From IMG/VR virus record IMGVR_UViG_3300042731_011319, positions 1-64,000 of that record: DNA of 64,000 bases. One strand, written 5' to 3'. The DNA comes from a virus. The notes under the pieces are model-generated. The model saw nothing but the letters and a program-made list of their open reading frames with translations. It did not search any database and had not been told where the DNA came from. The translations under genes were made by a program, and so were the position numbers. Below are positions 1-64,000 of the stretch, piece after piece (the first letter of the stretch is position 1; every line of letters begins with the position of its first letter).

Positions 1-2
1 TC

Positions 3-179
3 TTTCTAAAGAGAGAAAGTATGAAAGTTGATCGAATTCAGAAAAGATTAAATAGCATAGAAATTGAGTTGGCTAAAAATTCAGCAGTAGATACAGAAAG
101 ATGGAATCAAACAAGCAAACTGCTAGAAGACAGAAGGATAGACATTCACCAAATATTTGACCAAATAAATAAAAAATGA
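3..179 (+). CDS. Hypothetical coiled-coil protein, 5'-truncated at window edge
   Basis: Frame 3 is open from the window start to TGA at 177-179 (FLKRESMKVDRIQKRLNSIEIELAK...); not in the ORF track. Confidence 0.55.
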   Translation, partial: FLKRESMKVDRIQKRLNSIEIELAKNSAVDTERWNQTSKLLEDRRIDIHQIFDQINKK

Positions 180-259
180 ATTTTATTATAGAACTATGGG
201 ACTTGCTCCTTTTTTTTGTACTAGCAGGTTCGCTAATGGTTGTTATTTTAAATAAGTGA
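176..259 (+). CDS. 27-aa single-TM peptide
   Basis: ATGA overlap with the previous stop; MNFIIELWDLLLFFVLAGSLMVVILNK is hydrophobic. Confidence 0.4.
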   Translation: MNFIIELWDLLLFFVLAGSLMVVILNK

Positions 260-260
260 G

Positions 261-617
261 TTATTCGCGCGAATAATCGTCTTCAATGCGAACAATATCA
301 TCCTCGCCAAAATAAGTGCCTGTTTGGACTTCAACAAGAATCATATCTTCGGTATCGCTTGGGTTCGCCATACGATGCTTGTCGCCCAAACCAATCAATG
401 CAGTTTCACCAACTTGGTAATCCTTGTCAACACCATTCTGTGTGACTCTTGCTACACCTTGAACAATAGTCCATGCTTCTTGCCTGTGATGATGGTACTG
501 ATAGCTTAATCTTTGTTGAGGCTTAACAACAATACGTTTAACTTTACAATACTCTGTGTCGAGTAAAATTTCATAATACCCCCAAGGGCGAATTGATTCA
601 TCTTGTTTTTTATTCAT
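261..617 (-). CDS. Mannose-6-phosphate isomerase type II C-terminal cupin (ManC-like cupin)
   Basis: RPWGYY, VKRIVVKP, LSYQYHHHRQEAW, HRMANP and EVQTGTYFGEDDIVRIEDDY motifs. Confidence 0.9.
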   Translation of the reverse strand: MNKKQDESIRPWGYYEILLDTEYCKVKRIVVKPQQRLSYQYHHHRQEAWTIVQGVARVTQNGVDKDYQVGETALIGLGDKHRMANPSDTEDMILVEVQTGTYFGEDDIVRIEDDYSRE

Positions 618-954
618 TATCTGCGAATTTTAAAGGTCTAAGCCAACCATCTCCATTATGGAATTTTTTCGTATCTGGTGCAGGACGCATAGGTAAATCA
701 AGTGATTGAGCTAAACTATGCACCTGTACCTCATTAAGTTGCACTCGTTCACCATTAACCCAAACAACATAAGCATGAGCTAGATAAAAAGGCATTGGTA
801 CGGAATTTATTTGAACATTATAAACTTCTTCATGAAAATAATCTTCGGGCGAAAGATGTAGTTTAATTGGCTGTTTGTTAGGTTTTTCGATGGTTTCATA
901 TGTTGATTGACACCCCGACAAACAAATCAATAAAAATATTATTATTTTATTCAT
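610..954 (-). CDS. Putative lipoprotein
   Basis: N-terminal hydrophobic stretch with lipobox-like LSGC. Confidence 0.6.
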   Translation of the reverse strand: MNKIIIFLLICLSGCQSTYETIEKPNKQPIKLHLSPEDYFHEEVYNVQINSVPMPFYLAHAYVVWVNGERVQLNEVQVHSLAQSLDLPMRPAPDTKKFHNGDGWLRPLKFADNE

Positions 955-1342
955 TGACTTTTTCCCATCTATTGTCGTAATTTAACTTAAAACTTCCTTG
1001 TTGTTTGTTACCCCAACTACATTCATGCGGAGCAAATAAACTAAGGAAATATTTATCGCCATCTTTTTTATACAAGTAATAAGTTTTACCAACAACAGGC
1101 TTGAATCGCATTTCAGCATTGAAGATGATTTCGTTCCATTTAAATTCATTGTAAAGTTGTTTAAGCTCATTTTTTAATTTATTAAATCTTTCATCATAAT
1201 GCTTATTTGCTCGATGAACCGCTCCAATTTTCCAACCGCCCAAACTATGGTCGGGCTTAATAACAGGAGCGCCCAAATTACTAGCGTAAGGAAGAGAGTG
1301 AGGGTTTGGCGCGACATTGTCGGGCAAGTCTTTTTCATCCAT
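947..1342 (-). CDS. DUF2452-like protein
   Basis: PYASNLGAPVIKP...FKPVVGKTYYLY...LSLFAPHE pattern. Confidence 0.7.
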   Translation of the reverse strand: MDEKDLPDNVAPNPHSLPYASNLGAPVIKPDHSLGGWKIGAVHRANKHYDERFNKLKNELKQLYNEFKWNEIIFNAEMRFKPVVGKTYYLYKKDGDKYFLSLFAPHECSWGNKQQGSFKLNYDNRWEKVNE

Positions 1343-1536
1343 TATTTTTCATCACCTTGTTGCCAATTCATGCACCATTTATAGCTTTGCACATTTGTTA
1401 CTTTTTCTTTATCTTCTTCGGGGATATAGTAAGTAGCCGTTCTTAAATTAGTTTGTAAAGTATCAATTAAAGCATATAAATCTGATATTTGCTTGTCTTT
1501 GTTATGTATTTCTAGTTTGAGTTGTCTTTCGTTCAT
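1342..1536 (-). CDS. Hypothetical protein
   Basis: ORF coupled to the next gene; GTGTA element 13 nt upstream. Confidence 0.6.
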   Translation of the reverse strand: MNERQLKLEIHNKDKQISDLYALIDTLQTNLRTATYYIPEEDKEKVTNVQSYKWCMNWQQGDEK

Positions 1537-1559
1537 ATGAACGAATAATTACACTAAAA

Positions 1560-1811
1560 TTAATCATAAGGCTTGACATCTCCATTCTGTAAAATTTTCT
1601 TGTCTTCATACGGAGCAACCGATCTACGATACAATTCCATTTTTGCGCATTCTAATGCACCCACTATATCATTGCAAGTTTGATAGTTAAAATCATTCTG
1701 CTCAATATAAATTGAAATTAATTGGTGCAACGCATAATTAAATTGCCCCGCATTTGTGACTAAATTATCTTTGTCTACTTTATCTTTTTCTGATTTTGGT
1801 ATATAAGGCAT
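1560..1811 (-). CDS. Conserved phage protein (DUF6899-like)
   Basis: MPYI...GQFNY...GALECAKMELYRR...PYEDKKI..NGDV pattern. Confidence 0.7.
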   Translation of the reverse strand: MPYIPKSEKDKVDKDNLVTNAGQFNYALHQLISIYIEQNDFNYQTCNDIVGALECAKMELYRRSVAPYEDKKILQNGDVKPYD

Positions 1812-1822
1812 AGTAATATGTA

Positions 1823-1851
1823 ATTATAGTATACATTTAGTGAAAAGTCAA
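1823..1851 (-). promoter_or_regulatory. sigma70-type promoter
   Basis: TTGACT-N17-TATAAT, 11 nt upstream of ATG 1811. Confidence 0.8.
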
Positions 1852-1858
1852 GTATATT

Positions 1859-1863
1859 GTGTA
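1859..1863 (+). promoter_or_regulatory. GTGTA element (putative phage late promoter)
   Basis: GTGTA-N9-GTG start at 1873; back-to-back with the sigma70 promoter on the other strand. Confidence 0.6.
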
Positions 1864-1872
1864 ATATAATTT

Positions 1873-2679
1873 GTGAGTAATAAGCATTATCCAAATACTG
1901 CACCTTTTGCGCATGAAAGAAACACGAATGTGAATTTCAATTATGTGTGGGATAGTGCTAATACTAATTGGGTTCCGCAATCTCAAGATAATGCAAGTTT
2001 AATTTTAGGTCAAGCAAAAAAAAGTATCCATAAATTCGGATCAGTAGTTATTGCCGACAAAACAACAGAAGAAACTATATGGGACGAAGGCGGTTTATAT
2101 GAATTTCCCGATAATAATGGAGAGAACCTAGAAATTAAATCTTCAGATAATGGAGATACTCAAGAAATTATAGTAATAGGTTTAGATGCGAATTTTGAAG
2201 AACAGACCCAAAGTGTAAACCTAGCAGGTCAAACATCAACAAGCATCACAGGAACATGGACAAGAGTGTTTAGGGCATATAACAACGGATCGCAAAATTT
2301 ACAAGGGAATGTGTCTGTACATAAGCAAGGAGACGACACTCAAATATATGCAAAAATTCTACCCCAAAACAATCAAACGTTGATGGCAGTATATACTATC
2401 CCCGAAGATTGTACAGGCTATTTAATGAAATATCATTGCTCTGCACAAAACACAGATAGTTCTTCAAGCGCGAATGTTGTAATTCATATAAAAACAAGAG
2501 AGTATGGTAAAGTATTTAGAACTAGAAGTATAATATCTTGCTCAACAAACCAATCAGATGAAGAAACATTAATTTTTCCTTTAGAGCTACCCCCTAAAAC
2601 TGATATTGTATTTAATAAAATATCTTCAAATAATACAAATGCATCAATTAATGCAGATTTTGATATAGCATTATTGTAA
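1873..2679 (+). CDS. Conserved phage protein, possibly virion-associated
   Basis: 268 aa, beta-rich; IHKFG...ETIWDEGG...GLDANF...RVFRAY...QTLMAVYTIP pattern recalled from phage proteins. Confidence 0.65.
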   Translation: MSNKHYPNTAPFAHERNTNVNFNYVWDSANTNWVPQSQDNASLILGQAKKSIHKFGSVVIADKTTEETIWDEGGLYEFPDNNGENLEIKSSDNGDTQEIIVIGLDANFEEQTQSVNLAGQTSTSITGTWTRVFRAYNNGSQNLQGNVSVHKQGDDTQIYAKILPQNNQTLMAVYTIPEDCTGYLMKYHCSAQNTDSSSSANVVIHIKTREYGKVFRTRSIISCSTNQSDEETLIFPLELPPKTDIVFNKISSNNTNASINADFDIALL

Positions 2680-2838
2680 ATAGTTTTTTAATTTATCTAT
2701 TTGCTTTTCTACATCTTCTAGTTCTTGTTTTATTTCTTTGGAGTAATCTTTTCTTTTATTTACTTGTTGTAATAGCCTAGTGGCTAATTCATTAAGCTCT
2801 TCGGCACATTTTAATGCAACTCGATCATAAGCGTTCAT
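2671..2838 (-). CDS. 55-aa MazG-like (all-alpha NTP pyrophosphohydrolase) mini-protein
   Basis: Not in the ORF track; MNAYDRVALKCAEELNELA...KQELEDV has EExxE...ExxD spacing; directly follows ruvB. Confidence 0.5.
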   Translation of the reverse strand: MNAYDRVALKCAEELNELATRLLQQVNKRKDYSKEIKQELEDVEKQIDKLKNYLQ

Positions 2839-2840
2839 AG

Positions 2841-3767
2841 TTATAATGTGTCACATAGTTGACGACCAAATCTAGTAATTTTTCTTTTACCATCAATTTC
2901 AATGAAGTTTTTATTTAATAAATAAAGCTCATGATCTCTTTGAAGTGCGGTTTTACTTAAACCTATCTTAGCGGACACGCTAGTTAATGTAGCCTCGCCA
3001 ACTTTTTTCAGAAATTGTAAAATTTGTTTTTCAGTAAAACTGATGCCATGAGGAAGTATCCCAACCTTGTCAGATAAATCTTTAAAGTTATCTAATGTAA
3101 AATGATAGTTTTCTTTAGCCCCGCAATAAAGAGTGATTTCTTTAGCTCGCTTGACTGCGCTTCTAGCATTTCCACGAATGGTACTTGCTACTGCTTGTAA
3201 GCAGTCATCATCAAATGTTACTTCGGGGGCGCAGAGTTTAACAATTTCAGATAACTGATCTTCATTATAAGCCTCAAAATCAATCGTAGTAAGACGATCT
3301 TTCAAAGGCGGAAAAATTCTATCAGTTTCGGTTGTAGCAAATATAAATGTTTGTTGTTTAAAATTAAACTCAAAGTTCATGCCATTCCATTCAAAATTTT
3401 TGCGAGAATTAGCTTCCGCATTAAAAATGGTGAGAAATGCCATAGTCAAGTCTTTAGGAAGGGCATGACATTCATCAAAAAGAATGGTAACTTCATTGTC
3501 AGCGATAATAGGCAGAAAGATTTGCTCAAAAAACTGCTCGTTATTTTTAATTGTTGAACAATTTAACTCAAGGAAAGCTCGTTTATCACCATCTTGATTG
3601 CATAGGTTTTTGGCAAATTCTTTTGCAAACTCTGTCTTCCCAAGACCTTTTGCTCCTGCCATTAAAAGGAAAGGAGCTTGGGATGTCTTATGGAAAGCAT
3701 CCAAATAAAAAGATAATTTCTTTTTGACTGCATCTTGACCGACAAGATCGGGGAAATAATTACTCAT
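2841..3767 (-). CDS. ruvB: RuvB-like Holliday junction branch-migration AAA+ ATPase
   Basis: VGQ, Walker A GAKGLGKT, Walker B LFDECH, ATT sensor, PLKDRL, RGNAR, C-terminal winged helix ending GKRKIT. Confidence 0.85.
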   Translation of the reverse strand: MSNYFPDLVGQDAVKKKLSFYLDAFHKTSQAPFLLMAGAKGLGKTEFAKEFAKNLCNQDGDKRAFLELNCSTIKNNEQFFEQIFLPIIADNEVTILFDECHALPKDLTMAFLTIFNAEANSRKNFEWNGMNFEFNFKQQTFIFATTETDRIFPPLKDRLTTIDFEAYNEDQLSEIVKLCAPEVTFDDDCLQAVASTIRGNARSAVKRAKEITLYCGAKENYHFTLDNFKDLSDKVGILPHGISFTEKQILQFLKKVGEATLTSVSAKIGLSKTALQRDHELYLLNKNFIEIDGKRKITRFGRQLCDTL

Positions 3768-3769
3768 AA

Positions 3770-3994
3770 TTAGAATTGTGTTAATGTATATTCAATTTTA
3801 GGAATCTCTTCCTCACTAATAACCTTAGAACCACTAGGTTCTTGTTGGATGGGGCTAATATAGTCGTGATCTGTAATGCTGTCAAGCCATTTCTTACAGA
3901 CAACAACTTTGCTTTTTCGCCCGACCCAATCGCCTAGCTCTTCATAACTAATTTCAACATATGGGCTATAGCCCTTTGGTCTTCCTCTACTCAT
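3770..3994 (-). CDS. Small protein with N-terminal AT-hook-like motif
   Basis: MSRGRPKG; first gene of the ruvB operon. Confidence 0.6.
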   Translation of the reverse strand: MSRGRPKGYSPYVEISYEELGDWVGRKSKVVVCKKWLDSITDHDYISPIQQEPSGSKVISEEEIPKIEYTLTQF

Positions 3995-4003
3995 AATGGC
4001 AAT

Positions 4004-4032
4004 ACATTAGCAGAAGAAGGATAAGTAGTCAA
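4004..4032 (-). promoter_or_regulatory. sigma70-type promoter
   Basis: TTGACT-N17-TAATGT with TG extension, 9 nt before ATG 3994. Confidence 0.7.
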
Positions 4033-4041
4033 ATAAAAACT

Positions 4042-4572
4042 TTAACTTGGAGATTTTTTAATGTCGCAGACAATGATAACATTATAACCATCGCTTGGCT
4101 CGTCCCTAGTGTAAATGTACTCTACGTGATGACCAAACCTAGAAGTAAGCTCGGATAATTTATTTTTCATAAAATCTAAACCCATATCTAAATGCTTATG
4201 AGCTTTATTCCAAATATGAGGTTGATGCTTATTGACTTCTCTGTACCTCTGCTCGTCAGGAAAAAATAAAATTAATCTTCCATTATCTTTTAAGATTCTC
4301 ACCATTTCGTTTAAAACGACAGCAGTATCCACGAAATCCTCGATCAAATGCGAAGAGAAGACAATATCAAATTGACCATCTTCAATCGGTAGACCTTTTG
4401 TGATATCAGCAGGTATGTCGTTTTTATCTTCACCAACCTTGGTATAAGGATTGGGGAGATCAGAGCCGATGGCATGAGGTACAACTTTACTGCCCCCAAA
4501 TCCAATATCAATTATATTATTTGAGTTGAGGTAGTTTAAAATATGTTTTTTATGTGATTTTGTTTCTGACAT
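4042..4572 (-). CDS. SAM-dependent methyltransferase (Methyltransf_11-like)
   Basis: IDIGFGG, FDIVFSSHLIED, RILKDNG. Confidence 0.8.
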   Translation of the reverse strand: MSETKSHKKHILNYLNSNNIIDIGFGGSKVVPHAIGSDLPNPYTKVGEDKNDIPADITKGLPIEDGQFDIVFSSHLIEDFVDTAVVLNEMVRILKDNGRLILFFPDEQRYREVNKHQPHIWNKAHKHLDMGLDFMKNKLSELTSRFGHHVEYIYTRDEPSDGYNVIIVCDIKKSPS

Positions 4573-4596
4573 TTTATTTTCTTTTATTATATAATA

Positions 4597-5358
4597 TTAA
4601 TATTTCCAATTAAATCTATTAATTTCTTCTCTGTAATATTTGGAGACAAGGTTTTTAGTTTCAACATTGTAGTAATCTCTATAGTTTTTTATAGAAATAG
4701 GTGTATTTGATTCGATCAATTCTTTTTTGCTGTCAAGTATATTTTTTTGACCAAGCACTTCAGATGACCAAGATAAACCTGCTTCTGAGCGAGATGACAA
4801 ATCTTTTGTATATGGAAATGTATTATATAATGAATCAATATCGACATTTAAATAATCACATAGTGAGCCTAATTGATCCTGAATTTGATCATATTTGATA
4901 ATATGAACATCCTCTTCACCAATCAACCAATCATAGCATCGAAGTGGAGCAATATAATCAGTTAAATTATATTTTTTTAAAAATATTTCGTCTGGAGTTT
5001 CAGTAAAGAAACAATAATTGTGAGTATCCTTAATTTCATTTACATAACAATTCAGCCAACTAGAAAAATCAACAAAGGAAGCCCAAATATAAGGAATATG
5101 ATAGATAGATACTAAGTGATCCCAAGGGTTGCGAATAATAGAAAATTTAAAATAATTTTTGATTTTCGAGTCAACCTGCACAAGTTGATTTAACGTCCAA
5201 TGTTTTGCGTCTTTTCCTTTTATGAAAGTAACTTCTTCCCAAAATTCTGAAGAAGATAACTTATTTGCATAAAAGATATTATAAATTTGATTGCACAAAT
5301 AACTACCAGAAGTTCTTGGTATATGTATAAATGCTAATTTTAGTTGATGGCAAATCAT
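4597..5358 (-). CDS. Sulfotransferase family 2
   Basis: 5'-PSB FIHIPRTSGS, 3'-PB FSIIRNPWDHLVSIY, C-terminal YRDYY...EINRFNWKY. Confidence 0.85.
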   Translation of the reverse strand: MICHQLKLAFIHIPRTSGSYLCNQIYNIFYANKLSSSEFWEEVTFIKGKDAKHWTLNQLVQVDSKIKNYFKFSIIRNPWDHLVSIYHIPYIWASFVDFSSWLNCYVNEIKDTHNYCFFTETPDEIFLKKYNLTDYIAPLRCYDWLIGEEDVHIIKYDQIQDQLGSLCDYLNVDIDSLYNTFPYTKDLSSRSEAGLSWSSEVLGQKNILDSKKELIESNTPISIKNYRDYYNVETKNLVSKYYREEINRFNWKY

Positions 5359-5729
5359 TATGATAAAACATCTTTTATTTCAGCCTCTTGCATTTTAATT
5401 TTATGCATTAAAGTCCAAGTGACATTTTTTAAGGAAATTAATTGCCCAAGATCAATTTCTCTTTCGGGAGGTATATCAATGCAATCTTGATTTAGTACAA
5501 TCAACTCATCTAGCGCATCAAGTTGCTTCTTATATAAAACCATTAAAACTTGAATACAGCTTAGAGATGTGTTTTTTAATCGCTTGCGTTGATCTAATTG
5601 TGGAAAAGAGTCTTGATTCAAAAAATTCTCAATCATTCTGATATTTGCAAGATGCTTAGCTTCAAAGTCGCAAATCTCTTCTGTGTAAAAATCAAAAGTA
5701 TCCCAAGCTAAATCAAGTTTATTTGTCAT
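5358..5729 (-). CDS. Hypothetical protein
   Basis: ORF coupled to both neighbours. Confidence 0.6.
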   Translation of the reverse strand: MTNKLDLAWDTFDFYTEEICDFEAKHLANIRMIENFLNQDSFPQLDQRKRLKNTSLSCIQVLMVLYKKQLDALDELIVLNQDCIDIPPEREIDLGQLISLKNVTWTLMHKIKMQEAEIKDVLS

Positions 5730-5899
5730 AAAATCTTTTGTAAAATTTCAAGCTCTTGAACCCCAAGATATTTAACAAAATAAATGCAAAAAGAAGTAAG
5801 CTCGGCATGAGACCAATTACTATTATTAACAATATCGGCAACTTCATCATAGTTGCCATTTTGCCAAGTTTCAGTTAATACTATAAATTCAGAATTCAT
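5726..5899 (-). CDS. 57-aa hypothetical protein
   Basis: Not in the ORF track; MNSEFIVLTETWQNG...ILQKIL; stop overlaps the next ATG (ATGA). Confidence 0.55.
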   Translation of the reverse strand: MNSEFIVLTETWQNGNYDEVADIVNNSNWSHAELTSFCIYFVKYLGVQELEILQKIL

Positions 5900-5925
5900 A
5901 TCTTTTTATTAGTGTACATAATAAT

Positions 5926-6549
5926 ATGGAATTTAGAAAAAAAATTTGTTGGTCGTGCATGTGTTTATTTGGGGTCTTTTTATTTATTATTTGGTCTTTA
6001 ATAGCTTGCAGACAAGGTAGTTTTCAAGAGCTCTATAGTATTCCAAAAATACCACAAAGTCAAGAACAAAAGTATAGTGTCTATTATAAAAATGATTTCG
6101 GGCTAAGATTCAACCATCAAATTGGTCATAATTCAGTAAAAATAAAAGTCCCAACAACCATATCAATACTATTGCTAGACGCAAAATATAGAGAAGTGGA
6201 CTATTTCTTTTTTAGAAAATTTAATAATTGGTTTAAGAAAATAAAATTTGAAAATGGGATAATGGCGATTGACCAAGAAGAGAATTTAGATTGCGATAAT
6301 TTCGCTATGTTATATAAATCGTTTATGAGTGTGGCAAATTATAAAAGTAAGGTTGAGCAGGAACCTGCAGTTGGATTAGTTATAGTTGAACAAAAGAATG
6401 CTTTTGGAGGAATACCAAAAGGAGGTTTGCATATGCTGAATCTAGTATTTACAAATAAAGCATGGTATATATTTGAGCCACAAACAGGTCAATATATTGA
6501 GCTAGAAAATTACCCAAACCAAGAATACATTCAAACTATTATTATTTAA
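5926..6549 (+). CDS. Membrane-anchored papain/transglutaminase-like protein (MOA agglutinin C-terminal-like)
   Basis: N-terminal TM; DCDNFA...HMLN...FEPQ Cys-His-Glu pattern; GTGTA-N9-ATG upstream. Confidence 0.6.
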   Translation: MEFRKKICWSCMCLFGVFLFIIWSLIACRQGSFQELYSIPKIPQSQEQKYSVYYKNDFGLRFNHQIGHNSVKIKVPTTISILLLDAKYREVDYFFFRKFNNWFKKIKFENGIMAIDQEENLDCDNFAMLYKSFMSVANYKSKVEQEPAVGLVIVEQKNAFGGIPKGGLHMLNLVFTNKAWYIFEPQTGQYIELENYPNQEYIQTIII

Positions 6550-6563
6550 TATTTAAATAAAAA

Positions 6564-6639
6564 TGGAGCCACCTGTCAGGATCGAACTGACGACCTACGC
6601 ATTACAAGTGCGTCGCACTACCATCTGTGCTAAGGTGGC
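6564..6639 (-). tRNA. trnT: tRNA-Thr(UGU)
   Basis: GCCACCT/AGGTGGC acceptor stem, anticodon stem ACGCA/TGCGT with loop CTTGTAA, GTTCGATCC T-loop, encoded CCA; 76 nt. Confidence 0.97.
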
Positions 6640-6680
6640 TTAATTTATAATTAATTATTAATTCTATAATTTTATTATAA

Positions 6681-6893
6681 TTATTTTTTATTTGTTTTAT
6701 ATTTTTCTTCCAGGTAATACCTCCAGAAAAAATGAAAAGCTTCTTCGTCATCATTTTCTAGTGCAGACTTTAATTCTTGAGAATAAACTTCTTCCCAATT
6801 TCTATCTTCTTCATTAAACATAGTATCTTGAGGCTTTAATAATTTATTATTTGAACAACTTGAGATAAAAAATATTAAAATTAAAATCGGCAC
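6681..6893 (-). CDS. Small putative lipoprotein
   Basis: Hydrophobic N-terminus with ISSC; GTGTA-N9-GTG upstream. Confidence 0.6.
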   Translation of the reverse strand: MPILILIFFISSCSNNKLLKPQDTMFNEEDRNWEEVYSQELKSALENDDEEAFHFFWRYYLEEKYKTNKK

Positions 6894-6908
6894 ATATTAA
6901 ATTACACA

Positions 6909-7328
6909 TTATTGTAGCCAATGATTATTTATAGATAGTAAGTCATAATTTTTGAGCTGATGAATTTGGTAAAAGGAAAACTGAATACTTGGCTCGTCAA
7001 AAAGCTCGGTCATATAATATCTCTGCATATTACCGAAGGCAATCTGATATATAGAACAAGCAGTAGTTAAGTTTTTGCCGCAAAACAATGAAATTTTAAT
7101 TAATGGATCTGACGTAAAAATAAAATTGACTATATCACTATAAAAATCGTCAGGAAGAGAATCGTCATGATCTATATTAATATCTTCTTCAGCAATAGAA
7201 TTGAAATTATCAGTTCGAACAATTGTTCGGTCAATATACAACTCATTAAAACATTCAAATAAATTTAAAAAATGATTTGATACTAAATCAAGACCATTAG
7301 ATAAAAAAATATGACTTTCTGTACTCAA
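6909..7328 (-). CDS. Hypothetical protein
   Basis: ORF in a tightly coupled run. Confidence 0.55.
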   Translation of the reverse strand: MSTESHIFLSNGLDLVSNHFLNLFECFNELYIDRTIVRTDNFNSIAEEDINIDHDDSLPDDFYSDIVNFIFTSDPLIKISLFCGKNLTTACSIYQIAFGNMQRYYMTELFDEPSIQFSFYQIHQLKNYDLLSINNHWLQ

Positions 7329-7546
7329 TGAGAATGCTTCTTGACTTTAATAGATGCGATAATGGATCTAGCTCCATTTTCATTATCGGTCATTAGCGCC
7401 TCGCCATTAGTCATCATGATTTTCCACATCATTTTGCCCATGTGTTCGCGTTCTTTTACATAAACAACTTGTTTAGGATTAATGTGATATTTTTCGTTAT
7501 TTGAATCTTCTATACGGATCATATTATTTATTAAGTGTTTGTCCAA
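7325..7546 (-). CDS. Small hypothetical protein (weak FlbD-like resemblance)
   Basis: HINPKQVVYVKE...IMMTNGE. Confidence 0.5.
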   Translation of the reverse strand: MDKHLINNMIRIEDSNNEKYHINPKQVVYVKEREHMGKMMWKIMMTNGEALMTDNENGARSIIASIKVKKHSH

Positions 7547-8078
7547 AATTAACCATAGACCTTTTAATTCTATGTAAAGTAGCGCTCATGAATCCATCGG
7601 ATTTATTGAAAATTTTACATAAATGTTTTCTTGAGCAGCCTTTTTTAAAATGTAGTACAGCTATTAGCTGATTTCTTTTTGAAAGATTTTGATAGCATTT
7701 TTGCAATATAGAGTTACGCAAATTTAAGAGCTCTGCTTGCTCTATGCAGGTACTGTGCAAAAATTTAGAGTTACGATAGCTTGATTTTTCTGAAAGAAAA
7801 CTATAGTCTGAACTAGTAAACTCTCTATTTCTTTTAAATTCTGTAAAAAAACCTCTTATTTGCCAATAAGCGATTGAGAGTGCAAAATTCTTAAAAGAAC
7901 CTTTTGTGGGATCAAATTGATCGCGCTTTTTCCATAAAATAAATAAGGTATTTTGCAAAACATCTAAAGCGTCAGATTTATTTGTGATATGACTAGAAAC
8001 AAATGAACGAAGATCAGGGAGTAAATCTTCAACATGCGATGAAAACTCTTTATTTGTAATATTTTTATTTAATAACAT
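7524..8078 (-). CDS. ECF RNA polymerase sigma factor (Rhodopirellula/Verrucomicrobium-like)
   Basis: Region 2 LRSFVSSHITNKSDALDVLQNTLFILWKKRDQFDP...FKNFALSIA; region 4 LSKRNQLIAVLHF...TLHRIK. Confidence 0.8.
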   Translation of the reverse strand: MLLNKNITNKEFSSHVEDLLPDLRSFVSSHITNKSDALDVLQNTLFILWKKRDQFDPTKGSFKNFALSIAYWQIRGFFTEFKRNREFTSSDYSFLSEKSSYRNSKFLHSTCIEQAELLNLRNSILQKCYQNLSKRNQLIAVLHFKKGCSRKHLCKIFNKSDGFMSATLHRIKRSMVNFGQTLNK

Positions 8079-8298
8079 CGATAATTAAATCCAAACTATT
8101 ATTGGGGTTTTTTTCAATAATTAAATTAATGCTAGATTTGTTCTCCACAAATAAGGTTTGATAGATGCAGTCAACAATTTTTGATATTTCAACATTTTCA
8201 TGCAAAGAGCCATTATAATATTCGATCTTATTATAAATAACATCCAAAAGATGCTGTAGCTTTTCTTCATTATTGTGGTCTGAGTTAATTCTTATCAT
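8065..8298 (-). CDS. Hypothetical protein
   Basis: Coupled ORF. Confidence 0.5.
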   Translation of the reverse strand: MIRINSDHNNEEKLQHLLDVIYNKIEYYNGSLHENVEISKIVDCIYQTLFVENKSSINLIIEKNPNNSLDLIIDVIK

Positions 8299-8522
8299 GG
8301 CAAAACTATCCTATTAGGGTCATGTTCAAGTTCATAGTTGTCCCAATAGTCGTGATCATATTTACTAAAAGTAATATCAGAAAATAAAGTCAAGTTTTTG
8401 CCATCTTCAGAAACAAAGGCGACAGCAATTCCTTCAGGCACACGACCGCTGCCGTCAGTGTATTCAAAGCATTCATCATAACCATGTTCAGAATAAATGA
8501 TTTGTTCAGAGCTAATTTTCAT
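8295..8522 (-). CDS. Hypothetical protein
   Basis: Coupled ORF. Confidence 0.55.
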   Translation of the reverse strand: MKISSEQIIYSEHGYDECFEYTDGSGRVPEGIAVAFVSEDGKNLTLFSDITFSKYDHDYWDNYELEHDPNRIVLP

Positions 8523-8802
8523 TACAATAGTCTACATCTTGATTTGAAAGTGAGTCGCTCTCATTCTCCCATTTATCAGAATAAGGGTTATACCGTTCAA
8601 TGCTAAGATTTTGTGCACAAACATGCTTGTGCTTTAATGAGAAGTCATGAAACGATAATGCTTGTTGTGCTGACTCGGCCATATAATAATGATAATTATT
8701 TATTGCCGCCACATCTTTGCCGACATTATATTTAATTCGATATTCGAATAATTTATTATTTGTCGATTGCTTCTTCATTAATTTGATGGTAAATGTAATC
8801 AA
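8512..8802 (-). CDS. Hypothetical protein
   Basis: Coupled ORF; true start probably the downstream MKKQ. Confidence 0.55.
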   Translation of the reverse strand: MITFTIKLMKKQSTNNKLFEYRIKYNVGKDVAAINNYHYYMAESAQQALSFHDFSLKHKHVCAQNLSIERYNPYSDKWENESDSLSNQDVDYCNEN

Positions 8803-8953
8803 ATAAAATAAAAGTCACTTCTGTAAACATTCTTGCATCATCATGTTCATTACTTATTTCAACCCCAACAGGTTGACCCTCAGACACAGGCATGTCATCA
8901 TCTACATAAAAAAATTCTTCAAAATCAGAAGCATATACAAGTTCAGAGTTCAT
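8756..8953 (-). CDS. Acidic hypothetical protein
   Basis: Starts 6 nt after the cysQ stop. Confidence 0.5.
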   Translation of the reverse strand: MNSELVYASDFEEFFYVDDDMPVSEGQPVGVEISNEHDDARMFTEVTFILFDYIYHQINEEAIDK

Positions 8954-8959
8954 AATTAA

Positions 8960-9742
8960 TTAATATTTAACAGTTTGAGAGGAAACAATAAAAAATGGAT
9001 TCAGTAAGTTTTCTTTATTATATAATAAAGGTTCTTTAGTGTCAGCAACAAGAACTTTAGCACCACTTTCTTCGGAAATTATTTGTGGAGCGCAAGTGTC
9101 CCATTCCATGGTTGGGCCAAATCTAGGGTAAATATCAGCTTGACCTTCTGCCACCAAGCAAAATTTTAGGGAGCTTCCGATATTAATAGTTGCTACTTCG
9201 TAATTATCTTTTAATTTATTAATAAACTCTTCGGTTTCTTTATTTAAATGAGACTTGCTCGCAACTACATTGATCTTATTTTCTTGGAAATTGTGGGAAT
9301 AATTTGCATATATGCGCTCATCATTTTTAAATGAACCAACTCCTTGGATTCCGTAATACTGATCTTGTTTTTTGGGGCAAGCAACATAACCAAATACAGG
9401 CTCATCTCCTTTACATAGGGCGATATTAATGCAAAAATCATCCCCGCCCGCAACAAATTCTTTGGTTCCGTCAATTGGGTCGATTAACCAATAATAATCC
9501 CAATCTTTGCGGTCTTCATAATTGATATGCTGATCCTCTTCAGAGATAATATTTGACACTTTTGTGTTAGCAAATAGAAATTCCCTTATCCTTTTGTTGG
9601 AATGAAGATCGGCCTCGGTAAGAGGGCTTTTATCATCCTTCTGCAAAGTCTCAAAACCATTTGCTTGTATCTCTACAACTTCTTTGGAAAGTTCGGCACC
9701 AAAAGATAGCAGTGAATCGATAAATGTTTTATTTATTTGCAT
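8960..9742 (-). CDS. cysQ: 3'(2'),5'-bisphosphate nucleotidase CysQ (PAP phosphatase)
   Basis: KDDKSPLTEAD, IISEE, WLIDPIDGTKEF, VASKSH, GSSLKFCLVAEGQADIYPRFGPTMEWDT. Confidence 0.93.
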   Translation of the reverse strand: MQINKTFIDSLLSFGAELSKEVVEIQANGFETLQKDDKSPLTEADLHSNKRIREFLFANTKVSNIISEEDQHINYEDRKDWDYYWLIDPIDGTKEFVAGGDDFCINIALCKGDEPVFGYVACPKKQDQYYGIQGVGSFKNDERIYANYSHNFQENKINVVASKSHLNKETEEFINKLKDNYEVATINIGSSLKFCLVAEGQADIYPRFGPTMEWDTCAPQIISEESGAKVLVADTKEPLLYNKENLLNPFFIVSSQTVKY

Positions 9743-9744
9743 AT

Positions 9745-9999
9745 TTATAGTAATTTCATTTGATCAGGATGATCGACATTTTCTGATTCTAGCATATTTT
9801 CAGCAGTTTTGTCAATAGTTTTTTTGCTTCTTAACCAATTTCTTTGAGCCATGCGCACGACAAAGCGCATAAAAGCAAAAGCATAGACTTTATTTAAAGA
9901 TATAGATTGGCTCGAGCCCGTGTTGTCAAATAATGTAAAGACTTTAGAGTCTTCATCGTACTCAAAGGTCGCATTTTTAAGTTCTTTTTTAATTATCAT
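9745..9999 (-). CDS. Hypothetical protein (start revised to ATG 9999)
   Basis: The track's TTG start is the -35 box; ATG 9999 lies 7 nt below the -10 box. Confidence 0.6.
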   Translation of the reverse strand: MIIKKELKNATFEYDEDSKVFTLFDNTGSSQSISLNKVYAFAFMRFVVRMAQRNWLRSKKTIDKTAENMLESENVDHPDQMKLL

Positions 10000-10006
10000 C
10001 CATATA

Positions 10007-10035
10007 AGTATAGATGAAAGTTCAACAAAAGTCAA
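10007..10035 (-). promoter_or_regulatory. sigma70-type promoter (leaderless)
   Basis: TTGACT-N17-TATACT. Confidence 0.75.
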
Positions 10036-10053
10036 GCTACAAATTTAAGCAAT

Positions 10054-10079
10054 AAAACCCCCCTCATTTGAGGGGGTTT
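10054..10079 (-). terminator. Intrinsic terminator after the BspA-like gene
   Basis: AAACCCCCTCA-AA-TGAGGGGGGTTTT hairpin followed by T-rich sequence. Confidence 0.75.
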
Positions 10080-10104
10080 GAGTTGAGTAAAGTTTCTTTA
10101 ATTT

Positions 10105-12789
10105 TTAAAAAATTGCCGCAACTGCTTGGACAGAATCATTAAACATGACCACTTCAGGGATCTCGGCGGTATAGTCAAGTCCAACTGATTGAAAAATGAT
10201 ATTTATATCATCGCTTCCAAGCCAGTTTGAGAAGCTTTGGCTTACATTGCTATTAACTGTCCATCCAGCATAATAATAAGCATCAACGGGTGTCGTTGAA
10301 TCTACAGATAACGATGTCCATGAATTAGATTCTGATAGTGAATCTGTAAAAAAGTATGAAGCCATTTCACTGCCATCAGAGCTGTTTATCAGGCCGCAAG
10401 GCATCCAGCCATAAACATCTGAATCGAAATAAGTATTCATAGATAATGCAACATCTATTGCCAAACTATCTGAAGAATACCCTCTTTTAACGATGAATGC
10501 ATACATGTATGCTGCAGCCACACAACTATGAGGTGCTTGAGCGGAATCAGCCGTCAAATTGTACAAATCTAGCCTGCCGGCACTTCCATTTTCAGTAATA
10601 GTAACTTCTGGCTCAAACGAAATCCAGCCATCAAACACACTATTAACACAGGGATCACTTGACCCCAATGAGCTCTCATCGGAATCTTCTTCGATTACCG
10701 TTAGATTATCTAACTCCCAAGTCGCACGACGAGTTTTAAATACATCATTCTTTAGGTCATCTGGAAAAGGATCATCGTCCGCTCCAAATAGTATAGGGAA
10801 GCCTATGCAGTTTTTGATAGTATTACCGAAAGTTTTCAGCACATCCTTGATCGTATCGGAAGTAGATACCGAATTAACAGCATTAGAAAGTGCAGTTGTA
10901 CCAGAGAGAAAATTGGTGACATTTTCACATTTTGTGCCTTTTAATTTCCAACCAGGAAATAACTGACTATTAAATACAGTATTATCCTTAAACATATTTT
11001 TTACAGATATTGCATTACTTACATCCCATCCTTTAACTGGCTGATTAAATACAGACGACTCAAACATGCCACTAAAATCAACTTCTTTTTCATTTTCAGC
11101 GAGGTTTTGGCCAAATTGTCCAGCCCATGCGGGTAGTTGTGAATCAAAAGCCGTGTTGCTTTTGAACATGTTCTTGAAAGATTTTACTTTGCCAATATTC
11201 CAGCTATTGGTAGATTCGCCAAAAGAACTACCCTCAAACATACTTTCGAAACTTTCGACATTAGAAGTATTCCAGTATTCAGTTCCTGGCTCAGCCCAAA
11301 CAGTCTGATTAAATGAAGAGGCATTACAAAACATTCCTTTCATAGTGGTTGCAGAGCCAGTTTTCCATTTACGAATTGGTTTATTGAAAGAGCTCGCACC
11401 GCGAAACATGTTCTTGAACGAATTCACATTAGAAACATCCCACTGAGCTGAAAAACCATTGTATTCTTTTGCGTTATGAAACATTCCCTCCATTTTTTGA
11501 GCCTTAGAAACATCAATTCCTCCAAGATATTGCTTGAAATCAGCATTATTTTTAAACATGTTCTTGAAATTAGTAACATTAGAAGTATTCCAGAATTCAT
11601 TGATACCTGCTCTATTGTAAACAGTACCCTCAAGGAAGCTTTCGACACTTACAGTTTGGCTAACATCCCAATGCTTAATATTAACTGCTTTATAAGCGGA
11701 GTACTCGAAGCATCCAGTCAAATCGGTTAAATTACCCCCACTGACATTATTAAGCTTAAAATGATAAACATAAGAAGAACAGCCAGACATAAATCCAAGC
11801 ATGCTTGTAATTCCATCCAAGTTCAGATTTGAAAGCACACTGCTGTACTTAAAATTAGTACATCCTGCAAACATATGGTCAATTGCTCCAGAGAAAGACT
11901 GAGTATGGCCAGCCATGTTTTCAACTCGCTGCATGCCATAATTTGCAAAATCTCCAACTCCATGCAATTTAAAATTAGTGCCCAAATTGATTCTGAAAGC
12001 TTTACGTTTATTCATTGGGTTGATACTGTTACTATTAAAAGTAAAAATATCATATGCAGATTCATCGACACTGTAGCGCTGAGTTAACATGCCGCTCCAT
12101 TCACTTAAAGCAGGTGCAATACTTGTATCAACAGAATCGACAATTTCAAACTCAGAACTGTATGTAATCCCATCGATGTCATAAAAATATTGCAAAAAGC
12201 CTGATTGTGTTTTTGTGTCTAGCTCGCCGTTAGAATAAGTTGCATCTAAATGAGAATTAGATTCAAGTCGAAAATTAACATCATTAGATGGGATACTGTA
12301 TTTTTCACCCTTAACAAGTTTGATCCCATCAGAACTACTAACCCCAATATAATCCCCACTAAACTTAAACACTAAATCAGTTTGATTTATTGACATGCTC
12401 AGATCGCCTTTTTGATTGTTTAAAAACACATTAGAGCCATATCGTGCGACAGACTGCTTGGGTAATGCCAAATAAGATTCCGTATCGGAGGCGAAGTTTT
12501 TCCAGCCGCCCGTTATTGAAACTAATTTTAAACCTGCATTACTGTGATATCTAATTGTCTGTGAAGTATTGTCCGTGTGGATAAGGTTGACTTTTTTGTC
12601 GGAAATAACAATACCATTATTACTGTTATTTGAATATGTAATATTCTGTTGTCCGCCCTCGCCCCAATTAACAGTAGCGCTAAATATGGGGTTACTGCTA
12701 GTAATCCCGGGAGTGTCTGATGCCCCAGCAATTACGAACGATACAATATCTTGGGGTGTATAATAACCTTTGAATTCTAATTGAGCCAT
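10105..12789 (-). CDS. BspA/DUF285-type surface repeat protein
   Basis: Many ~25-aa WDVSNV..F..MF....FNQ repeats; GTGTA element at 12822-12826. Confidence 0.85.
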   Translation of the reverse strand: MAQLEFKGYYTPQDIVSFVIAGASDTPGITSSNPIFSATVNWGEGGQQNITYSNNSNNGIVISDKKVNLIHTDNTSQTIRYHSNAGLKLVSITGGWKNFASDTESYLALPKQSVARYGSNVFLNNQKGDLSMSINQTDLVFKFSGDYIGVSSSDGIKLVKGEKYSIPSNDVNFRLESNSHLDATYSNGELDTKTQSGFLQYFYDIDGITYSSEFEIVDSVDTSIAPALSEWSGMLTQRYSVDESAYDIFTFNSNSINPMNKRKAFRINLGTNFKLHGVGDFANYGMQRVENMAGHTQSFSGAIDHMFAGCTNFKYSSVLSNLNLDGITSMLGFMSGCSSYVYHFKLNNVSGGNLTDLTGCFEYSAYKAVNIKHWDVSQTVSVESFLEGTVYNRAGINEFWNTSNVTNFKNMFKNNADFKQYLGGIDVSKAQKMEGMFHNAKEYNGFSAQWDVSNVNSFKNMFRGASSFNKPIRKWKTGSATTMKGMFCNASSFNQTVWAEPGTEYWNTSNVESFESMFEGSSFGESTNSWNIGKVKSFKNMFKSNTAFDSQLPAWAGQFGQNLAENEKEVDFSGMFESSVFNQPVKGWDVSNAISVKNMFKDNTVFNSQLFPGWKLKGTKCENVTNFLSGTTALSNAVNSVSTSDTIKDVLKTFGNTIKNCIGFPILFGADDDPFPDDLKNDVFKTRRATWELDNLTVIEEDSDESSLGSSDPCVNSVFDGWISFEPEVTITENGSAGRLDLYNLTADSAQAPHSCVAAAYMYAFIVKRGYSSDSLAIDVALSMNTYFDSDVYGWMPCGLINSSDGSEMASYFFTDSLSESNSWTSLSVDSTTPVDAYYYAGWTVNSNVSQSFSNWLGSDDINIIFQSVGLDYTAEIPEVVMFNDSVQAVAAIF

Positions 12790-12907
12790 AATGTTTGTTG
12801 TTTATTGTTTATAAATGCATATACACATTTTTTTTGAAAAAACATATATTTGAGAGAATAGAAATCATGAAAGCTGCAAGGGCATGTAGCAAATATTTTT
12901 ATAAAAA

Positions 12908-13537
12908 TTAAGCGGGTTTTTCGAATTTATAACCAAACCTAATGATGTCCGAGTGATATTTTTTTGCCACCATTCCGATAGTTTCTTCATCATAATATTC
13001 GCTATAATGCTTATGCTTGGTAGTATTTTGGGTAGGTAAGGCTTGATATGGAATGCCTATCTCTTGGCATGCATGCTTGTAGTCATCCGGAAGATTTTCG
13101 ACTTTACCTATAAAATTAAAATCTTCGGTTATCCATTTTAGTTGAGATGGTTCATGCATCCCCTGAAACGCGCTTTTAGTTAAAAAATCTTTAAATGATT
13201 GAGTACCTTCCTTCACTTTTAGGCAATCTTTGTAATAACCGGGAGCGCATAATTGAATTTCTTTATCGTCAGCACATTTAAGTGTATAAAAATATTGAGA
13301 AACAATTCTCGAAAAAGGATTACGGACAAAGGCAAACCTATAGTATTCATTCCAGGCCAAACCTTCCTGATTAAAATATTCCTCCATTTTATTGCCAGTG
13401 ACATGATGATAAAAATAAGATTTTCGGCCACCAACAGCTTTTACATCAGACCACCTGCATAAACGGTGACGCATGGCGGTAGTGGCATTTTTTGGTATCG
13501 ATATAAAAAGAAATTTTTTTCTGTGAGATAATACCAT
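12908..13537 (-). CDS. Sulfotransferase family 2
   Basis: FISIPKNATT, FAFVRNPFSRIVSQY, IGKVENL, HYSEYY...DIIRFGYKF. Confidence 0.9.
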   Translation of the reverse strand: MVLSHRKKFLFISIPKNATTAMRHRLCRWSDVKAVGGRKSYFYHHVTGNKMEEYFNQEGLAWNEYYRFAFVRNPFSRIVSQYFYTLKCADDKEIQLCAPGYYKDCLKVKEGTQSFKDFLTKSAFQGMHEPSQLKWITEDFNFIGKVENLPDDYKHACQEIGIPYQALPTQNTTKHKHYSEYYDEETIGMVAKKYHSDIIRFGYKFEKPA

Positions 13538-13560
13538 TTTTATAAAGGGTTTTTTTGAAA

Positions 13561-14211
13561 TTAAGTGGGTTTTGCGAATTTATAACCAAACCTAATTATA
13601 TCTGCGCGATATTTTCGAGCAACTATTTCCATTGTTTCTTCGTCATAGTATTCGCTATAATGTCTATGGGGAGTTTGATTTTTTATTGGAAGAGGTTTTC
13701 TGGTAATTCCCAGTTTTTTACAAACTATATCGAAATCAGTTTGCAAGGTTTCGAATCTGCCGATAAAGTCGCAGTCAACTATTTGAGATGCTTGATCTGA
13801 AAACCAAATGCCATCTTCAGCGGTATGATTAACTAAATTGATAGATACAAATTCTTTAAAATTACTTGGGACCACAAAGTTCTCTGAGCATTTTACGCCA
13901 TCGTGTTGCTGCATATATTTATATATAGACACTGCTCGATCAAAAGGATTACGCACAAATGCAAACTTAAAATAAGAATCTATTAATTGTCTGTCATCCT
14001 CGCATGTGTGATTCTTTAATACTTTATAGCTTACATGATTAGGGTCATCATCGTAGTTTTCATACAAAAATTGAGGCTTTAAAGCGTCAAAAACTTTATT
14101 GAACTGATGTTCTGTGCATTCATCGGAGCATTCCAATAATGAATATAGTATAGATGTAGAGGCAGTTTTAGGGACTCGAACGAAAACAGATTGTGTATTC
14201 CAAAAAATCAT
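13561..14211 (-). CDS. Sulfotransferase family 2
   Basis: FVRVPKTASTS, FAFVRNPFDRAVSIY, IGRFETL, HYSEYY...DIIRFGYKF. Confidence 0.9.
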   Translation of the reverse strand: MIFWNTQSVFVRVPKTASTSILYSLLECSDECTEHQFNKVFDALKPQFLYENYDDDPNHVSYKVLKNHTCEDDRQLIDSYFKFAFVRNPFDRAVSIYKYMQQHDGVKCSENFVVPSNFKEFVSINLVNHTAEDGIWFSDQASQIVDCDFIGRFETLQTDFDIVCKKLGITRKPLPIKNQTPHRHYSEYYDEETMEIVARKYRADIIRFGYKFAKPT

Positions 14212-14214
14212 AAT

Positions 14215-15267
14215 TTATATTAAAAAGTTAGATATAGTTTGATGCAGTTTCTTGACCCTTAATTTTATTTCAAAATCTAACTTGTCGGGCCAATTAGCAA
14301 AAAGTTTAGAAGCAATAGAATAATTATAATTTAAGATATTTAACACATCTAAGGAATTTACAGAATCCAAGCAAAATTGATTGACTTCGGACTGATTGAT
14401 CGGCTCAGCTTCGGCGATATTAATTCCAATAAAATCATGATGATTATTTGAATCGTAAAAAATAGGTATAGAGAGAGAAAGTACTGAGTCGAATATTTTT
14501 TCTGTAAGATAATTATTCTCGATTGTGTTTTCAAGTGCAAAAAGAAATTTAGCATTTTTAAAGCACCAATCTAGTTTATTTCTGTGAAAAGAATTTCCAG
14601 TATAAATAGTTTCTTCTGTCAAAGAGCCAAGTTCTTTATTTCCTCTGCCAAAAAAATCACAATTCAACTCTGGTATAGTGACAAGATAGTCTGCTAATTC
14701 ATCTTTTAATCCATTTAAGCACAAGCCTGTAGGATTCTTAGAGAAATCGAATTGATTTTGCTCAGGTGGAGTTTTGCGATAATATAATCCTGTAATATCA
14801 TATGTTTTGCTTTTGTAAATTTTATTAAAATCAATACGATTTAAAAGATTTAAGTAAAACTGATAATTTTTTAAGTAAACTTGGTCGGTAGTCAAGAAAT
14901 AAGGTATATATTTATATTCAAAAATGTCAGTAAATTTATGATTAATAACGTGGTAATGAAAATATAAGCTATCATCATCCTTATCCCTAGCAATATAATC
15001 ACCTTTATCAGATCGAGTAAAAGTAGACCAGCTATTGTCCCAAACAGGCTCTTCGCTAACCAATATAACTGGCTTATTTTGCTTTACCGATAAAAATCCA
15101 GAAAAATCTTTACGAATATCATTAATATAAGAAAATAAAATAAAATCCGCATCATTAGGACAATCGACTTCACAAAAGAACTTACTTAATTCCGCTTGGT
15201 ATGAAGCATAAGAAAATAGGCAAATTTTTGTACTATAGCCGTATTTATAATATTTAATTAAACTCAT
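14215..15267 (-). CDS. GT10 (alpha-1,3-fucosyltransferase-like) glycosyltransferase
   Basis: KFLFALENT...YLTEKIFDS....IPIFY GT10 signature; SEEP motif. Confidence 0.75.
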   Translation of the reverse strand: MSLIKYYKYGYSTKICLFSYASYQAELSKFFCEVDCPNDADFILFSYINDIRKDFSGFLSVKQNKPVILVSEEPVWDNSWSTFTRSDKGDYIARDKDDDSLYFHYHVINHKFTDIFEYKYIPYFLTTDQVYLKNYQFYLNLLNRIDFNKIYKSKTYDITGLYYRKTPPEQNQFDFSKNPTGLCLNGLKDELADYLVTIPELNCDFFGRGNKELGSLTEETIYTGNSFHRNKLDWCFKNAKFLFALENTIENNYLTEKIFDSVLSLSIPIFYDSNNHHDFIGINIAEAEPINQSEVNQFCLDSVNSLDVLNILNYNYSIASKLFANWPDKLDFEIKLRVKKLHQTISNFLI

Positions 15268-16099
15268 GAATAGTATAAGTCTTTGCAGAATCCTGAACGA
15301 TATGCCAAGACCTTCTTTGGGAGTCAGGTCGCCAAGGGTTTAATTGAGACCATATTCTATTTCTCTGTATCTCGTAAAACAAACGAATATCAGGGCAATT
15401 TTCTGGTGGGCTCATTTTATTTAAATGCTCAACAATTTTCATGGCGTTAAATTTATCTTTGCCAGAAAGAGAAGAAAAGTCAGGATTTAACAAGTCATCC
15501 AAATCCAATAATGTTTGATTGATATAACGAGCTTCTTGGGTAGACTCTATGTGATTAAATAAATCATAATTAAAGTCTAGACCTTCGAGTTTAAGAGCTG
15601 ACAAGCGGTTGTATAAATCAGAGTCATCCCAGCCATAAGTTGTGATTCCTTCATGATAACCATTGACCCGCCAAAAATCTTCAGTCTTGCAGTAAAGTTG
15701 TCCATTTAGATGAAGTTCGTTTTCATTTCTGGCAATTTTCCAATTACCACGAAAAAAAGAAAATTCAGGTAAAATGTGAAAACTCAAAAAAGTTGGGTCA
15801 AGTACAATATCTGAGTCTAACTTTAAAATATGGTCATATTTAGCGAAAGAAATTGCCAGATTAAATGCATGACTTAAAATCCATTTTGGCTGATTATTGA
15901 CTCTCAACAATTTAATATCTTTTGATGCACAATTCCGGTGTAAATCAGAATATTTAATTGGCTCATCGGAAGACCAATCAAGCACAATGATTTCACTGAC
16001 TTCATCTAATTCATCCCACGACTTTATCGAAAGCAGAAGATTATCAGTGCGATTCATTGCACAGGTTACGAGAGAACACCCTTTCTTGAAGCTTTTCAT
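15254..16099 (-). CDS. GT2/GT7C-like glycosyltransferase
   Basis: CAMNR, LDWSS, KLDSD (DxD), VNGYHE...YGWDDSDL. Confidence 0.8.
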   Translation of the reverse strand: MKSFKKGCSLVTCAMNRTDNLLLSIKSWDELDEVSEIIVLDWSSDEPIKYSDLHRNCASKDIKLLRVNNQPKWILSHAFNLAISFAKYDHILKLDSDIVLDPTFLSFHILPEFSFFRGNWKIARNENELHLNGQLYCKTEDFWRVNGYHEGITTYGWDDSDLYNRLSALKLEGLDFNYDLFNHIESTQEARYINQTLLDLDDLLNPDFSSLSGKDKFNAMKIVEHLNKMSPPENCPDIRLFYEIQRNRIWSQLNPWRPDSQRRSWHIVQDSAKTYTIHEFN

Positions 16100-16113
16100 A
16101 AACTTATTTTACA

Positions 16114-16809
16114 CTAAAATGAAGTACCACTCTCTAAAAACTTATAGGTTTCATACATGCAACTTGGCGACAAATAATGAGATGAAATTTTACCATTCAA
16201 GAGTTGTTTTTTTGCAAAATCATCAGATTCATGAGCCCAATTCAAATCTGCATTACGATCTGCAAACGGAATCCATAAACCTTCGTTTAACTGAATGTTG
16301 TCTATAATTTCAATTCCTGCATCCCTCATAGATGCAGCAACTCCAATATCCTCACCTCCTTCTTGATGTAAATAAAAATCAAGATGATTCCAAGCTTTTT
16401 GAATTGCAGATCGCGATAAAATATAACCTGACCCCCCTTGAGCATATGGTAGTCCTTTGAAATTTTTTTTCTTTCCTATATACAAATCATCTTGGGGGTT
16501 AAAATTTTTTAGGTACTCTTTGAGAAGTTCGAAATTAACAAAAGTGTCATCATCGCATTTAAATAAAAAGTCCCAATCGTGAGACAAGGACTGTTTTAAC
16601 ATTTTATAAGTTTTTTCAGGAAGCCTACTGCGACTCTCACCCAAGTCGGGAGAGCAGTTCAGGGTATTTTTCATTGATTTAGACTGAACTAAGTCACCAT
16701 AAAAAAAATATTCATGAGGGCTTTCAATACCTTTCAGCCAAGTATTTAAGCAGGCATCGGCCTGCTCTTGTGTTTCGCTGCAGGTTAATACACAAACTAA
16801 TATTTTCAA
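16114..16809 (-). CDS. GT31/Fringe-like glycosyltransferase
   Basis: FLFKCDDDTFVN, YAQGGSGYILS, EDIGV. Confidence 0.8.
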   Translation of the reverse strand: MKILVCVLTCSETQEQADACLNTWLKGIESPHEYFFYGDLVQSKSMKNTLNCSPDLGESRSRLPEKTYKMLKQSLSHDWDFLFKCDDDTFVNFELLKEYLKNFNPQDDLYIGKKKNFKGLPYAQGGSGYILSRSAIQKAWNHLDFYLHQEGGEDIGVAASMRDAGIEIIDNIQLNEGLWIPFADRNADLNWAHESDDFAKKQLLNGKISSHYLSPSCMYETYKFLESGTSF

Positions 16810-16842
16810 TTATTTTTAATTAGGCTAGAAGTATGTAAGTAA

Positions 16843-17175
16843 TTAATCCCAATTGCCTTGGGCAACATTTCGTCCGTCTAAATTACTCCAATCTACTGCA
16901 AATGGATCTTCGTCTTCGTCTTGCTCGATATGTTCGCCTTTAAATTGCTGCTGTTGATCGTCGTACAATTTCGCATGCATGCGCTGACCCATCCATAAAG
17001 ATTCTAACAATAGCGCTCGCACCGCTTCAAGATTATAACTTTCTTCTCGACTGCAACGATATGCTTGTTTTAATACATTGCATAATGTTCGTTTTTCATC
17101 AAGTGGCTTATCCATTTCTTCGCGCATTTGCTCAGAAATTTCTTTGGTAAATGGTTTTGGTTTATATTCGCTCAT
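16843..17175 (-). CDS. Conserved phage hypothetical protein (start revised to ATG 17175)
   Basis: GTGTA-N9-ATG; RTLCNVLKQAY...MGQRMHAKL. Confidence 0.65.
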   Translation of the reverse strand: MSEYKPKPFTKEISEQMREEMDKPLDEKRTLCNVLKQAYRCSREESYNLEAVRALLLESLWMGQRMHAKLYDDQQQQFKGEHIEQDEDEDPFAVDWSNLDGRNVAQGNWD

Positions 17176-17189
17176 GTTTATATATACAC

Positions 17190-17744
17190 TTAACCAAAAG
17201 GATATCCTTCTTTTAAATATTGATTGTATTGCTCTTCGGAGTAATAATCCCAGCCTGTTTTTGCGCAAATTTCTCGCACTAATTCAAGGAAATAAAACAC
17301 ATGTGGATGATTCTTTTGTTGCATTGTAATTTTAGAACCATGTTTTTCTATGATTGTATGAGCGGGGATATCTATATTGAATTCATTAGCTCTTTCGATC
17401 ATACCTTCTAAATATTCAGGGTGATCAGTGTCATAAAACATAGAGCTAATTGAAATTAATTCTACATTTTTATGATGTTTTTTAATTTCATATACATTAT
17501 AATTACACTTTTGAACTGAAATATGTTGAAAAATGATATAATCTGAGTCTTTTAGTCTTTTCAATGATTCATTTTCATCGAAAATTATTGGAATATCTTT
17601 ACCTTTGAAATTTTTATTTAAAGCCCAAGGATAGTCATTAAAAAAGTCGACACATATCCATTTTACATCAAAGTTTTCGTTTAACTGCTCAACATACCAT
17701 GTTAGGGCTTTTGTTTGGCAATTCCCGAATAAGGTGATTTTCAT
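17190..17744 (-). CDS. WcbI-like polysaccharide modification protein
   Basis: N-terminal GNCQ motif, DYIIFQH, NHP. Confidence 0.6.
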   Translation of the reverse strand: MKITLFGNCQTKALTWYVEQLNENFDVKWICVDFFNDYPWALNKNFKGKDIPIIFDENESLKRLKDSDYIIFQHISVQKCNYNVYEIKKHHKNVELISISSMFYDTDHPEYLEGMIERANEFNIDIPAHTIIEKHGSKITMQQKNHPHVFYFLELVREICAKTGWDYYSEEQYNQYLKEGYPFG

Positions 17745-17758
17745 ACAGATTTAATTGC

Positions 17759-18514
17759 TTAAAAGTTTTGGGTTAATATTTTTTTTGCGGCAGCGACTCT
17801 GATTGAATCTAAACAATCTAAATGTTTATACTCAGGGAGAAATTTTAATTTAAATCTAGCAGCTGAATGAGGTATATGCCAAGCTCGAGTGGCCAGATCA
17901 GTTCCGGAATAAACTTGTATGTGTTGATTAGTAATGTCGATGTTATATTTTGAATATAAAGATTTATAATCTTTGTTGTGGTCTTGAGTAAAGTTGAAAT
18001 AAAAAAACTCTTGATCGTGATAATGGTCTGCATTGGCAATTAAATAATTCAACCTTTCTTTTGTGATGTCTACAAATGCTTGGCATAAATTTTTAAAATA
18101 TTCTGCGGTTCCTGATGCTATAGATGGGCATGTCCCATCTAAGAAGGTTAAACTAGAATCATTTAAATTCCAATCCTTTTTGCTCGATCCATTATTGAAT
18201 ACATCGTAGTCTGATACAAGAACGAATTCATTTAGGTTATTGACAGTAGAGTATGCCATCCATCTCAGATAGCAATGCAGACCATATGCACTCAAAGCTT
18301 TTCCTGTAATCTGGTGACACAAGTCTGACATCTGTTCGGATAGAGTTTTAAAAAAAGGAGAATTTTGCGCATCTTTTAAGCTTACAATGCAAGGGTCAAA
18401 TCCAGCCCTACTCCAACTTTCGCTCCAGAGATTTAAAAGCTCTTCTTGCTTGTTGAAGGTGTGAGTGTTTCCAGGTTTATTGTTTAGCCCTTCATAGTAT
18501 GTGAGTATTTTCAT
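17759..18514 (-). CDS. Putative glycosyltransferase (GT-A fold)
   Basis: CYLRWMAY, SDYDV (DxD), HDQE; located in the glycan cluster. Confidence 0.55.
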   Translation of the reverse strand: MKILTYYEGLNNKPGNTHTFNKQEELLNLWSESWSRAGFDPCIVSLKDAQNSPFFKTLSEQMSDLCHQITGKALSAYGLHCYLRWMAYSTVNNLNEFVLVSDYDVFNNGSSKKDWNLNDSSLTFLDGTCPSIASGTAEYFKNLCQAFVDITKERLNYLIANADHYHDQEFFYFNFTQDHNKDYKSLYSKYNIDITNQHIQVYSGTDLATRAWHIPHSAARFKLKFLPEYKHLDCLDSIRVAAAKKILTQNF

Positions 18515-19161
18515 ATAGTATATCCTTTTAATTCTATTACGCCTTTTTCTTTGAGTGATACAAGATCTATTAGCTCTTGATTATATATATCATGCATGTT
18601 TTGCGAATTAGAACTTTTGTTCCCGTGATGTAAAATTGGAGGACTTATTTCTACTTGCTCGCACAAAAAGGCAAATTCATTTGATAAATTTTCGAAACTA
18701 GCAATATGGTCTACGATAATTTGACCGTTTTGATCACAATAATATTCATCTTGGGCAGGATTGTTGATTATAATGTTTTTGAGTATAGTTTGTTCGTCAG
18801 AATTGGAAAATAATGAAACACAATATTGTCCTTGATTAATTTCTGCCGCGCCCCAAGCTATCGATTCATCTCTACGCAAAAACTTGTCGGCGTAATTTTT
18901 AAAATATTTAAAAAAGCTAAAGTATCTAGCCCATGGATTGCGAACAATAGTGAATTTAAAATAGTCGTTCCAATCGAAGTTGTGCTTGGCGAATTGTTTT
19001 TTCGCTCGAATGGCTGTATCGTGCTGATAAAAGTCTGCTTCAACAAATGGTTTGCCAACTATATCAATGTATCCTAGCGGATACAAGCTTTCGCGAAAAG
19101 AGCGTGTGCCAGTTTTTGGGATATCAATTGTTATAAATTTATGAGAATGAGAAATTAACAT
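18511..19161 (-). CDS. Sulfotransferase family 2
   Basis: IDIPKTGTRS, FTIVRNPWARYFSFF, IASFENL. Confidence 0.88.
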   Translation of the reverse strand: MLISHSHKFITIDIPKTGTRSFRESLYPLGYIDIVGKPFVEADFYQHDTAIRAKKQFAKHNFDWNDYFKFTIVRNPWARYFSFFKYFKNYADKFLRRDESIAWGAAEINQGQYCVSLFSNSDEQTILKNIIINNPAQDEYYCDQNGQIIVDHIASFENLSNEFAFLCEQVEISPPILHHGNKSSNSQNMHDIYNQELIDLVSLKEKGVIELKGYTI

Positions 19162-19727
19162 GATACATTAAATAATAATTCTGATTGTAATTTGTTTAAC
19201 AGCGATTCAAATAAATTATTGTTACAATAATCAAAATTATAATTTGGTTGTGAGGATTTGTTGGCAATCTTCCACCATTGTGCATGAGATTTAGTGTGTT
19301 TTGTTATAGGTCGAAAACTCGGACATAGGGATATATTAAATGCGTCAGAAATTTTTGTTAATAAATGACGGCCTTGATCTTTTTGTAAAACATCTAGCCG
19401 ACCGCAAATAAAATTAAATCCTTGTAAAATCTCGAGGTTAGATAATGCTCTGTTAGAGTACTTATGATAGATCGCAAGATCTTCGATGTTTTGATAGTAT
19501 CCATAATTTATGACTTTCATTCTTGGGAGCCAGCTTGTGTAGGTTCTTATTGGATATATATAAAGGAAATTTTTTTTTGGTTGAGAAGTGGAAAAGTATT
19601 CATGCTTATTATCGTCAATACATTGAATATCTTGAGAAAATATATTTTCGTTTATTAAAGAATGTATCCACCTAGTTCCAGAATGTATGTCTCCAATTAC
19701 CTGAATAGTTGCAATTGGATTGTTCAT
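19155..19727 (-). CDS. Divergent sulfotransferase-like protein
   Basis: VIGDIHSGTRWI resembles a PSB loop; KH...IRTYTSWL. Confidence 0.45.
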   Translation of the reverse strand: MNNPIATIQVIGDIHSGTRWIHSLINENIFSQDIQCIDDNKHEYFSTSQPKKNFLYIYPIRTYTSWLPRMKVINYGYYQNIEDLAIYHKYSNRALSNLEILQGFNFICGRLDVLQKDQGRHLLTKISDAFNISLCPSFRPITKHTKSHAQWWKIANKSSQPNYNFDYCNNNLFESLLNKLQSELLFNVSC

Positions 19728-20470
19728 TAAATTAATGAGTTAAATTTTTCAACTTCTATGTATCTTGGATTGTTTGTTTTTGAGCTGTATTGCGTGCACG
19801 GAAGAATATCGTTTGCTCGCTTCCACTCTTTGGCACTTTCGATGACATCAATCCAACAAAAAGATTCTCTAATAAATTTATAAGCATATGCACCAAGTAA
19901 ATTGTATTCACTGATTGTCTCAAGAGTATTTAAGTAATCTATAATGTCGCCTTTTAAATTTAAAATGTATTCTCTTAATTTTGGAAATAGATCAGTGTGA
20001 TATACGAGCGGCATTCTTCTCATGAAATTATAATCAGATTCATACTCTAATGTTTGATCTGTCCACGGTTTAAAAACAGTGTTCGGCATTTGTGACCACT
20101 TTTGTATGCCAAGGATTGGTTTATTGCCATTAAAATAAACTGAAGGATCGTGGTGGTCTGTGAAAATATTATCACTATCAACGTGACAAATGTAATCCGC
20201 GTCGCTCGACACATATTGTTCAGAAAATAGTTTGATGTATTGTTGTCTTATATAACCTTTTTTGATTTTTTTTGCTTCTCGATTAATGAAGTATTTTTGA
20301 TCTATTGATTCAAGATATTGTTGTGTTTGAATGCAATCGTTTTCATGATCATCTATTACTACAACATTTTCATAATAACCTTTGCAATATTTTTCAATAG
20401 ACTCCAGGTTATATTTTAAATACTCGAGATCTTTATCGTAGGTTACGGTTATGATTGCGGTTTTCAACAC
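19727..20470 (-). CDS. Putative glycosyltransferase (DUF6492-like)
   Basis: TYDKD, GYIRQQYIKL, VDSD (DxD), SEYNLLG. Confidence 0.6.
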   Translation of the reverse strand: MLKTAIITVTYDKDLEYLKYNLESIEKYCKGYYENVVVIDDHENDCIQTQQYLESIDQKYFINREAKKIKKGYIRQQYIKLFSEQYVSSDADYICHVDSDNIFTDHHDPSVYFNGNKPILGIQKWSQMPNTVFKPWTDQTLEYESDYNFMRRMPLVYHTDLFPKLREYILNLKGDIIDYLNTLETISEYNLLGAYAYKFIRESFCWIDVIESAKEWKRANDILPCTQYSSKTNNPRYIEVEKFNSLI

Positions 20471-20568
20471 TTTAAAAAATATCGATTATATCTATCATCA
20501 AAGGCTATATCAATATATGTACCTTGTGAGGAGTTTCCTAGTAATTTATGTATTTCCTCTGGTTTCAT
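20464..20568 (-). CDS. 34-aa ORF, possible gene fragment
   Basis: MKPEEIHKLLGNSSQGTYIDIAFDD fills the gap between two genes; weak resemblance to an FkbM N-terminus. Confidence 0.3.
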   Translation of the reverse strand: MKPEEIHKLLGNSSQGTYIDIAFDDRYNRYFLKC

Positions 20569-20575
20569 GTTACAT

Positions 20576-21475
20576 TTATTTACAATATCTCTCCCATAAT
20601 TTTCTGTCCCAATATGTACGATCTAGAAACGTTTGTTGAATACTTGGATCTAGGTCTTCGAATTTTATTTTTATTTTTTTGGAAGTTTTGTTCTTATTAA
20701 TATGAGTGACTACAACATCGGACTCAATATCTGATTGAAGGATACCATAAGCACCGTGAAATACATTATTAATTAATTCATCTACTCCGCTAATATCGGA
20801 TATTCTAAAATACTGAAGGTATTGATTCGCTAATGTAAAATGTCTGGGCTCAATCACTTGAGAATCTTGCATGTCAAGCAAATGCCTTATAATCCAACTA
20901 TCTTCTAACTCGCTAGATTCAAGATATTCAAGTAAATTGGCAGAAACAATCGAATCGTGAGTCGGTTCATGCTTACTACTGTTACCCTTTATGTAATGAT
21001 ATAGCGACATAGACCTTGCAAAAGGATCCCGCAGAACTGTAAAGTTTAATTCATAGTCTCTTTTTGAAGCATGTTTAATCTTTTCTACAGCATCTCTTTG
21101 TATTGATGCTCCGGGAATAGTAGGATCAACACTAATCGAAAAAACTTCGACATCTCCATTATTAATAGAATCGATAAAAGATTCCAAGTCAACATAATCA
21201 GTTACTTCATCACTGAATTTATGTTTTTTAAAATTGTTATTTATTGTTGCAACATCTGTAGGGGTATGAATGCAGCAAGTCAATTGCTTTCCTTCTTTTA
21301 ATAAAACAATAGATCTCCTTATTCTTTTGGAAGTCCATCCTGGTATTTGATGCTTGCCTAAATATAAGTTGTATTTTCTGCATAACATCATCATCCAACT
21401 TAAAACATAAGTTCCTGCATTCTTGGCTATATGATAAAAAACAGGAAGATGTTTAGGATCTTTAACTATACTCAT
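20576..21475 (-). CDS. Sulfotransferase family 2-like (start revised to ATG 21475)
   Basis: FYHIAKNAGTY, FTVLRDPFARSMSLY, D..LW C-terminus; the track's GTG start is the GTGTA element. Confidence 0.8.
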   Translation of the reverse strand: MSIVKDPKHLPVFYHIAKNAGTYVLSWMMMLCRKYNLYLGKHQIPGWTSKRIRRSIVLLKEGKQLTCCIHTPTDVATINNNFKKHKFSDEVTDYVDLESFIDSINNGDVEVFSISVDPTIPGASIQRDAVEKIKHASKRDYELNFTVLRDPFARSMSLYHYIKGNSSKHEPTHDSIVSANLLEYLESSELEDSWIIRHLLDMQDSQVIEPRHFTLANQYLQYFRISDISGVDELINNVFHGAYGILQSDIESDVVVTHINKNKTSKKIKIKFEDLDPSIQQTFLDRTYWDRKLWERYCK

Positions 21476-21515
21476 GACCTTATATAGGTACACTTTATTA
21501 AAAAATAAATTCTAT

Positions 21516-22349
21516 TTAAGATAAAAATCTATTTTTTTGATGTAAAATTATTAAATCTCTATTTTTTTGGCAAATATAACTTTCTTTTAGCTTTCTGTCT
21601 GCACCCATGGACATATTAGAAATTAATTTTATATCTTTATACCCAGGTTTGTATTTATTTATGTTTTCTTCTGAAGATTCGATAGTATAGTAAATCGCAA
21701 TGTCGTAATTAACAAAATGATCATGAACACCTTCTTTCACTAGTTGTTTCAACTTGGATAAAGATTTATCAATCAATTCTTTAAGTAAATCACAGTTTTT
21801 ATAAATAGCCACCCCATTTAAATGATCTTTCCATTGGCAATTTTCCGGCAGATCGACAATGCCCTCATAATGACTTCCGGCGATCAAGAAATCTTCTTCG
21901 GTGCAATATTTATGCAGTCGATCAAACCAGCGATACTTAACAGGACGAGTATCAGATTCTAAGACCAAGAAATTTTCATAATTATTCTGAAAAAGAAAGT
22001 CTAAGCCTTGAAAAAAAGAGTTATTGGGCCCAGAAGATAGCCCTAAGATAGGAAAGTCATGCTCTTCGTATAATTCATAAGAATGGTTGGTTCGAACATA
22101 AATATTTTCTTGCTCGCTAAGATCCAAAGAATGTATATGGATTTTATTTACATATTTATAAGATTCATACTTTAATAAATCTTCATAATCTTTAGGGTCG
22201 CCCTGATCAAAAATAAAAAATAAATCAAATAGATATTGTGTCGAACCCCCTAGTCCAAAATAATATTTTAAAGAATGATCCAGGTCGCCTTTTTGGTATT
22301 CTTTTTGAGAGCATAAGAATGCTGTAGCTAATTTATTTGTATACTCCAT
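21516..22349 (-). CDS. Putative glycosyltransferase-like protein
   Basis: GPNNSF, LESD, HLNGVAIY, YD motifs; probable ATG start 22349; located in the glycan cluster. Confidence 0.5.
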   Translation of the reverse strand: MEYTNKLATAFLCSQKEYQKGDLDHSLKYYFGLGGSTQYLFDLFFIFDQGDPKDYEDLLKYESYKYVNKIHIHSLDLSEQENIYVRTNHSYELYEEHDFPILGLSSGPNNSFFQGLDFLFQNNYENFLVLESDTRPVKYRWFDRLHKYCTEEDFLIAGSHYEGIVDLPENCQWKDHLNGVAIYKNCDLLKELIDKSLSKLKQLVKEGVHDHFVNYDIAIYYTIESSEENINKYKPGYKDIKLISNMSMGADRKLKESYICQKNRDLIILHQKNRFLS

Positions 22350-22477
22350 ATAGTTAAAATTATATATCAATAAATAATATATATTATAATATATAAAGAA
22401 CTTAATCTCTATTAATTACCACTTATATTTTTCCCAAATACAAAAAGTATATAAAACTGCTAATAATAATATTGTTG

Positions 22478-22984
22478 TCATTTTACGATTCTGTCTACTA
22501 TGATTTGATGTGCGAATTTTTTGTCATGCCAGCCGTGTACTTTAACTTTATCACCTGACATAGATAAATCTTTGTAATGAGCAAAGAAGTTTTTTGAAAT
22601 CTGAAGAAAGCTCTCTTCTAGGTCTTTGATGTTAGAATATTGTCTGGTATAAAAATTTGGAACACCGACTAGCTTGTAATCCTTCTCTCCCTCGTCGTCC
22701 ATATCTAACACCCCAAGAATTTTGGTTTCCACAACTGTAGCTCGCTTGATTGGTTCAGGGCTGATAACTAAGATATCAAGGGGATCGCCATCTTCACATA
22801 AAGTGCCAGGAACAAACCCATAACTAGCTGGATAAACCATAGCAGAGTTTAAGCATCGATCATACATAAAGACACCAAGCTTCCCATCATATTCATATTT
22901 ATTTTTAGATCCTTCTTCGATCTCGATCACCGCATTAACAACTTGAGGCGATCTTTCATGTATTGGTAAGTGGTATAAGTTCAT
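22478..22984 (-). CDS. ppa: Family I inorganic pyrophosphatase
   Basis: IEI..GS.NKYE, DR, YPASYG, EDGDPLD, MDDEGEKDYK, FF.HYKDL. Confidence 0.95.
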   Translation of the reverse strand: MNLYHLPIHERSPQVVNAVIEIEEGSKNKYEYDGKLGVFMYDRCLNSAMVYPASYGFVPGTLCEDGDPLDILVISPEPIKRATVVETKILGVLDMDDEGEKDYKLVGVPNFYTRQYSNIKDLEESFLQISKNFFAHYKDLSMSGDKVKVHGWHDKKFAHQIIVDRIVK

Positions 22985-23379
22985 TTTATTCCAGTCAAAT
23001 CAGAAGAAGAGCGAATTTTATCACCAAGTCCATCAATAACTTGTGTTTCGTTTTCTTTGCAGATTTTGTATTCAGGTATTTCTCCATTGCTGCGGTCGCC
23101 CCCATTGGCAAAAACATCAGGTTTAATTAAATCAAGAGTCTTGCATACAGTTTTGTCGTCATCGATAGACATTACAGCCTCATCAACACCTTTAATTTGA
23201 GATACAATTTCTAGACGATCATCTTCACACATAAAAGATTTTCCTTTTTTTAAAACAGCTTGTTTGTCGTTATTGACAATAACAATTAAATAATCACCAA
23301 GTGATTTTGCCATTTTAATATATTCCAAGTGACCAATATGGATTGGGTCAAAGTAACCACTAATTGCAATTTTTTTCAT
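22981..23379 (-). CDS. Cytidylyltransferase-like (TagD/RfaE-type) nucleotidyltransferase
   Basis: SGYFDPIHIGH, ANGGDR, KIRSSS; start MKKIAISG at 23379. Confidence 0.85.
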   Translation of the reverse strand: MKKIAISGYFDPIHIGHLEYIKMAKSLGDYLIVIVNNDKQAVLKKGKSFMCEDDRLEIVSQIKGVDEAVMSIDDDKTVCKTLDLIKPDVFANGGDRSNGEIPEYKICKENETQVIDGLGDKIRSSSDLTGIK

Positions 23380-23753
23380 GTAAGATTTTTTTGTATTTGT
23401 CTGAAAATGTAAGCCATACACTCGCTATCTGTAAGCTTTAGAGCTCGATATATTTCTAAATCTATAACTTGCTCTATATCTAAATCATTAAAAGGTATTA
23501 ATTCATCTTTATCTTCCTCGTACAAGCAGACATCGATAATTTTATTTGTGCCAATCGGTTGGGTGACATATATTTTATATATATCCATGTAACTTTTAGG
23601 CAGCTCTAATAATCGTTTATATATTTTACTGAAATTAATAGTTAATTCAATAATTGCATGATCTGATAAGTGCTCGTCTTTATAATATTCTCTATAAAGA
23701 TGATTAAACATTGATTTAAATGTAACCTTTTGTGCTAATTCTCTAAGTGTCAT
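23376..23753 (-). CDS. Hypothetical protein
   Basis: Coupled ORF. Confidence 0.6.
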   Translation of the reverse strand: MTLRELAQKVTFKSMFNHLYREYYKDEHLSDHAIIELTINFSKIYKRLLELPKSYMDIYKIYVTQPIGTNKIIDVCLYEEDKDELIPFNDLDIEQVIDLEIYRALKLTDSECMAYIFRQIQKNLT

Positions 23754-23759
23754 TGTCGT

Positions 23760-23978
23760 TTACAAGAAGTTTGGGCGGTTTTGATAAGTCTTCCTGTATT
23801 CCATAGAATGAATTTGATTTGACTGTAAGTCGATCAATAGCTTCTGCTTTAAAATCGCTTCGTGCTGAATATCAAGAGTATCATATAAAGATTCGATCTT
23901 CTCATTTTGTTGGTAAACAAAAAAGCACAGAAAAGTAATTAATAATAACAGTGCAACCTCTATGAAAGAAAACTTCAT
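23760..23978 (-). CDS. Small membrane/coiled-coil protein
   Basis: N-terminal TM; GTGTA-N9-ATG. Confidence 0.6.
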   Translation of the reverse strand: MKFSFIEVALLLLITFLCFFVYQQNEKIESLYDTLDIQHEAILKQKLLIDLQSNQIHSMEYRKTYQNRPNFL

Positions 23979-23999
23979 ACAAGTGATTACACAAAAAAA

Positions 24000-24683
24000 T
24001 TAACACATTCTTTGATTAAGTCTTTCTTGACCAAAAAGATATTTAATAGCTTTATGACCTTTGTTGATGGCGCGATCCTTAGATGAAGCAGAGAATTGTA
24101 TATTTGAATACTGTTTAATTAATTCACGAGCTTTTCGTAAGCAATTTGATACATTTTGGTGGGTTGTGCCAAACATCTCTCCAATAGCTTCGCCAGTATA
24201 ACCTTTTAAGTATAATTGAAAATAACGAATTTGTTTTTTAGTTAAAAAATAGTTATATTTTGTCAATGAATTAATAATTCCATCTATATGGTCGGAGGCG
24301 TTAAGTTTTTCAAAATTAGGATCAATTGCACCTCTGGATTCAGATACATGATCAAAAGTTGATTTTAATTCTCCATCATCATTCATTAGTGTGGAATCAA
24401 GCTTTCTCATCAGATATCTTTTGTCCGAATTAGAAGAGCCAGATGCTCCCCATTTGGTGGATTGAATCGCCATCATGCACAGAAACTTTTTAAACTCATC
24501 AGGCGTTTCAAAATTGTACGAAACAAAATGATCGATCCTTTTAATTAGTCTAAAATTGACATCAGAAAGAATTTCTTCAACAGACATAGCATGCCCAGAG
24601 TAGTATTGGTGACCAATAATCCTACGCAAGTCTTCTTGATACTCTAATAAGACTGAAAGCAGCTCAGATGATGAAGTCAGCAT
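24000..24683 (-). CDS. Sigma-factor-like protein with region-4 HTH
   Basis: LTKKQ...LYLKGYTGEAIGEMFGTTHQNVSNCLRKAR; region-2-like EEILSDV...F.KFL. Confidence 0.65.
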   Translation of the reverse strand: MLTSSSELLSVLLEYQEDLRRIIGHQYYSGHAMSVEEILSDVNFRLIKRIDHFVSYNFETPDEFKKFLCMMAIQSTKWGASGSSNSDKRYLMRKLDSTLMNDDGELKSTFDHVSESRGAIDPNFEKLNASDHIDGIINSLTKYNYFLTKKQIRYFQLYLKGYTGEAIGEMFGTTHQNVSNCLRKARELIKQYSNIQFSASSKDRAINKGHKAIKYLFGQERLNQRMC

Positions 24684-25048
24684 AATGAATGTGATAAATC
24701 GTTAGAATTAGACATTTTAAAATAAAACAAATGATCAGCAGTATTAGGAAAAGCAGAATCGCGTATGCACTCCCAGTCTTGAATGTCTAAAGAATATCCA
24801 TCTATTTTACTGTCACGATGAAACATATAAATTTGAATGATCATAATATTATTAAATATATCATCATCATTAATTTTTTCAAGAAAGAATTTTCTTGCGC
24901 AAGCAGATGAATTTGCCTTTAATATCGTACGATATATGTTATTGACACTACCGCTAATATTTGCAGAATACTCGATAAGCCAATACTGAGAATAGTCAAA
25001 TTTTTTTTTAAAGAAATAGCTTTGACTAGTGTTTCTTTTACGGCCCAT
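24677..25048 (-). CDS. Hypothetical protein
   Basis: Likely start MGRKRN at 25048, 2 nt after the upstream stop. Confidence 0.55.
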   Translation of the reverse strand: MGRKRNTSQSYFFKKKFDYSQYWLIEYSANISGSVNNIYRTILKANSSACARKFFLEKINDDDIFNNIMIIQIYMFHRDSKIDGYSLDIQDWECIRDSAFPNTADHLFYFKMSNSNDLSHSLC

Positions 25049-25050
25049 GA

Positions 25051-25197
25051 TTATTTGTTGTTTTTTTTCTTCCAATTAATTTTGGAGTAGTTGTCTTGAA
25101 ATTTTTTAGAAAAGTTATTGCGGGGAGAGTCTCCCTTTCCATTTGAGGAGGTTTTATTGATATTACATTTACCTGATTTGCATTTATTTTTACTCAT
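25051..25197 (-). CDS. 48-aa basic phage protein
   Basis: Not in the ORF track; GKGDSPRN...FQDNYSKINW pattern typical of small phage ORFs. Confidence 0.6.
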   Translation of the reverse strand: MSKNKCKSGKCNINKTSSNGKGDSPRNNFSKKFQDNYSKINWKKKNNK

Positions 25198-25358
25198 TTC
25201 CATTTACAGTAGTTAGGGTTTTCAGCACGCTTACGTCTCATGTAATCTCTTTTTTGAGCTCGGCGCTTTTCTAAGTTCTCATCATCATATTTTTTTTGCG
25301 CTTTTTTTTGAGCAGCCTTACCTTTGTCTGATTTTTTATATTTTGATTGAGGGTCCAT
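25194..25358 (-). CDS. 54-aa basic protein
   Basis: Not in the ORF track; KY..SDKGK.A.KKA...Y...RDYMRRKR; ATGA coupling. Confidence 0.6.
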   Translation of the reverse strand: MDPQSKYKKSDKGKAAQKKAQKKYDDENLEKRRAQKRDYMRRKRAENPNYCKWK

Positions 25359-25373
25359 TGAATGTATAGTCCA

Positions 25374-25976
25374 CTATTGGTTTAACGTCGTTTGGAAAAT
25401 TTTTTCTATATCCAAATTTTGAAAAATATTAGAATGTAAAATGACCTCATCACATGAGTCGAGATGGTTGTGCCCAAATGTGGGCCAAGAAATTGTATAG
25501 TCAATCAGGTCTTTAAATAAATCATACTGCTCCTGTTCATCATGGTTTGCTGGACCAATACCTTCACGCACAATATTAATGACTGTGCCTCCTTGGTTTT
25601 TTATCCACTCGGCTTCATTTAAGAAACGAACATCTGTAATAAACACATAATTATTTTGTTGCAAATGAAGATTGACCCCGGATGATATACTGTCTATCCA
25701 GCAATTGGGATTAAGTTTCCGCCTAATGTCAGTTCCGTAGGTCACTAACAAAGGACGAATGATAGATTTTTCATCATCCTTATCAGTGAAAGCCGAAATC
25801 CCTGTATATTTAATTAAAAGTTCATCAAGTTCCCCCTTGAGGGCGTCAGCAAAAGAATAACGCTTAGACTCTTGCTTAATTAAGCCAAGCATTAATTTAC
25901 AGCGTTCATAAAAAGTATCTTTGCCTGATCGTGCAAAGCCGGATATTCCAATTAATTTATTCATCGTCTTCATCAA
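25374..25976 (-). CDS. Deoxynucleoside monophosphate kinase
   Basis: GISGFARSGKDT, SFADALK, R..L..YGT, ITDVRFLNE. Confidence 0.85.
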   Translation of the reverse strand: MMKTMNKLIGISGFARSGKDTFYERCKLMLGLIKQESKRYSFADALKGELDELLIKYTGISAFTDKDDEKSIIRPLLVTYGTDIRRKLNPNCWIDSISSGVNLHLQQNNYVFITDVRFLNEAEWIKNQGGTVINIVREGIGPANHDEQEQYDLFKDLIDYTISWPTFGHNHLDSCDEVILHSNIFQNLDIEKIFQTTLNQ

Positions 25977-26139
25977 AAATTATATCAGATTCAAAATTGC
26001 CATCATGGGTTAGTTCTATGATTTTTTCTTGTAGTGCCCCAATCATGGTGATAGTGTTGATGTCGAACTCTTGTAGGTATCGTTCTACCAAAGTATCTAA
26101 ATCAAACCGAAATGCATCTGTTTGTTCGTTATAGTCCAT
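25957..26139 (-). CDS. Acidic hypothetical protein
   Basis: First gene after a consensus promoter. Confidence 0.6.
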   Translation of the reverse strand: MDYNEQTDAFRFDLDTLVERYLQEFDINTITMIGALQEKIIELTHDGNFESDIIFDEDDE

Positions 26140-26150
26140 AATATTTTTTT

Positions 26151-26179
26151 ATTATAATATATAGTCCACTGTTTGTCAA
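26151..26179 (-). promoter_or_regulatory. sigma70-type promoter (perfect consensus)
   Basis: TTGACA-N17-TATAAT. Confidence 0.85.
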
Positions 26180-26199
26180 GCTTATGTTGGAAAATTTTT

Positions 26200-26970
26200 T
26201 TAATCTTCGATTTTTTGGCCAAGTATATAGTCAAAAGATTGCTCAAGATTTTTCTGATTCAAATCAAATGGGTCTAGGTTCTGCCACCCTTTGAACTCTG
26301 TCCCTCCAACCTTGCGATATTTACTGAATGCTTTAATCTCATCAACTGGATAAATATTTAATTGTTCAGCATAAACATAAGCATGATATAAATAATATTT
26401 AAGATGATTGGGGCATAGAATAAATAAAAACATTTCCTCTTCAAGAATGCGATCCCATTTACCATACCTTAGATGAAATACATCTCGCTCCAAAGAGTAA
26501 CCTAAATTGTCTACTGCGAGCTCAATAAAAGCATTGCCAAGGATAAAGTCAGCCCCGGAGTTAATGGACTTGCCTTTCTCTAGCATGTAATCGTAATCAC
26601 AGCCAGACTTCTTGAGGTTAAAATTTTTAAAAATAATTAATTCAAAAATCCAACCAATAATTAAATCAAAAGCAAAGTCTGTTTTGTTTCTGCCTTGTAG
26701 ATTCCTGTTGTATCGAAAGAGACTATTTAAATATTCAATAGACCTTTCTGTGTGACAATTAAAGAAAATTGAAGCAAAAAGGTAAGGGATTATTTTACAG
26801 TCACCTTCTCGGCACAGAAATGCCCTAAGAGATTGTTCGGAATTTAATGCATCTACTAAACCCCAAACAGAATGAAACTTTTTAATGCTAGTTTTATTTG
26901 TTAACCTAGACGACCTGGTTTCAAATAAGTGAGTTAAATTATTTTTTAATTTATCTTCCTCTACGATCAT
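26200..26970 (-). CDS. Putative restriction endonuclease / hypothetical protein
   Basis: Coupled to the C5-MTase; GW..E...GADF....IEL resembles a PD-(D/E)xK core. Confidence 0.4.
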   Translation of the reverse strand: MIVEEDKLKNNLTHLFETRSSRLTNKTSIKKFHSVWGLVDALNSEQSLRAFLCREGDCKIIPYLFASIFFNCHTERSIEYLNSLFRYNRNLQGRNKTDFAFDLIIGWIFELIIFKNFNLKKSGCDYDYMLEKGKSINSGADFILGNAFIELAVDNLGYSLERDVFHLRYGKWDRILEEEMFLFILCPNHLKYYLYHAYVYAEQLNIYPVDEIKAFSKYRKVGGTEFKGWQNLDPFDLNQKNLEQSFDYILGQKIED

Positions 26971-28115
26971 AAGAAATCAAATTCAAGCTGAGCATTATCC
27001 AAAGAAACAGAAGCTTGCAAGGGAATTGACATCACCATGGCTAAAGCCATCTTTGGTAAGAACAGTTCACCAAGAACCTTTCGTATAAAATTACTAGAGT
27101 ATTTATAACTAAATGTTCCGTCAGAATTTATACTACAAAATTGATCGAGACAATCAGTAGGAAGGCCACAGATAGCTAGTATCTCTCGAACGGACAAGAC
27201 TCTGGCATCAGACTGAGTCCCGTCTGGAAGTTTATATCCGGGGTGCACATTATTTTGACTAGATATAGAACCATTAGTCATTGTTACTGTAGGTGCAGGG
27301 TCATTCCAGTTCATTCTTTTGTAAGTCGTTTTGAATCCAGAGATCACTCTTTTCTCTCCATCCTCTATGACATGCGGAAAATGAAATGAATTATTAAATG
27401 CAGTTTCTCCTTCTGGGGTATGCTTCATCCAGTCAATATGATTTTTGTTATGCTTCGATGCAAAATGCCAAGGAATGTTAGACTGTTCACCACTCTCTAA
27501 ACTTGGAAACTCAGATACATCTCCTATTACATCTTTAAGTGTTAAGATATCATCCTCTGCATCAGGATGCTGCCACTCTCCATTTTCAGAGATTAAACAT
27601 ATAGATCTGCTTCGAGATTGAGCCGTGCCAAAATGCTTGCCATTTAAAACTTTCGATTTACATTCATGGTTATTTGGAATCTTTGAATTTATAAAATCAA
27701 TAATTCTTGTAGCTTTGTCTTGATAATTAATATATGTATTAAGCATGGCAGGTACATTCTCAATCATCATATATTTAGGCTGGACTGATTGGTATATCTC
27801 CATAGCATAAACAATCAGTTTGTTTCTAATGTCATCTTTTGATCTTTGGGCGTTCGCGATACTCATGCCTTGACAAGGCGGTGTAGCAATAATTAAATCT
27901 ATGGGTCCAGATTCTTCGCAAGCTTGAACGATTGAATCTCTAGTAGTTTTTTCACATATGTCGCCACAAATGACATGAGGAGTGTTAGGGTACAATTCTT
28001 TGTAGAAATCTACACGATCTTGCAATAGTTCATTTGCAACTACAACATCAAAGCCGTGGTCTTTTAAATAAAACTCACCGAATCCTACATTCGCAAATAA
28101 AGATAAAACTTTCAT
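26967..28115 (-). CDS. dcm: DNA (cytosine-5) methyltransferase (start revised to ATG 28115)
   Basis: LSLFANVG, GDI, PPCQGMS, ENV, QSRSR, RVLSVRE motifs. Confidence 0.9.
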   Translation of the reverse strand: MKVLSLFANVGFGEFYLKDHGFDVVVANELLQDRVDFYKELYPNTPHVICGDICEKTTRDSIVQACEESGPIDLIIATPPCQGMSIANAQRSKDDIRNKLIVYAMEIYQSVQPKYMMIENVPAMLNTYINYQDKATRIIDFINSKIPNNHECKSKVLNGKHFGTAQSRSRSICLISENGEWQHPDAEDDILTLKDVIGDVSEFPSLESGEQSNIPWHFASKHNKNHIDWMKHTPEGETAFNNSFHFPHVIEDGEKRVISGFKTTYKRMNWNDPAPTVTMTNGSISSQNNVHPGYKLPDGTQSDARVLSVREILAICGLPTDCLDQFCSINSDGTFSYKYSSNFIRKVLGELFLPKMALAMVMSIPLQASVSLDNAQLEFDFL

Positions 28116-28121
28116 ATAAAT

Positions 28122-28158
28122 AAAAAAAGGGGGACGACTAATTATAGTCGCCCCCCTT
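28122..28158 (-). terminator. Intrinsic terminator of the porin operon
   Basis: GGGGGGCGACTA-TAAT-TAGTCGTCCCCC followed by T7. Confidence 0.85.
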
Positions 28159-28169
28159 CGGGAAGTCAA
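28141..28169 (-). promoter_or_regulatory. sigma70-type promoter overlapping the terminator hairpin
   Basis: TTGACT(28169-28164)-N17-TATAAT(28146-28141). Confidence 0.75.
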
Positions 28170-28182
28170 GAATAAAATATAA

Positions 28183-28443
28183 TTATTTAGACTTTGAGCA
28201 CTGGTTACTGTCGCAACTCAGCTTACCGATCAATGCAACTACTAAAACAAGAGTTACAAAAGAAGTAAAGTCAGCGCCTACGCCAACAAAACCTCCAAGC
28301 AAACCTTGTAGGTTGCCAATGACATTAACAGGAGCAGAGGCTCCAAATACAGCTTGAACTACAATCAATAGCCCAAGAACACTAAGTAATGTGGCAGCAA
28401 TACCTTTTACTGCACAAGTGATTTTTTGTAATGTATCTTTCAT
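28183..28443 (-). CDS. Small two-TM membrane protein
   Basis: Two hydrophobic helices; resembles small membrane proteins of marine bacteria (V.GN...L..). Confidence 0.7.
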   Translation of the reverse strand: MKDTLQKITCAVKGIAATLLSVLGLLIVVQAVFGASAPVNVIGNLQGLLGGFVGVGADFTSFVTLVLVVALIGKLSCDSNQCSKSK

Positions 28444-28464
28444 AATTATTTATTTTAGGGTTAA

Positions 28465-29112
28465 TTAGAAATTAAAACCAAGAGATACTCCAAATACGAA
28501 CTCTCGTTCGATTTCATCAGAATCTACAAGGTCAATGGAAAATCCTGCTTCAGCATCTCCGACACTACGAGTAAGTTCTGCTCCAACAGCATAATATGTG
28601 CGCTCATCAGATGATGTAACCTCAGTATTACCAATAGAACCATCAAGATTCAATCCAGCGAACGATAAATCAAGACTATGAGACAATGAGCCTTCGTATG
28701 TGTATAAACTGCGGTTGACATTGCGATAGATGCTCACAGAAGGAGAAAGCAAGGCATTTGAACTAGCAGTAATAACTACCTCAGAGAGAGCTTCTCCGGC
28801 CACATCTTCATAATGATTGAATCCACCGTATAGACTAAGTAGGCCATCAAGAACTGATGATCCTAATCCTGCGGCAAAACCATAACTATCAACACCTGCA
28901 TCAACAGATTGATTAGTGCATGCATGAGCTGATGCCTCTAGCCCAACAACTTGTGTTTCTAGATCAAGCTTTGATTGAAATGATTCAAGAGCTTTTTGCT
29001 CGCCTCTATAGATGAAGTCAGAGACATATCCAATGCTTGCAGAGTTGCCATAAGTGGCGACGTTAGTAATAAGCCCAAGGGCTGCGAATAATGATACGAT
29101 TTTAGTTTTCAT
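28465..29112 (-). CDS. Outer-membrane beta-barrel, TorF/TIGR02001-like putative porin
   Basis: Signal peptide, YVSDFIYRG motif, amphipathic strands, C-terminal GVSLGFNF. Confidence 0.7.
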   Translation of the reverse strand: MKTKIVSLFAALGLITNVATYGNSASIGYVSDFIYRGEQKALESFQSKLDLETQVVGLEASAHACTNQSVDAGVDSYGFAAGLGSSVLDGLLSLYGGFNHYEDVAGEALSEVVITASSNALLSPSVSIYRNVNRSLYTYEGSLSHSLDLSFAGLNLDGSIGNTEVTSSDERTYYAVGAELTRSVGDAEAGFSIDLVDSDEIEREFVFGVSLGFNF

Positions 29113-29130
29113 ATATTGTTAGGGTTTAGT

Positions 29131-29721
29131 TTATTTAATGCGAACCTCTTTCCATACGACAGATTTTGCTTTCACTTGATCGCGAATACGTCGCTGGTTT
29201 GCATTAAGCTGGCTTTTGCCACTCTTAACTTCGATGAATGTGATTTCATCTTCGCCAAAGGATATATAATCAATTGGCTTGCCAAGAAAGTTACATTGTT
29301 CGGGTTCAAAATCAAATTGATCTAAGAAAGGAGCTAGTGTTTCAGCTATATGGCCTAACCTAACTTCACTACTTTTTTTTTGGCTAGTGACTTTTTTACG
29401 AGCCTCAGTTTCGTCAAGTAATTGTTTCTCTAGATCGGCGAAATCTTTTAAAAGTTTTTTTTCTTTATTATTTAATTCGAGCTTTTGTTCTTTAATTAAT
29501 TCCTGTTCTTTTATAAAAGAAGATTGTAAATTATGAATTGTTTGATTTAAAGAATTTTCTCTATTATTAAATTCAGATACTTTTTGGTTTAGTTGATCTT
29601 TTAATTGATTGTTTTCGGCAATTAAAGATTCAGCGTTAAATTGAGATTGTTTATTAAAATATAGTTTATAACTTAAATATATTATACATCCAAGTAGGAT
29701 AATTTCAATAAAAAAATTCAA
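29131..29721 (-). CDS. Membrane-anchored Holliday-junction-resolvase-like endonuclease (Endonuc_Holl-like)
   Basis: N-terminal TM and coiled coil; G.IAE.LAPFL...FLGKPIDYI.F...FIEVKSG...QRRIR. Confidence 0.8.
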   Translation of the reverse strand: MNFFIEIILLGCIIYLSYKLYFNKQSQFNAESLIAENNQLKDQLNQKVSEFNNRENSLNQTIHNLQSSFIKEQELIKEQKLELNNKEKKLLKDFADLEKQLLDETEARKKVTSQKKSSEVRLGHIAETLAPFLDQFDFEPEQCNFLGKPIDYISFGEDEITFIEVKSGKSQLNANQRRIRDQVKAKSVVWKEVRIK

Positions 29722-29724
29722 AAC

Positions 29725-29964
29725 TCACTTTTTTGTGATGGAGATGATGCGGTCATGACGAAAAGATCGAACAGCTTTTCTGCCAAAACAGTATGCCTTA
29801 AATCCAGCATTATCTCGATGCTCGCCTTTGTTGCCAAAAGATTTATATAAATTAATATCACCAATTAAATAAGTTTTTATTTTATTATGGCGACCTTTAT
29901 AAACCACATAATACTGCTGGCCAAAGAAAAAAGATTTAATTCGATTATATATTTTATTGATCAT
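29725..29964 (-). CDS. Small WYL/SH3-like protein
   Basis: FKAYC...VRSFRHDRI resembles a WYL-domain C-terminus. Confidence 0.5.
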   Translation of the reverse strand: MINKIYNRIKSFFFGQQYYVVYKGRHNKIKTYLIGDINLYKSFGNKGEHRDNAGFKAYCFGRKAVRSFRHDRIISITKK

Positions 29965-30157
29965 CTAATGGAATGTTATGTTTTTTACAATATGCATAGC
30001 TATAGCCCGCATTAAAAGCAAACTTGTCTATAAACATGCATGCACCGATTACGATAATTGAGCGCCATAAATCTAACCCTGAGTTGTAAAATAAAACAAA
30101 CAAAATTATAATGTAAGGACAAAATTTATTTAATGAATAATTTATTATTGCATTCAT
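29954..30157 (-). CDS. Small membrane protein
   Basis: Two hydrophobic segments; coupled ORF. Confidence 0.55.
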   Translation of the reverse strand: MNAIINYSLNKFCPYIIILFVLFYNSGLDLWRSIIVIGACMFIDKFAFNAGYSYAYCKKHNIPLDDQ

Positions 30158-30582
30158 CTTCCAGAGCTTCCGAAACCTCCCATATTGCGATCAGATTGAC
30201 TCAATGATTCAGTTTCCATAAGCTGAACCGCAGGCAGTCGTAAGAATACAATTTGACCTACTTTGTCCCCAATCTTGTATTGGGTATTACTTTCATCTGT
30301 AGAGAAGCGTAGTTTAATTTCTCCTCGATATCCGCTATCAATAACTCCTACAGAGTTCCTGAGAAAATGCTTTGTGTTAGTAATGCTAGAACGAGGGAAA
30401 ATAAACCCAGCATATCCTTTTGGTATTTCTAGTGAAATGCCTGTGCATATTTCAACAAAAACCCCAGAAGACATTGAGGGATATGTTACCGCTGTAGCAT
30501 ATAAATCAAAGCCGGCATCGGTTGGATGAGCTTTGGCAGGAATTTGAGCATTCGGACTTAGACGCTGAAACTTTACTTTCAT
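30154..30582 (-). CDS. dut: Trimeric dUTPase
   Basis: AGFDL, PRSS, GVIDSGYRGEI, GD..GQ, R..GGFGSSG; start MKVKF. Confidence 0.95.
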   Translation of the reverse strand: MKVKFQRLSPNAQIPAKAHPTDAGFDLYATAVTYPSMSSGVFVEICTGISLEIPKGYAGFIFPRSSITNTKHFLRNSVGVIDSGYRGEIKLRFSTDESNTQYKIGDKVGQIVFLRLPAVQLMETESLSQSDRNMGGFGSSGR

Positions 30583-30583
30583 A

Positions 30584-30796
30584 TTAATATACTTTTTCAG
30601 GAGAGCTTGTATAAATAAGAGCAACTTTGTGCATAGTAGTTTGATCCCATTGCTTAAGCATGTTAACTAATATTTCCGCACGATATTCTGCATCAGCTTT
30701 AGATGAATAATTTTTAGATTCAATCCGTCTGCCATCACGAGTAACAACATAGACATTATCACGATCTTTTGATACATTTCTTTTGATTAATTTCAT
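30584..30796 (-). CDS. Hypothetical protein (start revised to ATG 30796)
   Basis: MKLIKRN...YVVTRDGRRIE; 10 nt below a -10 box. Confidence 0.6.
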   Translation of the reverse strand: MKLIKRNVSKDRDNVYVVTRDGRRIESKNYSSKADAEYRAEILVNMLKQWDQTTMHKVALIYTSSPEKVY

Positions 30797-30806
30797 ATTA
30801 AAGACA

Positions 30807-30835
30807 ATTTTACCATGCATTATGTATATAGTCAA
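30807..30835 (-). promoter_or_regulatory. sigma70-type promoter
   Basis: TTGACT-N17-TAAAAT with TG extension. Confidence 0.75.
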
Positions 30836-30890
30836 GTTTTTTTTAAAAAAAAAATTCAACTTTGGTAGAAATAGATGTAATATAAATGGT

Positions 30891-31697
30891 ATGACAAAAC
30901 GAAAAATACTTATCATGGGACTACCGGGATCAGGCAAAACAACACTTGCCGAAATACTGGTCAGGAAACTAAATGCAGCATGGTTTAATGCAGATGCAGT
31001 AAGACAAGAAATCCATAAAGATTTAGGATTTACTGCGGAAGATAGGTTAGAACATGCTACTCGCATGGGTAAGCTATGTGATTGGGCGAAATTAGGCGGC
31101 TCTTATGTAATCGCTGATTTTGTATGCCCAACTAAAGAAGCAAGAGCTGCATTTAATCCTGATTTTGTAATCTGGGTAGATAGAATCCAAGAGGGCAGAT
31201 ATGAAGACACGAATAAAATGTTTGAGAAGCCTGAAAATGCAGATGTAATTCTGCGAGAAGGATCCCCTGATGAATGGGCGCAACAAGCTCTTGAGGGTTT
31301 GTATAAAACAGAGGCATGGGACAACCAAGCTCCAACAGCATTACTCATAGGAAGGTATCAACCTTTTCATATTGGACATAAAACACTAGTTGCAGAATCG
31401 ATTAAAAGAACAGGTCAATGCTGTATTGCATTGAGAGATGTTGGAGGAATCGACGAAAAGAATCCTTACGATTTCAACAAAGTAAAAGCAGAAATAGAAT
31501 CAGCATGCGTTGAATTTGGTAATAAAATAAAAATTGTAGAATTGCCAAATATTACCGATGTTTTTTACGGACGTGGAGTTGGTTACAATATTGAACAACT
31601 GGAATTAAGTAAAGAACTTCAAGAAGTCTCTGCAACCAAAATTCGTGCAGGAGAAATTGGGCAAGACGGCAAACCTTTAGGTAAAAGACCAGAGTAG
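30891..31697 (+). CDS. cysC: Adenylylsulfate kinase fused to a HIGH-motif nucleotidyltransferase
   Basis: GLPGSGKTT, NADAVR..DLGF..EDR, ADFVCP (APS kinase); GRYQPFHIGH, NPY, YGRGVGY, SATKIR (NTase); start MTKRK at 30891. Confidence 0.85.
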   Translation: MTKRKILIMGLPGSGKTTLAEILVRKLNAAWFNADAVRQEIHKDLGFTAEDRLEHATRMGKLCDWAKLGGSYVIADFVCPTKEARAAFNPDFVIWVDRIQEGRYEDTNKMFEKPENADVILREGSPDEWAQQALEGLYKTEAWDNQAPTALLIGRYQPFHIGHKTLVAESIKRTGQCCIALRDVGGIDEKNPYDFNKVKAEIESACVEFGNKIKIVELPNITDVFYGRGVGYNIEQLELSKELQEVSATKIRAGEIGQDGKPLGKRPE

Positions 31698-31710
31698 TAA
31701 CATATTTAAA

Positions 31711-32073
31711 TGGTGGACACGAGCGGAGTCGAACCGCTGTCTTTAAACCTTTAAAGATATACATCTACAAGTTTAGTTTATTTTTTTTATAGTTGTGATA
31801 TAAACATCTAACTACTTGTTTCAATTATTTACAGTTTGTGATACAAGTAAACTTTTTCTGTTTTGCAGATAAATGACCCCACAATCCTTCTATCTGCATC
31901 AAAGGTTGTGAGGTAGCAGAACTAAGCTGCTAAAGCAAGCTCGCGCTTTTTGAAGGCGAAAGCTTTAATACGTGACTTATTGCCATGTAGATTTTTGCAC
32001 CTTTTTAAGGAGCCAGATGCAACTCCTACTTGCAGTATACCAATCCAATTTAAATCAAATCCAGTACGTGCCC
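31711..32073 (-). ncRNA. ssrA: tmRNA
   Basis: 5' GGGCACG pairs with 3' CGTGTCC (G3-U wobble), then ACCA; T-arm AGCGG-TTCGACT-CCGCT; GGATTTGA D-loop; pk1 GGAG/CTCC and TTGCATCT/AGGTGCAA; 363 nt. Confidence 0.95.
31922..31984 (-). other. tmRNA tag reading frame (A)GNKSRIKAFAFKKRELALAA*
   Basis: Open frame just after pk1, ending LALAA-TAG; resume codon GGC inferred from position. Confidence 0.8.
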
Positions 32074-32101
32074 ATAAAATATTAAAGAACAAAAAAATAA
32101 T

Positions 32102-32106
32102 TACAC
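32102..32106 (-). promoter_or_regulatory. GTGTA element upstream of tmRNA
   Basis: 28 nt before the mature 5' end. Confidence 0.55.
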
Positions 32107-32109
32107 TAA

Positions 32110-33234
32110 TTATTGACCTTGTGCAATCTCTTGATTGCCATCTTGAGTTGTAATAGGGTTCTGGGATCTAGCAGCTTCATAAAGAGCATTATAGTTTTTG
32201 GTTACTTTTTGATATCTACGCCTAGTTATTGTTCTGAGTGATTCTTCGCTCATTCTGCTGGGCCCTTCTTCGCTAAATAATTTTAAGATAGCTATATCTT
32301 TTTCTGTAACATCTACTTCCCATTTAATTTGATATCCGAAATCAGGAATCGGCGATGACAATTCCGGCGCAAAAGCCCTAGGCTGATCAGCACTTTTAGA
32401 TTCGGTCCAAGTAAATACTGGAACAACACCATGCCAAGTTTCGTGAAAAGCACCGATATTAATCTTGGGTTCAACTACAGAATTATCGATACGAGAAGGA
32501 TTAATTCGGTCAAATAAATTATTATAAGCCAACGGAAATCCAAAATCGTTTTCTTCATAAGAATAGACATGCAAATATTTGAATAAATTAAATGCAGACC
32601 ATGAGCCATGGTCAGCATTTTTCAAAACCAATCTTCTTTGAGCTGAAGGATCGAGCTTTTTAAAATTTTCATAAAAACGATCCGCAAAATCACAATAAGA
32701 ATCATGATCTTCTTTTGCTGGTTGAGAATTTAAATGAAGCAAGATAGGCGCAGAGATATTTTCCTGCAACCCAATTTCATCAAGAAACCAAGAGTAGAAA
32801 TTAATTTCTTTGATTGATTTTTCAACGACTGCATCATCATCATCAATAAGTTTACAGAATTTATCAGGCTGAATAGATAAAGAAACTCCTTTTGTAATCG
32901 AAGCCCTTCCAATTGATTGAATAGCTTCCGTAACCTGTCCATAGTTAGGTAGGTCTTGAATGGATAAATCAAACGAAGGATCAGAAAGAATACCAAATAC
33001 GGTAGCATTTAATCTATAATGATCAATTCCGCTATCTCTACAGAAATCAATAATTTTAATTGTAAGATTAAGATTTTTTAAGATCTCAGACTGCAATTGA
33101 TTTATTGCAGCCTCATCTCCTTGCTGAGAAGCTAATTCGGTATAAGCCTTGCGAGTTAAGCCGACGAACTGATTGGCGGGATCCTCTTGTTGGAGGATTT
33201 TAGAATTACAAACTAATCCGTATTTGGTATTCAT
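32110..33234 (-). CDS. UvsE/UVDE-fold protein with degenerate active site
   Basis: YGLVC, NL, GI.HYRL, RLVLKN, K.IAIL scaffold; most metal ligands substituted. Confidence 0.75.
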   Translation of the reverse strand: MNTKYGLVCNSKILQQEDPANQFVGLTRKAYTELASQQGDEAAINQLQSEILKNLNLTIKIIDFCRDSGIDHYRLNATVFGILSDPSFDLSIQDLPNYGQVTEAIQSIGRASITKGVSLSIQPDKFCKLIDDDDAVVEKSIKEINFYSWFLDEIGLQENISAPILLHLNSQPAKEDHDSYCDFADRFYENFKKLDPSAQRRLVLKNADHGSWSAFNLFKYLHVYSYEENDFGFPLAYNNLFDRINPSRIDNSVVEPKINIGAFHETWHGVVPVFTWTESKSADQPRAFAPELSSPIPDFGYQIKWEVDVTEKDIAILKLFSEEGPSRMSEESLRTITRRRYQKVTKNYNALYEAARSQNPITTQDGNQEIAQGQ

Positions 33235-33239
33235 TCAAT

Positions 33240-33515
33240 TTAAATAAGATCGATTTCTTCTACCTCTTCTGCAGGAGTATCAAGATCAGAGGAGTTCGTT
33301 ACTTGAACCGTGGAATCTCCCTGCTCTTTCTGGCGATAGATCCTGAAGTCAGGAGCTTTAGGATTTTCATCCTTGTACTTATTCTTAAATAGAATAACCT
33401 TCTCGCCATTCACTTGACCGGTAAGATACTTCTCGTTACCACCGTTCTTTACGTTAACCCAAAGGGCTCCAATTTCTCTATCACTCCACTCATTATTATC
33501 TTTATTTTCACTCAT
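33240..33515 (-). CDS. DUF736-like / putative ssDNA-binding protein
   Basis: EIGALW...YLTG...FKN....NPKAPDFRIY plus acidic tail EEVEEIDLI. Confidence 0.6.
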   Translation of the reverse strand: MSENKDNNEWSDREIGALWVNVKNGGNEKYLTGQVNGEKVILFKNKYKDENPKAPDFRIYRQKEQGDSTVQVTNSSDLDTPAEEVEEIDLI

Positions 33516-33520
33516 AATTT

Positions 33521-33549
33521 ATTATATAGTATATTAATATTTAATTCAA
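33521..33549 (-). promoter_or_regulatory. sigma70-type promoter (leaderless)
   Basis: TTGAAT-N17-TATAAT-N5-ATG. Confidence 0.7.
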
Positions 33550-33631
33550 AATTTTCTAATTTCACCACTGTTTTTACATAGTATGTAAGCTACGAAAAGC
33601 ATTATTAATATTTTAATTGTTATCATGTTTT

Positions 33632-34168
33632 TTATCTGTATTGTTTTCTTAGTAGACGCCAGCGATCAGAATCGATAGGTTTGCTGCCATTATCTATAGC
33701 ATACAACATATCTATGATTTCGTCAAGCGAATTATAAATATATTTGTGGGGCATCATGCCAAGCATCCATAATGGGGTCTTTGCTTTGCCGCCTTCCATG
33801 CTGATAAAGATTGGTTTTTTCATGCGTACTGCGGTGACGATTTCTTCGCCGCTTCCCCAGCTTGCAACTTCTGGTACAAGATGGGCAACAATAAAATCAC
33901 TACGATCAACAAGGTTCAAGTCATATGAACGAACAGTCTTCATTTTCTCTGCGACACGATCATATTGCTTGGTCTTCATCCAAGTCTCCATCTCAACACG
34001 AGAAGCTTCGTCTTCTTCCACATCCTTAATAAAAGGTTTTTCATAGGGATTAAAACAGGTGATATTAAGGTCCGAAAGTTTTTCGGTTACTTCTTGTCGC
34101 CAGTCTCGACCGCTCAAGTACTGCATGTGGCCAACTAAATATGTTTTTGTTTTATATAAAAGATTCAT
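33632..34168 (-). CDS. Nucleoside 2-deoxyribosyltransferase-like protein
   Basis: YLVGHM, WR, FNP, DL..VDRSD, SWGSGEE, KPI. Confidence 0.75.
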   Translation of the reverse strand: MNLLYKTKTYLVGHMQYLSGRDWRQEVTEKLSDLNITCFNPYEKPFIKDVEEDEASRVEMETWMKTKQYDRVAEKMKTVRSYDLNLVDRSDFIVAHLVPEVASWGSGEEIVTAVRMKKPIFISMEGGKAKTPLWMLGMMPHKYIYNSLDEIIDMLYAIDNGSKPIDSDRWRLLRKQYR

Positions 34169-34178
34169 ACTGCCATAT

Positions 34179-34207
34179 AATATAGCAAATATGAATTAGT
34201 TTGTCAA
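34179..34207 (-). promoter_or_regulatory. sigma70-type promoter
   Basis: TTGACA-N17-TATATT with TG extension. Confidence 0.8.
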
Positions 34208-34217
34208 CACTAATATT

Positions 34218-34349
34218 TCAACCTCGATTATAGATGTTAAACATGTTGCCAGCCTCATTTTGAGAAGTTACAAATTCACCAAGCACAAGCTTGCCTAACT
34301 TAGGTAAGTCGGATATTTTAGCTGGTCGGATTTTTGCTTTAAGGTGCAC
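34218..34349 (-). pseudogene. GNAT acetyltransferase N-terminal fragment (43 aa)
   Basis: GTG start; KIRPAKISDLPKLGKL is a typical GNAT beta1-alpha1 opening, but the frame stops early. Confidence 0.45.
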
Positions 34350-34354
34350 CAGTA

Positions 34355-34726
34355 TTACGCATCGTAAACGCGATGTAGTGAATTTACCTCAAGAACAATA
34401 ATCTTACCCAAGTTTTCTCCATTTGGACGAACAGGATCAAAAGGCTTTAACTCCTCTTCTGTTAAGCCTGAATCAAGTAGCGCTTGCTTTTCTTCTTCAG
34501 ATAACCTGGAAGTGGGTAGAGTCCATCCAACTGCACTCTTTATTGCAGAAATAACTGAATCAACCTCTGAGTCTTCACAATATTTTTCGACCCTTGTTGA
34601 GGTTTGCTGATTACCTGTTGAGTCAATTCCGTAACATGAACTAAAACTAAGTGCGGATACTTGATCACTAATTTTGTGTATTATATTAGGATCATGTAAA
34701 GGTAAGTATGCGATTACTAATTTCAT
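34355..34726 (-). CDS. P-II (GlnB/GlnK)-fold protein with shortened T-loop
   Basis: MKLVIAYL, SALSFSSCYG, RVEKYCEDSEVDSVISAI and GKIIVLEVNSLHRV align to GlnB core elements. Confidence 0.7.
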   Translation of the reverse strand: MKLVIAYLPLHDPNIIHKISDQVSALSFSSCYGIDSTGNQQTSTRVEKYCEDSEVDSVISAIKSAVGWTLPTSRLSEEEKQALLDSGLTEEELKPFDPVRPNGENLGKIIVLEVNSLHRVYDA

Positions 34727-34728
34727 AA

Positions 34729-36435
34729 TTATGTCCACTCAGATTTCCATGGTATTATTGCAGAACCGCCAGTAGCCCAGCCGCTATTATGGTCACCACT
34801 AGTTAAATATATTGGAGTACATGTATCACTCTCACTACTTCGGGTATTAAATTGAACCTGATAATTTTTTGTCTGATTTCCACCGGGGTAATATGAGTTA
34901 TCTGGGATCACAAAGGATTTAACATAATCTAGACCACTCCTTGATTGTTGGACGCCACTTTTTAATATGTTCACAAATGCCTCATAATACTTATATGCCC
35001 CGCTTCCAGATGGACTGGTAAGTTGCCAAACTTGCATATGGTCATCGCCTCCTGTAACATAAATATATACTCTTCCTGTTGATGGATTAATACCGCAAAT
35101 CAACATGTGATGCTTATACTTTTGCGAATCTGTCAAAGTTGCAGGCCCTGGGCTGGTTAAATAATCAGATGTAATAGGGAAATATTTTTTATTACCAACG
35201 TAACTATACGCACTAGGACCGTATGGTGTGTTGAGGGCACCTTTCGTCATATTCCAAATTTCCGCATTATCTACTTGGGTGTTACCGTTGCTTTCGTATC
35301 CGAAGCCCATGATCATATCGCCATTTGATCTTCGGCATGCTATATTCCATCCATTCCCAAATGCATTACCTCCACCTGTAAAAACACCATCCACTCCCTT
35401 GTCTGCAATAGTTGCTGCACCGGTTGATAAATTTACATCAATATGAGAAAAGAAATTAGCTGAATATTTAATATATATTCTTGCAGTACCACCTACATAT
35501 GCACCATCAGTCCACATGTGTGGCCATGGCGTGTCCCAAGCTGTTGTATGTTTAAAAGGCCAGGATGTGCTATTACTATAACCTGCAGAATCACGCGGGA
35601 GTATATGACTAACTAATGTGCCGTCCAGTTTGTACTGAGCCAAATGCTGGCCAGTGGTGGAAGCACCATAATTCGAAACAAATACCCAAGTGTCATTTTC
35701 ACCAGTTATAACAACTGGTGGGCACATAACATTTCCCTTTGACCACCCTGCTCCTCCACCCGAAGAAAAAGTTCGATAGGATCGCCAGGCAGGGTTGCCT
35801 GAGTCATCAGTCATCCATACTGCATCAGCATTGCTACCCCCTGCAGATACAACTCCGGCGGCAGTTTTAGTATTTGTCGGTAAGGGTAGCCAGCTACCGT
35901 CAGCATTTAACCATTCTTTTGATGCCACTTCTGTAGCTGATGGTCCGGGCACTAATCCCGCATATTCACTGCCAAAAGTTCGATGGGATCGCCAGCCGGG
36001 ATTGCCTGAAGCATCAGTCATCCATACTGCATGGGTATTAGCAGCCCCTGCAGAAACTAATCCTTCTACAGTCTTTGAATTTGTACGAACACTGCCCCAA
36101 CCAGGGTTGCCATCCGCATCAGTAGTCCATACTGCATGGGCATTGCTGCCCCCTGCAGATACAACTCCGGCGTCAGTCTTGGTATTCGCAAAAAAACTAA
36201 TCGGCCTCCAGTTTCCATCAGCAACAAGTATTTCTTTAGCGACCATTTCAGTTTCAGTTGGGCCGGGCACTAAGCCTTTGACATCTTTGGAAAATACTTG
36301 TTGTAGTTGCATCAGCTCGTGAACTGATATTTTATAAGTGATCGCACTATCAAAATCAGAAATCGCTAAAAGATCCTGATCGTTTAGAGAGTTTGCGGCA
36401 GGGGAAGTTAAATTGCGAATAGTATTAAATGACAT
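34729..36435 (-). CDS. Tail fibre / receptor-binding protein A
   Basis: GLVPGP...ADGxW and GVVSAG...W.TD..GNP.W repeats, then a unique Gly/aromatic-rich C-terminal domain. Confidence 0.75.
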   Translation of the reverse strand: MSFNTIRNLTSPAANSLNDQDLLAISDFDSAITYKISVHELMQLQQVFSKDVKGLVPGPTETEMVAKEILVADGNWRPISFFANTKTDAGVVSAGGSNAHAVWTTDADGNPGWGSVRTNSKTVEGLVSAGAANTHAVWMTDASGNPGWRSHRTFGSEYAGLVPGPSATEVASKEWLNADGSWLPLPTNTKTAAGVVSAGGSNADAVWMTDDSGNPAWRSYRTFSSGGGAGWSKGNVMCPPVVITGENDTWVFVSNYGASTTGQHLAQYKLDGTLVSHILPRDSAGYSNSTSWPFKHTTAWDTPWPHMWTDGAYVGGTARIYIKYSANFFSHIDVNLSTGAATIADKGVDGVFTGGGNAFGNGWNIACRRSNGDMIMGFGYESNGNTQVDNAEIWNMTKGALNTPYGPSAYSYVGNKKYFPITSDYLTSPGPATLTDSQKYKHHMLICGINPSTGRVYIYVTGGDDHMQVWQLTSPSGSGAYKYYEAFVNILKSGVQQSRSGLDYVKSFVIPDNSYYPGGNQTKNYQVQFNTRSSESDTCTPIYLTSGDHNSGWATGGSAIIPWKSEWT

Positions 36436-36444
36436 AACAAGAAA

Positions 36445-37236
36445 TTAAAATTCATATATTAAAACAGAAAGAAATCCAGAATCAAGCCCTTGGCCGTTTT
36501 GATCTGCAATAAATACATCGATATATTGTGTCGATTTCTTCACTTCAACATGAGACAAGCTAGAACTAGAAAATGAATTAAATAAATCGCTAGTTGAGCA
36601 TACTACCTGATAATCAGATACACTTGAATAAGTAAAACCACTAAACCACAAACGATACATGCCAACGCCCAGCCTTCCTATTGTTAACCCTTTGCTTTTA
36701 ATACTAGGAGTAGTGCCCAATGTAACTTGACCCCCACGAGTTGGAACCAGTTGATTATGTAATGAGCTATTAACAGTTAAAGTTCCATCAACTTCCATAG
36801 ATGAACCAGAAATTGTAACAAAATTATCTTGAGCTAAATCGCCAACAATTAACTCGTCAGATAGGTGTCCGGATATGCCGTCTAAATCTTGATAATATCC
36901 ACTAGTACCGCTGACCCTTCCAAGGTCATATTGATAAATAAAATTTTCAGATCCGACTAAAACTGAACCGCTAATAAATTGAATATATTGGTCTCCAGCT
37001 AAATTAGTTGCCGAGCCACCGCGTGGCTCACCAAGTTCAGCAATTTTGACCCAGTCAGTATTATTATTTTCTCCAGTCTTTTCATACAAGAAATTGCTCG
37101 AAAGATCTAAAAATTTAGACCCACGTATTCCAGCTGCTTTTGAACTCTTGGCATCTCCTGTAGGGGGAGCAAAGTCAGAAATAAAAGGCTGACGTATGCC
37201 TAAATTTGAATTTACAAAATCTTCGAAAGCTCCCAT
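36445..37236 (-). CDS. Putative virion structural protein
   Basis: In the tail operon; G/S-rich; C-terminal GVGMYRL motif of fibre-type domains. Confidence 0.6.
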   Translation of the reverse strand: MGAFEDFVNSNLGIRQPFISDFAPPTGDAKSSKAAGIRGSKFLDLSSNFLYEKTGENNNTDWVKIAELGEPRGGSATNLAGDQYIQFISGSVLVGSENFIYQYDLGRVSGTSGYYQDLDGISGHLSDELIVGDLAQDNFVTISGSSMEVDGTLTVNSSLHNQLVPTRGGQVTLGTTPSIKSKGLTIGRLGVGMYRLWFSGFTYSSVSDYQVVCSTSDLFNSFSSSSLSHVEVKKSTQYIDVFIADQNGQGLDSGFLSVLIYEF

Positions 37237-37238
37237 AA

Positions 37239-40028
37239 TTAATCCTCTTTAACTATATATTTCGCTGGATTGTTTACATCAGCATTAGCTGCGCGGGAAA
37301 GTGAGTCGAGATTAAATACATGATCTCCATTATTATTAACTACACCGTTAGAATCGCAAACACAAAATCTATTGTCGTGATTGAATGAAAAGTCTAACTG
37401 AGTGCCTGGACTCAACTCTAAAAAACTATAAATTGTACCTCCACTTGGTCCTGACCCGCCCTCGCTAACATTTTCAAAATTAACATTATTAGGATTCGAA
37501 ACTGTTGTGCCAATGTACGCTAAACCTCCTGCCAAACCGTTGGGAGATGCAGAAATTTCACGTTCACTAAAACCAGCAAGAGTATAGTTTGGGTTTGTAC
37601 CTATAGTAGTGGTCGTAATATTCGCTAAATTAGAGGCTGAAACAACCCAAGAAAATTCACCTTTTTGATCGACATCTTTAACTGTTATAGTAAAATTATT
37701 AGAATTCAATCCTGTGCCGCTATTAGTTTGTGTCAGTAAAGAAGCGGGAGACTGCTGGGGATCGGTAGATAATGTAGGTGGCGAATTATAAACCTGATCA
37801 CTAACTAAATTAAAAGAATCGCTCAATCCTGAGTTAGAGCTAGCCAAGGTAGATGCAAGATTTTTGACTTCAAGGATAAGTGCTGAGTTGGCAATTTGTA
37901 CAATAGTAGATGCAGTAGCTTTTAGGCCATTACTATTTTTAGTGGCAATAATTTGAAAATTATTATTAGTTACATTATATCCTCCACTATTGTAGGTACA
38001 TGTTTTAGATGATTCAAATGTAGAGTTATTATCGATGGTGATTTGTTTTGTGCCTGATGTTGGGTCAGTATATGAGATAGAATCAAAATTAGATGCTACA
38101 TTGTTGACTGTAGCAACCTCTCCAGATTTAATTGCCCCCTGCCCTGCAGGATATGACACTGAACTAATAGTGAGACTTGGGCCTACATTATTAGTGCTTG
38201 CCGTATCGGAAGTTGCAGTATCACTGGTAGTACCATATTGATTTTGAGCCTGTAACTTAACAGAAAGATTGCCATTTCGCAGCCCAGTGACCTTCACTGG
38301 AATCGTATATCGATAAACATCTCCACTAACCAAGACTGAGTTATAATTAACAAAAGATGTTTGAGAGCCGTCAGATAATCCTTCTGAGAATACCTTAAGT
38401 TTAATCGATGTATTCAATTCGCCCTTTGTATCAATATCCGCTGTGACATTGACTGTGTCTCCACCTTTTAATTCAGTAGTCCCTATATTATGGCTAGATG
38501 CAGAACTAATGGCTGGTGTAATAATGGATGCATTACTTATAACAGGGCCATTGGCTATTTTAATTTTTACAAAATCTTGGTCTGTGGCTCCGTTGGCATC
38601 TCTAATAGCTTCAATTTTTAAGTTGTCTTCATTTGCAAAAATACCATCCGAATATGATACAGTTTTAGTAGCTTCAAAAGTAGAAGGATTACTAACAGTA
38701 AAAGAACTACTATTCACAGTCTGCGCAGAATAGGATATAGTATCGGTAGCCGTATTAAAATTAGATATAGAGTTAGAAAATGTTGTCGACTCGTCTTCTC
38801 GCAAGCCATCAGTACGACCATTATAGCTAGCAGGATCATTCGCAGAAATATTAGGATAGGTTTGGTCCAATAGAACAGATTCACTAAAATTGGAATCGGA
38901 AGATTGCTCAGCTCCAATAGAACCTAAATTATTTTTTGAGCGTATTTTAATTCCCTGATTGCCTGAACGATTAGAAACAGTAATAGAAATTGTAGCTCTT
39001 TTAGTGTTAGCATCAAGGTCTACGAAATTATAGTTGGTGAAATCAATACCGCTAGAAATACCATAATCCAAGACTTCAATTTGCTCAGGAGTTGTTAGGG
39101 GGTTGGCGAATAAACTGGCAGGGTAATCAATGAATACATTGATCTTGTCGCCAGACTTTAATGCGCTTGATCCAAGCATTTCTCCAGTTTTTGGGGTAGC
39201 ATTACTGATGGCATCAATAGTAATATTATTAGCTGTAGGCCCGGATCCAATAACTACTAAGCTGATTGTAGACTCAATGCCATTAACGGAGCCAGTAAGT
39301 TCAGATAACCCTTCTGCATTAAGATTATCGAGATAACCTTCAAAGCGTCTAGTTCCAGAGCTTATTTCAGTAATGTTTTCTTGAGGTATAACTGTTCCAT
39401 TAATCGATGCAGTACCCATATATTCATTAAGTGGGCCATCCCACCTGAGTGTGACTTTTAAATTATTAGCTGACTCAACGGAAACACCAGATAGGTATGT
39501 TTCGGGAGTAGGAGTATTATAATAAGTTGCAATACTTGCGCCTTCATTATTCAGAACATCATGAAAAAACACAAAAGAAGTATCTGGGCCTTCTGGTGTG
39601 GGTATTGTATCTATTTCGTTTTGAAGGTAGCCGCTTAAGCTCGAAATCGGCCCGTCAATATCTGGTGTGGGTATTGTATCTATTTCGTTTTGAAGGTAGC
39701 CGCTTAAGCTCGAAATCGGCCCGTCAATATCTGGTGTGGGTATTGTATCTATTTCGTTTTGAAGGTAGCCGCTTAAGCTAGAAATAGGACCACTAATGTC
39801 TGGAGCAGGAAGGTTATTGATAGATGTATCTACATAATCACGAAGGGCCTGAAACTCCCCTGATACATTTGGTGCGATACCCTCAGACTCTATTCTGCTT
39901 TTAAGAGTGCTAGATAAATCAGCAAATGTAACCCTATAATTAGTCTCAACAGTAGCAACTAAAAAGTTAAAGTCATCCTGGGGAGCGACCTTATCGAGCT
40001 CTGTAATCTTTTTACCTGGAGCAGCCAT
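37239..40028 (-). CDS. Large putative virion (tail/baseplate) protein
   Basis: KKITEL N-terminus, 23-aa repeats, S/T/N-rich beta domains. Confidence 0.65.
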   Translation of the reverse strand: MAAPGKKITELDKVAPQDDFNFLVATVETNYRVTFADLSSTLKSRIESEGIAPNVSGEFQALRDYVDTSINNLPAPDISGPISSLSGYLQNEIDTIPTPDIDGPISSLSGYLQNEIDTIPTPDIDGPISSLSGYLQNEIDTIPTPEGPDTSFVFFHDVLNNEGASIATYYNTPTPETYLSGVSVESANNLKVTLRWDGPLNEYMGTASINGTVIPQENITEISSGTRRFEGYLDNLNAEGLSELTGSVNGIESTISLVVIGSGPTANNITIDAISNATPKTGEMLGSSALKSGDKINVFIDYPASLFANPLTTPEQIEVLDYGISSGIDFTNYNFVDLDANTKRATISITVSNRSGNQGIKIRSKNNLGSIGAEQSSDSNFSESVLLDQTYPNISANDPASYNGRTDGLREDESTTFSNSISNFNTATDTISYSAQTVNSSSFTVSNPSTFEATKTVSYSDGIFANEDNLKIEAIRDANGATDQDFVKIKIANGPVISNASIITPAISSASSHNIGTTELKGGDTVNVTADIDTKGELNTSIKLKVFSEGLSDGSQTSFVNYNSVLVSGDVYRYTIPVKVTGLRNGNLSVKLQAQNQYGTTSDTATSDTASTNNVGPSLTISSVSYPAGQGAIKSGEVATVNNVASNFDSISYTDPTSGTKQITIDNNSTFESSKTCTYNSGGYNVTNNNFQIIATKNSNGLKATASTIVQIANSALILEVKNLASTLASSNSGLSDSFNLVSDQVYNSPPTLSTDPQQSPASLLTQTNSGTGLNSNNFTITVKDVDQKGEFSWVVSASNLANITTTTIGTNPNYTLAGFSEREISASPNGLAGGLAYIGTTVSNPNNVNFENVSEGGSGPSGGTIYSFLELSPGTQLDFSFNHDNRFCVCDSNGVVNNNGDHVFNLDSLSRAANADVNNPAKYIVKED
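39592..39800. repeat. 69-bp tandem repeat, ~3 copies
   Basis: Units start at 39592, 39661 and 39730; encode DIDGPISSLSGYLQNEIDTIPTP. Confidence 0.95.
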
Positions 40029-40034
40029 TGATTA

Positions 40035-42254
40035 TTAAGATTCTAAGCTGTCAATGCGCGATTTTAACTCTTGATTTTGATGTTGTAATTCTTTAATTGA
40101 CTCAATTAATACCGGAATTAATTTATGGTAGGCTACTGTCTTATAGCCGTTTGAATCAGATTCAACTGCCATAGGCAAAACAGCTTCCACATCTTGAGCG
40201 GTTATGCCAATATCATAAAATCCAGGCTGTCGACTATTTTCAGACCAATTAAAATAGACTCCGTCAATTGAGTTTAACAAGTCAAGAGGGTTAGACACTT
40301 TTTTAAAATTGTTTTTAAGACGAGCATCGGAAGAATAAAATTGAGCTTCTAGTAAACTACTCCATCCATCAAACTTCAAAAATCCGCCCTCCATATATAA
40401 ACCTCCGTATCCAGGTCCAGGATCAACTCCACCAGATAATGTAAGATTGACTGCATTATTAGCCAAGAAAGTGCCGCCTGTGCCAGGGGTCGGAATCGCA
40501 TTAACCCAAAGAGAACCTACAGGTCCATTTAAGGCTGCTGAAAAATCTGTTCGAGTAACTTCTGTGATAGAATTGGCTCGCATTGTCACAGTTAAAGTAG
40601 TAATCCCAGTGCCAGAATCCGTAACCTCAGTCACTTTAAAAGGTATAGCCGTTGAATTTTCTGACAAAGCCGGATCTACAGCAGAGTTAATTCTAATTTT
40701 ATTTGCATCAGCTCCAGGGTTACGACCTTGAATTGTTATACCTTCAAAAACAACATTGGCATACACTGGTTGAAGGCCAATTTTGACAGCGCCAGGAACG
40801 GTATCAGTTGCTAGAATTAGTTCTGACCAGCTACCATCTCCTTTAATATAGTAATCTTCTTCTCCTGATTTAGGCTGTGGCACAAGGCCTTCAATTCCAT
40901 TGTTAGTAGAAGTAGATCCAGTAAAGGGTGCGGATATAGCGATATCTTCCCAATATAAGTCACTTTTGCTTTCTCCTGTAGTAATATGAGAATATAATAA
41001 ATTATTCGTGTTGTCAGGTTTCTCGTAAACATCTTGCCCTGCAAATCGCGATGTCCTAATAATGTCAGGTAGTCGAACACCTTCTCCGAATACACCTACC
41101 TTATCAACATAGAAATTAGTATTCATGCGCCAAGTATCACATTCTTTGAGCCATTGAATATATCTATGAACTCCACCTGCACCTGCGCCCCCATCAAGTA
41201 ATTCCATTTGGTACTCTGATATTAATGAGGATGCACTGTTATTTGCGGCAGCTTTAATAAGATGACCCGCTTCACTGCAATTAATTAATTCAGCAAGATC
41301 TGCTTGAGTTCTTTCAGTAATCTCCCCTGCTGCTGAGCATGCAAGAAACAGCTCGATCATAATCAATGGATTAGCAGTCTTATCAATGATAGCATAATCA
41401 TCAATCCCAGGATCTCCTTCGATGCCGAGAATTGTTATTGAAATAAGATTGCCATTTTCTCCAGCTTCTTGAGCGGTGATAGTTACTCCATCAAGAACAA
41501 TGGATGCATGAGTCGTGTTGTCATGGGTTTTTAATGTGATTCCGCCAAAATTAGCGCTATCTTGATTGGTGCCTCCTGCAGATGATTTATTGCCCAATTC
41601 AATATTACTGTCTTCTACAACCAGTTTTTCTGTCTCAAGAATAGCATCGTCACCTAAAATAGTTAAATTACCACTGATGGTTGTATCTCCGGCCACATAA
41701 AGATCATCACGCATATGGCTATCTCCGCTAACAACAAAAGTTTGTCCAATATAAGCATGATCAGATACATGCAAGTCGCTTTGAAGAAAAGAATCCCCAG
41801 TGACAGAAAGATTATCTGTAATAAAAACATCAGAATTTAAAAAAGTATCACCAATGACTGTTGAATCTCCTTCTACTTTTAGTGATTGCTCTAGAAGACT
41901 ATGACCGGTGACAATTAAATTTTCTCCAACAAATGCATCTCCAGTTAAATAAAAATTATGATCACCATTAACATCACCAGCTACATAAATAGAACGACGT
42001 AAAGTTACATCACGCACGTCTTCATCATCTACAGCTCCAAGATGAATCTTCTGTGTATCAGTAAAAAAAATAGGTGATCCGCCTCCAAGGGCAAGATTAA
42101 CATCATTGACTAAGCCAGTAAAAGGAATACGATAATTTGTTGCATCTCTATTTTCTGCCGCTAAACCGCTTGCGACTACATAGTAAATGTCAGCATTTTG
42201 ATAGACTTGATCGTGTGGAAATTCTGGTAATTGTGATATTTTTCTATCTGCCAT
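40035..42254 (-). CDS. Tail fibre/spike with C-terminal peptidase S74 intramolecular chaperone
   Basis: MADRKISQL; L.V.GD beta-helix repeats; SDARLKNN...G.TAQDVEAVLP...VAY.KLIPVLIESIKEL. Confidence 0.85.
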   Translation of the reverse strand: MADRKISQLPEFPHDQVYQNADIYYVVASGLAAENRDATNYRIPFTGLVNDVNLALGGGSPIFFTDTQKIHLGAVDDEDVRDVTLRRSIYVAGDVNGDHNFYLTGDAFVGENLIVTGHSLLEQSLKVEGDSTVIGDTFLNSDVFITDNLSVTGDSFLQSDLHVSDHAYIGQTFVVSGDSHMRDDLYVAGDTTISGNLTILGDDAILETEKLVVEDSNIELGNKSSAGGTNQDSANFGGITLKTHDNTTHASIVLDGVTITAQEAGENGNLISITILGIEGDPGIDDYAIIDKTANPLIMIELFLACSAAGEITERTQADLAELINCSEAGHLIKAAANNSASSLISEYQMELLDGGAGAGGVHRYIQWLKECDTWRMNTNFYVDKVGVFGEGVRLPDIIRTSRFAGQDVYEKPDNTNNLLYSHITTGESKSDLYWEDIAISAPFTGSTSTNNGIEGLVPQPKSGEEDYYIKGDGSWSELILATDTVPGAVKIGLQPVYANVVFEGITIQGRNPGADANKIRINSAVDPALSENSTAIPFKVTEVTDSGTGITTLTVTMRANSITEVTRTDFSAALNGPVGSLWVNAIPTPGTGGTFLANNAVNLTLSGGVDPGPGYGGLYMEGGFLKFDGWSSLLEAQFYSSDARLKNNFKKVSNPLDLLNSIDGVYFNWSENSRQPGFYDIGITAQDVEAVLPMAVESDSNGYKTVAYHKLIPVLIESIKELQHQNQELKSRIDSLES

Positions 42255-42265
42255 AATATATTATA

Positions 42266-42270
42266 TACAC
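42266..42270 (-). promoter_or_regulatory. GTGTA element heading the tail operon
   Basis: GTGTA-N11-ATG. Confidence 0.6.
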
Positions 42271-42299
42271 ATACAACAGATTAAATATATAATTTTATA

Positions 42300-44702
42300 T
42301 CACATTATTTTATATGAAATGTTATCATCTGATAGTTCAAAATTTAAAGTAACTTTTGAAGTGAGTTGAGTCTCATAGTAAAAATCAACAACCTGGTCTT
42401 CTATATATTGTTTTATTAGCCTTTTAAGTGGCCTTGCCCCCATCTTTTCTTTACTGGCAAGAGTGCATATATAACTACAGACAGCATTAGAATAATTAAC
42501 TCTAATTTTTTTGATTTTAAGTTTATCGTTGATTTGTTTAACCTCATGATTGAAAATAGCTACCAGAGAATCGTGTTCAAGGTGGTTAAAGACTATCACA
42601 TCATCTAATCTATTAATTAATTCTGGGCTAAGTATTTTTTTTGCAGAATCGATAATCTTAGATTTATTGTCGATGGTGTCGGGAGAAAAGCCAAGGGTAG
42701 ATTTAGTAGTTAATTCAGCCCCTATGTTGCTAGTTAATATAATTATAGAATCTTTAAAATAAAAAATAGATCCATTATTATCTTGCACCTCGCCCTCCTC
42801 CATGATTTGAAGCAATAATTGCTGAACACTCGAGTGCGACTTTTCAATTTCATCAAACAGAACAACAGAGTGAGGATTAAGCTTGATTTTTTCAGTTAAT
42901 AACCCGCCCTCTTCATAGCCAACATATCCAGGAGAGGCTCCAACTAATTTACTCACTGAAATTTTGTCAGAATATTCTGACATATCAAATCGGATGACTT
43001 TATTAGATGAACCAAAATAATGAAGAGCTAACATTTTAGCAGTCCAGGTCTTGCCCACACCGGATGACCCTAAGAAAAGAAATGAACCAATAGGTTTATT
43101 GTTATCCTTTAAACCTAATTGAGAGCGCATGATGGATTTAGCAATCGCGGATGTAGCCTCTTCCTGGTCGATCACATCTTTAGTTAATAAGCCAGACAAT
43201 TTAAATGCTTTTTCGTTTTTATCGCCAATTAAATGAGAGACTGGGATTTTAGATTTACGAGAAACAATATGATACACATCTGATTCTTCAATCCTTCGTT
43301 TTGGTGATTTTTTCCATTCGTCAGATAAAGTTTCATACTTCTTAAGTAATAAATTTTCTTCATCAGACTCGCAAGAGTTTGCATGAAAGCAATCATACAA
43401 ATCATTTTCAAGTTCGCGTAACTCTTCAGGGGCGGTAGAGTTATGAATTTTAATCATAGCTCCAACTTCATCAAGTATGTCAATCGCTTTGTCTGGAAAC
43501 TTTTGACTGGGTAGGTAAATATCTGCTAAATCAATTATTTTACGCAAGATTTTTTGAGAGTACTTTGTGTCATGAAATTTTTCGTAGCGACTCTTGACCC
43601 CTTTGAGTATTTCAAAGCATTCTTGAGTGCTAGGCTCTTCAACTGTAACTGGCTCAAACCTTCTGGTTAATGCAGGATCTTTTTCGAAATTCTTTTTGTA
43701 TTCAGAAAAGGTGGTCGCTGCAATTAATTTAATTTTACCGCGAGCCAATGCTGGTTTTAATATATTAGCAGCATCCATAGCTCCCTCGGCACTTCCTGCG
43801 CCAACAAGGGTATGGGCTTCGTCAATAAATAAAATAACATTTGGTTTTTCGCTGCACTCTTTAATTAACGATTTAATACGTTGCTCAAATTGCCCCCTGT
43901 ATTTTGTGCCAGCAATCATAGATGCGAGATCAATTGCATAAATTTCTTTATCAATTAAAAAATCAGGTACATCTGACTTAAGAATTTTTTGAGCTAATCC
44001 CTCAACTATAGCTGTTTTACCCACTCCAGGGTCACCTAATAAAATAGGGTTGCTTTTGTTTTTTCGGGCTAAGATTTCGCAAATTCTTGAGATTTCGAAT
44101 TCTTTGCCAATGATGGGGTCGATTTTTTTATTACGACACTCAAGGTTCAGGTTTACCCCAAAAGATTCAAGCGCACTATCTTGAGTTTTAGCATGAGCTG
44201 TAGAATGATTAGAGTCAAAAGGGGTTAAGGTTGTGTCATTTTTCTCAAAAAAAGCCCGGGTTTTCATTTGAATTAAAAATGATTCAATAGCAGATCTAGC
44301 GGGAATTTTATGACTATTAAAATAATGATAGATGGCACCATCTTTATGATTAATGCAGCAAAAAAACATATGATCTATATCAATATAATCATCTTTTAAT
44401 TGATTAGCTAAATCATATGTACTTTGCAAAAAGTCAGTAAGCTCTTTAGAGTAATCAGCAGACTTATAAGAAGGTTCTTCCTGGTTTTGAATATCATAAA
44501 AGAAAGTAATAAATTTAATTAAACTATCAATAGAGATATCTAAGGAGCTTAAAAAACTATTAATGGAGGGGTTATTATATTTTAATAAAATAATTAAAAC
44601 ATGAAATGTCTCTACTTCAGAATAATGTAAAGACTCGGCAAATTGCTTTGCCTGTTTAATAATTTTTTGAACTTGAGGAGTAAAGTTTGCAGGTAATTCC
44701 AT
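42300..44702 (-). CDS. clpC: ClpA/ClpC-family AAA+ unfoldase
   Basis: Clp-N repeats, GDPGVGKT, GTKYRGQFE, FIDEAH, GSSGVGKT, GYVGY, LFDEIEK, ClpP-binding LGF loop, GARPL. Confidence 0.9.
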   Translation of the reverse strand: MELPANFTPQVQKIIKQAKQFAESLHYSEVETFHVLIILLKYNNPSINSFLSSLDISIDSLIKFITFFYDIQNQEEPSYKSADYSKELTDFLQSTYDLANQLKDDYIDIDHMFFCCINHKDGAIYHYFNSHKIPARSAIESFLIQMKTRAFFEKNDTTLTPFDSNHSTAHAKTQDSALESFGVNLNLECRNKKIDPIIGKEFEISRICEILARKNKSNPILLGDPGVGKTAIVEGLAQKILKSDVPDFLIDKEIYAIDLASMIAGTKYRGQFEQRIKSLIKECSEKPNVILFIDEAHTLVGAGSAEGAMDAANILKPALARGKIKLIAATTFSEYKKNFEKDPALTRRFEPVTVEEPSTQECFEILKGVKSRYEKFHDTKYSQKILRKIIDLADIYLPSQKFPDKAIDILDEVGAMIKIHNSTAPEELRELENDLYDCFHANSCESDEENLLLKKYETLSDEWKKSPKRRIEESDVYHIVSRKSKIPVSHLIGDKNEKAFKLSGLLTKDVIDQEEATSAIAKSIMRSQLGLKDNNKPIGSFLFLGSSGVGKTWTAKMLALHYFGSSNKVIRFDMSEYSDKISVSKLVGASPGYVGYEEGGLLTEKIKLNPHSVVLFDEIEKSHSSVQQLLLQIMEEGEVQDNNGSIFYFKDSIIILTSNIGAELTTKSTLGFSPDTIDNKSKIIDSAKKILSPELINRLDDVIVFNHLEHDSLVAIFNHEVKQINDKLKIKKIRVNYSNAVCSYICTLASKEKMGARPLKRLIKQYIEDQVVDFYYETQLTSKVTLNFELSDDNISYKIM

Positions 44703-44730
44703 ATGTAAGTATGAATATATTGATATACAC

Positions 44731-47310
44731 TTAAGATTTAATATCTTTTAGGTTCATGTAGATCATTTCATCAATTACTTTCATATTGTTTACAAAAATA
44801 GCATCTCCATCTCTAGTTTTTTCTCCGTTGATGGTAATTATACTGCCCTCTTTAGGCACAGGGTTGTTTTTTAAATAATTAGTGCACTTTTTTTCTCTGG
44901 CAGTATCGCAGAGTATGGCATCTACTGTGCCGAATTCATCTTCTAGCTCTAGCTTAATATAAATATTGCCATTCCTGGACTTATCTTTCTTGCAGAAGGC
45001 TATATTGAAAATGTATTTAGCAGTAGAACGTGGCTCAAGGGAGTGAAAGTGAATTGAGTTTTGAGGAGGGTGATCTTGGTTGTGAAAAACTTTGCATAAC
45101 TCAGATGAATAACTAAAGCCTAAAAGCTGCTTTTCGAAATACCAATTAGCAAATTTCTGGCTCTTGTTGTTTTTATAATAAATTTTCTTATATGGATCAT
45201 ACTTCTTTTTTAATGTTTGATATCTTGACTCTTTAATCAAAGGTTTATTATCATCTCCAATCATTTTGAATTCAGAATCTGTAACATCTTTAAATATAGT
45301 AAACAAATCTTTGTTGTCGTTTTCTGAGATAGCCATAAAGTTTCGTTTTTCGCGTTCTGTTAGAATGTTAAACAATTGAGCTTCTAAAACCAGCTTCGAG
45401 CGATCTTCATTGGGGTCATCACTTAGTGCTCCTGCTTGTATTAAGGCACTTAATACTCCAATATTTAAGCCCGCTTGTTTTGCGGCAAGAAATAATTCAA
45501 ACTTAGTGGTGCTTTTTTCATCTCTAAATTTACGAAGGGCATCAAGTGATTTTTCGCTAATTCCTTTTATGCTGCTAAGACCATAGCGGATATTGTCACC
45601 CTCAAGAGAGAAATCCATTTTAGATTTCAATAAACTAGGGGGCAATAATTTAATACCAAAAAAGGGTAACTCTTGACTGATCTTAGCAACTTCTGCTTGA
45701 GGAGCTGGTTCAAATTGAGTCATTTTTAATAAAGAAAGAAAAAATTGCTGAGGATGATTGAATTTAAGGTATGTGGTCCATGCAGATAATGTAGAGTAAG
45801 CAATAGAGTGAGACTTATTGAACGAATAATTAGCACTATCTTCAGCAACCCGCCATAAAATATCAGCAGATTCAATGGGCAAGTTATTCTCGATGACTTG
45901 CTTTTCTATTTTAGCTTTCCAAGCCGGCATTTGATCTACTTTTTTCTTTCCGACAATTCTTCTTAATTGTTCGGCTTCATCTAAAGTAAAGCCAACCTGA
46001 ACTGCCATCTTCATTAATTGCTCTTGATACAAGGGGATTCCTCCTGTGTACGAAAGAACATCATCATATAATTCGTGCTGACTTTGAAATTCACCAGTCC
46101 TAACATAATCCGCATATTGGTCAGCGAAATCTAATGCTCCTGGCCTGGCAATAGCTACTACCGCACTAAGTTGCTCTAAATTTTGAGGTTTAATTTTTTT
46201 GCAAACACTAAAATTTGTATGAGCTTCAATCTGGAATAAACCATGTGCGTGATCAAGTTCTTGAAAGGGTAGGTAAGTTTTTTCGTCGTCAAGAGGTATA
46301 GACATGGGGTCAAAGTTCAAAGCTTTACATGCATCATGTATGACACTTAAGGTTCTTAAACCTAATATGTCAAACTTGACCATTAGTTCGGCTACCCAAT
46401 TCATGTCATATGCAGTTACTAAAGCACCTTCATTAGTAGCTTGGAGCGGACAAATAGAGGAAATTTTATCGTGAGATATTGCTATGCCAGAAGGATGGAC
46501 ACCGCTATTCTTATTTAGGCCTTCAATTTTTTGAGCTATATCAAAAGACTCTTTATTAGATTCCGCCCAATCCTTGAATTTATCACTGTCTTCAATTGCA
46601 TCATTAAGACTCGCGACCTTACCAAAATTCTTGGGGATAAGTGCTGTAATAGCATTGATGTCAGTTTCGCTATAACCTCCAACAATTTTACCGCACTCGC
46701 GGATACATAACTTACTACTTAATGTATTTAAAGTTAATATCTTGGCAGTTCTTCCGGGGTATTTATCTTCAATGTAATTGATGACTTTGTAACGATGTTC
46801 GTAAGAAATATCATTATCAACATCAGCTAAAAGACTTCCATCCAAATATGTAATCCCATCTTTTTCTGTTTTTTTAGCCCTGCTCTTACTTACAAACCTC
46901 TCAAAAAATAAATCATATTTGATGGGGTCAATCTTCGTCACATCAATCAAGTATAACACTAATGAGCCAGCTGCACTCCCTCGACCTGGCCCAGTAGGAA
47001 TATTGTTTTGATGGCAGAAGTTTAATATGTCCCAGTTTAATAAAATATAATCAATAAAACCAAGCTCTTTTAATATACTAAGCTCTTCTTTAGCTCTATC
47101 ATAGTATTCCTGTTTATTGCTTTGTTGGTCAATTCCTTTGTCTTTAACCCCTTTCAAGCAAAGTTCTCGCAGAAAGTCATAATTAGAAATGTCGGGAGAC
47201 TTGCCTATAGACTTGTATTGCTCTGGGCTAATTTCAATTTTTGGTAACTGAACACCGGGAGGTATACAATCTTCATAAGCAACAAATTCATCTGTAAAGT
47301 TGGCTGTCAT
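44731..47310 (-). CDS. dnaE: DNA polymerase III alpha catalytic core (PHP domain absent)
   Basis: GRGSAAGS, FERF, DVDND, HPSG, KFDILGL, YQEQ, YSFNKSH, HhH and OB domains. Confidence 0.95.
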   Translation of the reverse strand: MTANFTDEFVAYEDCIPPGVQLPKIEISPEQYKSIGKSPDISNYDFLRELCLKGVKDKGIDQQSNKQEYYDRAKEELSILKELGFIDYILLNWDILNFCHQNNIPTGPGRGSAAGSLVLYLIDVTKIDPIKYDLFFERFVSKSRAKKTEKDGITYLDGSLLADVDNDISYEHRYKVINYIEDKYPGRTAKILTLNTLSSKLCIRECGKIVGGYSETDINAITALIPKNFGKVASLNDAIEDSDKFKDWAESNKESFDIAQKIEGLNKNSGVHPSGIAISHDKISSICPLQATNEGALVTAYDMNWVAELMVKFDILGLRTLSVIHDACKALNFDPMSIPLDDEKTYLPFQELDHAHGLFQIEAHTNFSVCKKIKPQNLEQLSAVVAIARPGALDFADQYADYVRTGEFQSQHELYDDVLSYTGGIPLYQEQLMKMAVQVGFTLDEAEQLRRIVGKKKVDQMPAWKAKIEKQVIENNLPIESADILWRVAEDSANYSFNKSHSIAYSTLSAWTTYLKFNHPQQFFLSLLKMTQFEPAPQAEVAKISQELPFFGIKLLPPSLLKSKMDFSLEGDNIRYGLSSIKGISEKSLDALRKFRDEKSTTKFELFLAAKQAGLNIGVLSALIQAGALSDDPNEDRSKLVLEAQLFNILTEREKRNFMAISENDNKDLFTIFKDVTDSEFKMIGDDNKPLIKESRYQTLKKKYDPYKKIYYKNNKSQKFANWYFEKQLLGFSYSSELCKVFHNQDHPPQNSIHFHSLEPRSTAKYIFNIAFCKKDKSRNGNIYIKLELEDEFGTVDAILCDTAREKKCTNYLKNNPVPKEGSIITINGEKTRDGDAIFVNNMKVIDEMIYMNLKDIKS

Positions 47311-47534
47311 TAGTTCATGATGGAATCATTTCTGCATTCTTCTAAAGCCTTATGATGAATAGATAATGATTCTATTTGATTAGATATTTTATTATATTCA
47401 ATTGGATTGTTTTCCCAGTACTCAAGCGACTCAGAAAAAATTCTTGAGTATAAGTCTTCGGCTTCAAACAATAACCCCGATAGCTCTGATTGATACAAGT
47501 CAAGTTGCATGTTTATTTCGTCTTTTAATCTCAT
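47310..47534 (-). CDS. Hypothetical helical protein
   Basis: Overlaps both the exonuclease stop and the dnaE start. Confidence 0.55.
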   Translation of the reverse strand: MRLKDEINMQLDLYQSELSGLLFEAEDLYSRIFSESLEYWENNPIEYNKISNQIESLSIHHKALEECRNDSIMN

Positions 47535-48172
47535 ATTTTAATATTCCAAATCATTTTTTTAAATACTTCATAGTTTTTTTGTATGTCATAAAGTGCATCA
47601 TGTAACTTAGCAGGGTCGAATTCAACATCATAGGTTTTACAGCATGCTCCTAAGTTTAATCGCATTCCTCTTTCGTATATAGAGTTTAATTTAAACTGCC
47701 AAGATAATAGATCTAGCTCCTTGTCATACTCAATATTTTTATGAATAGCTTTAGCAATAGAGAGAGTATCAATAGATTGCTTTAAATAAGAATAATCAGT
47801 TGGTCTGCCTAAGAGCTTTCTGAAAATGTTGTGAATATAAATGTCAAAACCTAATATATTGTGCCCCAAATTAATATACTCATCATTATATAAATATTTT
47901 TCAAAATGATCAAGAACTTTTTCGGCGGGTTGAGCTAGTTTTTTATATTTAGCATCTTTAAACCCTGTCACCTTACGAGCACCATCTGACATGCGAAGGT
48001 CTTCCCAATAAATATGATAGTCATTTGACTCAATTAATTTTTCACCTTCATAAACTAAGAAAGCAAGTTGCCATGGCTTATTGTGCTCAGAAACTAAGTT
48101 TAAATTACATGTTTCAAAATCAAAAACAATATATTTTTGCTTCTTTTTAAATCGTAATAAGTCTTCAATCAT
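47531..48172 (-). CDS. DEDDh 3'-5' exonuclease (epsilon/DnaQ-like)
   Basis: DFET, GHN...FD, HDALYD. Confidence 0.9.
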   Translation of the reverse strand: MIEDLLRFKKKQKYIVFDFETCNLNLVSEHNKPWQLAFLVYEGEKLIESNDYHIYWEDLRMSDGARKVTGFKDAKYKKLAQPAEKVLDHFEKYLYNDEYINLGHNILGFDIYIHNIFRKLLGRPTDYSYLKQSIDTLSIAKAIHKNIEYDKELDLLSWQFKLNSIYERGMRLNLGACCKTYDVEFDPAKLHDALYDIQKNYEVFKKMIWNIKI

Positions 48173-48957
48173 ACCGTAGTTAAATTATTTTTTTCAAGAT
48201 AGCTTTCCCAACAAAACTCATCACTCCCTAGATGATCGAAATTGGGTTTCTCGAGAGAAAGATCGCGACCAGCAAAAGAACTCCGCCCGCATATTAATTT
48301 ATAAGTTAAATAGGCGGAAAAATCTTGCTTGTTTTTATAGAAAATTGATTGAGTCGACTCGGTTTGGAAACCATGAGAGTCGCAGTATTTAATTACAGCA
48401 TCCTGGGTCATTGCATCAAATGGCAGGCTATTACTTTCGATAAAAAAAGTAGGTGCGGTAAAAGTAAAATGAGCAAAACAAGACTGAAATGTAGTTAAAT
48501 TTTTAAAAATAAAGGAATCATAAAAAGGGATACATAGCTTTAGGCAATCTTCATCCCAGAACGATTGAAGAAAATTAAAGTCCATCCATCCATTATGTTT
48601 TGTTTTACATTCAGTATAAATTTTGTTTAATAATTTACAGCCGTCTGAGTTTTTAGGAAATAATATAACTTTATGGCTGCATTTTATATCTTTTGGATCG
48701 ATAGATTTTGATAAATCATCGCACATGTCTAACCTTAAGCCAAAAATGAGTTGCTTGTTTAAATCAAAGCATACTTTGCGGGCTTGCAGGAATCCCATGA
48801 AACTGTCTTCAACCAGAATAATTCTATCAAGAGAATAATCTTCCGCAATATCAAATATAGAATCAGGATTTTTAGTATTAGGATCTATCGCAGGAGAATC
48901 TAAAGTTAAAATAGATTTTCCTATAGAAAAATGACTTTTAAATAATGGTAAGATCAC
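48169..48957 (-). CDS. Stand-alone PHP domain of DNA polymerase III alpha
   Basis: PLFKSHFSIGKSI, IFGLRL, L.PKN..G...L.KI match the DnaE N-terminus; metal ligands degenerate. Confidence 0.8.
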   Translation of the reverse strand: MILPLFKSHFSIGKSILTLDSPAIDPNTKNPDSIFDIAEDYSLDRIILVEDSFMGFLQARKVCFDLNKQLIFGLRLDMCDDLSKSIDPKDIKCSHKVILFPKNSDGCKLLNKIYTECKTKHNGWMDFNFLQSFWDEDCLKLCIPFYDSFIFKNLTTFQSCFAHFTFTAPTFFIESNSLPFDAMTQDAVIKYCDSHGFQTESTQSIFYKNKQDFSAYLTYKLICGRSSFAGRDLSLEKPNFDHLGSDEFCWESYLEKNNLTTV

Positions 48958-48963
48958 CCATAC

Positions 48964-48992
48964 AGGGTAACACTAAAGAGTAAAAAAGTCAA
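48964..48992 (-). promoter_or_regulatory. sigma70-type promoter (leaderless) of the polymerase operon
   Basis: TTGACT-N17-TACCCT-N6-GTG with TG extension. Confidence 0.65.
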
Positions 48993-49804
48993 GTATTAAT
49001 TGCAGATCCGTAAATTTTAGGCCAACAATTAATGGGTATACTAATCCGAGATTCAGAAAGAGGTCGCTGTCCAGAGTTTGAATTACAATTTAAATGTAGA
49101 TAATTACCGGGAAATAAGATGACCGAACCTGGCAACGAATCAATAGAAATAAATCGATCACTCTTATAGTCTAAAATTTTAGAGCTAACATAATCAAAGG
49201 ATGAGTCTATAAAAGAGGGTTTGAGTACCCAACTATAACGAAGTTCGTCGAACTCGGGATCTTTTTCGATTGTAAAATAATCATTCAAATCATCGATAGT
49301 CGTACCATCAAGAATGTGAAGTTTGGAATTTGTTTGGGAAGTCTTGTTGAAAGGCAAACTTACAATACTGTATTTTGGGAAGTCTTGATTCAAGATAGAA
49401 TCAAATAATTCAATAGATTCATCTCGATCAATATGAGGAGCTCTTGAGCTTCTGCTAGCCCATGTTTCATAGCATTGAATATTAGATATATCTAATAGAT
49501 TCAAAGAAATCAAAGAGTTAATAATGTGCTCGGTATATCTTTTGCGAAGTTCTGACTGAGCTTCGTTTAGCTCGCCAAACTTTTGAGAATATTCAATTAA
49601 TTTTTGATTACTAGAGGCGATAGAGTTGAAATTCTTATCAAACACATGAGTGTAGCGAAAAATGTTGTCTGAATTTATTGGATCGTTTACTGAGCTGCCA
49701 GAGAAAATACATTGCTCGATTAAATTACCGCCATAAGAATCAAATAAATCTTGGATGATGCCGCTTATAATATATATACCTGAACCTAATTCTTGTACCT
49801 TCAT
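48989..49804 (-). CDS. Putative 2OG-Fe(II) oxygenase
   Basis: HID, PGSVILFPGNYLH, RISIPINCW. Confidence 0.6.
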   Translation of the reverse strand: MKVQELGSGIYIISGIIQDLFDSYGGNLIEQCIFSGSSVNDPINSDNIFRYTHVFDKNFNSIASSNQKLIEYSQKFGELNEAQSELRKRYTEHIINSLISLNLLDISNIQCYETWASRSSRAPHIDRDESIELFDSILNQDFPKYSIVSLPFNKTSQTNSKLHILDGTTIDDLNDYFTIEKDPEFDELRYSWVLKPSFIDSSFDYVSSKILDYKSDRFISIDSLPGSVILFPGNYLHLNCNSNSGQRPLSESRISIPINCWPKIYGSAINT

Positions 49805-49806
49805 AA

Positions 49807-50397
49807 TTAAAAAGTAATAAATGAAACTAAAATATATCTAGTGCCTGATGTAACTGGTCTAGATCCGTGTTGATATTTACGATTGCCGGGATGCATTAAA
49901 AGATCTCCTTTATTGGGTTGAATTAATTTTCCATGAAATTTTTGATCTCCTACAAAAAAAGTGCCTCCTCCTTCAAAGTTGTCAGACAATAAAATATTAA
50001 TAGTATACATAACATGATCACCGTCAGTATGCAGCTTGAGGTGGCCTTGTGTTTCAGGTGTATATTTAGCAATAAAACTATGATCCGAAAAAGTTTCTTT
50101 GCAAACAACTCCAGGGACGAAAGATAGGCAGTATAAAGCCATGGGGTGAATATACTTTCTTAAAAATTCTGTGTATTCTTCGTACAAGTCTAAAGATACA
50201 TCCTTAAGTAAAATATCAGTAGTTGGTGCAGTTTGATGGCGATCTGTTAAAAATCTAGATTCATCTAAGCATTGAATAAGATGATCGCATGTATTTCCAG
50301 AAAAACAAGGTATTTGAAAAATTCCAGGATGAACTTCATCAACCATTAATTCCCATTCTTGGCTCAACAAATGAGGCGATATATTTAGAGAATTCAT
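49807..50397 (-). CDS. 2OG-Fe(II) oxygenase, lysyl-hydroxylase (PLOD)-like
   Basis: PTTDI, FIAKYTP..Q..L.LHTD, TINI.L, FEGGGT.F, MHPG...QHG.RPVTSGTRYILVSFI. Confidence 0.85.
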   Translation of the reverse strand: MNSLNISPHLLSQEWELMVDEVHPGIFQIPCFSGNTCDHLIQCLDESRFLTDRHQTAPTTDILLKDVSLDLYEEYTEFLRKYIHPMALYCLSFVPGVVCKETFSDHSFIAKYTPETQGHLKLHTDGDHVMYTINILLSDNFEGGGTFFVGDQKFHGKLIQPNKGDLLMHPGNRKYQHGSRPVTSGTRYILVSFITF

Positions 50398-50402
50398 TAA
50401 AT

Positions 50403-52094
50403 TTAAAATGAATCGAGGATGTCTAGGCTGCCATCAGGTGGTGTTAGCCGATAGCCGCCATGAATCCAAAGCTCGATGCCATGATCGGGCATACTGGTGC
50501 CTATCGGATACCTCAAAGGAATATCATGAGTAATATCTAAATGATTTGTACTGCCATCGTCTTTATAAAGACTATCAAACCAATCCCTCGGATGAGTTCC
50601 TATATCAACGCCCTCAAAAAAATATACCGACCACTCATAAAAAGCGCATGGATTATCTAATTTTCCGCCATATCCATTCGATCTAACCCATGTTCTATTT
50701 AGTTTTCTAATATGTCCGTGAGGTAAAATGATAGCCATCGAATAGTATCCATTACCCAAGAGGGTGCCGGTATCACCAGCATTAAATGTGGTGGTGTAAT
50801 TCGGCCATTTTGAGGTATAGCTAACCAAAGGCCAAGTTTGATGCAGAAGATGAGCATACATGGGTCCATGGCTACTACCACAACCGCCTTCGAGAAAAAC
50901 CAATCGCTGTTGATTGCCATATGGGTTGCCAGTCTTCCATTCGACATTGAGTTTTATTTCTTCGCACCCACCTCCAGATTTAAGAGCTTGAAACCATATA
51001 TAAGAACCCTCCTTGCCAACCGTGTCCGCGTAGTTCTGTCCTTCAATTAAAAAATCAGTATAATCACTGCCTGCACCATTGCTATTACCATGAGCTATCA
51101 ATTGCCAACTAGGATAACCTGTGAGAGCCGGCGGGTTTGGTTTTGCGGAATAAACAATTTTAATATACTTGCCTTGCCAGCTTACGCGACCATAACCATC
51201 TACCCAAAATCCATAAGTAAAAGCATCGTATCGACCATTGGTATTCTGGCCATCTTCTAACATAATATTAAAGCCAGCTTTACTCAATTGAACATCAAAC
51301 TGTATATTACTGGTTTGTATAACCGCAACGCCTGAAACCTCTAGGCCTGTATCATAATCCAATACTTCAACTCGATGTGCATTTCTACCATCAGCGAAAG
51401 CGGAAACCCAAACCTCTACAAGCATGGATGTGGTGTTATGGCCATGATATACTGTCCATGCACTTCCTGGACTAACTGGGCCTACCCACCCAGTAGATTC
51501 AACAGAGCTGGTGGGCATTTCAATGGCGCCCCAACTGCCGTCACCTTTAAGATATGCATTTTCGCTTCCAGCTGAAGGGGCTGGCACAAGACCAGATGTT
51601 CCAGCCGTACTTGAGCTTGCGCCACTAAAAGCAGGTGTGACGGGCAAAGGCCTCCATGTGCCGTCAGCATTTAACCATTCTTTTGCGGCCACCTCTGTAG
51701 CTGTTGGTCCGGGCACTAATCCAGTATGGCCACTACCAAAAGTTCGATGAGATCGCCAAGCAGGGTTGCCTGAGGCATCAGTCATCCATACTGCATGGGC
51801 ATTGCTGCCCCCTGCAGATACAACTCCGGCAGCGGTTTTACTATTTGCAAAATAACTAATCGGCCTCCAATTTCCATCAGCAACAAGTATTTCAGTAGAG
51901 ACAATTTCAGCTTCAGTTGGGCCGGGCACTAAACCTTTAACATCTTTGGAAAATACTTGTTGTAGTTGCATCAGCTCGTGAACTGATATTTTATAAGTGA
52001 TCGCACTATCAAAATCAGCAATAGCTAAAAGATCTTCATCTTTCAAAAAATTTGCGGGAGGAACAGATAGATCTCGAATAGTATTAAATGACAT
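50403..52094 (-). CDS. Tail fibre / receptor-binding protein B (paralogue of 34729-36435)
   Basis: Near-identical N-terminus and shared repeats, different C-terminus; GTGTA-N12-ATG. Confidence 0.75.
   Translation of the reverse strand: MSFNTIRDLSVPPANFLKDEDLLAIADFDSAITYKISVHELMQLQQVFSKDVKGLVPGPTEAEIVSTEILVADGNWRPISYFANSKTAAGVVSAGGSNAHAVWMTDASGNPAWRSHRTFGSGHTGLVPGPTATEVAAKEWLNADGTWRPLPVTPAFSGASSSTAGTSGLVPAPSAGSENAYLKGDGSWGAIEMPTSSVESTGWVGPVSPGSAWTVYHGHNTTSMLVEVWVSAFADGRNAHRVEVLDYDTGLEVSGVAVIQTSNIQFDVQLSKAGFNIMLEDGQNTNGRYDAFTYGFWVDGYGRVSWQGKYIKIVYSAKPNPPALTGYPSWQLIAHGNSNGAGSDYTDFLIEGQNYADTVGKEGSYIWFQALKSGGGCEEIKLNVEWKTGNPYGNQQRLVFLEGGCGSSHGPMYAHLLHQTWPLVSYTSKWPNYTTTFNAGDTGTLLGNGYYSMAIILPHGHIRKLNRTWVRSNGYGGKLDNPCAFYEWSVYFFEGVDIGTHPRDWFDSLYKDDGSTNHLDITHDIPLRYPIGTSMPDHGIELWIHGGYRLTPPDGSLDILDSF
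51940..52018. repeat. 79-bp exact direct repeat shared with 36281-36359
   Basis: acatctttgg...caaaatcag is identical in both fibre genes, inside a longer similar region. Confidence 0.9.
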
Positions 52095-52117
52095 AGCAAA
52101 TATATATACACTAAAAA

Positions 52118-53281
52118 CTATCTACGGGCACGGTCAATGAAGTGATCTGCTAGCCCACCTTCATTTAAATATTCCTCTAAATCATCAAGCAATTTATTCC
52201 GTATTTCTTTTACATCAGCAGGCAAGTCTTCTTTCTTGTATTTAGCGAAAGTCATAGTAGATGCTATTAATAATAAAATAGCCAGCGGATCAAAAACAAA
52301 TATCAAAGTAATAATAACGATTCTGATGGCTTGATTAGTGTCAATGCTGACACCCCCCCATTCATTTAATAGATTCGCAATATATAATATCGGACCAATC
52401 TCGACTTCCAGGGCCCTAAGCTTGGACCCATATTCAAATTTTTCAGATTCGAGCAAGGTGATACGATGATATGCATCCTCTATCTCTGAACGAGAGGGAT
52501 GATCAAAGGCGTCAATAGTTGAATCTTGAGGTGAAAAAGATAAAATGGAGTCAATTTTTGCTCGAATTTGTGATATGTCAGTATCAATATCACTAGATAT
52601 TTTTTGAATTTTATTTTCGGCGGCTAATTTACTATCAGAAATAGATTTTCGTTCAAGTTCTTGGTTCGAGATTAATTCTTTGTATCGGCTTTGATTGCCA
52701 AAAAGACCGCTAGGCTTGGTGTCGGATAGTTGTTTGTCAAGTTCAGTTAATCTAATATTTAATTTATCAATAATATCATTTTGTATTTTAATTGAATTAT
52801 TTTTTTCTTGCTTTAAATCTTTTACTCTGTTTTGTAATGTTGTTATTATACTGTCTGAATTATCTTTTTGATGGTTTTTATTATTATTAAATAATTCAAG
52901 TTGTTCTTTTTTTCTGGTGATGAAGTTTTGTTCTCGAATGATTTTCTGATCAATTTGATGGATGATGGCTTGTTCTTTTTCTATAGAAGCATGATGCTCA
53001 ACATGAGAGCGGGATAAGAATCCAAAGATGCCCATGCTAGTAATCAGACTAAGCACTACAACCGAGAATAATAAATATCTTTTCAGAAACTTAAATGAAT
53101 CATTCCAGTTATGGTGCAGCCAGACTGAAGCAACTAGTTTGCCCACTTCAAGCACTCCGCCCATTATGATAATAGCATCCCTTGAGCCAGGGAACATAGT
53201 AGCTAAACCAATTACACTAAAGTATGCCGCAGTTAACGAAATTGAAACAGCCGACAAAAAAGTTAATGCCGCAAAAAACAT
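52118..53281 (-). CDS. Conserved phage membrane protein with long coiled coil
   Basis: AAYFSVIGL..F, MG..LEVGK, ITSMGIFGFLS, EIGP, IFVFDPLA. Confidence 0.75.
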   Translation of the reverse strand: MFFAALTFLSAVSISLTAAYFSVIGLATMFPGSRDAIIIMGGVLEVGKLVASVWLHHNWNDSFKFLKRYLLFSVVVLSLITSMGIFGFLSRSHVEHHASIEKEQAIIHQIDQKIIREQNFITRKKEQLELFNNNKNHQKDNSDSIITTLQNRVKDLKQEKNNSIKIQNDIIDKLNIRLTELDKQLSDTKPSGLFGNQSRYKELISNQELERKSISDSKLAAENKIQKISSDIDTDISQIRAKIDSILSFSPQDSTIDAFDHPSRSEIEDAYHRITLLESEKFEYGSKLRALEVEIGPILYIANLLNEWGGVSIDTNQAIRIVIITLIFVFDPLAILLLIASTMTFAKYKKEDLPADVKEIRNKLLDDLEEYLNEGGLADHFIDRARR

Positions 53282-53548
53282 TTAAATCTCCCCTATCTGA
53301 TCGTTGTTATTACAATCTATAATATTTTTATTTAATAATTCGAAATGCACTAATGTAAAGTACTTTCCGCTTCGCTTATTGGATGAATATCCATAGCCAT
53401 GATTTGATAAAAATTTTGTTAACTCAGCGATATACTGATATTCAATATAAACTATGATTTTTAGAGGATATCCGCAATCAGATACTTCCTGAGAGAACAA
53501 GGAATCTTCGCAATACTCATGGCAAATTGCTTCTACTGAATGTGTCAT
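53282..53548 (-). CDS. Hypothetical protein (start revised to ATG 53548)
   Basis: GTGTA-N10-ATG. Confidence 0.55.
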   Translation of the reverse strand: MTHSVEAICHEYCEDSLFSQEVSDCGYPLKIIVYIEYQYIAELTKFLSNHGYGYSSNKRSGKYFTLVHFELLNKNIIDCNNNDQIGEI

Positions 53549-53587
53549 TAAAATAATGTACACATATAAAATTATTTAGTTAATAAT

Positions 53588-54652
53588 TTATAAAAGGTCA
53601 TCAATGTCTGTTTCAGGTTTATTCCAGTAAGGGCATCCTTTATATTTTAATAACTCCATTGTTTCACCTTCTTCTTCTTTAAGAATAATGCTATCTTTGT
53701 CCTCTTCAAAATAGGATTTGATAATCTTCCCGCTTGAATTTTTGACTGCATAATAATTCATAGGTTTGCGATATGGACAAATATATGCAACAATAGGATT
53801 TCCTTCTTTGTCTAGAACAGGACTACCTCGAGACATCTTATATCCATCCTTGCCACACATCAATGGGCCGCCAAATGTTCCGTCTGCAGGATAACTCTGG
53901 GCTCCTGCGAAATTTGAAGTAGCATCTTCTTCGTCAAAATTATCAAGAAAAGACTGGATACTGGTAAGAAAATATTCAATGCCTTCCAGCTCTTCATCAG
54001 AAATTTCTGACATTTTAACACAACCAGAAGCATGTAAATCAAATTTTAAAAACAGGAATTCAACTTGCCGCTTCTTAAAGTGAGGAAATAATTTACGAAC
54101 AGCCAAAGTATAAATTAAATCCTGCAAATTATCGGTAATTTCTTTGCCTTTAAAAACAGACTTGCTACTTTTAAAATCGCGAATAACCGCTAAATCAGAA
54201 TCTTTGTACAAAAATAATTTATCAATAAAGCCACGAACCCTGTAGAGTTTATCAGCTTCATCCACTGTAATATTAAATTCTTGCTCAGAAATAGCTTCAT
54301 CTGGCTCTCCTCTGGCACCGCCAAAAAAATCAAAATGTAGACCTGCTAGAGTCATGTCATTGATGAGCGTCAGGTTTTCTTGGTCATTGACATTCAGTTT
54401 TTTTGCGTGGTAATGAACAAGCCTTCTTATGGGTTCACATAGGAAAATTGAGTCCTTTAAAATGATCTCATCATAAATATCTCTATGCTTCGGGTCTCCT
54501 AGTAGCTCGAAAATTAAGTGGCAAATCCAACCCCGACTAGCTCCGTCATTACTGCGGTCAGGAACTTTTAAGTGATAGGTGGCCCAATAACTCCAAGAAC
54601 AACTTTGAGCTTTTTTAATTCTGCTAGCAGATAGTGGTGTTAAGTCAATCAT
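53588..54652 (-). CDS. PD-(D/E)xK exonuclease (Cas4/RecB-like)
   Basis: SASRI...C, G..H...E, GFID, DFKS, Q...Y, C-terminal Cys residues. Confidence 0.85.
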   Translation of the reverse strand: MIDLTPLSASRIKKAQSCSWSYWATYHLKVPDRSNDGASRGWICHLIFELLGDPKHRDIYDEIILKDSIFLCEPIRRLVHYHAKKLNVNDQENLTLINDMTLAGLHFDFFGGARGEPDEAISEQEFNITVDEADKLYRVRGFIDKLFLYKDSDLAVIRDFKSSKSVFKGKEITDNLQDLIYTLAVRKLFPHFKKRQVEFLFLKFDLHASGCVKMSEISDEELEGIEYFLTSIQSFLDNFDEEDATSNFAGAQSYPADGTFGGPLMCGKDGYKMSRGSPVLDKEGNPIVAYICPYRKPMNYYAVKNSSGKIIKSYFEEDKDSIILKEEEGETMELLKYKGCPYWNKPETDIDDLL

Positions 54653-55694
54653 TAAAAAATTTTTGTTTGTATAGACTAGCGGAAATTTCTTGAGATTTTA
54701 CAAGAGATTCAATTTCTTTCTGGTAAAAAGCTTGATCAAAAATATACTCTTCGCTATCTAGATAATGTTTCCACTTTGGGAATTGATCAGATTGCATATC
54801 ACCAAAATCATTAGCCAATGGATGGTGTATAATGACATTGGATCGATCAAAATAATTTAATAATTTTAAATAACATTTAAACGACCCAATTCTACCCCGG
54901 TTAGAATCTTTGTCTTGATCGTTATTTAATGACAGAACGATTTTAGAGCAGCCACAAGAAACCAAAAAGCAGATCATTGCGGAAGAAATAGATGTGCCAA
55001 ATAAAACTAATACATTCTTGATGCCATGCTGGTGAAGATTCAATAAGTCGCCAATACTTTCCACAAGTATAATAGTTTCGGAATCATAAATAGATGATTG
55101 TATTGATTCTCCATAATCATTAGGAAGGTAAAAAGGGTAAATCCAAGATGATTTTTTACCTACATGCTTCCATTTTGGGCGATCTTTATTGCTTGGAGCC
55201 ATGTCTCTTCCACTAAACCCACAAATTAAGAAATCTGAATTATAAATAGGAAAAACAAATCTCTGGTACATCGAGCCTTCCGTGCATAGTCCAGAAGTAA
55301 AATTTCTTAAAACTATATCATCAATGCCCTTATTGTTGTAAAATTTGTAATGAGGCAATAGCCGATCAAGCATTGAAGTCGGGTATGTTTTTTCCATAAT
55401 TAGCTTGGGTTGAGAGGGCTCGACGATATTTGGTACATCAAAATCATATCCGCCAGTAATTTTTGAAATTTCATCCCTGTCGTTAGTTTGTAAAGTGGCT
55501 GAAACTAAAGACTCTAAAGGTAGATAGGATGAATTTTTAACATGATCTACCCATACTCCTGAGTCCTTATAAACTTGCAAAGCAGTTGGGTTAGTGCCAC
55601 CTCTATAAATAGCATTTGTCCGCCAATGATTACCAAAATCAGATAATTTATAACCTAAATTTGTTAAGATATGTTTAATTTTTTCAGAGGTCAT
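54645..55694 (-). CDS. dnaG: DNA primase (TOPRIM)
   Basis: RFVFPI, GFSGR, PKWKH, LVESIGD, L.GT, NND. Confidence 0.85.
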   Translation of the reverse strand: MTSEKIKHILTNLGYKLSDFGNHWRTNAIYRGGTNPTALQVYKDSGVWVDHVKNSSYLPLESLVSATLQTNDRDEISKITGGYDFDVPNIVEPSQPKLIMEKTYPTSMLDRLLPHYKFYNNKGIDDIVLRNFTSGLCTEGSMYQRFVFPIYNSDFLICGFSGRDMAPSNKDRPKWKHVGKKSSWIYPFYLPNDYGESIQSSIYDSETIILVESIGDLLNLHQHGIKNVLVLFGTSISSAMICFLVSCGCSKIVLSLNNDQDKDSNRGRIGSFKCYLKLLNYFDRSNVIIHHPLANDFGDMQSDQFPKWKHYLDSEEYIFDQAFYQKEIESLVKSQEISASLYKQKFFND

Positions 55695-57190
55695 AAATCA
55701 AGTAAGGGGTCCATTGTACCTTGGCCGGTTAAAGAAACATCAACTTGAGAATCTACTACATCTTGAAGATCTCCAACTTCTGTAATATCAAAATTATCAA
55801 AATCTAAATTAATAAAATTTCTTTTTAAATCTCCTGTGGGCATACGAACGGGCTGTATTGCTCTATGTACATCTTCACCTAAGTGTCTGTATTTAAAGCA
55901 TGTTAAACGATGTGTGCCAAACTGATTATCTTCTTCTGCTAATTCATCCATTGTTTTTTGACGCAGGCCAAAGAGGTGTGAGCTGAATTGAGTGATGCGA
56001 TCAGAAAGAGAAACTATACTATCGTCTTCTACAATATTATCGGAGTGACGATTATTAGTTATACCAGTACGATTACTCTGAACACTAGTCATCATTGAAA
56101 TCATTGGGTCTCCGTCACAAGTAATATCTCGCTGAATTAGTTTTTTAAATTTGTCAACCATTTCACCTACAACTTGCCATTCTGTTTTATTGCCGACATT
56201 TTCTGATGTAGTCTTGATATAGTCAAAGCTTAAGATCATTTTATTGCCTCGTTTAACATGACCATAGTAAAAATGCTTCACCATTTGAATCATTGTGTCA
56301 ACTGGCATGCCGCCGACATTTTGATAATAAAACTGATAGTTTTTAATTAAAGGCCAAACACTTCTCACTTTGTTAACTATTTCTTCTCCGGCATTGCGCC
56401 ACTGTCCAGTCTCTAGTAGGTGAAGTGGTATTTTAGATAAGGCAGCACATTGACGCATCATTAGTTCTTCTTTACTCATTTCACCATTATCTAAATGCAG
56501 AATAGGTATTCCTTCATTTTGAGAAACTTTTAAGCAGAAGTCCATAACGAATTGAGTTTTACCGACACCAGTACGAGCAACTATAGTAGTAATATTACCT
56601 GGCCGTAATAATGAACCATATAAACTATGCAATCTAGGATGAGGACCCCTTGGTCCAAATTCTGTTTGGGGGTTGTTGCCTCTAGCTTCAATCAATTCTT
56701 CCATTTCAGCGAAAACATTTTGAGGTGCATGATCTCCGTTTTCATATAAAGAACTGTTTTTAGAATAAAAAGATTCAGCTTGATGAAAGATGTGATCCAT
56801 ACCTTTTGCAGGATCTAAGTCTTTCATTTCTTTAATAACACCCTGTGCATTGCCTATGATTTCTCTCCGTAAAGACAATTTTTTGATCTCAACAGCTGAT
56901 TCGGTTACTGATGAAATAGATGCACGTTTAAGTTTTAAGGCTCGAATGTAGTCAGATACATTGATGTTATCCTCAAAAGAAACTTGAGCTAGCCTAAGCC
57001 TTTCAGCTAAAATAACTTCATCTACAAAGTTGCCTGATTCATAATCAACACTTAGATGACTATAAATTATACGGTTTGGCTCAAAGAAAAAGTCTTTAGG
57101 TGAAATAAATGCGGCAATTTCAACATACTTATCAGGATGATTAAGTAAGCCAGCAAGAAATTGCTTTTCAACTTCAGCAGAATATACCAT
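55691..57190 (-). CDS. dnaB: Replicative DNA helicase
   Basis: N-terminal E..FLAGL, ARTGVGKT, EM, DYIK, Q.NR, K.RH. Confidence 0.9.
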   Translation of the reverse strand: MVYSAEVEKQFLAGLLNHPDKYVEIAAFISPKDFFFEPNRIIYSHLSVDYESGNFVDEVILAERLRLAQVSFEDNINVSDYIRALKLKRASISSVTESAVEIKKLSLRREIIGNAQGVIKEMKDLDPAKGMDHIFHQAESFYSKNSSLYENGDHAPQNVFAEMEELIEARGNNPQTEFGPRGPHPRLHSLYGSLLRPGNITTIVARTGVGKTQFVMDFCLKVSQNEGIPILHLDNGEMSKEELMMRQCAALSKIPLHLLETGQWRNAGEEIVNKVRSVWPLIKNYQFYYQNVGGMPVDTMIQMVKHFYYGHVKRGNKMILSFDYIKTTSENVGNKTEWQVVGEMVDKFKKLIQRDITCDGDPMISMMTSVQSNRTGITNNRHSDNIVEDDSIVSLSDRITQFSSHLFGLRQKTMDELAEEDNQFGTHRLTCFKYRHLGEDVHRAIQPVRMPTGDLKRNFINLDFDNFDITEVGDLQDVVDSQVDVSLTGQGTMDPLLDL

Positions 57191-57196
57191 GAGGCT

Positions 57197-57225
57197 ATGT
57201 TAGCAGAAAAAAATCAATTAGTCAA
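57197..57225 (-). promoter_or_regulatory. sigma70-type promoter (leaderless)
   Basis: TTGACT-N17-TAACAT-N6-ATG with TG extension. Confidence 0.7.
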
Positions 57226-57496
57226 CACCATTTTCTGGGTCATCGTTTTCTGCACCATACATTAAGTCAGATTCTTCTAAACTTAATAAGTATTTTTCTA
57301 CAGCCTTTCGTAGTCCCATCTCAATAATTTGGTTTTGACATCGTGTGTAAACCATAGGGCTTCCATGTTGGTCTACATATGCAAGAAGAAATCCTTTATT
57401 ATGATCAGCATCACCGGTTAATTCGAAAATTTTCTCGAGCAAACTGTCGGGCAACTGAAAAGAATGAAAATTATTTGGATTAATTTCTTCGCTCAC
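57218..57496 (-). CDS. Hypothetical protein
   Basis: GTGTA-N9-GTG. Confidence 0.6.
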   Translation of the reverse strand: MSEEINPNNFHSFQLPDSLLEKIFELTGDADHNKGFLLAYVDQHGSPMVYTRCQNQIIEMGLRKAVEKYLLSLEESDLMYGAENDDPENGVD

Positions 57497-57516
57497 AATA
57501 AATATTACACATAGTG

Positions 57517-57927
57517 TTATAAGATAACACCAAAAGATTCAAACAAATCCTTGGATAATACATCATTTGGATAAATTTCGACAAGCTTGATATTATTTAA
57601 GTCACAAAATTTTTGTTTATCATTATCTCTTCTTATTTGACTTAGAAATGTAGACTTAGATTTTCCATGAAAAAATGGAGTATACTTCAAGTGTTGTCCG
57701 CCTTGCACTTCGATGGCTATATTTTTATTAGAATTATAAAAATCAAAACTCATTTTAGTGCCAGCAATAGGAAATTCTTCAAATACTATATCCATATCCC
57801 AATAAGGCTTAATGAATTCTTTGACTGAATATTGCAGTTTGCTTCTACTTGATGCGCCCCATTTAATTAAATAAGATTTTGGTTTTTTTACTCGTTTGGT
57901 TGAACCTACTAATGTTTTAAATATCAT
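57517..57927 (-). CDS. Vsr/DUF559-like PD-(D/E)xK endonuclease
   Basis: EEF, FDFY, IAIEVQGGQH, RD..K...C. Confidence 0.8.
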   Translation of the reverse strand: MIFKTLVGSTKRVKKPKSYLIKWGASSRSKLQYSVKEFIKPYWDMDIVFEEFPIAGTKMSFDFYNSNKNIAIEVQGGQHLKYTPFFHGKSKSTFLSQIRRDNDKQKFCDLNNIKLVEIYPNDVLSKDLFESFGVIL

Positions 57928-59052
57928 TTATGAGTTTTGTTGGTAAATCAATTCTTTAAAATGCTCAATAAGAAAAGAGCAAAGATCTGCAGAGCCTTCT
58001 AGCAAGGCATTTAATTTAGGTTCACCTTGAATTTTTTCTGGAAACTCGAGTTTATTAGATGCAAGTATATCAATAAAGTCTTGCTCGACAGAAATCCATG
58101 CCCCTTTTTTATTAATATAGCCCCATAGATATAACATATCAATTAGCTCTCTTTCTATCCATATAGATGTACCGTTAGTTCTTCCATATTTAATAGGATA
58201 TTCTAGAGTATAGTTGGTTTTTTCATTGGGAGATTTTTTAACAGTAATCTTAGCAATATGACCCAATATTTTATTCTTTTGCTGATCAATGGGCTGAGTT
58301 TGATTCTCAAGTATTAAGTCTTTCTTAAACCGTGGCTCAAACTCAAGGATGTAATTTGCAAAATGCAGCAAGGCATTACCACCGGTTGCTGTAGTCTGGC
58401 GAATTGGGGCTTTGCTATAAGGGTCTAGTTTAATATCAGCACGAACCTGAGAAATGAATATAGCCATATGCCCTCGTTTAGCCAAGGCGATACTCATCTT
58501 TTGCATAAATTTAGCTCCAAGTAATGCACCTCCTGCAACCTTATGAGAGTCCTCGAAGCCCTTATTAAGGTCGTCTTTCATGATTAATCCATCAAGTGAA
58601 TCTAGTATAAAGCAATACTTTGTGCCTTCGGGATTTTTGGCAACTAGAATCCTCATTAAATCAAGGACTGTTTCGTAAATGTTGCAATCAAAAACAAAGC
58701 ATTTGCCACAATCCCATTCGTCTTCTTCGTATGTAAAATCGATTCCGCATCGAGCTCGCATTTCTTTGGATAAGCGTCCTTCAGCTTTAATATAAACGCC
58801 TTTAGAGTCTGGCATTTTCAGGAAGTTCTTCATAACCTCTAAAGCTTCAGAGCTTTTGCCGCCTTCATTCATTCCTGTAAAGCGATGCAGCCCAGGACCG
58901 AGTCCACCGTTCAATTCAAAATCAACTTTTAAACTGCCAGAAGATACTTTATAATCAATTTCTTCTTCAAAATTATAATGATGCTCTTCATTCTGTTTAA
59001 GGAATGATTTTAATGCCTCTTTAGTCTCTGATGGTTCTAATGTTTTGCTCAT
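57928..59052 (-). CDS. recA: RecA/UvsX-like recombinase
   Basis: SSGSL, G.NEGGKS, AE, ILDSL, ISQVR, TGGNAL. Confidence 0.9.
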   Translation of the reverse strand: MSKTLEPSETKEALKSFLKQNEEHHYNFEEEIDYKVSSGSLKVDFELNGGLGPGLHRFTGMNEGGKSSEALEVMKNFLKMPDSKGVYIKAEGRLSKEMRARCGIDFTYEEDEWDCGKCFVFDCNIYETVLDLMRILVAKNPEGTKYCFILDSLDGLIMKDDLNKGFEDSHKVAGGALLGAKFMQKMSIALAKRGHMAIFISQVRADIKLDPYSKAPIRQTTATGGNALLHFANYILEFEPRFKKDLILENQTQPIDQQKNKILGHIAKITVKKSPNEKTNYTLEYPIKYGRTNGTSIWIERELIDMLYLWGYINKKGAWISVEQDFIDILASNKLEFPEKIQGEPKLNALLEGSADLCSFLIEHFKELIYQQNS

Positions 59053-59381
59053 GATAAAAAGTCTCTCAATGTTTTGGGCCTATTGTCTATTTTAAAGTCT
59101 TCTCCACATTTTTCCCCTAATTTAAACTCTTTTTTTTCAGGGATATTGTATTTAAATAAATTATATTTTCTTTTTAATTCCTCGCTAAAGAATCCAGAAC
59201 GAAGCACAATCATACTGTCGAGTTTTTTGCTAAAAGTTAAACCTTGCCAGAATTTAAATTCAGGATATAGTTCTAATAAAATATTAAAAGTTTTAATTTC
59301 TCGACCCCAGAATAAGCGTTTTTGCTTCTCTGGAATATTGATTAAATTCTCAATTATTTTTTTCTTTTCAGTGTGAGTCAC
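59049..59381 (-). CDS. Hypothetical protein
   Basis: First gene of the recA operon. Confidence 0.6.
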   Translation of the reverse strand: MTHTEKKKIIENLINIPEKQKRLFWGREIKTFNILLELYPEFKFWQGLTFSKKLDSMIVLRSGFFSEELKRKYNLFKYNIPEKKEFKLGEKCGEDFKIDNRPKTLRDFLS

Positions 59382-59387
59382 TGAATA

Positions 59388-59416
59388 AAGATAACAAATA
59401 AATGTTTAAAAGTCAA
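59388..59416 (-). promoter_or_regulatory. sigma70-type promoter (leaderless)
   Basis: TTGACT-N17-TATCTT-N6-GTG with TG extension. Confidence 0.7.
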
Positions 59417-59418
59417 GT

Positions 59419-59655
59419 TTATTTAGGTCTAAAGCCAGAATCGTAATCACCTACAATTTGAGACGACAATCCGAAAGTATATAATTTTCTATTTAATTCG
59501 CGACCTGTGTGGTTGTTGTAATAGTTTGTTTGACTAGAGTCTGCGGATAAAATAGTATTAATTCTACTGCGAATATCACTAAGCTTAGCTGATAAAATGT
59601 CGGGAGTGGATATAGAGTGAATTTCTTGCAATAAACTAGGTAAGGTGTCTTCCAT
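59419..59655 (-). CDS. Hypothetical protein (start revised to ATG 59655)
   Basis: GTGTA-N9-ATG. Confidence 0.5.
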   Translation of the reverse strand: MEDTLPSLLQEIHSISTPDILSAKLSDIRSRINTILSADSSQTNYYNNHTGRELNRKLYTFGLSSQIVGDYDSGFRPK

Positions 59656-59668
59656 AAATATATGTACA

Positions 59669-60103
59669 CTATCTTCGCTTGCTTGGGATTGCATAAAATC
59701 CCACCACCATGAAACAAAGATCAATAAAAGAAGAAAGCATTAAGCCTCCCGTAAGCTTAACAACTTCCCAGTCTTTACCACCAAAAATCCAGCTGAAAAG
59801 CCCCCATTTTGAGCTCTCGCCCCTTGGCACGATAATTTCATAAGAAATATCAGGGTTATGAGCATAATAAACCATTAAATAACACATGGTAAAAGTAATA
59901 GACATAAACAGTATCCTGCGAGTAATCTTTACAAATGGGTCACTAGCCTGCTGAGCTTGATTGTCAAGCATTGCCCTCATCATTTCATTGTCTCTGGCGG
60001 CGAGCATCATCTGATCTTGGCGTTTTTGTTCGAGCCAAGCATTTACTAGGTTGCAGGCTAGTTTTATTCCAGCCCCTAAAATAGTATTAAAGATGGGACC
60101 CAT
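59669..60103 (-). CDS. Membrane protein, possible holin
   Basis: 2-3 hydrophobic helices and a basic C-terminus SKRR. Confidence 0.5.
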   Translation of the reverse strand: MGPIFNTILGAGIKLACNLVNAWLEQKRQDQMMLAARDNEMMRAMLDNQAQQASDPFVKITRRILFMSITFTMCYLMVYYAHNPDISYEIIVPRGESSKWGLFSWIFGGKDWEVVKLTGGLMLSSFIDLCFMVVGFYAIPSKRR

Positions 60104-60294
60104 TAGTCTGGGATACTATCGTAATCAGCTTTGCTGCAGAATTTAGTTAACTTTGTGCCATCATCAACTGCTTTTAAGCAATACCTAATAGAGAGCTTAC
60201 CTGTTTTGGTAGTTTTTTCGATAGTATGCTTGGTTACATCTGACTCAGAGATTTGAACCTTTTCTTTTTTCTTTACATTGTAGAACTCGATCAT
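60103..60294 (-). CDS. Small basic protein, possibly DNA-binding
   Basis: EFYNVKKKEKV...RYCLKA..DGTKLTKF. Confidence 0.6.
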   Translation of the reverse strand: MIEFYNVKKKEKVQISESDVTKHTIEKTTKTGKLSIRYCLKAVDDGTKLTKFCSKADYDSIPD

Positions 60295-60306
60295 AATATT
60301 CGGGGT

Positions 60307-61299
60307 TTAATATCCGTCAGAATCATTACAATTCTGCATTTGATTATAAATCCATTCGTATGTTTTTTCAAGTCCATCTTCAAGAGTAATCGATGGAGCC
60401 CAGCCAAGAACTTCTTTGATCATAGTATTGTCACTATTGCGGCCACGAACCCCCTGGGGTGCATCCAGATTATAGTTGCGTTTTAATTTAAGCCCAGCAA
60501 TACCTTCAACAATATCAACAAGTTGATTGATTGAAACCATACGGTCGCTTCCAAGATTCAATGGGCGGGAGTCTCCCTTGTTCCACATTAGTTCCATGCC
60601 AGTAATGCAATCATCAATAAACATAAAAGAACGGGTCTGTTCGCCGTCTCCCCAAATTTCGATTTCATGCTTACCACTCATTTTAGCCTCAATAACTTTA
60701 CGGCAGATTGCAGCAGGAGCTTTCTCTCTACCACCTCTCCATGTGCCGAAAGGTCCATAAACGTTATGGTAACGACAGGTGCGAGAATCAATATCAAAAT
60801 CTTTTCCGTAATAGTAGGTGATGAGTTCGCTAAATAACTTCTCCCATCCATAACCATCGTCTGGATTAGCTGGAAATACATCAGATTCTTTGAGGGCTTG
60901 AGACTCTTGGTCTTTAATTTCAGACTGAATTGCAGCAGGATAAACACAAGCAGTAGAGCTATAAAGAACTTCTTTTACTCCATTATCTCGTGCAGCCATC
61001 ATCATATGAGTCTGGATAAGTACATTTTCCATACAAAGGGCTTGGTTGTGCTCGACGAAACCCATGCCGCCCATATTACAAGCAAGGTTATAAATTCGGT
61101 CAACTCCAACACTTAGCTTATAGCAATGATTTTTTTCTTGGAGGTTACAATCAGGATGATTTTCGGCCGCGTCAAATGTCTGATACCACATATCTGCGGG
61201 CTTAATATCGGCCGCAATAACTTCGTGCCCTTGGGCCAATAAATCTTTAACTAAATAACCAGCAATAAAGCCGCCTGCTCCTCCAACTAGTATTTTCAT
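60307..61299 (-). CDS. GDP-mannose 3,5-epimerase-like SDR
   Basis: GAGGFIA, NMGGMGF, YSSTACVYP, YGWEK, GGREKAPAA.CRK, GVRGRNSDN. Confidence 0.85.
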   Translation of the reverse strand: MKILVGGAGGFIAGYLVKDLLAQGHEVIAADIKPADMWYQTFDAAENHPDCNLQEKNHCYKLSVGVDRIYNLACNMGGMGFVEHNQALCMENVLIQTHMMMAARDNGVKEVLYSSTACVYPAAIQSEIKDQESQALKESDVFPANPDDGYGWEKLFSELITYYYGKDFDIDSRTCRYHNVYGPFGTWRGGREKAPAAICRKVIEAKMSGKHEIEIWGDGEQTRSFMFIDDCITGMELMWNKGDSRPLNLGSDRMVSINQLVDIVEGIAGLKLKRNYNLDAPQGVRGRNSDNTMIKEVLGWAPSITLEDGLEKTYEWIYNQMQNCNDSDGY

Positions 61300-62078
61300 T
61301 TTATATGTTTTTTTATAGTGTCATCGAAATCTTCTAATTCACATTCTGCTTTATAATGGTTAAACCAAATTTCTTCATCATCTTTAAATGATTTAATCTT
61401 AGACCCATGAAACTTAGCACTATGTATTGATAGCCTTTTAATTCTTTCTCGATCAGGAGGATTTATTAGCCATTTTTGTGATCCATCTAGATAAAGACCG
61501 CAATTTGAGTATATATCTCTTACTGATTGATTTCTGATTCTTTGGGTATAGGTTTTACCGTAAAACTCAAAATAATTAAAACCGTTATTGTCTGAAATAA
61601 AATCTTGAATGGAATCGTGATTCCTTAATACCATATATTCGTCTGGGTCTATGTTTAGTATCCATGACTCAGGGCGTTGTAGCATATCCCAATACATTTT
61701 AACTTGACAAGAAGGGTGGCCACTATTATGGTCAACCCCATAAACCCAGGGAACTTCATGTACATTGGGGTACTTTGATATAACTTCGTTAAATTTAGAA
61801 AGTATATCATCATCAGAAAAATCATGGAAATAATCTAAATTAGGCTTGCAGCCCCATACCATTTTTTCTGGAGCAGTTCTTAAGGATTCCCTTCTTTCTA
61901 ATTCTTCTTTTTTTATGTTTTTCCAATACGCGTTTTGGTCAGAAATGGAAGTTAGCCCATTATTATAAATGTATATTGAATTTATGCCCAAGCTTAAATG
62001 GTGATCTATCCATTCTTCTAAAAAGAAAACTTCTTTTCGAAGTAAAATTACTGCGCACAATGTAACTGAGTTATTCAT
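61296..62078 (-). CDS. GT92/GT2-like glycosyltransferase
   Basis: EEWIDHH..LG...IYIYNN, IDPDEY. Confidence 0.7.
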   Translation of the reverse strand: MNNSVTLCAVILLRKEVFFLEEWIDHHLSLGINSIYIYNNGLTSISDQNAYWKNIKKEELERRESLRTAPEKMVWGCKPNLDYFHDFSDDDILSKFNEVISKYPNVHEVPWVYGVDHNSGHPSCQVKMYWDMLQRPESWILNIDPDEYMVLRNHDSIQDFISDNNGFNYFEFYGKTYTQRIRNQSVRDIYSNCGLYLDGSQKWLINPPDRERIKRLSIHSAKFHGSKIKSFKDDEEIWFNHYKAECELEDFDDTIKKHIK

Positions 62079-62901
62079 CTTTTATATTTTCTACCCAATA
62101 ATTAAAGTCTAATGTTTTATAATAAGGTTTTATTTTTTTAGATAATATATTATACTGTTCATTTAAGAAATTTTCAGTAATTTTTTGATAATCTTTTTGG
62201 TGATCTAAGAATAAAATTGGCAATTCAGAGTGATCAAATTGATTATACATGGGATCTTTTATAACGATAGGTATGGCTCCACAATAAAGGGTGTCATAGA
62301 ATCTAAACGAATCAGGCGCTGTACCCCTGGGGCATATAACAAACTTACTCCTTCTTAATTTAATAAAAAAATCTTCATTAGACATAAACCAAGAGCGCTT
62401 TGAGCCATTAAGACCTCTTAGGCCAATATTTTCCAGGGTATAAATGGGGTTGTCTTTTATAAATAAATAAATAGCCTTTCGGATCCAGCTTGTATTTAAT
62501 GAAAAGTTGCCGTAAACTAAAATATCGCGATCCCTCTTTTGAGTACTTTTGTGAAAACAATCTCTTGCCCTAAAATCTCTGCCCATTGGAAGAAACTTAA
62601 TAATGTCGTGAGTATAGTCGACATTATTGCAATAAATTTTTTTAATGTTATCAGGTATGTCTATATCTTTACTTAAGCAGCGATCTGTTTTGCCGCAAAT
62701 AATTGAGTAAATAAATGGTTTTTTAGATATAGGTTCAAAATATTCAAGTATCTTTTGAGGGTTAAAGGTATGCCTATGGCTGCCAATAAAAATAATAGAA
62801 TCTTGGTTTGGTATATCTTTGGCAGAGTTAACGGTAATAATACCGTTTTTTTTAAAAAAGGTTTCGTTAAATAAAAGCAGTATATCTTCCATTGGAAGCA
62901 T
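62071..62901 (-). CDS. GT47/exostosin-like glycosyltransferase
   Basis: SKFVICPRG...DSFRFYDTLYCGAIPI. Confidence 0.75.
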   Translation of the reverse strand: MLPMEDILLLFNETFFKKNGIITVNSAKDIPNQDSIIFIGSHRHTFNPQKILEYFEPISKKPFIYSIICGKTDRCLSKDIDIPDNIKKIYCNNVDYTHDIIKFLPMGRDFRARDCFHKSTQKRDRDILVYGNFSLNTSWIRKAIYLFIKDNPIYTLENIGLRGLNGSKRSWFMSNEDFFIKLRRSKFVICPRGTAPDSFRFYDTLYCGAIPIVIKDPMYNQFDHSELPILFLDHQKDYQKITENFLNEQYNILSKKIKPYYKTLDFNYWVENIKDE

Positions 62902-63479
62902 TACTTTTTTTGAATGCAGAATTGATCTTGCTGGTTGTCGAAATCCTCTATTTCGTCGAAACGGTCTTCGAGGAAACTATCAACTGCGGGCACTACACCG
63001 AAATCTAATAATCTTACTTGAGTATCACCGTCGATATATGCATTACCGCATAAAAACCCTTGAGGCTTTAATTTAGTCCACCAGATGTCAAGGTCTTGGC
63101 TTACAAAAGAATAGGAATGGTTAGCATCCAAGTATATCCAATCTAGTGATTCGTCTTCAAATTGATGAAGCGCATCAACAGAATATTTTTTGATGATATT
63201 TACCTTTGGCTCTGTAGAAAATCTAGAGGAAACTTCTTTGAAAATTTCGTCCATATCATCTTGTGGAATAGCATGCCATCTAGCAGGAATATCCATAATA
63301 CTATCCCAAGGATCAATTAGATTTAATTCTGAAGGGGATTGATCTAAGATACAAGATGAGAAATCGCCTTTGAATACTCCTACTTCCACACATTTGGAGT
63401 TAGGAGTAATTAGTTCTAATAAGGACTTTCGGCCGCTAGATAATTCAAAATAATAAGGAAGTGGAAATTGATCTGTCAT
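62901..63479 (-). CDS. SAM-dependent methyltransferase (Methyltransf_24-like)
   Basis: VEVGVFKG, IDPW, LDWIYLDANHSY. Confidence 0.85.
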   Translation of the reverse strand: MTDQFPLPYYFELSSGRKSLLELITPNSKCVEVGVFKGDFSSCILDQSPSELNLIDPWDSIMDIPARWHAIPQDDMDEIFKEVSSRFSTEPKVNIIKKYSVDALHQFEDESLDWIYLDANHSYSFVSQDLDIWWTKLKPQGFLCGNAYIDGDTQVRLLDFGVVPAVDSFLEDRFDEIEDFDNQQDQFCIQKK

Positions 63480-63482
63480 TGG

Positions 63483-64000
63483 TTAAAATTGGTAATTATA
63501 TTTATTAATATCCCCTTGATATATATTATACACAGCTCTTTTACTATCTTCCATATATAATTTTCTATAGTCTGAATTATTTGTTGAGTTAATTTTACGA
63601 AGATTAGTTCTTGGTAGTTGAAGTTTTTTTAAAATGTATGCATAGTCTTCTTGAATGTTTTCAAATCTAGCAAGATAATCAATATTAGAATCAAGGAAAT
63701 AATCATAAGCTTGAAAATGGATGCCAGATTGAAAAGAACCCTCTTCCCGTTTCATTAGTTTCATGAAGTCAGGGATATGATTGACGAATTCATTAAAATC
63801 CATTTCGTTTGCAGCATCTGATATAATGCTATTTCTTTTATACCAATGATGTCCTGGTTTTAGTTTGCGAAAATATTTATACGCCGAAACTACCCGATCA
63901 TATGGATTGCGAATAAAAGTAAACGAAAAATAATTAGAATGTTCAGAGTGATAAGACATTGGGGAATGACCAGAAAACCCAAGCGACTCTAAGTTAAGCT
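63483..64000 (-). CDS. Sulfotransferase family 2, 5'-truncated at window edge
   Basis: FTFIRNPYDRVVSAY, RFENI, YRKLY...DI..YNYQF; frame stays open to the window end. Confidence 0.85.
   Translation of the reverse strand, partial: LNLESLGFSGHSPMSYHSEHSNYFSFTFIRNPYDRVVSAYKYFRKLKPGHHWYKRNSIISDAANEMDFNEFVNHIPDFMKLMKREEGSFQSGIHFQAYDYFLDSNIDYLARFENIQEDYAYILKKLQLPRTNLRKINSTNNSDYRKLYMEDSKRAVYNIYQGDINKYNYQF

What the first reader, a model, noticed from the sequence alone, without database searches (positions are those of the whole stretch)
4042..64000. Self-contained phage sulfation system: PAPS supply, PAP recycling and at least six sulfotransferases among glycosyltransferases
Seen: six family-2 sulfotransferases (4597, 12908, 13561, 18511, 20576, 63483) plus one divergent copy (19155), APS kinase fused to a nucleotidyltransferase (30891), pyrophosphatase (22478) and CysQ (8960). 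They are interspersed with about eight GT-like genes, two methyltransferases and a WcbI-like gene. Established: ATP sulfurylase is unfavourable unless PPi is hydrolysed; APS kinase makes PAPS; sulfotransferases release inhibitory PAP, which CysQ degrades. No PAPS reductase or sulfite reductase is in the window. Inference: these genes form a closed donor-regeneration cycle for building a sulfated glycan rather than boosting sulfur assimilation. The acceptor could be the virion, the infected cell surface or, less likely, DNA. None of the sulfotransferases shows a signal peptide, which fits cytoplasmic modification of virion proteins.
Basis: partly seen in the sequence, partly recalled or inferred. 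Interest (0 to 1): 0.88.

Follow-up and report, generated by a model that had tools for sequence, protein, structure and literature searches.

The report
Phage sulfated-glycan factory with PAPS helpers
An uncultured marine phage carries at least ten sulfotransferases, about 25 glycosyltransferases and enzymes that make and clean up the sulfate donor PAPS, so it probably builds a sulfated fucose-rich glycan during infection, which has not been described for phages.

Summary
The window is the first 64 kb of a 109.7-kb IMG/VR phage contig. It encodes six Sulfotransfer_2 genes with intact PAPS-binding motifs, and four more lie outside the window. It also encodes a CysQ, an inorganic pyrophosphatase, an APS-kinase-like/nucleotidyltransferase fusion, six Pfam-supported glycosyltransferases and two methyltransferases.

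- "Self-contained" is too strong. There is no canonical ATP sulfurylase (Sat or CysD), and none in five complete relatives.
- The kinase domain is APS-kinase-like: the 46 best PDB fold matches are all APS kinases.
- The kinase tracks sulfotransferases. 35 of 45 viral records with the fusion carry sulfotransferases, including 13 of 14 near-complete ones.
- Sulfotransferase genes of two Pfam families (plus a sub-threshold third in Xylella phage Sano) lie next to or within a few kb of the fusion in separate lineages.
- All four GenBank phage records with a Sulfotransfer_2 homolog also carry the kinase.
- No PAPS reductase (cysH) was found, so sulfation is favoured over sulfur assimilation.
- CysQ occurs only in the closest, mostly sulfotransferase-rich relatives. 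There it sits directly beside the pyrophosphatase, and this phage has a 13-kb sulfotransferase/GT cassette inserted between them.

The fused nucleotidyltransferase resembles NadM NMN adenylyltransferases, not ATP sulfurylase, so its role is open. The acceptor is unknown. Soluble enzymes and the absence of a priming transferase fit cytoplasmic modification, possibly of virion proteins.

The parts
4042..4572 (-). SAM-dependent methyltransferase (Methyltransf_11)
   Evidence: Pfam 3.2e-10
4597..5358 (-). Sulfotransferase paralog (Sulfotransfer_2), 253 aa
   Evidence: Pfam 23.4 bits over the N-terminal part. Paralog HMM 6e-63. IPRTSGS and RNPWDHLVS motifs present.
8960..9742 (-). CysQ-type 3'(2'),5'-bisphosphate nucleotidase (PAP phosphatase)
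   Evidence: Inositol_P 2.2e-49. TIGR01331 227.4 bits against a cut-off of 228.8. PDB 3b8b CysQ 3e-56, with the SEE, DPIDGTKEF and WDT metal and substrate motifs aligned.
10105..12789 (-). 894-aa DUF285 (BspA-like repeat) protein inside the inserted cassette; candidate surface or fibre protein
   Evidence: Pfam DUF285 4e-69, five repeats. Absent at this site in relatives G002, G004 and G005.
12908..13537 (-). Sulfotransferase paralog (Sulfotransfer_2)
   Evidence: Pfam 1.3e-16, full length
13561..14211 (-). Sulfotransferase paralog (Sulfotransfer_2)
   Evidence: Pfam 1.4e-17, full length
14215..15267 (-). GT10-like (fucosyltransferase family) glycosyltransferase
   Evidence: Pfam Glyco_transf_10 1.4e-6
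15254..16099 (-). GT2 / Glyco_transf_7C glycosyltransferase
   Evidence: Pfam 1.1e-7 and 1.8e-5
16114..16809 (-). Fringe / GT31-like glycosyltransferase
   Evidence: Pfam Fringe 2.1e-11. Two paralogs at 67993 and 76215.
17190..17744 (-). Weak WcbI-like protein
   Evidence: Pfam WcbI 4.8e-5, 23.6 bits, below the 29.2 cut-off
18511..19161 (-). Sulfotransferase paralog (Sulfotransfer_2)
   Evidence: Pfam 2.1e-8. Paralog HMM 1.4e-67.
19155..19727 (-). Unassigned 190-aa protein; possible very divergent Sulfotransfer_1/3-like enzyme (unproven)
   Evidence: No Pfam or NCBIfam hit. Not related to the ST2 paralogs. IGDIHSGTRW motif. Atlas lead at 0.96 to viral clusters in which 26% of members carry Sulfotransfer_1.
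19727..20470 (-). DUF6492 / GT2-like glycosyltransferase
   Evidence: Pfam 4.6e-6
20576..21493 (-). Divergent sulfotransferase paralog with a ~60-aa insertion
   Evidence: Pfam 21.9 bits against a cut-off of 22; 22.3 with neighbouring matches in the frame. Paralog HMM 3.8e-9. IAKNAGT and LRDPFARSMS motifs present.
22478..22984 (-). Family I inorganic pyrophosphatase
   Evidence: Pfam 3.4e-47. NF002317 6.6e-46.
22981..23421 (-). Small stand-alone cytidylyl/adenylyl-transferase (RfaE domain II / TagD-like), overlapping the pyrophosphatase start
   Evidence: CTP_transf_like 9e-17. TIGR02199 1.6e-20 and TIGR01518 2e-12, both below cut-off. Adjacent to the pyrophosphatase in G001-G007.
30891..31697 (+). 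APS-kinase-like P-loop kinase (residues ~1-135) fused to a compact NadM-like HIGH nucleotidyltransferase (residues ~145-260)
   Evidence: Pfam APS_kinase 4e-13. The 46 best Foldseek PDB hits are all APS kinases. The NTase profile best matches NMNAT 2qjt at 3e-9. The start codon is conserved in homologs. Co-occurs and co-localises with sulfotransferases.
60307..61299 (-). GDP-mannose 3,5-epimerase (makes GDP-L-galactose / GDP-L-gulose)
   Evidence: PDB 8sg0 and 2c59 GDP-mannose 3,5-epimerase, 2.5e-94
61296..62078 (-). GT2_4 / GT92-like glycosyltransferase
   Evidence: Pfam 3.5e-10
62071..62901 (-). GT47 (exostosin)-like glycosyltransferase
   Evidence: Pfam 1.1e-8
62901..63479 (-). Methyltransferase (Methyltransf_24)
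   Evidence: Pfam 5.3e-14
63483..64000 (-). Sulfotransferase paralog; the gene runs to 64070, outside the window
   Evidence: Pfam 2.8e-14. Full gene 63483-64070.
261..617 (-). Mannose-6-phosphate isomerase-type cupin (GDP-mannose supply)
   Evidence: Pfam MannoseP_isomer 1.6e-31

Best explanation
This is a large, uncultured, lytic-type marine phage whose relatives have genomes of 150-220 kb. It devotes two variable islands to a cytoplasmic factory for a sulfated, fucose- and L-galactose-containing glycan. The islands lie at window ~4-23 kb and from 60 kb to ~83 kb of the contig.

The glycan side:
- GDP-sugar enzymes (a mannose-6-phosphate-isomerase cupin, Gmd, Fcl and GDP-mannose 3,5-epimerase) supply the sugar donors.
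- About 25 soluble glycosyltransferases of at least 12 families build the glycan.
- At least ten Sulfotransfer_2 paralogs and two methyltransferases decorate it.

The donor side consists of three helper genes:
- The kinase domain of the 30891 fusion most likely phosphorylates APS to PAPS.
- CysQ hydrolyses the inhibitory by-product PAP.
- The pyrophosphatase pulls PPi-releasing nucleotidyl transfers, whether sulfate activation, sugar activation or both.

APS itself comes either from the host ATP sulfurylase or, less certainly, from the fused NadM-like nucleotidyltransferase acting as a non-canonical ATP sulfurylase.

What is shown: the gene content, intact cofactor motifs, co-occurrence and neighbourhood patterns, and the fold of the kinase. 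What is inferred: enzyme activities, the sulfated product, and the acceptor. My guesses for the acceptor are virion proteins (~45%), the host envelope glycan (~35%) and something else (~20%).
For: **Sulfotransferases and sugar supply**
- Ten Sulfotransfer_2 paralogs carry conserved 5'-PSB and 3'-PB motifs.
- GT families 2, 10, 11, 23 (NodZ), 25, 31, 32, 47, 61, 90, 92 and Nucleotid_trans are present.
- Gmd (1e-77), Fcl (3e-101) and GDP-mannose 3,5-epimerase (2.5e-94) are identified.

**Kinase domain**
- Pfam APS_kinase 4e-13.
- The second Asp and the Arg of the DGDxxR motif, the LGF Phe, the EDR Arg and an ISP-like FVCP motif are conserved.
- The Foldseek hits listed through rank 46 are all APS kinases or APS-kinase domains.

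**Link between kinase and sulfotransferases**
- 30 of 45 fusion-bearing IMG/VR records carry Sulfotransfer_2 and 5 more carry Sulfotransfer_3. Among near-complete records the figure is 13 of 14.
- A Sulfotransfer_2 gene lies 2 nt downstream of the fusion in L068-L071, where it is the only one in up to 238 kb. It overlaps the fusion by 14 nt in L058 and lies within about 1 kb in many other loci.
- A Sulfotransfer_3 gene lies 0.6-4.7 kb away in L078, L060, G026 and G043.
- In Xylella phage Sano a Sulfotransfer_4-like protein sits two genes upstream of the fusion.
- Only 4 of 50,697 GenBank phage records have a Sulfotransfer_2 homolog, and all 4 are among the 16 records with the kinase.
- Ralstonia phage phiRSL1 has an annotated APS kinase, three GTs, two NTases and a sulfotransferase in seven contiguous co-oriented genes.

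**CysQ and pyrophosphatase**
- CysQ is found in only 8 of the 45 records. Seven of these carry 5-11 sulfotransferases; the eighth (G011, 53% complete) has none detected.
- CysQ lies within 0.4-0.9 kb of the pyrophosphatase in G002, G004, G005 and G011. NTase-PPase-CysQ is contiguous in G002, G004 and G005, whereas this phage has the ST/GT cassette inserted between PPase and CysQ.

**Against assimilation, and for a cytoplasmic route**
- No cysH, cysD or sat genes were found.
- No priming phosphoglycosyltransferase is present and no TM segments occur in the STs or GTs.
Against: - The kinase domain is well below the CysC equivalog cut-off (45.7 against 138.7 bits). Its first DGD Asp is Asn and its lid is about 25 residues shorter.
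- The fused NTase is closest to NadM NMN adenylyltransferases and gives no hit to ATP sulfurylase by sequence or fold.
- One complete fusion-bearing record (G028) has no Sulfotransfer_2 or Sulfotransfer_3.
- In this window the fusion sits in the nucleotide-metabolism block, 7 kb from the nearest sulfotransferase-cluster gene.
- Only 5 of 26 sulfotransferase-seeded viral records have an APS kinase.
- The CysQ-sulfotransferase correlation is confounded by relatedness, because the CysQ-bearing records are the closest relatives.
- The pyrophosphatase also occurs in relatives with few sulfotransferases.
- No product, acceptor or host is known, and many of the records are fragments.
Confidence: 0.62

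Rival explanations
1. The kinase-NTase fusion is not part of the sulfation system. It is a nucleotide or NAD-type salvage or anti-defence enzyme, functionally like NadR (a kinase plus an NMN-adenylyltransferase-like domain). On this view it is a core gene of the clade, and the sulfotransferases simply draw on host PAPS.
For: - The NTase domain carries the NadM signatures GRxQPxHxGH and ISATKIR. Its best profile hits are the NMNATs 2qjt (3e-9), 1f9a and 2qjo (NCBIfam).
- The fusion is conserved at 72-93% identity across the clade while sulfotransferase number varies from 0 to 11.
- In this window it lies among genes for dUTPase, dNMP kinase, a deoxyribosyltransferase-like protein and UvdE.
- In Sano a NADAR-domain gene is its immediate neighbour.
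- Many sulfotransferase-bearing phages lack it.
Against: - The kinase fold and sequence are specifically APS-kinase-like.
- Sulfotransferases of Sulfotransfer_2 and Sulfotransfer_3, plus the sub-threshold Sulfotransfer_4-like Sano gp33, lie adjacent or close to it in separate lineages.
- The GenBank overlap is 4 of 4.
- The NTase lacks the ~50-residue region that holds NMN in NadM enzymes.
- No Nampt partner gene is present.
Confidence: 0.2
2. cysC-like, cysQ and ppa are auxiliary metabolic genes that boost host assimilatory sulfate reduction and cysteine supply during infection. This is how viral cysC has been read in virome surveys. On this view the sulfotransferases are unrelated cargo.
For: Viral cysC and cysQ are listed as organosulfur auxiliary metabolic genes of the assimilation pathway, and cysC is reported as concentrated in marine and freshwater viruses (preprint 10.1101/2021.01.05.425418, read).
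Against: - No cysH, cysD, cysN or sat genes occur in this phage or in the complete relatives tested.
- The kinase co-occurs and co-localises with sulfotransferases.
- Seven of the eight records with CysQ are sulfotransferase-rich genomes.
- Ten sulfotransferases would consume PAPS rather than feed its reduction.
Confidence: 0.05
3. The glycan factory remodels the infected cell's own envelope glycan rather than the virion. The target would be lipooligosaccharide, lipopolysaccharide core or capsule assembled at the cytoplasmic face. The purpose would be to block superinfection or to prevent progeny being lost on cell debris.
For: - GT10, GT11, GT25, GT32 and HtrL-like families are typical of bacterial LOS and LPS decoration.
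- No phage-encoded primer or exporter is needed if the host lipid A-core or host carriers are used.
- The islands are hypervariable between relatives, as O-antigen loci are.
Against: - Roughly a quarter or more of the contig's ORFs are invested in this system in a phage with no sign of lysogeny.
- No membrane-associated enzyme is present.
- A large repeat protein (DUF285) travels with the cassette and could be a virion acceptor.
- There is no direct evidence either way.
Confidence: 0.3
4. The sugars and sulfate are added to phage DNA as a hypermodification that protects it from restriction.
For: - In phiRSL1 the APS kinase/GT/sulfotransferase genes are annotated with T4-type DNA glucosyltransferase names and sit next to a thymidylate-synthase-family gene.
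- In Sano the sulfotransferase-like gene and the fusion lie in the DNA-metabolism block.
- The window has a C5 DNA methylase and nucleotide enzymes near the fusion.
Against: - About 25 GTs of eukaryote- and LPS-like families, fucosyltransferases and GDP-fucose/GDP-L-galactose supply point to a complex glycan, not a base modification.
- No hydroxymethylase was seen in the window.
Confidence: 0.05

Closest known systems
Bacterial PAPS-dependent sulfated glycan loci, such as Sinorhizobium NodP/NodQ (ATP sulfurylase/APS kinase) with the NodH sulfotransferase, and sulfated capsule clusters of marine bacteria (e.g. Vibrio sp. KMM 8419, PMC11641403, listed but not read)
   Same: A dedicated APS kinase is paired with sulfotransferases and glycosyltransferases. 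PAPS is used as a sulfo donor rather than for assimilation.
   Different: This system is encoded by a phage. It has 10 or more sulfotransferases, no canonical ATP sulfurylase, no lipid-carrier priming or export genes, and the kinase is fused to a NadM-like nucleotidyltransferase.
Metazoan bifunctional PAPS synthase (PAPSS1/2)
   Same: An N-terminal APS kinase domain is followed by a C-terminal HIGH-superfamily nucleotidyltransferase domain. The PAPSS1 kinase domain is the best structural match (2ofx, E 1.6e-9).
   Different: The protein is 268 aa instead of about 620 aa. The C-terminal domain matches NadM NMNAT, not ATP sulfurylase, and has no PUA-like domain. The kinase lid is shortened.
Ralstonia jumbo phage phiRSL1, ORF232-ORF238
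   Same: A cultured phage has an annotated APS kinase, three GTs, two nucleotidyltransferases and a sulfotransferase in seven contiguous co-oriented genes. The kinase and the sulfotransferase are homologous to those of the window.
   Different: It has one sulfotransferase instead of ten. The match covers only the kinase part. No CysQ or pyrophosphatase is noted in the stretch inspected. As far as I could find, its function has never been tested.
Virion glycosylation by phage-encoded glycosyltransferases in mycobacteriophages, and glycan factories of giant viruses (chloroviruses, mimivirus). This comparison is from my own knowledge and was not checked here.
   Same: Virus-encoded soluble GTs and sugar-nucleotide enzymes modify virion proteins in the cytoplasm without the host secretory or lipid-carrier route.
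   Different: Sulfation and a donor-support set (APS kinase, CysQ) are not known for those systems. The acceptor here is unknown.

Membership tests
Sulfotransfer_2 (PF03567) PAPS-dependent sulfotransferases | Profile match above the Pfam gathering score | tested here: met
   Five of the six window genes score 23.4-65.1 bits against a cut-off of 22. The 20576 gene scores 21.9, or 22.3 with neighbouring matches.
Sulfotransfer_2 (PF03567) PAPS-dependent sulfotransferases | 5'-phosphosulfate-binding loop (PKxxxT/S) and 3'-phosphate-binding motif (RxPxxRxxS) | tested here: met
   Both motifs are present in all ten paralogs. The Lys is replaced by Arg in two of them; two others have Ala or Asn in place of the Pro.
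Sulfotransfer_2 (PF03567) PAPS-dependent sulfotransferases | PAPS-dependent sulfo transfer to an acceptor | not testable with these tools
   Needs an enzyme assay.
Adenylyl-sulfate (APS) kinase CysC (TIGR00455 / PF01583) | Profile match at equivalog level | tested here: not met
   TIGR00455 scores 45.7 bits against a cut-off of 138.7. Pfam APS_kinase scores 50.1 bits against 21.1, but covers only model positions 5-91 of 152.
Adenylyl-sulfate (APS) kinase CysC (TIGR00455 / PF01583) | P-loop, DGDxxR, LGF...EDR...N..RR, the ISP motif and the lid with Lys and Phe | tested here: inconclusive
   Conserved: the P-loop, the second Asp and Arg of DGDxxR (as NADAVR), the LGF Phe and the EDR Arg. FVCP stands in place of FISP. 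Changed: the first Asp is Asn and the ENxRR Asn is His. The lid is shortened to an invariant EGRYEDTNKMF.
Adenylyl-sulfate (APS) kinase CysC (TIGR00455 / PF01583) | APS kinase fold | tested here: met
   The model has pLDDT 83.7. The Foldseek PDB hits listed through rank 46 are all APS kinases or APS-kinase domains, E 1.6e-9 to 6e-7.
ATP sulfurylase (Sat PF01747; CysD PF01507) | Profile match anywhere in the phage or in complete relatives | tested here: not met
   No match in G000 or in G002, G003, G005, G014 and G027.
ATP sulfurylase (Sat PF01747; CysD PF01507) | The fused NTase domain resembles Sat in sequence or fold | tested here: not met
   The profile hits NadM NMNATs, PPAT and PanC only. 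Foldseek gives generic HIGH nucleotidyltransferases at E of about 4e-3 and no ATP sulfurylase. The shared superfamily and an invariant YGR(D/G)VGY loop are only suggestive.
NadM-type NMN adenylyltransferase | GRxQPxHxGH and ISxTxxR motifs | tested here: met
   GRYQPFHIGH and SATKIR are invariant across 26 homologs.
NadM-type NMN adenylyltransferase | Full-length domain at equivalog level, including the NMN-binding region | tested here: not met
   TIGR01527 scores 20.8 bits against a cut-off of 181. The domain is about 115 aa against about 170 aa, and only the first ~77 residues superpose.
CysQ 3'(2'),5'-bisphosphate nucleotidase (TIGR01331) | Equivalog profile match, and a better match to CysQ than to other inositol-monophosphatase-family members | tested here: inconclusive
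   It scores 227.4 bits against a cut-off of 228.8, that is 1.4 bits short. The next families are far lower (HisN 106.8, SuhB 38.6). PDB CysQ 3b8b matches at 3e-56 against IMPases at 2e-20 or worse.
Family I inorganic pyrophosphatase (PF00719) | Profile match over the full domain | tested here: met
   160.5 bits against a cut-off of 23.5, covering positions 1-147 of 153.

The most novel reading that the evidence does not exclude
The 268-aa kinase-nucleotidyltransferase fusion is a minimal, phage-borne PAPS synthase. Its NadM-derived nucleotidyltransferase domain would have been recruited as a new type of ATP sulfurylase. It is widespread in marine and freshwater viromes, with more than 7,000 relatives in the protein search. 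Together with CysQ and the pyrophosphatase it would let the phage coat its virions, or the infected cell, with a sulfated fucan/galactan-like glycan. The abundant viral 'cysC' auxiliary gene would then be a marker of viral sulfation rather than of sulfur assimilation.
Probability: 0.3. Interest if true: 0.85.

Novelty: new variant of a known kind. Interest (0 to 1): 0.74.

Why it matters
- **Phage sulfotransferases have no known role.** One phage paper says so explicitly (PMC10580990), and the full-text searches turned up no paper describing one.
- **Viral cysC may need re-reading.** It has been read as an assimilatory sulfur auxiliary gene (10.1101/2021.01.05.425418). The co-occurrence and neighbourhood data here point to sulfation of glycans or other acceptors instead. 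That would change how a common marine and freshwater viral gene is counted in sulfur-cycle budgets.
- **A new kind of phage product.** A phage that invests a quarter or more of this contig's ORFs in a sulfated, fucose/L-galactose glycan suggests virion or cell-surface chemistry resembling algal sulfated polysaccharides. Such chemistry could affect adsorption, grazing, particle stickiness and enzymatic degradation.
- **A possible new enzyme.** The compact fusion is a testable candidate for a new route to PAPS.

Tried and rejected
- **Sano as an apparent counter-example.** I first treated the fusion's presence in the 56-kb Xylella phage Sano, which has no PF03567 hit, as evidence against a PAPS role. 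I dropped this after finding a sulfotransferase-like gene two genes upstream. It has LPRSRSAW and HRPAREVAHS motifs, a Sulfotransfer_4 match at 4e-4, and its only PDB hit is a tyrosine sulfotransferase at the 3'-PB motif. These hits are sub-threshold.
- **G026 as a sulfotransferase-free genome.** It does have a Sulfotransfer_3 gene, 4.7 kb from the fusion.
- **NAD salvage partner.** A search for Nampt found none.
- **Small NTase as an obligate pyrophosphatase partner.** The two are adjacent only in the closest relatives, and the pyrophosphatase is more widespread than this NTase.
- **19155 as a Sulfotransfer_2 paralog.** The paralog HMM and hhalign found nothing.
- **Close cultured relatives.** DnaE and the sheath-like protein give only distant hits (26-33% identity), so neither lineage nor host could be named.
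- **Sano gp33 and gp34 homologs.** phmmer found none in the fetched loci or in this genome.
- **Search limits.** As a result some ORFs beyond 83 kb, and other sulfotransferase families (Sulfotransfer_1, _4, _5), were not screened across all records.

Full report
**What the window is.** The 64-kb window is the first part of a single 109,722-bp IMG/VR virus record, which is linear with a CheckV completeness estimate of 81%. Nearly all genes are on the minus strand and GC content is about 34%. Phage identity rests on several genes:
- a DnaE-type polymerase (44731-47310), a proofreading exonuclease, DnaB, a primase, a RecA-like protein and a sigma-70-like factor;
- a ClpB-like ATPase;
- a tail fibre with an S74 chaperone domain and a sheath-like protein;
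- ribonucleotide reductase further along the contig.

No cultured phage is close; DnaE and the sheath-like protein give only 26-33% identity. Relatives in IMG/VR reach 150-220 kb, and the fusion protein discussed below has more than 7,000 relatives in public metagenomes, with Tara Oceans among the sources.

**Checking the observation.** Pfam confirms Sulfotransfer_2 in six window genes: 4597, 12908, 13561, 18511, 20576 and 63483. The 20576 gene is 0.1 bit under the cut-off, but an HMM of the other paralogs recovers it at 3.8e-9. The whole contig has ten such genes, whereas 14 control cellular genomes have none. All ten keep both PAPS-binding motifs.

The claimed seventh copy at 19155 is not a Sulfotransfer_2 relative and has no family hit. 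A P-loop-like IGDIHSGTRW motif and a language-model lead to viral clusters partly annotated Sulfotransfer_1 keep it possible but unproven.

The other claimed genes check out as follows:
- CysQ is solid. It scores 227.4 bits on TIGR01331, 1.4 bits under the cut-off but far above any other family member, and its best PDB match is CysQ 3b8b at 3e-56 with the catalytic motifs aligned.
- The pyrophosphatase is unambiguous.
- Six GT-like genes in the window have Pfam support, two methyltransferases are confirmed, and the WcbI-like hit is weak.
- No cysH, cysD or sat gene is present.
- No sulfotransferase or GT in the islands has a hydrophobic N-terminus or TM segment in a simple hydropathy scan, apart from one borderline N-terminal segment in the GT-like ORF at 74753-75535 outside the window.

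**The wider system.** The window shows only part of it. From 60 kb to about 83 kb of the contig lies a second island. It carries GT11, HtrL-like, GT25 (two copies), GT61, GT32/Caps_synth (two), GT31-like (two), GT2, GT90, Nucleotid_trans and NodZ/GT23-like genes, plus four more sulfotransferases. Sugar-donor genes are also present:
- GDP-mannose 3,5-epimerase at 60307-61299 (2.5e-94);
- Gmd at 92200-93231 and Fcl at 91259-92203;
- a mannose-6-phosphate-isomerase cupin at 261-617.

Three fucosyltransferase-type families (GT10, GT11, NodZ), together with GDP-fucose and GDP-L-galactose supply, point to a fucose/L-galactose-containing glycan. No priming phosphoglycosyltransferase (Bac_transf or WecA-type) exists in this phage or in four complete relatives.

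**Is the APS-kinase-like fusion really tied to sulfation?** This was the weakest link, so I tested it in several ways.

*Sequence.* The gene is 30891-31697 on the plus strand, and its start codon is conserved in homologs. Pfam APS_kinase matches at 4e-13, but only the N-terminal two thirds of the model. NCBIfam CysC models score far below their cut-offs. Several APS-binding positions are kept, while the first DGD Asp and one Asn differ and the lid is shortened to an invariant EGRYEDTNKMF.

*Fold.* An AlphaFold model (pLDDT 83.7) gives APS kinases or APS-kinase domains for every Foldseek PDB hit listed through rank 46.

*Co-occurrence.* Among 45 IMG/VR records retrieved through the fusion, 30 carry Sulfotransfer_2 and five more carry Sulfotransfer_3. 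Of the 14 near-complete records, 13 have one or the other.

*Neighbourhood.* In a lineage only 40% identical (L068-L071), the sole Sulfotransfer_2 gene in up to 238 kb starts 2 nt after the fusion. Other lineages show a 14-nt overlap (L058), 225 nt (L081/L082), about 1-1.6 kb (L061-L064), or a Sulfotransfer_3 gene 0.6-4.7 kb away (L078, L060, G026, G043). In Xylella phage Sano, which I first took as a sulfotransferase-free counter-example, the gene two positions upstream has both PAPS-binding motifs. It has a sub-threshold Sulfotransfer_4 hit, and its only PDB hit is a tyrosine sulfotransferase aligned at the 3'-PB motif.

*GenBank phages.* In the GenBank phage collection only 4 of 50,697 records have a Sulfotransfer_2 homolog, and all 4 are among the 16 records that contain the kinase. 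In phiRSL1 an annotated APS kinase and a sulfotransferase bracket three GTs and two nucleotidyltransferases in seven contiguous co-oriented genes.

*The reciprocal test.* The link is weaker in the other direction: only 5 of 26 sulfotransferase-seeded records have an APS kinase. This asymmetry is expected if the kinase exists to serve sulfotransferases while sulfotransferases can also live on host PAPS. Because members of different sulfotransferase families sit next to the same fusion, the shared link is the cofactor rather than a particular acceptor. I put the probability that the kinase domain makes PAPS at about 0.7.

**The fused nucleotidyltransferase.** It carries GRYQPFHIGH and SATKIR. 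Its profile best matches NadM-type NMN adenylyltransferases (2qjt at 3e-9), and no ATP sulfurylase appears by sequence or fold. It is about 115 residues long, and only the first ~77 superpose on known HIGH nucleotidyltransferases. The region that holds NMN in NadM enzymes is missing. Invariant Arg residues and a YGR(D/G)VGY loop remain.

The domain order matches metazoan PAPS synthase. ATP sulfurylase and NMNAT catalyse the same kind of reaction, attack of an oxyanion on the alpha-phosphate of ATP. A recruited minimal ATP sulfurylase is therefore an attractive hypothesis, but it is not shown, and I put it at about 0.35. An earlier first-stage note on this scan (e1-6047732) makes the same suggestion; it is not independent evidence. 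The rival reading is a NadR-like NAD or nucleotide enzyme. It is supported by the NadM similarity, by the NADAR neighbour in Sano and by the gene's position among nucleotide-metabolism genes here. No Nampt partner was found.

**CysQ and the pyrophosphatase.** CysQ occurs in only 8 of the 45 records. Seven of them are close relatives with 5-11 sulfotransferases; the eighth, G011, is 53% complete and shows none. This fits PAP removal, but it is confounded by relatedness.

In G002, G004 and G005 the small stand-alone nucleotidyltransferase, the pyrophosphatase and CysQ are contiguous. In this phage a ~13-kb cassette (10105-22370) lies between the pyrophosphatase and CysQ. The cassette carries four Sulfotransfer_2 genes, the 19155 gene, four Pfam-supported GTs, the WcbI-like gene and an 894-aa DUF285 repeat protein. 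The pyrophosphatase is more widespread than CysQ and than the small NTase. The small NTase looks like an RfaE-domain-II or TagD-type sugar or glycerol-phosphate activating enzyme. The pyrophosphatase may therefore serve sugar activation, sulfate activation or both.

**Verdict on the interpretation.** The core idea is supported by gene content, neighbourhoods and co-occurrence: this is a phage-encoded sulfation system with its own donor support, and it is not sulfur assimilation. The 'self-contained' and 'closed cycle' wording is not supported. A recognisable ATP sulfurylase and sulfate uptake are missing, AMP-to-ATP recycling needs host enzymes, and the kinase is a divergent family member whose activity is untested.

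The acceptor is open. Soluble enzymes, the lack of priming and export genes, hypervariable islands and a co-travelling repeat protein fit cytoplasmic modification of virion proteins. Decoration of host LOS/LPS at the inner leaflet is nearly as plausible. DNA modification is unlikely given the enzyme repertoire.

**Novelty.** Every part belongs to a known family, and bacterial PAPS-dependent glycan sulfation loci are known, so this is a new variant rather than a new kind. For phages it is essentially unexplored:
- one phage paper states that the function of phage sulfotransferases is unclear (PMC10580990);
- the main survey of viral organosulfur genes files cysC and cysQ under assimilation and does not mention sulfotransferases;
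- phrase searches for phage- or virus-encoded sulfotransferases returned nothing relevant.

**Limits.**
- Many of the compared records are fragments.
- The association tests are not corrected for phylogeny.
- Only Sulfotransfer_2 and Sulfotransfer_3 were screened across all records.
- The host is unknown.
- All functional statements are inferences from sequence.

Noticed in passing
window 10105-22370, compared with L086 (G002), L087 (G004) and L088 (G005): Relatives have NTase-PPase-CysQ as three contiguous genes with conserved flanks. This phage has a ~13-kb cassette of sulfotransferases, GTs and a DUF285 repeat protein inserted between the pyrophosphatase and CysQ, so the glycan island behaves as a swappable module.
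   Followed up: partly
L004:4008-5777 (Xylella phage Sano gp33-gp35): A 56-kb siphophage with no glycosyltransferase cluster in the stretch inspected carries three adjacent genes in its DNA-metabolism block: a sulfotransferase-like gene (sub-threshold Sulfotransfer_4, PAPS motifs), a NADAR-domain gene (6e-26) and the same kinase-NTase fusion. What a small phage would sulfate is unexplained.
   Followed up: partly
L085 (Ralstonia phage phiRSL1, ORF230-ORF238): An annotated APS kinase, three GTs, two nucleotidyltransferases and a sulfotransferase form seven contiguous co-oriented genes, with a hypothetical gene and then a thymidylate-synthase-family gene just beyond the sulfotransferase. This is a cultured system in which phage sulfation could be tested.
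   Followed up: no
G000 79775-80575 (L001:16775-17575), outside the window: A 266-aa protein with no Pfam hit starts FAIFGQERAGTTSLIAAL, which is 47% identical over 19 aa to the 5'-PSB region of a Sulfotransfer_3 protein. Later it has YRESAFYPAIS. It is possibly an eleventh sulfotransferase, of another family.
   Followed up: partly
G001:C1:27667-29601 and G003:C1:184293-186140: In close relatives two or three Sulfotransfer_2 domains lie in one open frame of 620-657 aa, and two lie in one 412-aa frame in G002 and G027. This suggests tandemly fused multi-sulfotransferase proteins.
   Followed up: no
window 60307-61299; G000 91259-93231: A plant-type GDP-mannose 3,5-epimerase (2.5e-94), together with Gmd and Fcl, gives the phage both GDP-L-galactose/L-gulose and GDP-L-fucose supply.
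   Followed up: yes
window 30584-31066 (-): A 160-aa minus-strand ORF with no family hit overlaps the 5' end of the plus-strand fusion gene by 176 nt. It is probably not a gene, or it is shorter than listed.
   Followed up: no
window 6564-6639 (-): A single tRNA-Thr (anticodon TGT).
   Followed up: no
L051:11291-12835 (G028): The one complete fusion-bearing record without Sulfotransfer_2 or Sulfotransfer_3 has a tryptophan-halogenase-family gene (6e-105) about 0.5 kb downstream of the fusion.
   Followed up: no
window 33632-34168 and 49807-50397: A nucleoside 2-deoxyribosyltransferase-like gene lies near the fusion, and a 2OG-Fe(II) oxygenase lies in the replication block. Their roles are unknown.
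   Followed up: no

Follow-up and report, generated by a model that had tools for sequence, protein, structure and literature searches.

The window analysed here, a stretch of 64,000 nucleotides taken from a 109.7-kb IMG/VR record of a large marine phage, the record being estimated as 81% complete, carries a kinase-nucleotidyltransferase fusion gene on the plus strand (30891..31697), the sole plus-strand gene amid a long run of minus-strand genes. By translation the gene specifies a protein of 268 aa (P0001) followed by a stop, and it is convergent with a tmRNA gene on the minus strand (31711-32073). The frame can be extended upstream to a TTG at 30783, but Met-Thr-Lys-Arg-Lys, the N-terminus of P0001, is also where homologues of 267-268 aa start. 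The protein comprises two domains, an N-terminal APS-kinase-like P-loop kinase domain (30891..31310, plus strand; residues 1 to ~140) and a C-terminal mini HxGH nucleotidyltransferase (NT) domain of ~125 aa (31314..31694, plus strand; residues 142-268), the latter being a candidate sulfate adenylyltransferase. A preliminary description of this DNA had read the gene as a 268-aa fusion of an APS kinase with a HIGH nucleotidyltransferase, and translation and Pfam searches reproduced the open reading frame, its length and the motifs quoted, together with the kinase-first order likened there to animal PAPS synthase (APS_kinase at residues 6-87, CTP_transf_like at 152-176). P0001 also matches PHROG 10255, a family named only 'kinase', from end to end (E 4.9e-54), and its AF2 model has a mean pLDDT of 93.7. 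Homologues number more than 7000 at 90% clustering, with 2774 representatives at 50%, and a search of the ESM Atlas gave only clusters auto-named 'cytidyltransferase'. A megablast search of GenBank phages with the 16 kb around the gene returned no match, and the literature searched, which covered the supply of PAPS in phages, DUF2061 and the sulfotransferases of pelagiphages, gave no description of the fusion family.

The family of the kinase half is established by both sequence and fold. Pfam APS_kinase (PF01583) matches residues 6-87 with an E-value of 3e-13 and 50.5 bits, above the cut-off of 21.1, and spans only positions 5-91 of the 152 in the profile. A short loop stands in for the lid, which confines the match to the first 91 of the 152 positions and keeps the TIGR00455 score, at 45.7 bits, below its equivalog cut-off of 138.7. 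The P-loop, GLPGSGKT, occupies residues 10-17. Where DGDxxR is expected the protein reads NADAVR, such that the first Asp has become Asn while the second Asp and the Arg are kept, and the LGF..DR motif is retained as LGFTAEDRLEH in alignment with 2yvu, 3uie and 2pey; across the family, conservation of R38 and R52 reaches 90% or more. The residues corresponding to DGDxxR and LGF..DR.E..RR are ones that, from published structures, we take to bind APS. In place of the lid helix is the short loop QEGRYEDTN, and the FEKPEN segment after it is similar to the YEAPEN segment of APS kinases. The best PDB sequence matches of this half are all APS kinases, as are all structures among the Foldseek matches listed for the AF2 model (to rank 47; best E 1.3e-9). 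Relative to CysC (PF01583, TIGR00455; 1m7g, 2yvu, 3uie), the domain thus shares the P-loop, the Asp and Arg of DGDxxR, LGF..DR and the overall fold, but differs in its partial profile match, in the loop that stands for the lid helix and in the Asn that replaces the first Asp of DGD. We read the N-terminal half of P0001 as a trimmed APS kinase.

For the NT half, the Pfam CTP_transf_like profile matches residues 152-176 (E 5.6e-5; 23.8 bits, cut-off 21), and the recognizable motifs are GRYQPFHIGH (154-163), NPY (191-193), YGRGVGY (226-232) and SATKIR (247-252). In an alignment of 25 sequences of the domain (A2), invariant residues comprise T149, G154, R155, Q157, P158, H160, G162, H163, Q176 and R182 in the first part, P219, N220, Y226, G227, R228, V230, G231 and Y232 in the second, and S247, A248, T249 and R252 toward the C-terminus. 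The family consensus around Tyr226 is YGRDVGY, where P0001 reads YGRGVGY, with Gly227 and Arg228 invariant. HxGH, SxT..R and several Arg, Tyr and Asn residues do not vary even in homologues at 38% identity, a conservation that speaks for an active enzyme. Searched against PDB sequences, the A2 profile recovered NadM and archaeal NMNATs at E-values of 5e-9 to 1e-4 (2qjt, 5e-9; 1f9a, 3.6e-6) and no ATP sulfurylase at E <= 10; nor did PF01747 (Sat) match P0001. Scores to the NadM/archaeal NMNAT equivalogs TIGR01527 and NF003786 were far below their cut-offs (20.8 vs 181.2 and 28.9 vs 397 bits, respectively). Aligned with the MJ0541 NMNAT, profile residues ~11-65 and ~91-116 find counterparts and the rest is unmatched; at 127 aa compared with 168 aa in MJ0541, the domain is ~40 residues shorter, and has dispensed with ~30 residues of the NadM/NMNAT second half. 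Consistent with this, the model of the domain (pLDDT 88) is without a helix between the strand at 72-77 and residue 100, before the terminal SATKIR helix. In NMNAT structures the missing stretch presumably carries the nicotinamide-stacking Trp and the NMN-binding helix, and because of this loss NMN appears unlikely as a substrate of the NT domain.

Structural comparisons place the NT domain less precisely. In VIA-align searches it scored Z 10.2 to PPAT, 9.6 to NadM, 9.6 to the MJ NMNAT, 8.7 to the Thermus thermophilus ATP sulfurylase and 8.4-8.7 to NadR; the sulfurylase superposition (1v47) extends over 117 residues at an rmsd of 3.3 and lies within ~1.5 Z of PPAT and NMNAT. Foldseek on the isolated domain returned weak rows, the best being NadM at E 2e-3, with Sat (8a8g) at rank 38. 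As judged from the predicted model, these fold searches indicate a generic nucleotidyltransferase fold and discriminate no family. The profile matches, by comparison, suggest that the domain descends from NadM/archaeal NMNATs and has gained the invariant Arg182 and the Tyr-Gly-Arg loop. With respect to the preliminary description, the expectation that this domain would be annotated as a cytidylyltransferase or NMNAT-like protein is therefore borne out by CTP_transf_like and by the A2 profile, whereas a specific likeness to Sat is not supported, given the lack of any ATP sulfurylase in the profile search at E <= 10 and the motif GRYQPFHIGH, which is of the NadM type and not QxRNPxHxxH. The resemblance drawn there between YGRGVGY and the Sat GRD loop survives as a string, visible in the family consensus. 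The comparison of the predicted structure with Sat and NadM that it had proposed puts Sat within the nucleotidyltransferase crowd, with PPAT, NMNAT and Sat all at Z 8.7-10.2.

Several known systems provide points of reference for this architecture. Metazoan PAPSS1/2 (1x6v, 1xjq) likewise possess an N-terminal APS kinase fused to an HxxH-superfamily adenylyltransferase, follow the route from sulfate through APS to PAPS that is proposed here, and supply a kinase that is among the top structural matches of the P0001 kinase. PAPSS1 chains, however, are of 590 and 586 residues compared with 268 aa, the P0001 kinase has a shortened lid, and the C-terminal domain of P0001 lacks PF01747, the PUA-like domain and QxRNPxHxxH, its relatives being NMNATs. 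With NadM/archaeal NMNATs (2qjt, 1f9a, 1hyb) the NT domain has in common GR(F/Y)QPFHxGH, the NP(F/Y) loop, S-x-T-x-I-R and the first beta-alpha-beta half; it differs in being ~40 residues shorter with the middle of the NMNAT second half unmatched, in its extra invariant R182 and YGR(D/G)VGY loop, and in being fused or paired with an APS kinase in sulfur-related contexts. Sat (PF01747; 1v47, 1r6x, 8a8g) shares the superfamily fold, HxxH and the Gly-Arg-Asp string of the NT consensus, and the reaction that we propose for the NT domain is identical to its own. Conversely, Sat has no detectable sequence relationship to the domain and an unlike signature preceding HxxH, and the NT domain is about one third of its size and without the N-terminal beta-barrel domain.

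The phage encodes an array of further genes with predicted roles in sulfation, those inside the window being on the minus strand. Inside the window are an inorganic pyrophosphatase (22478-22984; PF00719, E 3.4e-47) and an Inositol_P phosphatase (8960-9742; PF00459, E 2.2e-49), a candidate PAP phosphatase whose CysQ-like specificity is putative. Ten Sulfotransfer_2 (PF03567) matches are found in the 109.7-kb record, six of them inside the window. The top-scoring candidate PAPS consumers in the window form an adjacent pair (12908..14211) made up of genes at 12908-13537 (E 8.5e-18) and 13561-14211 (E 1.0e-18). Also identified were genes at 18511-19161 (E 2.1e-8 and 3.2e-9 in two scans) and at 4597-5358 (E 3.0e-7), the latter clustering with other sulfotransferases by BLAST, a borderline Sulfotransfer_2-like gene at 20576-21493 (E 2.2e-4 and 4.7e-5, at the cut-off), and a gene that crosses the window edge (63483-64000; E 6.4e-16 at record positions 63489-64070). 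The phage is also rich in glycosyltransferases. Searches of the phage record, at its estimated 81% completeness, found neither Sat (PF01747) nor CysD/PAPS_reduct (PF01507). Pyrophosphatase, CysQ-like phosphatase and PAPS consumers are accordingly present as the preliminary description had listed them, and its observation that the window holds no other APS source extends, for Sat and CysD, to the whole record.

Genomic neighbourhoods in related phages connect the fusion with sulfotransferases. Among 40 IMG/VR records with the fusion, 27 possess Sulfotransfer_2 (of the 14 records with >=90% completeness, 12 do), and up to about eleven sulfotransferase matches occur per record; a search of all 40 for Sat was negative. 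A strong pyrophosphatase match is present in 18 of these records, and pyrophosphatase orthologues adjoin the fusion at two loci (L025, L027) and lie two genes off at three others (L023, L034, L036). Relatives that share just 40% identity (L067-L070) carry a sulfotransferase as the next gene downstream of the fusion. Within two genes of the fusion, across 80 loci, sulfotransferase genes occur at 14 loci, DUF2061 at nine, DUF1501 at seven, pyrophosphatase at five and HAD phosphatase at four; we take DUF1501 to be a member of the sulfatase/alkaline-phosphatase clan. Searches of this phage and its close relatives for DUF2061 were negative, so that it is not an obligatory partner. Kinase-only relatives also occur in phages, namely Ralstonia phages RSL1 and RsoM2USA and a further locus (L064). 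A different context was observed in Sano/Salvo-type phages of Xylella and Stenotrophomonas, where the fusion keeps all motifs and overlaps a NADAR gene; translational coupling of the two is seen in at least Bacata and Bhz60, which represent these phages. No Sulfotransfer_2 match above the cut-off was found in Sano/Salvo-type phages. One match in Bacata (E 1.5e-3, below the cut-off), to an unannotated, open-ended frame of 194 aa at the record end, was dismissed as noise by its score.

A scan of prokaryotes with the NT alignment, using one genome per species, yielded at least 600 stretches, of which at least 572 were confirmed by tblastn, and most of the 80 cellular loci kept were from Pelagibacteraceae. 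In SAR11 the kinase and NT domains are usually separate, adjacent genes of ~135 aa. Of 74 classified loci, 55 are split with the kinase directly upstream of the NT gene, and 11 were scored as NT alone by a pattern match that overlooked no fewer than two intact kinases. Osmolyte-catabolism genes, not sulfur genes, surround the pair in most SAR11 genomes, and its neighbours include CoA-binding and enoyl-CoA hydratase genes. CoaD, CoaE and NadD are all present in SAR11, so the pair does not fill the housekeeping role in CoA or NAD synthesis. Searches of three near-complete SAR11 genomes for Sat and CysD found neither, while Sulfotransfer_1 genes were found in 8/8 SAR11 genomes and AprA in 7/8. 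Two incomplete SAR11 single-cell genomes keep the NT gene and yielded no kinase to one protein query, and a third SAR11 genome keeps the NT gene beside a frameshifted kinase, suggesting that the NT domain has a role of its own. Published work has described ATP sulfurylase as absent from most SAR11 although AprAB is present (PMC10356861). Another study counts sulfotransferases among the hypervariable genes for surface polysaccharide in Pelagibacter (10.64898/2026.04.03.716430).

We also surveyed 251 alphaproteobacterial genomes at a completeness setting of >=85%. The NT domain occurs in seven, of which none carries Sat and five lack CysD; G277, an unpublished genome, is one of the two carriers with CysD and bears on that count alone. 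The complementarity between NT and CysD is not significant (CysD-less, 5/7 carriers vs 110/244 others; Fisher two-sided p = 0.25). Two carriers are informative in their gene order, and neither Sat nor CysD was found in either of them. The first is a small genome of 1.1 Mb (G227) in which genes for CbiX, a uroporphyrinogen (tetrapyrrole) methylase, sulfite reductase, CysH, DUF2061, an APS-kinase-like protein and the NT domain follow one another; the seven are co-directional, several overlap, and a convergent RNase E/G gene then follows. On their sequence assignments, these genes make up an operon for assimilatory sulfate reduction that is complete but for a known sulfurylase, with the NT gene in the sulfurylase's expected place. 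The second, a single contig of 2.06 Mb (G196), has the fusion followed 12 nt on by a Sulfotransfer_3 gene (E 1.7e-18). At another locus (L129) an arylsulfotransferase-like gene lies downstream of the fusion, and the fusion contexts at five alphaproteobacterial loci (L089, L099, L114, L125, L157) were uninformative.

Taken together, we consider P0001 a probable, if still candidate, minimal bifunctional PAPS synthase, a reading supported by the adjacency of sulfotransferases in distant phage clades, by the operon in the 1.1-Mb genome and by the fusion-sulfotransferase pair on the 2.06-Mb contig. PAPS synthesis is itself a known function; it is the sulfurylase module that would be a new family. 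Given that by homology the NT domain is an NMNAT relative and not a Sat relative, we infer its substrate, sulfate, from gene context. The proposal in the preliminary description that the domain adenylates sulfate is accordingly plausible, and more likely than not, on the strength of the phage and bacterial contexts, but the Sat-based structural argument offered for it does not hold. In the mechanism that we envisage, the NT domain would bind ATP via HxGH and SxT..R, like its relatives, and, having lost the NMN-binding elements, would take sulfate, which would attack the alpha-phosphate to give APS and PPi; candidate sulfate binders are Arg182, which is invariant, and the Tyr226-Gly-Arg228 loop. 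The phage pyrophosphatase might then remove PPi, driving the unfavourable APS-forming step, and the fused APS kinase, to which APS may be channelled between the domains, would phosphorylate the 3'-OH of APS to yield PAPS, also pulling sulfate activation forward. The ten phage sulfotransferases would consume PAPS, and the CysQ-like phosphatase could clear the resulting PAP.

Alternatively, only the kinase may serve sulfation, with a host enzyme supplying APS (AprAB where the host is SAR11-like, CysDN or Sat elsewhere) and the NT domain either carrying out some other adenylyl transfer or assisting the kinase without catalysis, as a module that binds nucleotide or oligomerises. The frequency of AprA in SAR11 is in keeping with such a supply, as APS could be formed from sulfite and AMP without a sulfurylase, and so are the kinase-only phage relatives, the CysD of two of the seven NT-carrying genomes and the lack of specific Sat similarity in the NT domain. 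We regard this explanation as possible but unlikely, since catalytic activity is favoured by the invariance of HxGH, SxT..R and further Arg, Tyr and Asn positions, since the operon and the sulfotransferase pair lie in genomes where searches for Sat and CysD found neither, and since the SAR11 genomes that keep the NT gene with the kinase unfound (two) or broken (one) suggest a separate NT role. A further possibility is that the two domains act as a synthase-like pair reminiscent of CoA synthase or HldE, in which the NT domain adenylylates phosphopantetheine or, given the glycan genes, a sugar-1-phosphate, and the kinase acts on the adenosine 3'-OH of the product or on the sugar beforehand. PPAT is the best structural match of the NT domain, some databases label homologues 'phosphopantetheine adenylyltransferase', CoA-binding and enoyl-CoA hydratase genes lie near the SAR11 pair, and glycosyltransferases are many in the phage. 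The presence of canonical CoaD and CoaE in SAR11, the specifically APS-kinase-like character of the kinase, and a conserved neighbourhood in which the various clades show sulfotransferases, CysH and sulfite reductase, not genes of sugar activation, make a pair of this kind very unlikely.

Activity on NAD-related nucleotides could take two forms. NadR (1lw7, 6gye) also combines an HxGH adenylyltransferase with a P-loop kinase, and by analogy the kinase of P0001 might act on nicotinamide riboside and the NT domain convert NMN to NAD, a salvage route of the sort seen in phage counter-measures to NAD depletion. The sequence kinship of the NT domain with NadM/NMNAT, its closest relatives, the fact that NadR likewise unites these two classes of enzyme (VIA Z 8.4-8.7) and the NADAR neighbour in Sano-type phages, which hints at NAD/ADP-ribose chemistry, all lean in this direction. 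Yet the domain order of NadR is the opposite and P0001 has no HTH domain; its kinase belongs to the APS kinase family and aligns to NadR models only over the P-loop (residues 4-36). The NMNAT equivalog scores are a small fraction of their cut-offs (20.8 vs 181, 28.9 vs 397), the NMNAT second half, which presumably holds the nicotinamide-binding helix, is unmatched in a domain ~40 residues shorter, NadD is already present in SAR11, and sulfotransferase, CysH and sulfite-reductase contexts would be left unexplained, so that NAD salvage seems to us highly improbable. Equally improbable is a family that acts on ADP-ribose or an NAD-derived nucleotide, for example a defence signal, with the link to sulfation in marine phages being secondary: the coupling of the fusion to a NADAR gene in Bacata and Bhz60, in phages without Sulfotransfer_2, speaks for it, but searches of this phage record and of the 40 related ones for NADAR were negative, and the sulfate-assimilation operon would go unexplained. 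The PAPS-synthase reading, for its part, does not account for the NADAR association in Sano/Salvo-type phages; the setting of most SAR11 pairs amid osmolyte-catabolism genes, the CysD of two NT carriers, and a kinase with a shortened lid and a TIGR00455 score under the cut-off also weigh against it.

If the NT domain does activate sulfate, it would add a family of enzymes to those known for the step with which all sulfate metabolism begins, and would explain how PAPS is supplied in sulfotransferase-rich phages without a known sulfurylase. On balance we lean slightly toward the broader proposal that this ~125-aa, NadM-derived domain forms a third, hitherto unrecognised class of ATP sulfurylase in addition to Sat and CysDN, one that feeds phage sulfotransferases, that also serves SAR11 and other streamlined alphaproteobacteria, where it would fill the sulfurylase step long noted as missing next to AprAB, and that in some lineages may sit within a complete, overlooked sulfate-assimilation operon. 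A PAPS synthase of 268 aa would, in addition, be a compact tool for enzymatic sulfation. SAR11 are the most abundant marine bacteria, and have been described as incapable of using sulfate and lacking ATP sulfurylase, with AprAB and sulfotransferases present; an NT domain that activates sulfate would thus bear directly on our understanding of their sulfur physiology.

Within the window, the gene encoding the kinase-nucleotidyltransferase fusion, a candidate PAPS synthase, is followed by a phage-encoded tmRNA on the minus strand (31711-32073; Rfam RF00023, 120 bits, E 2.4e-48, full length), which lies 14 nt past the fusion stop codon on the opposite strand and was absent from the ARAGORN output. 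The fusion locus is also flanked by genes for a UvdE UV-endonuclease (32110-33234, minus strand; E 6.9e-21) and a nucleoside 2-deoxyribosyltransferase-like protein (33632-34168, minus strand; PF15891, E 1.9e-8); 7 of 80 related loci carry the latter gene at most two genes from the fusion. Elsewhere in the window, minus-strand genes of eukaryote-type glycosyltransferase families, namely GT10 fucosyltransferase, Glyco_transf_7C and Fringe-like (14215-16809), adjoin the sulfotransferase genes.

Neighbouring genes were also identified among related phages. In several of these (L005-L010, L023, L032 and L036; e.g. L023:11674-12954), the fusion is adjoined by a 426 aa DUF1501 protein (PF07394, E 2.7e-110), which we take to be a member of the sulfatase/phosphatase clan carrying an N-terminal twin-arginine signal; no DUF1501 copy was found beside the fusion gene in the window. 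Two 56-kb Sano/Salvo-type phages, Xylella phage Bacata (L002:6559-7735) and Stenotrophomonas phage Bhz60 (L003:6559-7735), possess an upstream NADAR (COG3236) gene sharing an 8-nt overlap with the fusion gene. Both phages also carry, near the fusion, genes for a MazG-like pyrophosphatase and an annotated cysteine dioxygenase, and a search of the two for a Sulfotransfer_2 gene, a candidate PAPS consumer, identified none.

Among SAR11 marine bacteria, the split kinase and nucleotidyltransferase pair forms part of a conserved gene block (L128:10638-11057; L128:4203-7579) comprising a GcvT-family aminomethyltransferase, a Rieske oxygenase, an enoyl-CoA hydratase and a CoA-binding protein, together with a YeeE/YedE-type sulfur-transport fragment. 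In one SAR11 genome (L098; G054:C6:16287-16690) the nucleotidyltransferase is intact, and the upstream kinase gene is disrupted by stops and frameshifts.

Nine phage loci (including L054:10748-10993, L060-L063, L065, L072 and L079) encode, directly after the fusion, a DUF2061 membrane protein of ~80 aa; none was found in the phage of the window. In the sulfate-assimilation operon of an alphaproteobacterial genome, cysH and the kinase gene are likewise separated by a DUF2061 gene (L166:2109-2375). In some homologues a membrane DUF4118 domain is instead fused to the kinase-nucleotidyltransferase itself (P0152, 395 aa). DUF2061 may represent a membrane partner of the fusion, perhaps admitting sulfate or serving as an anchor.
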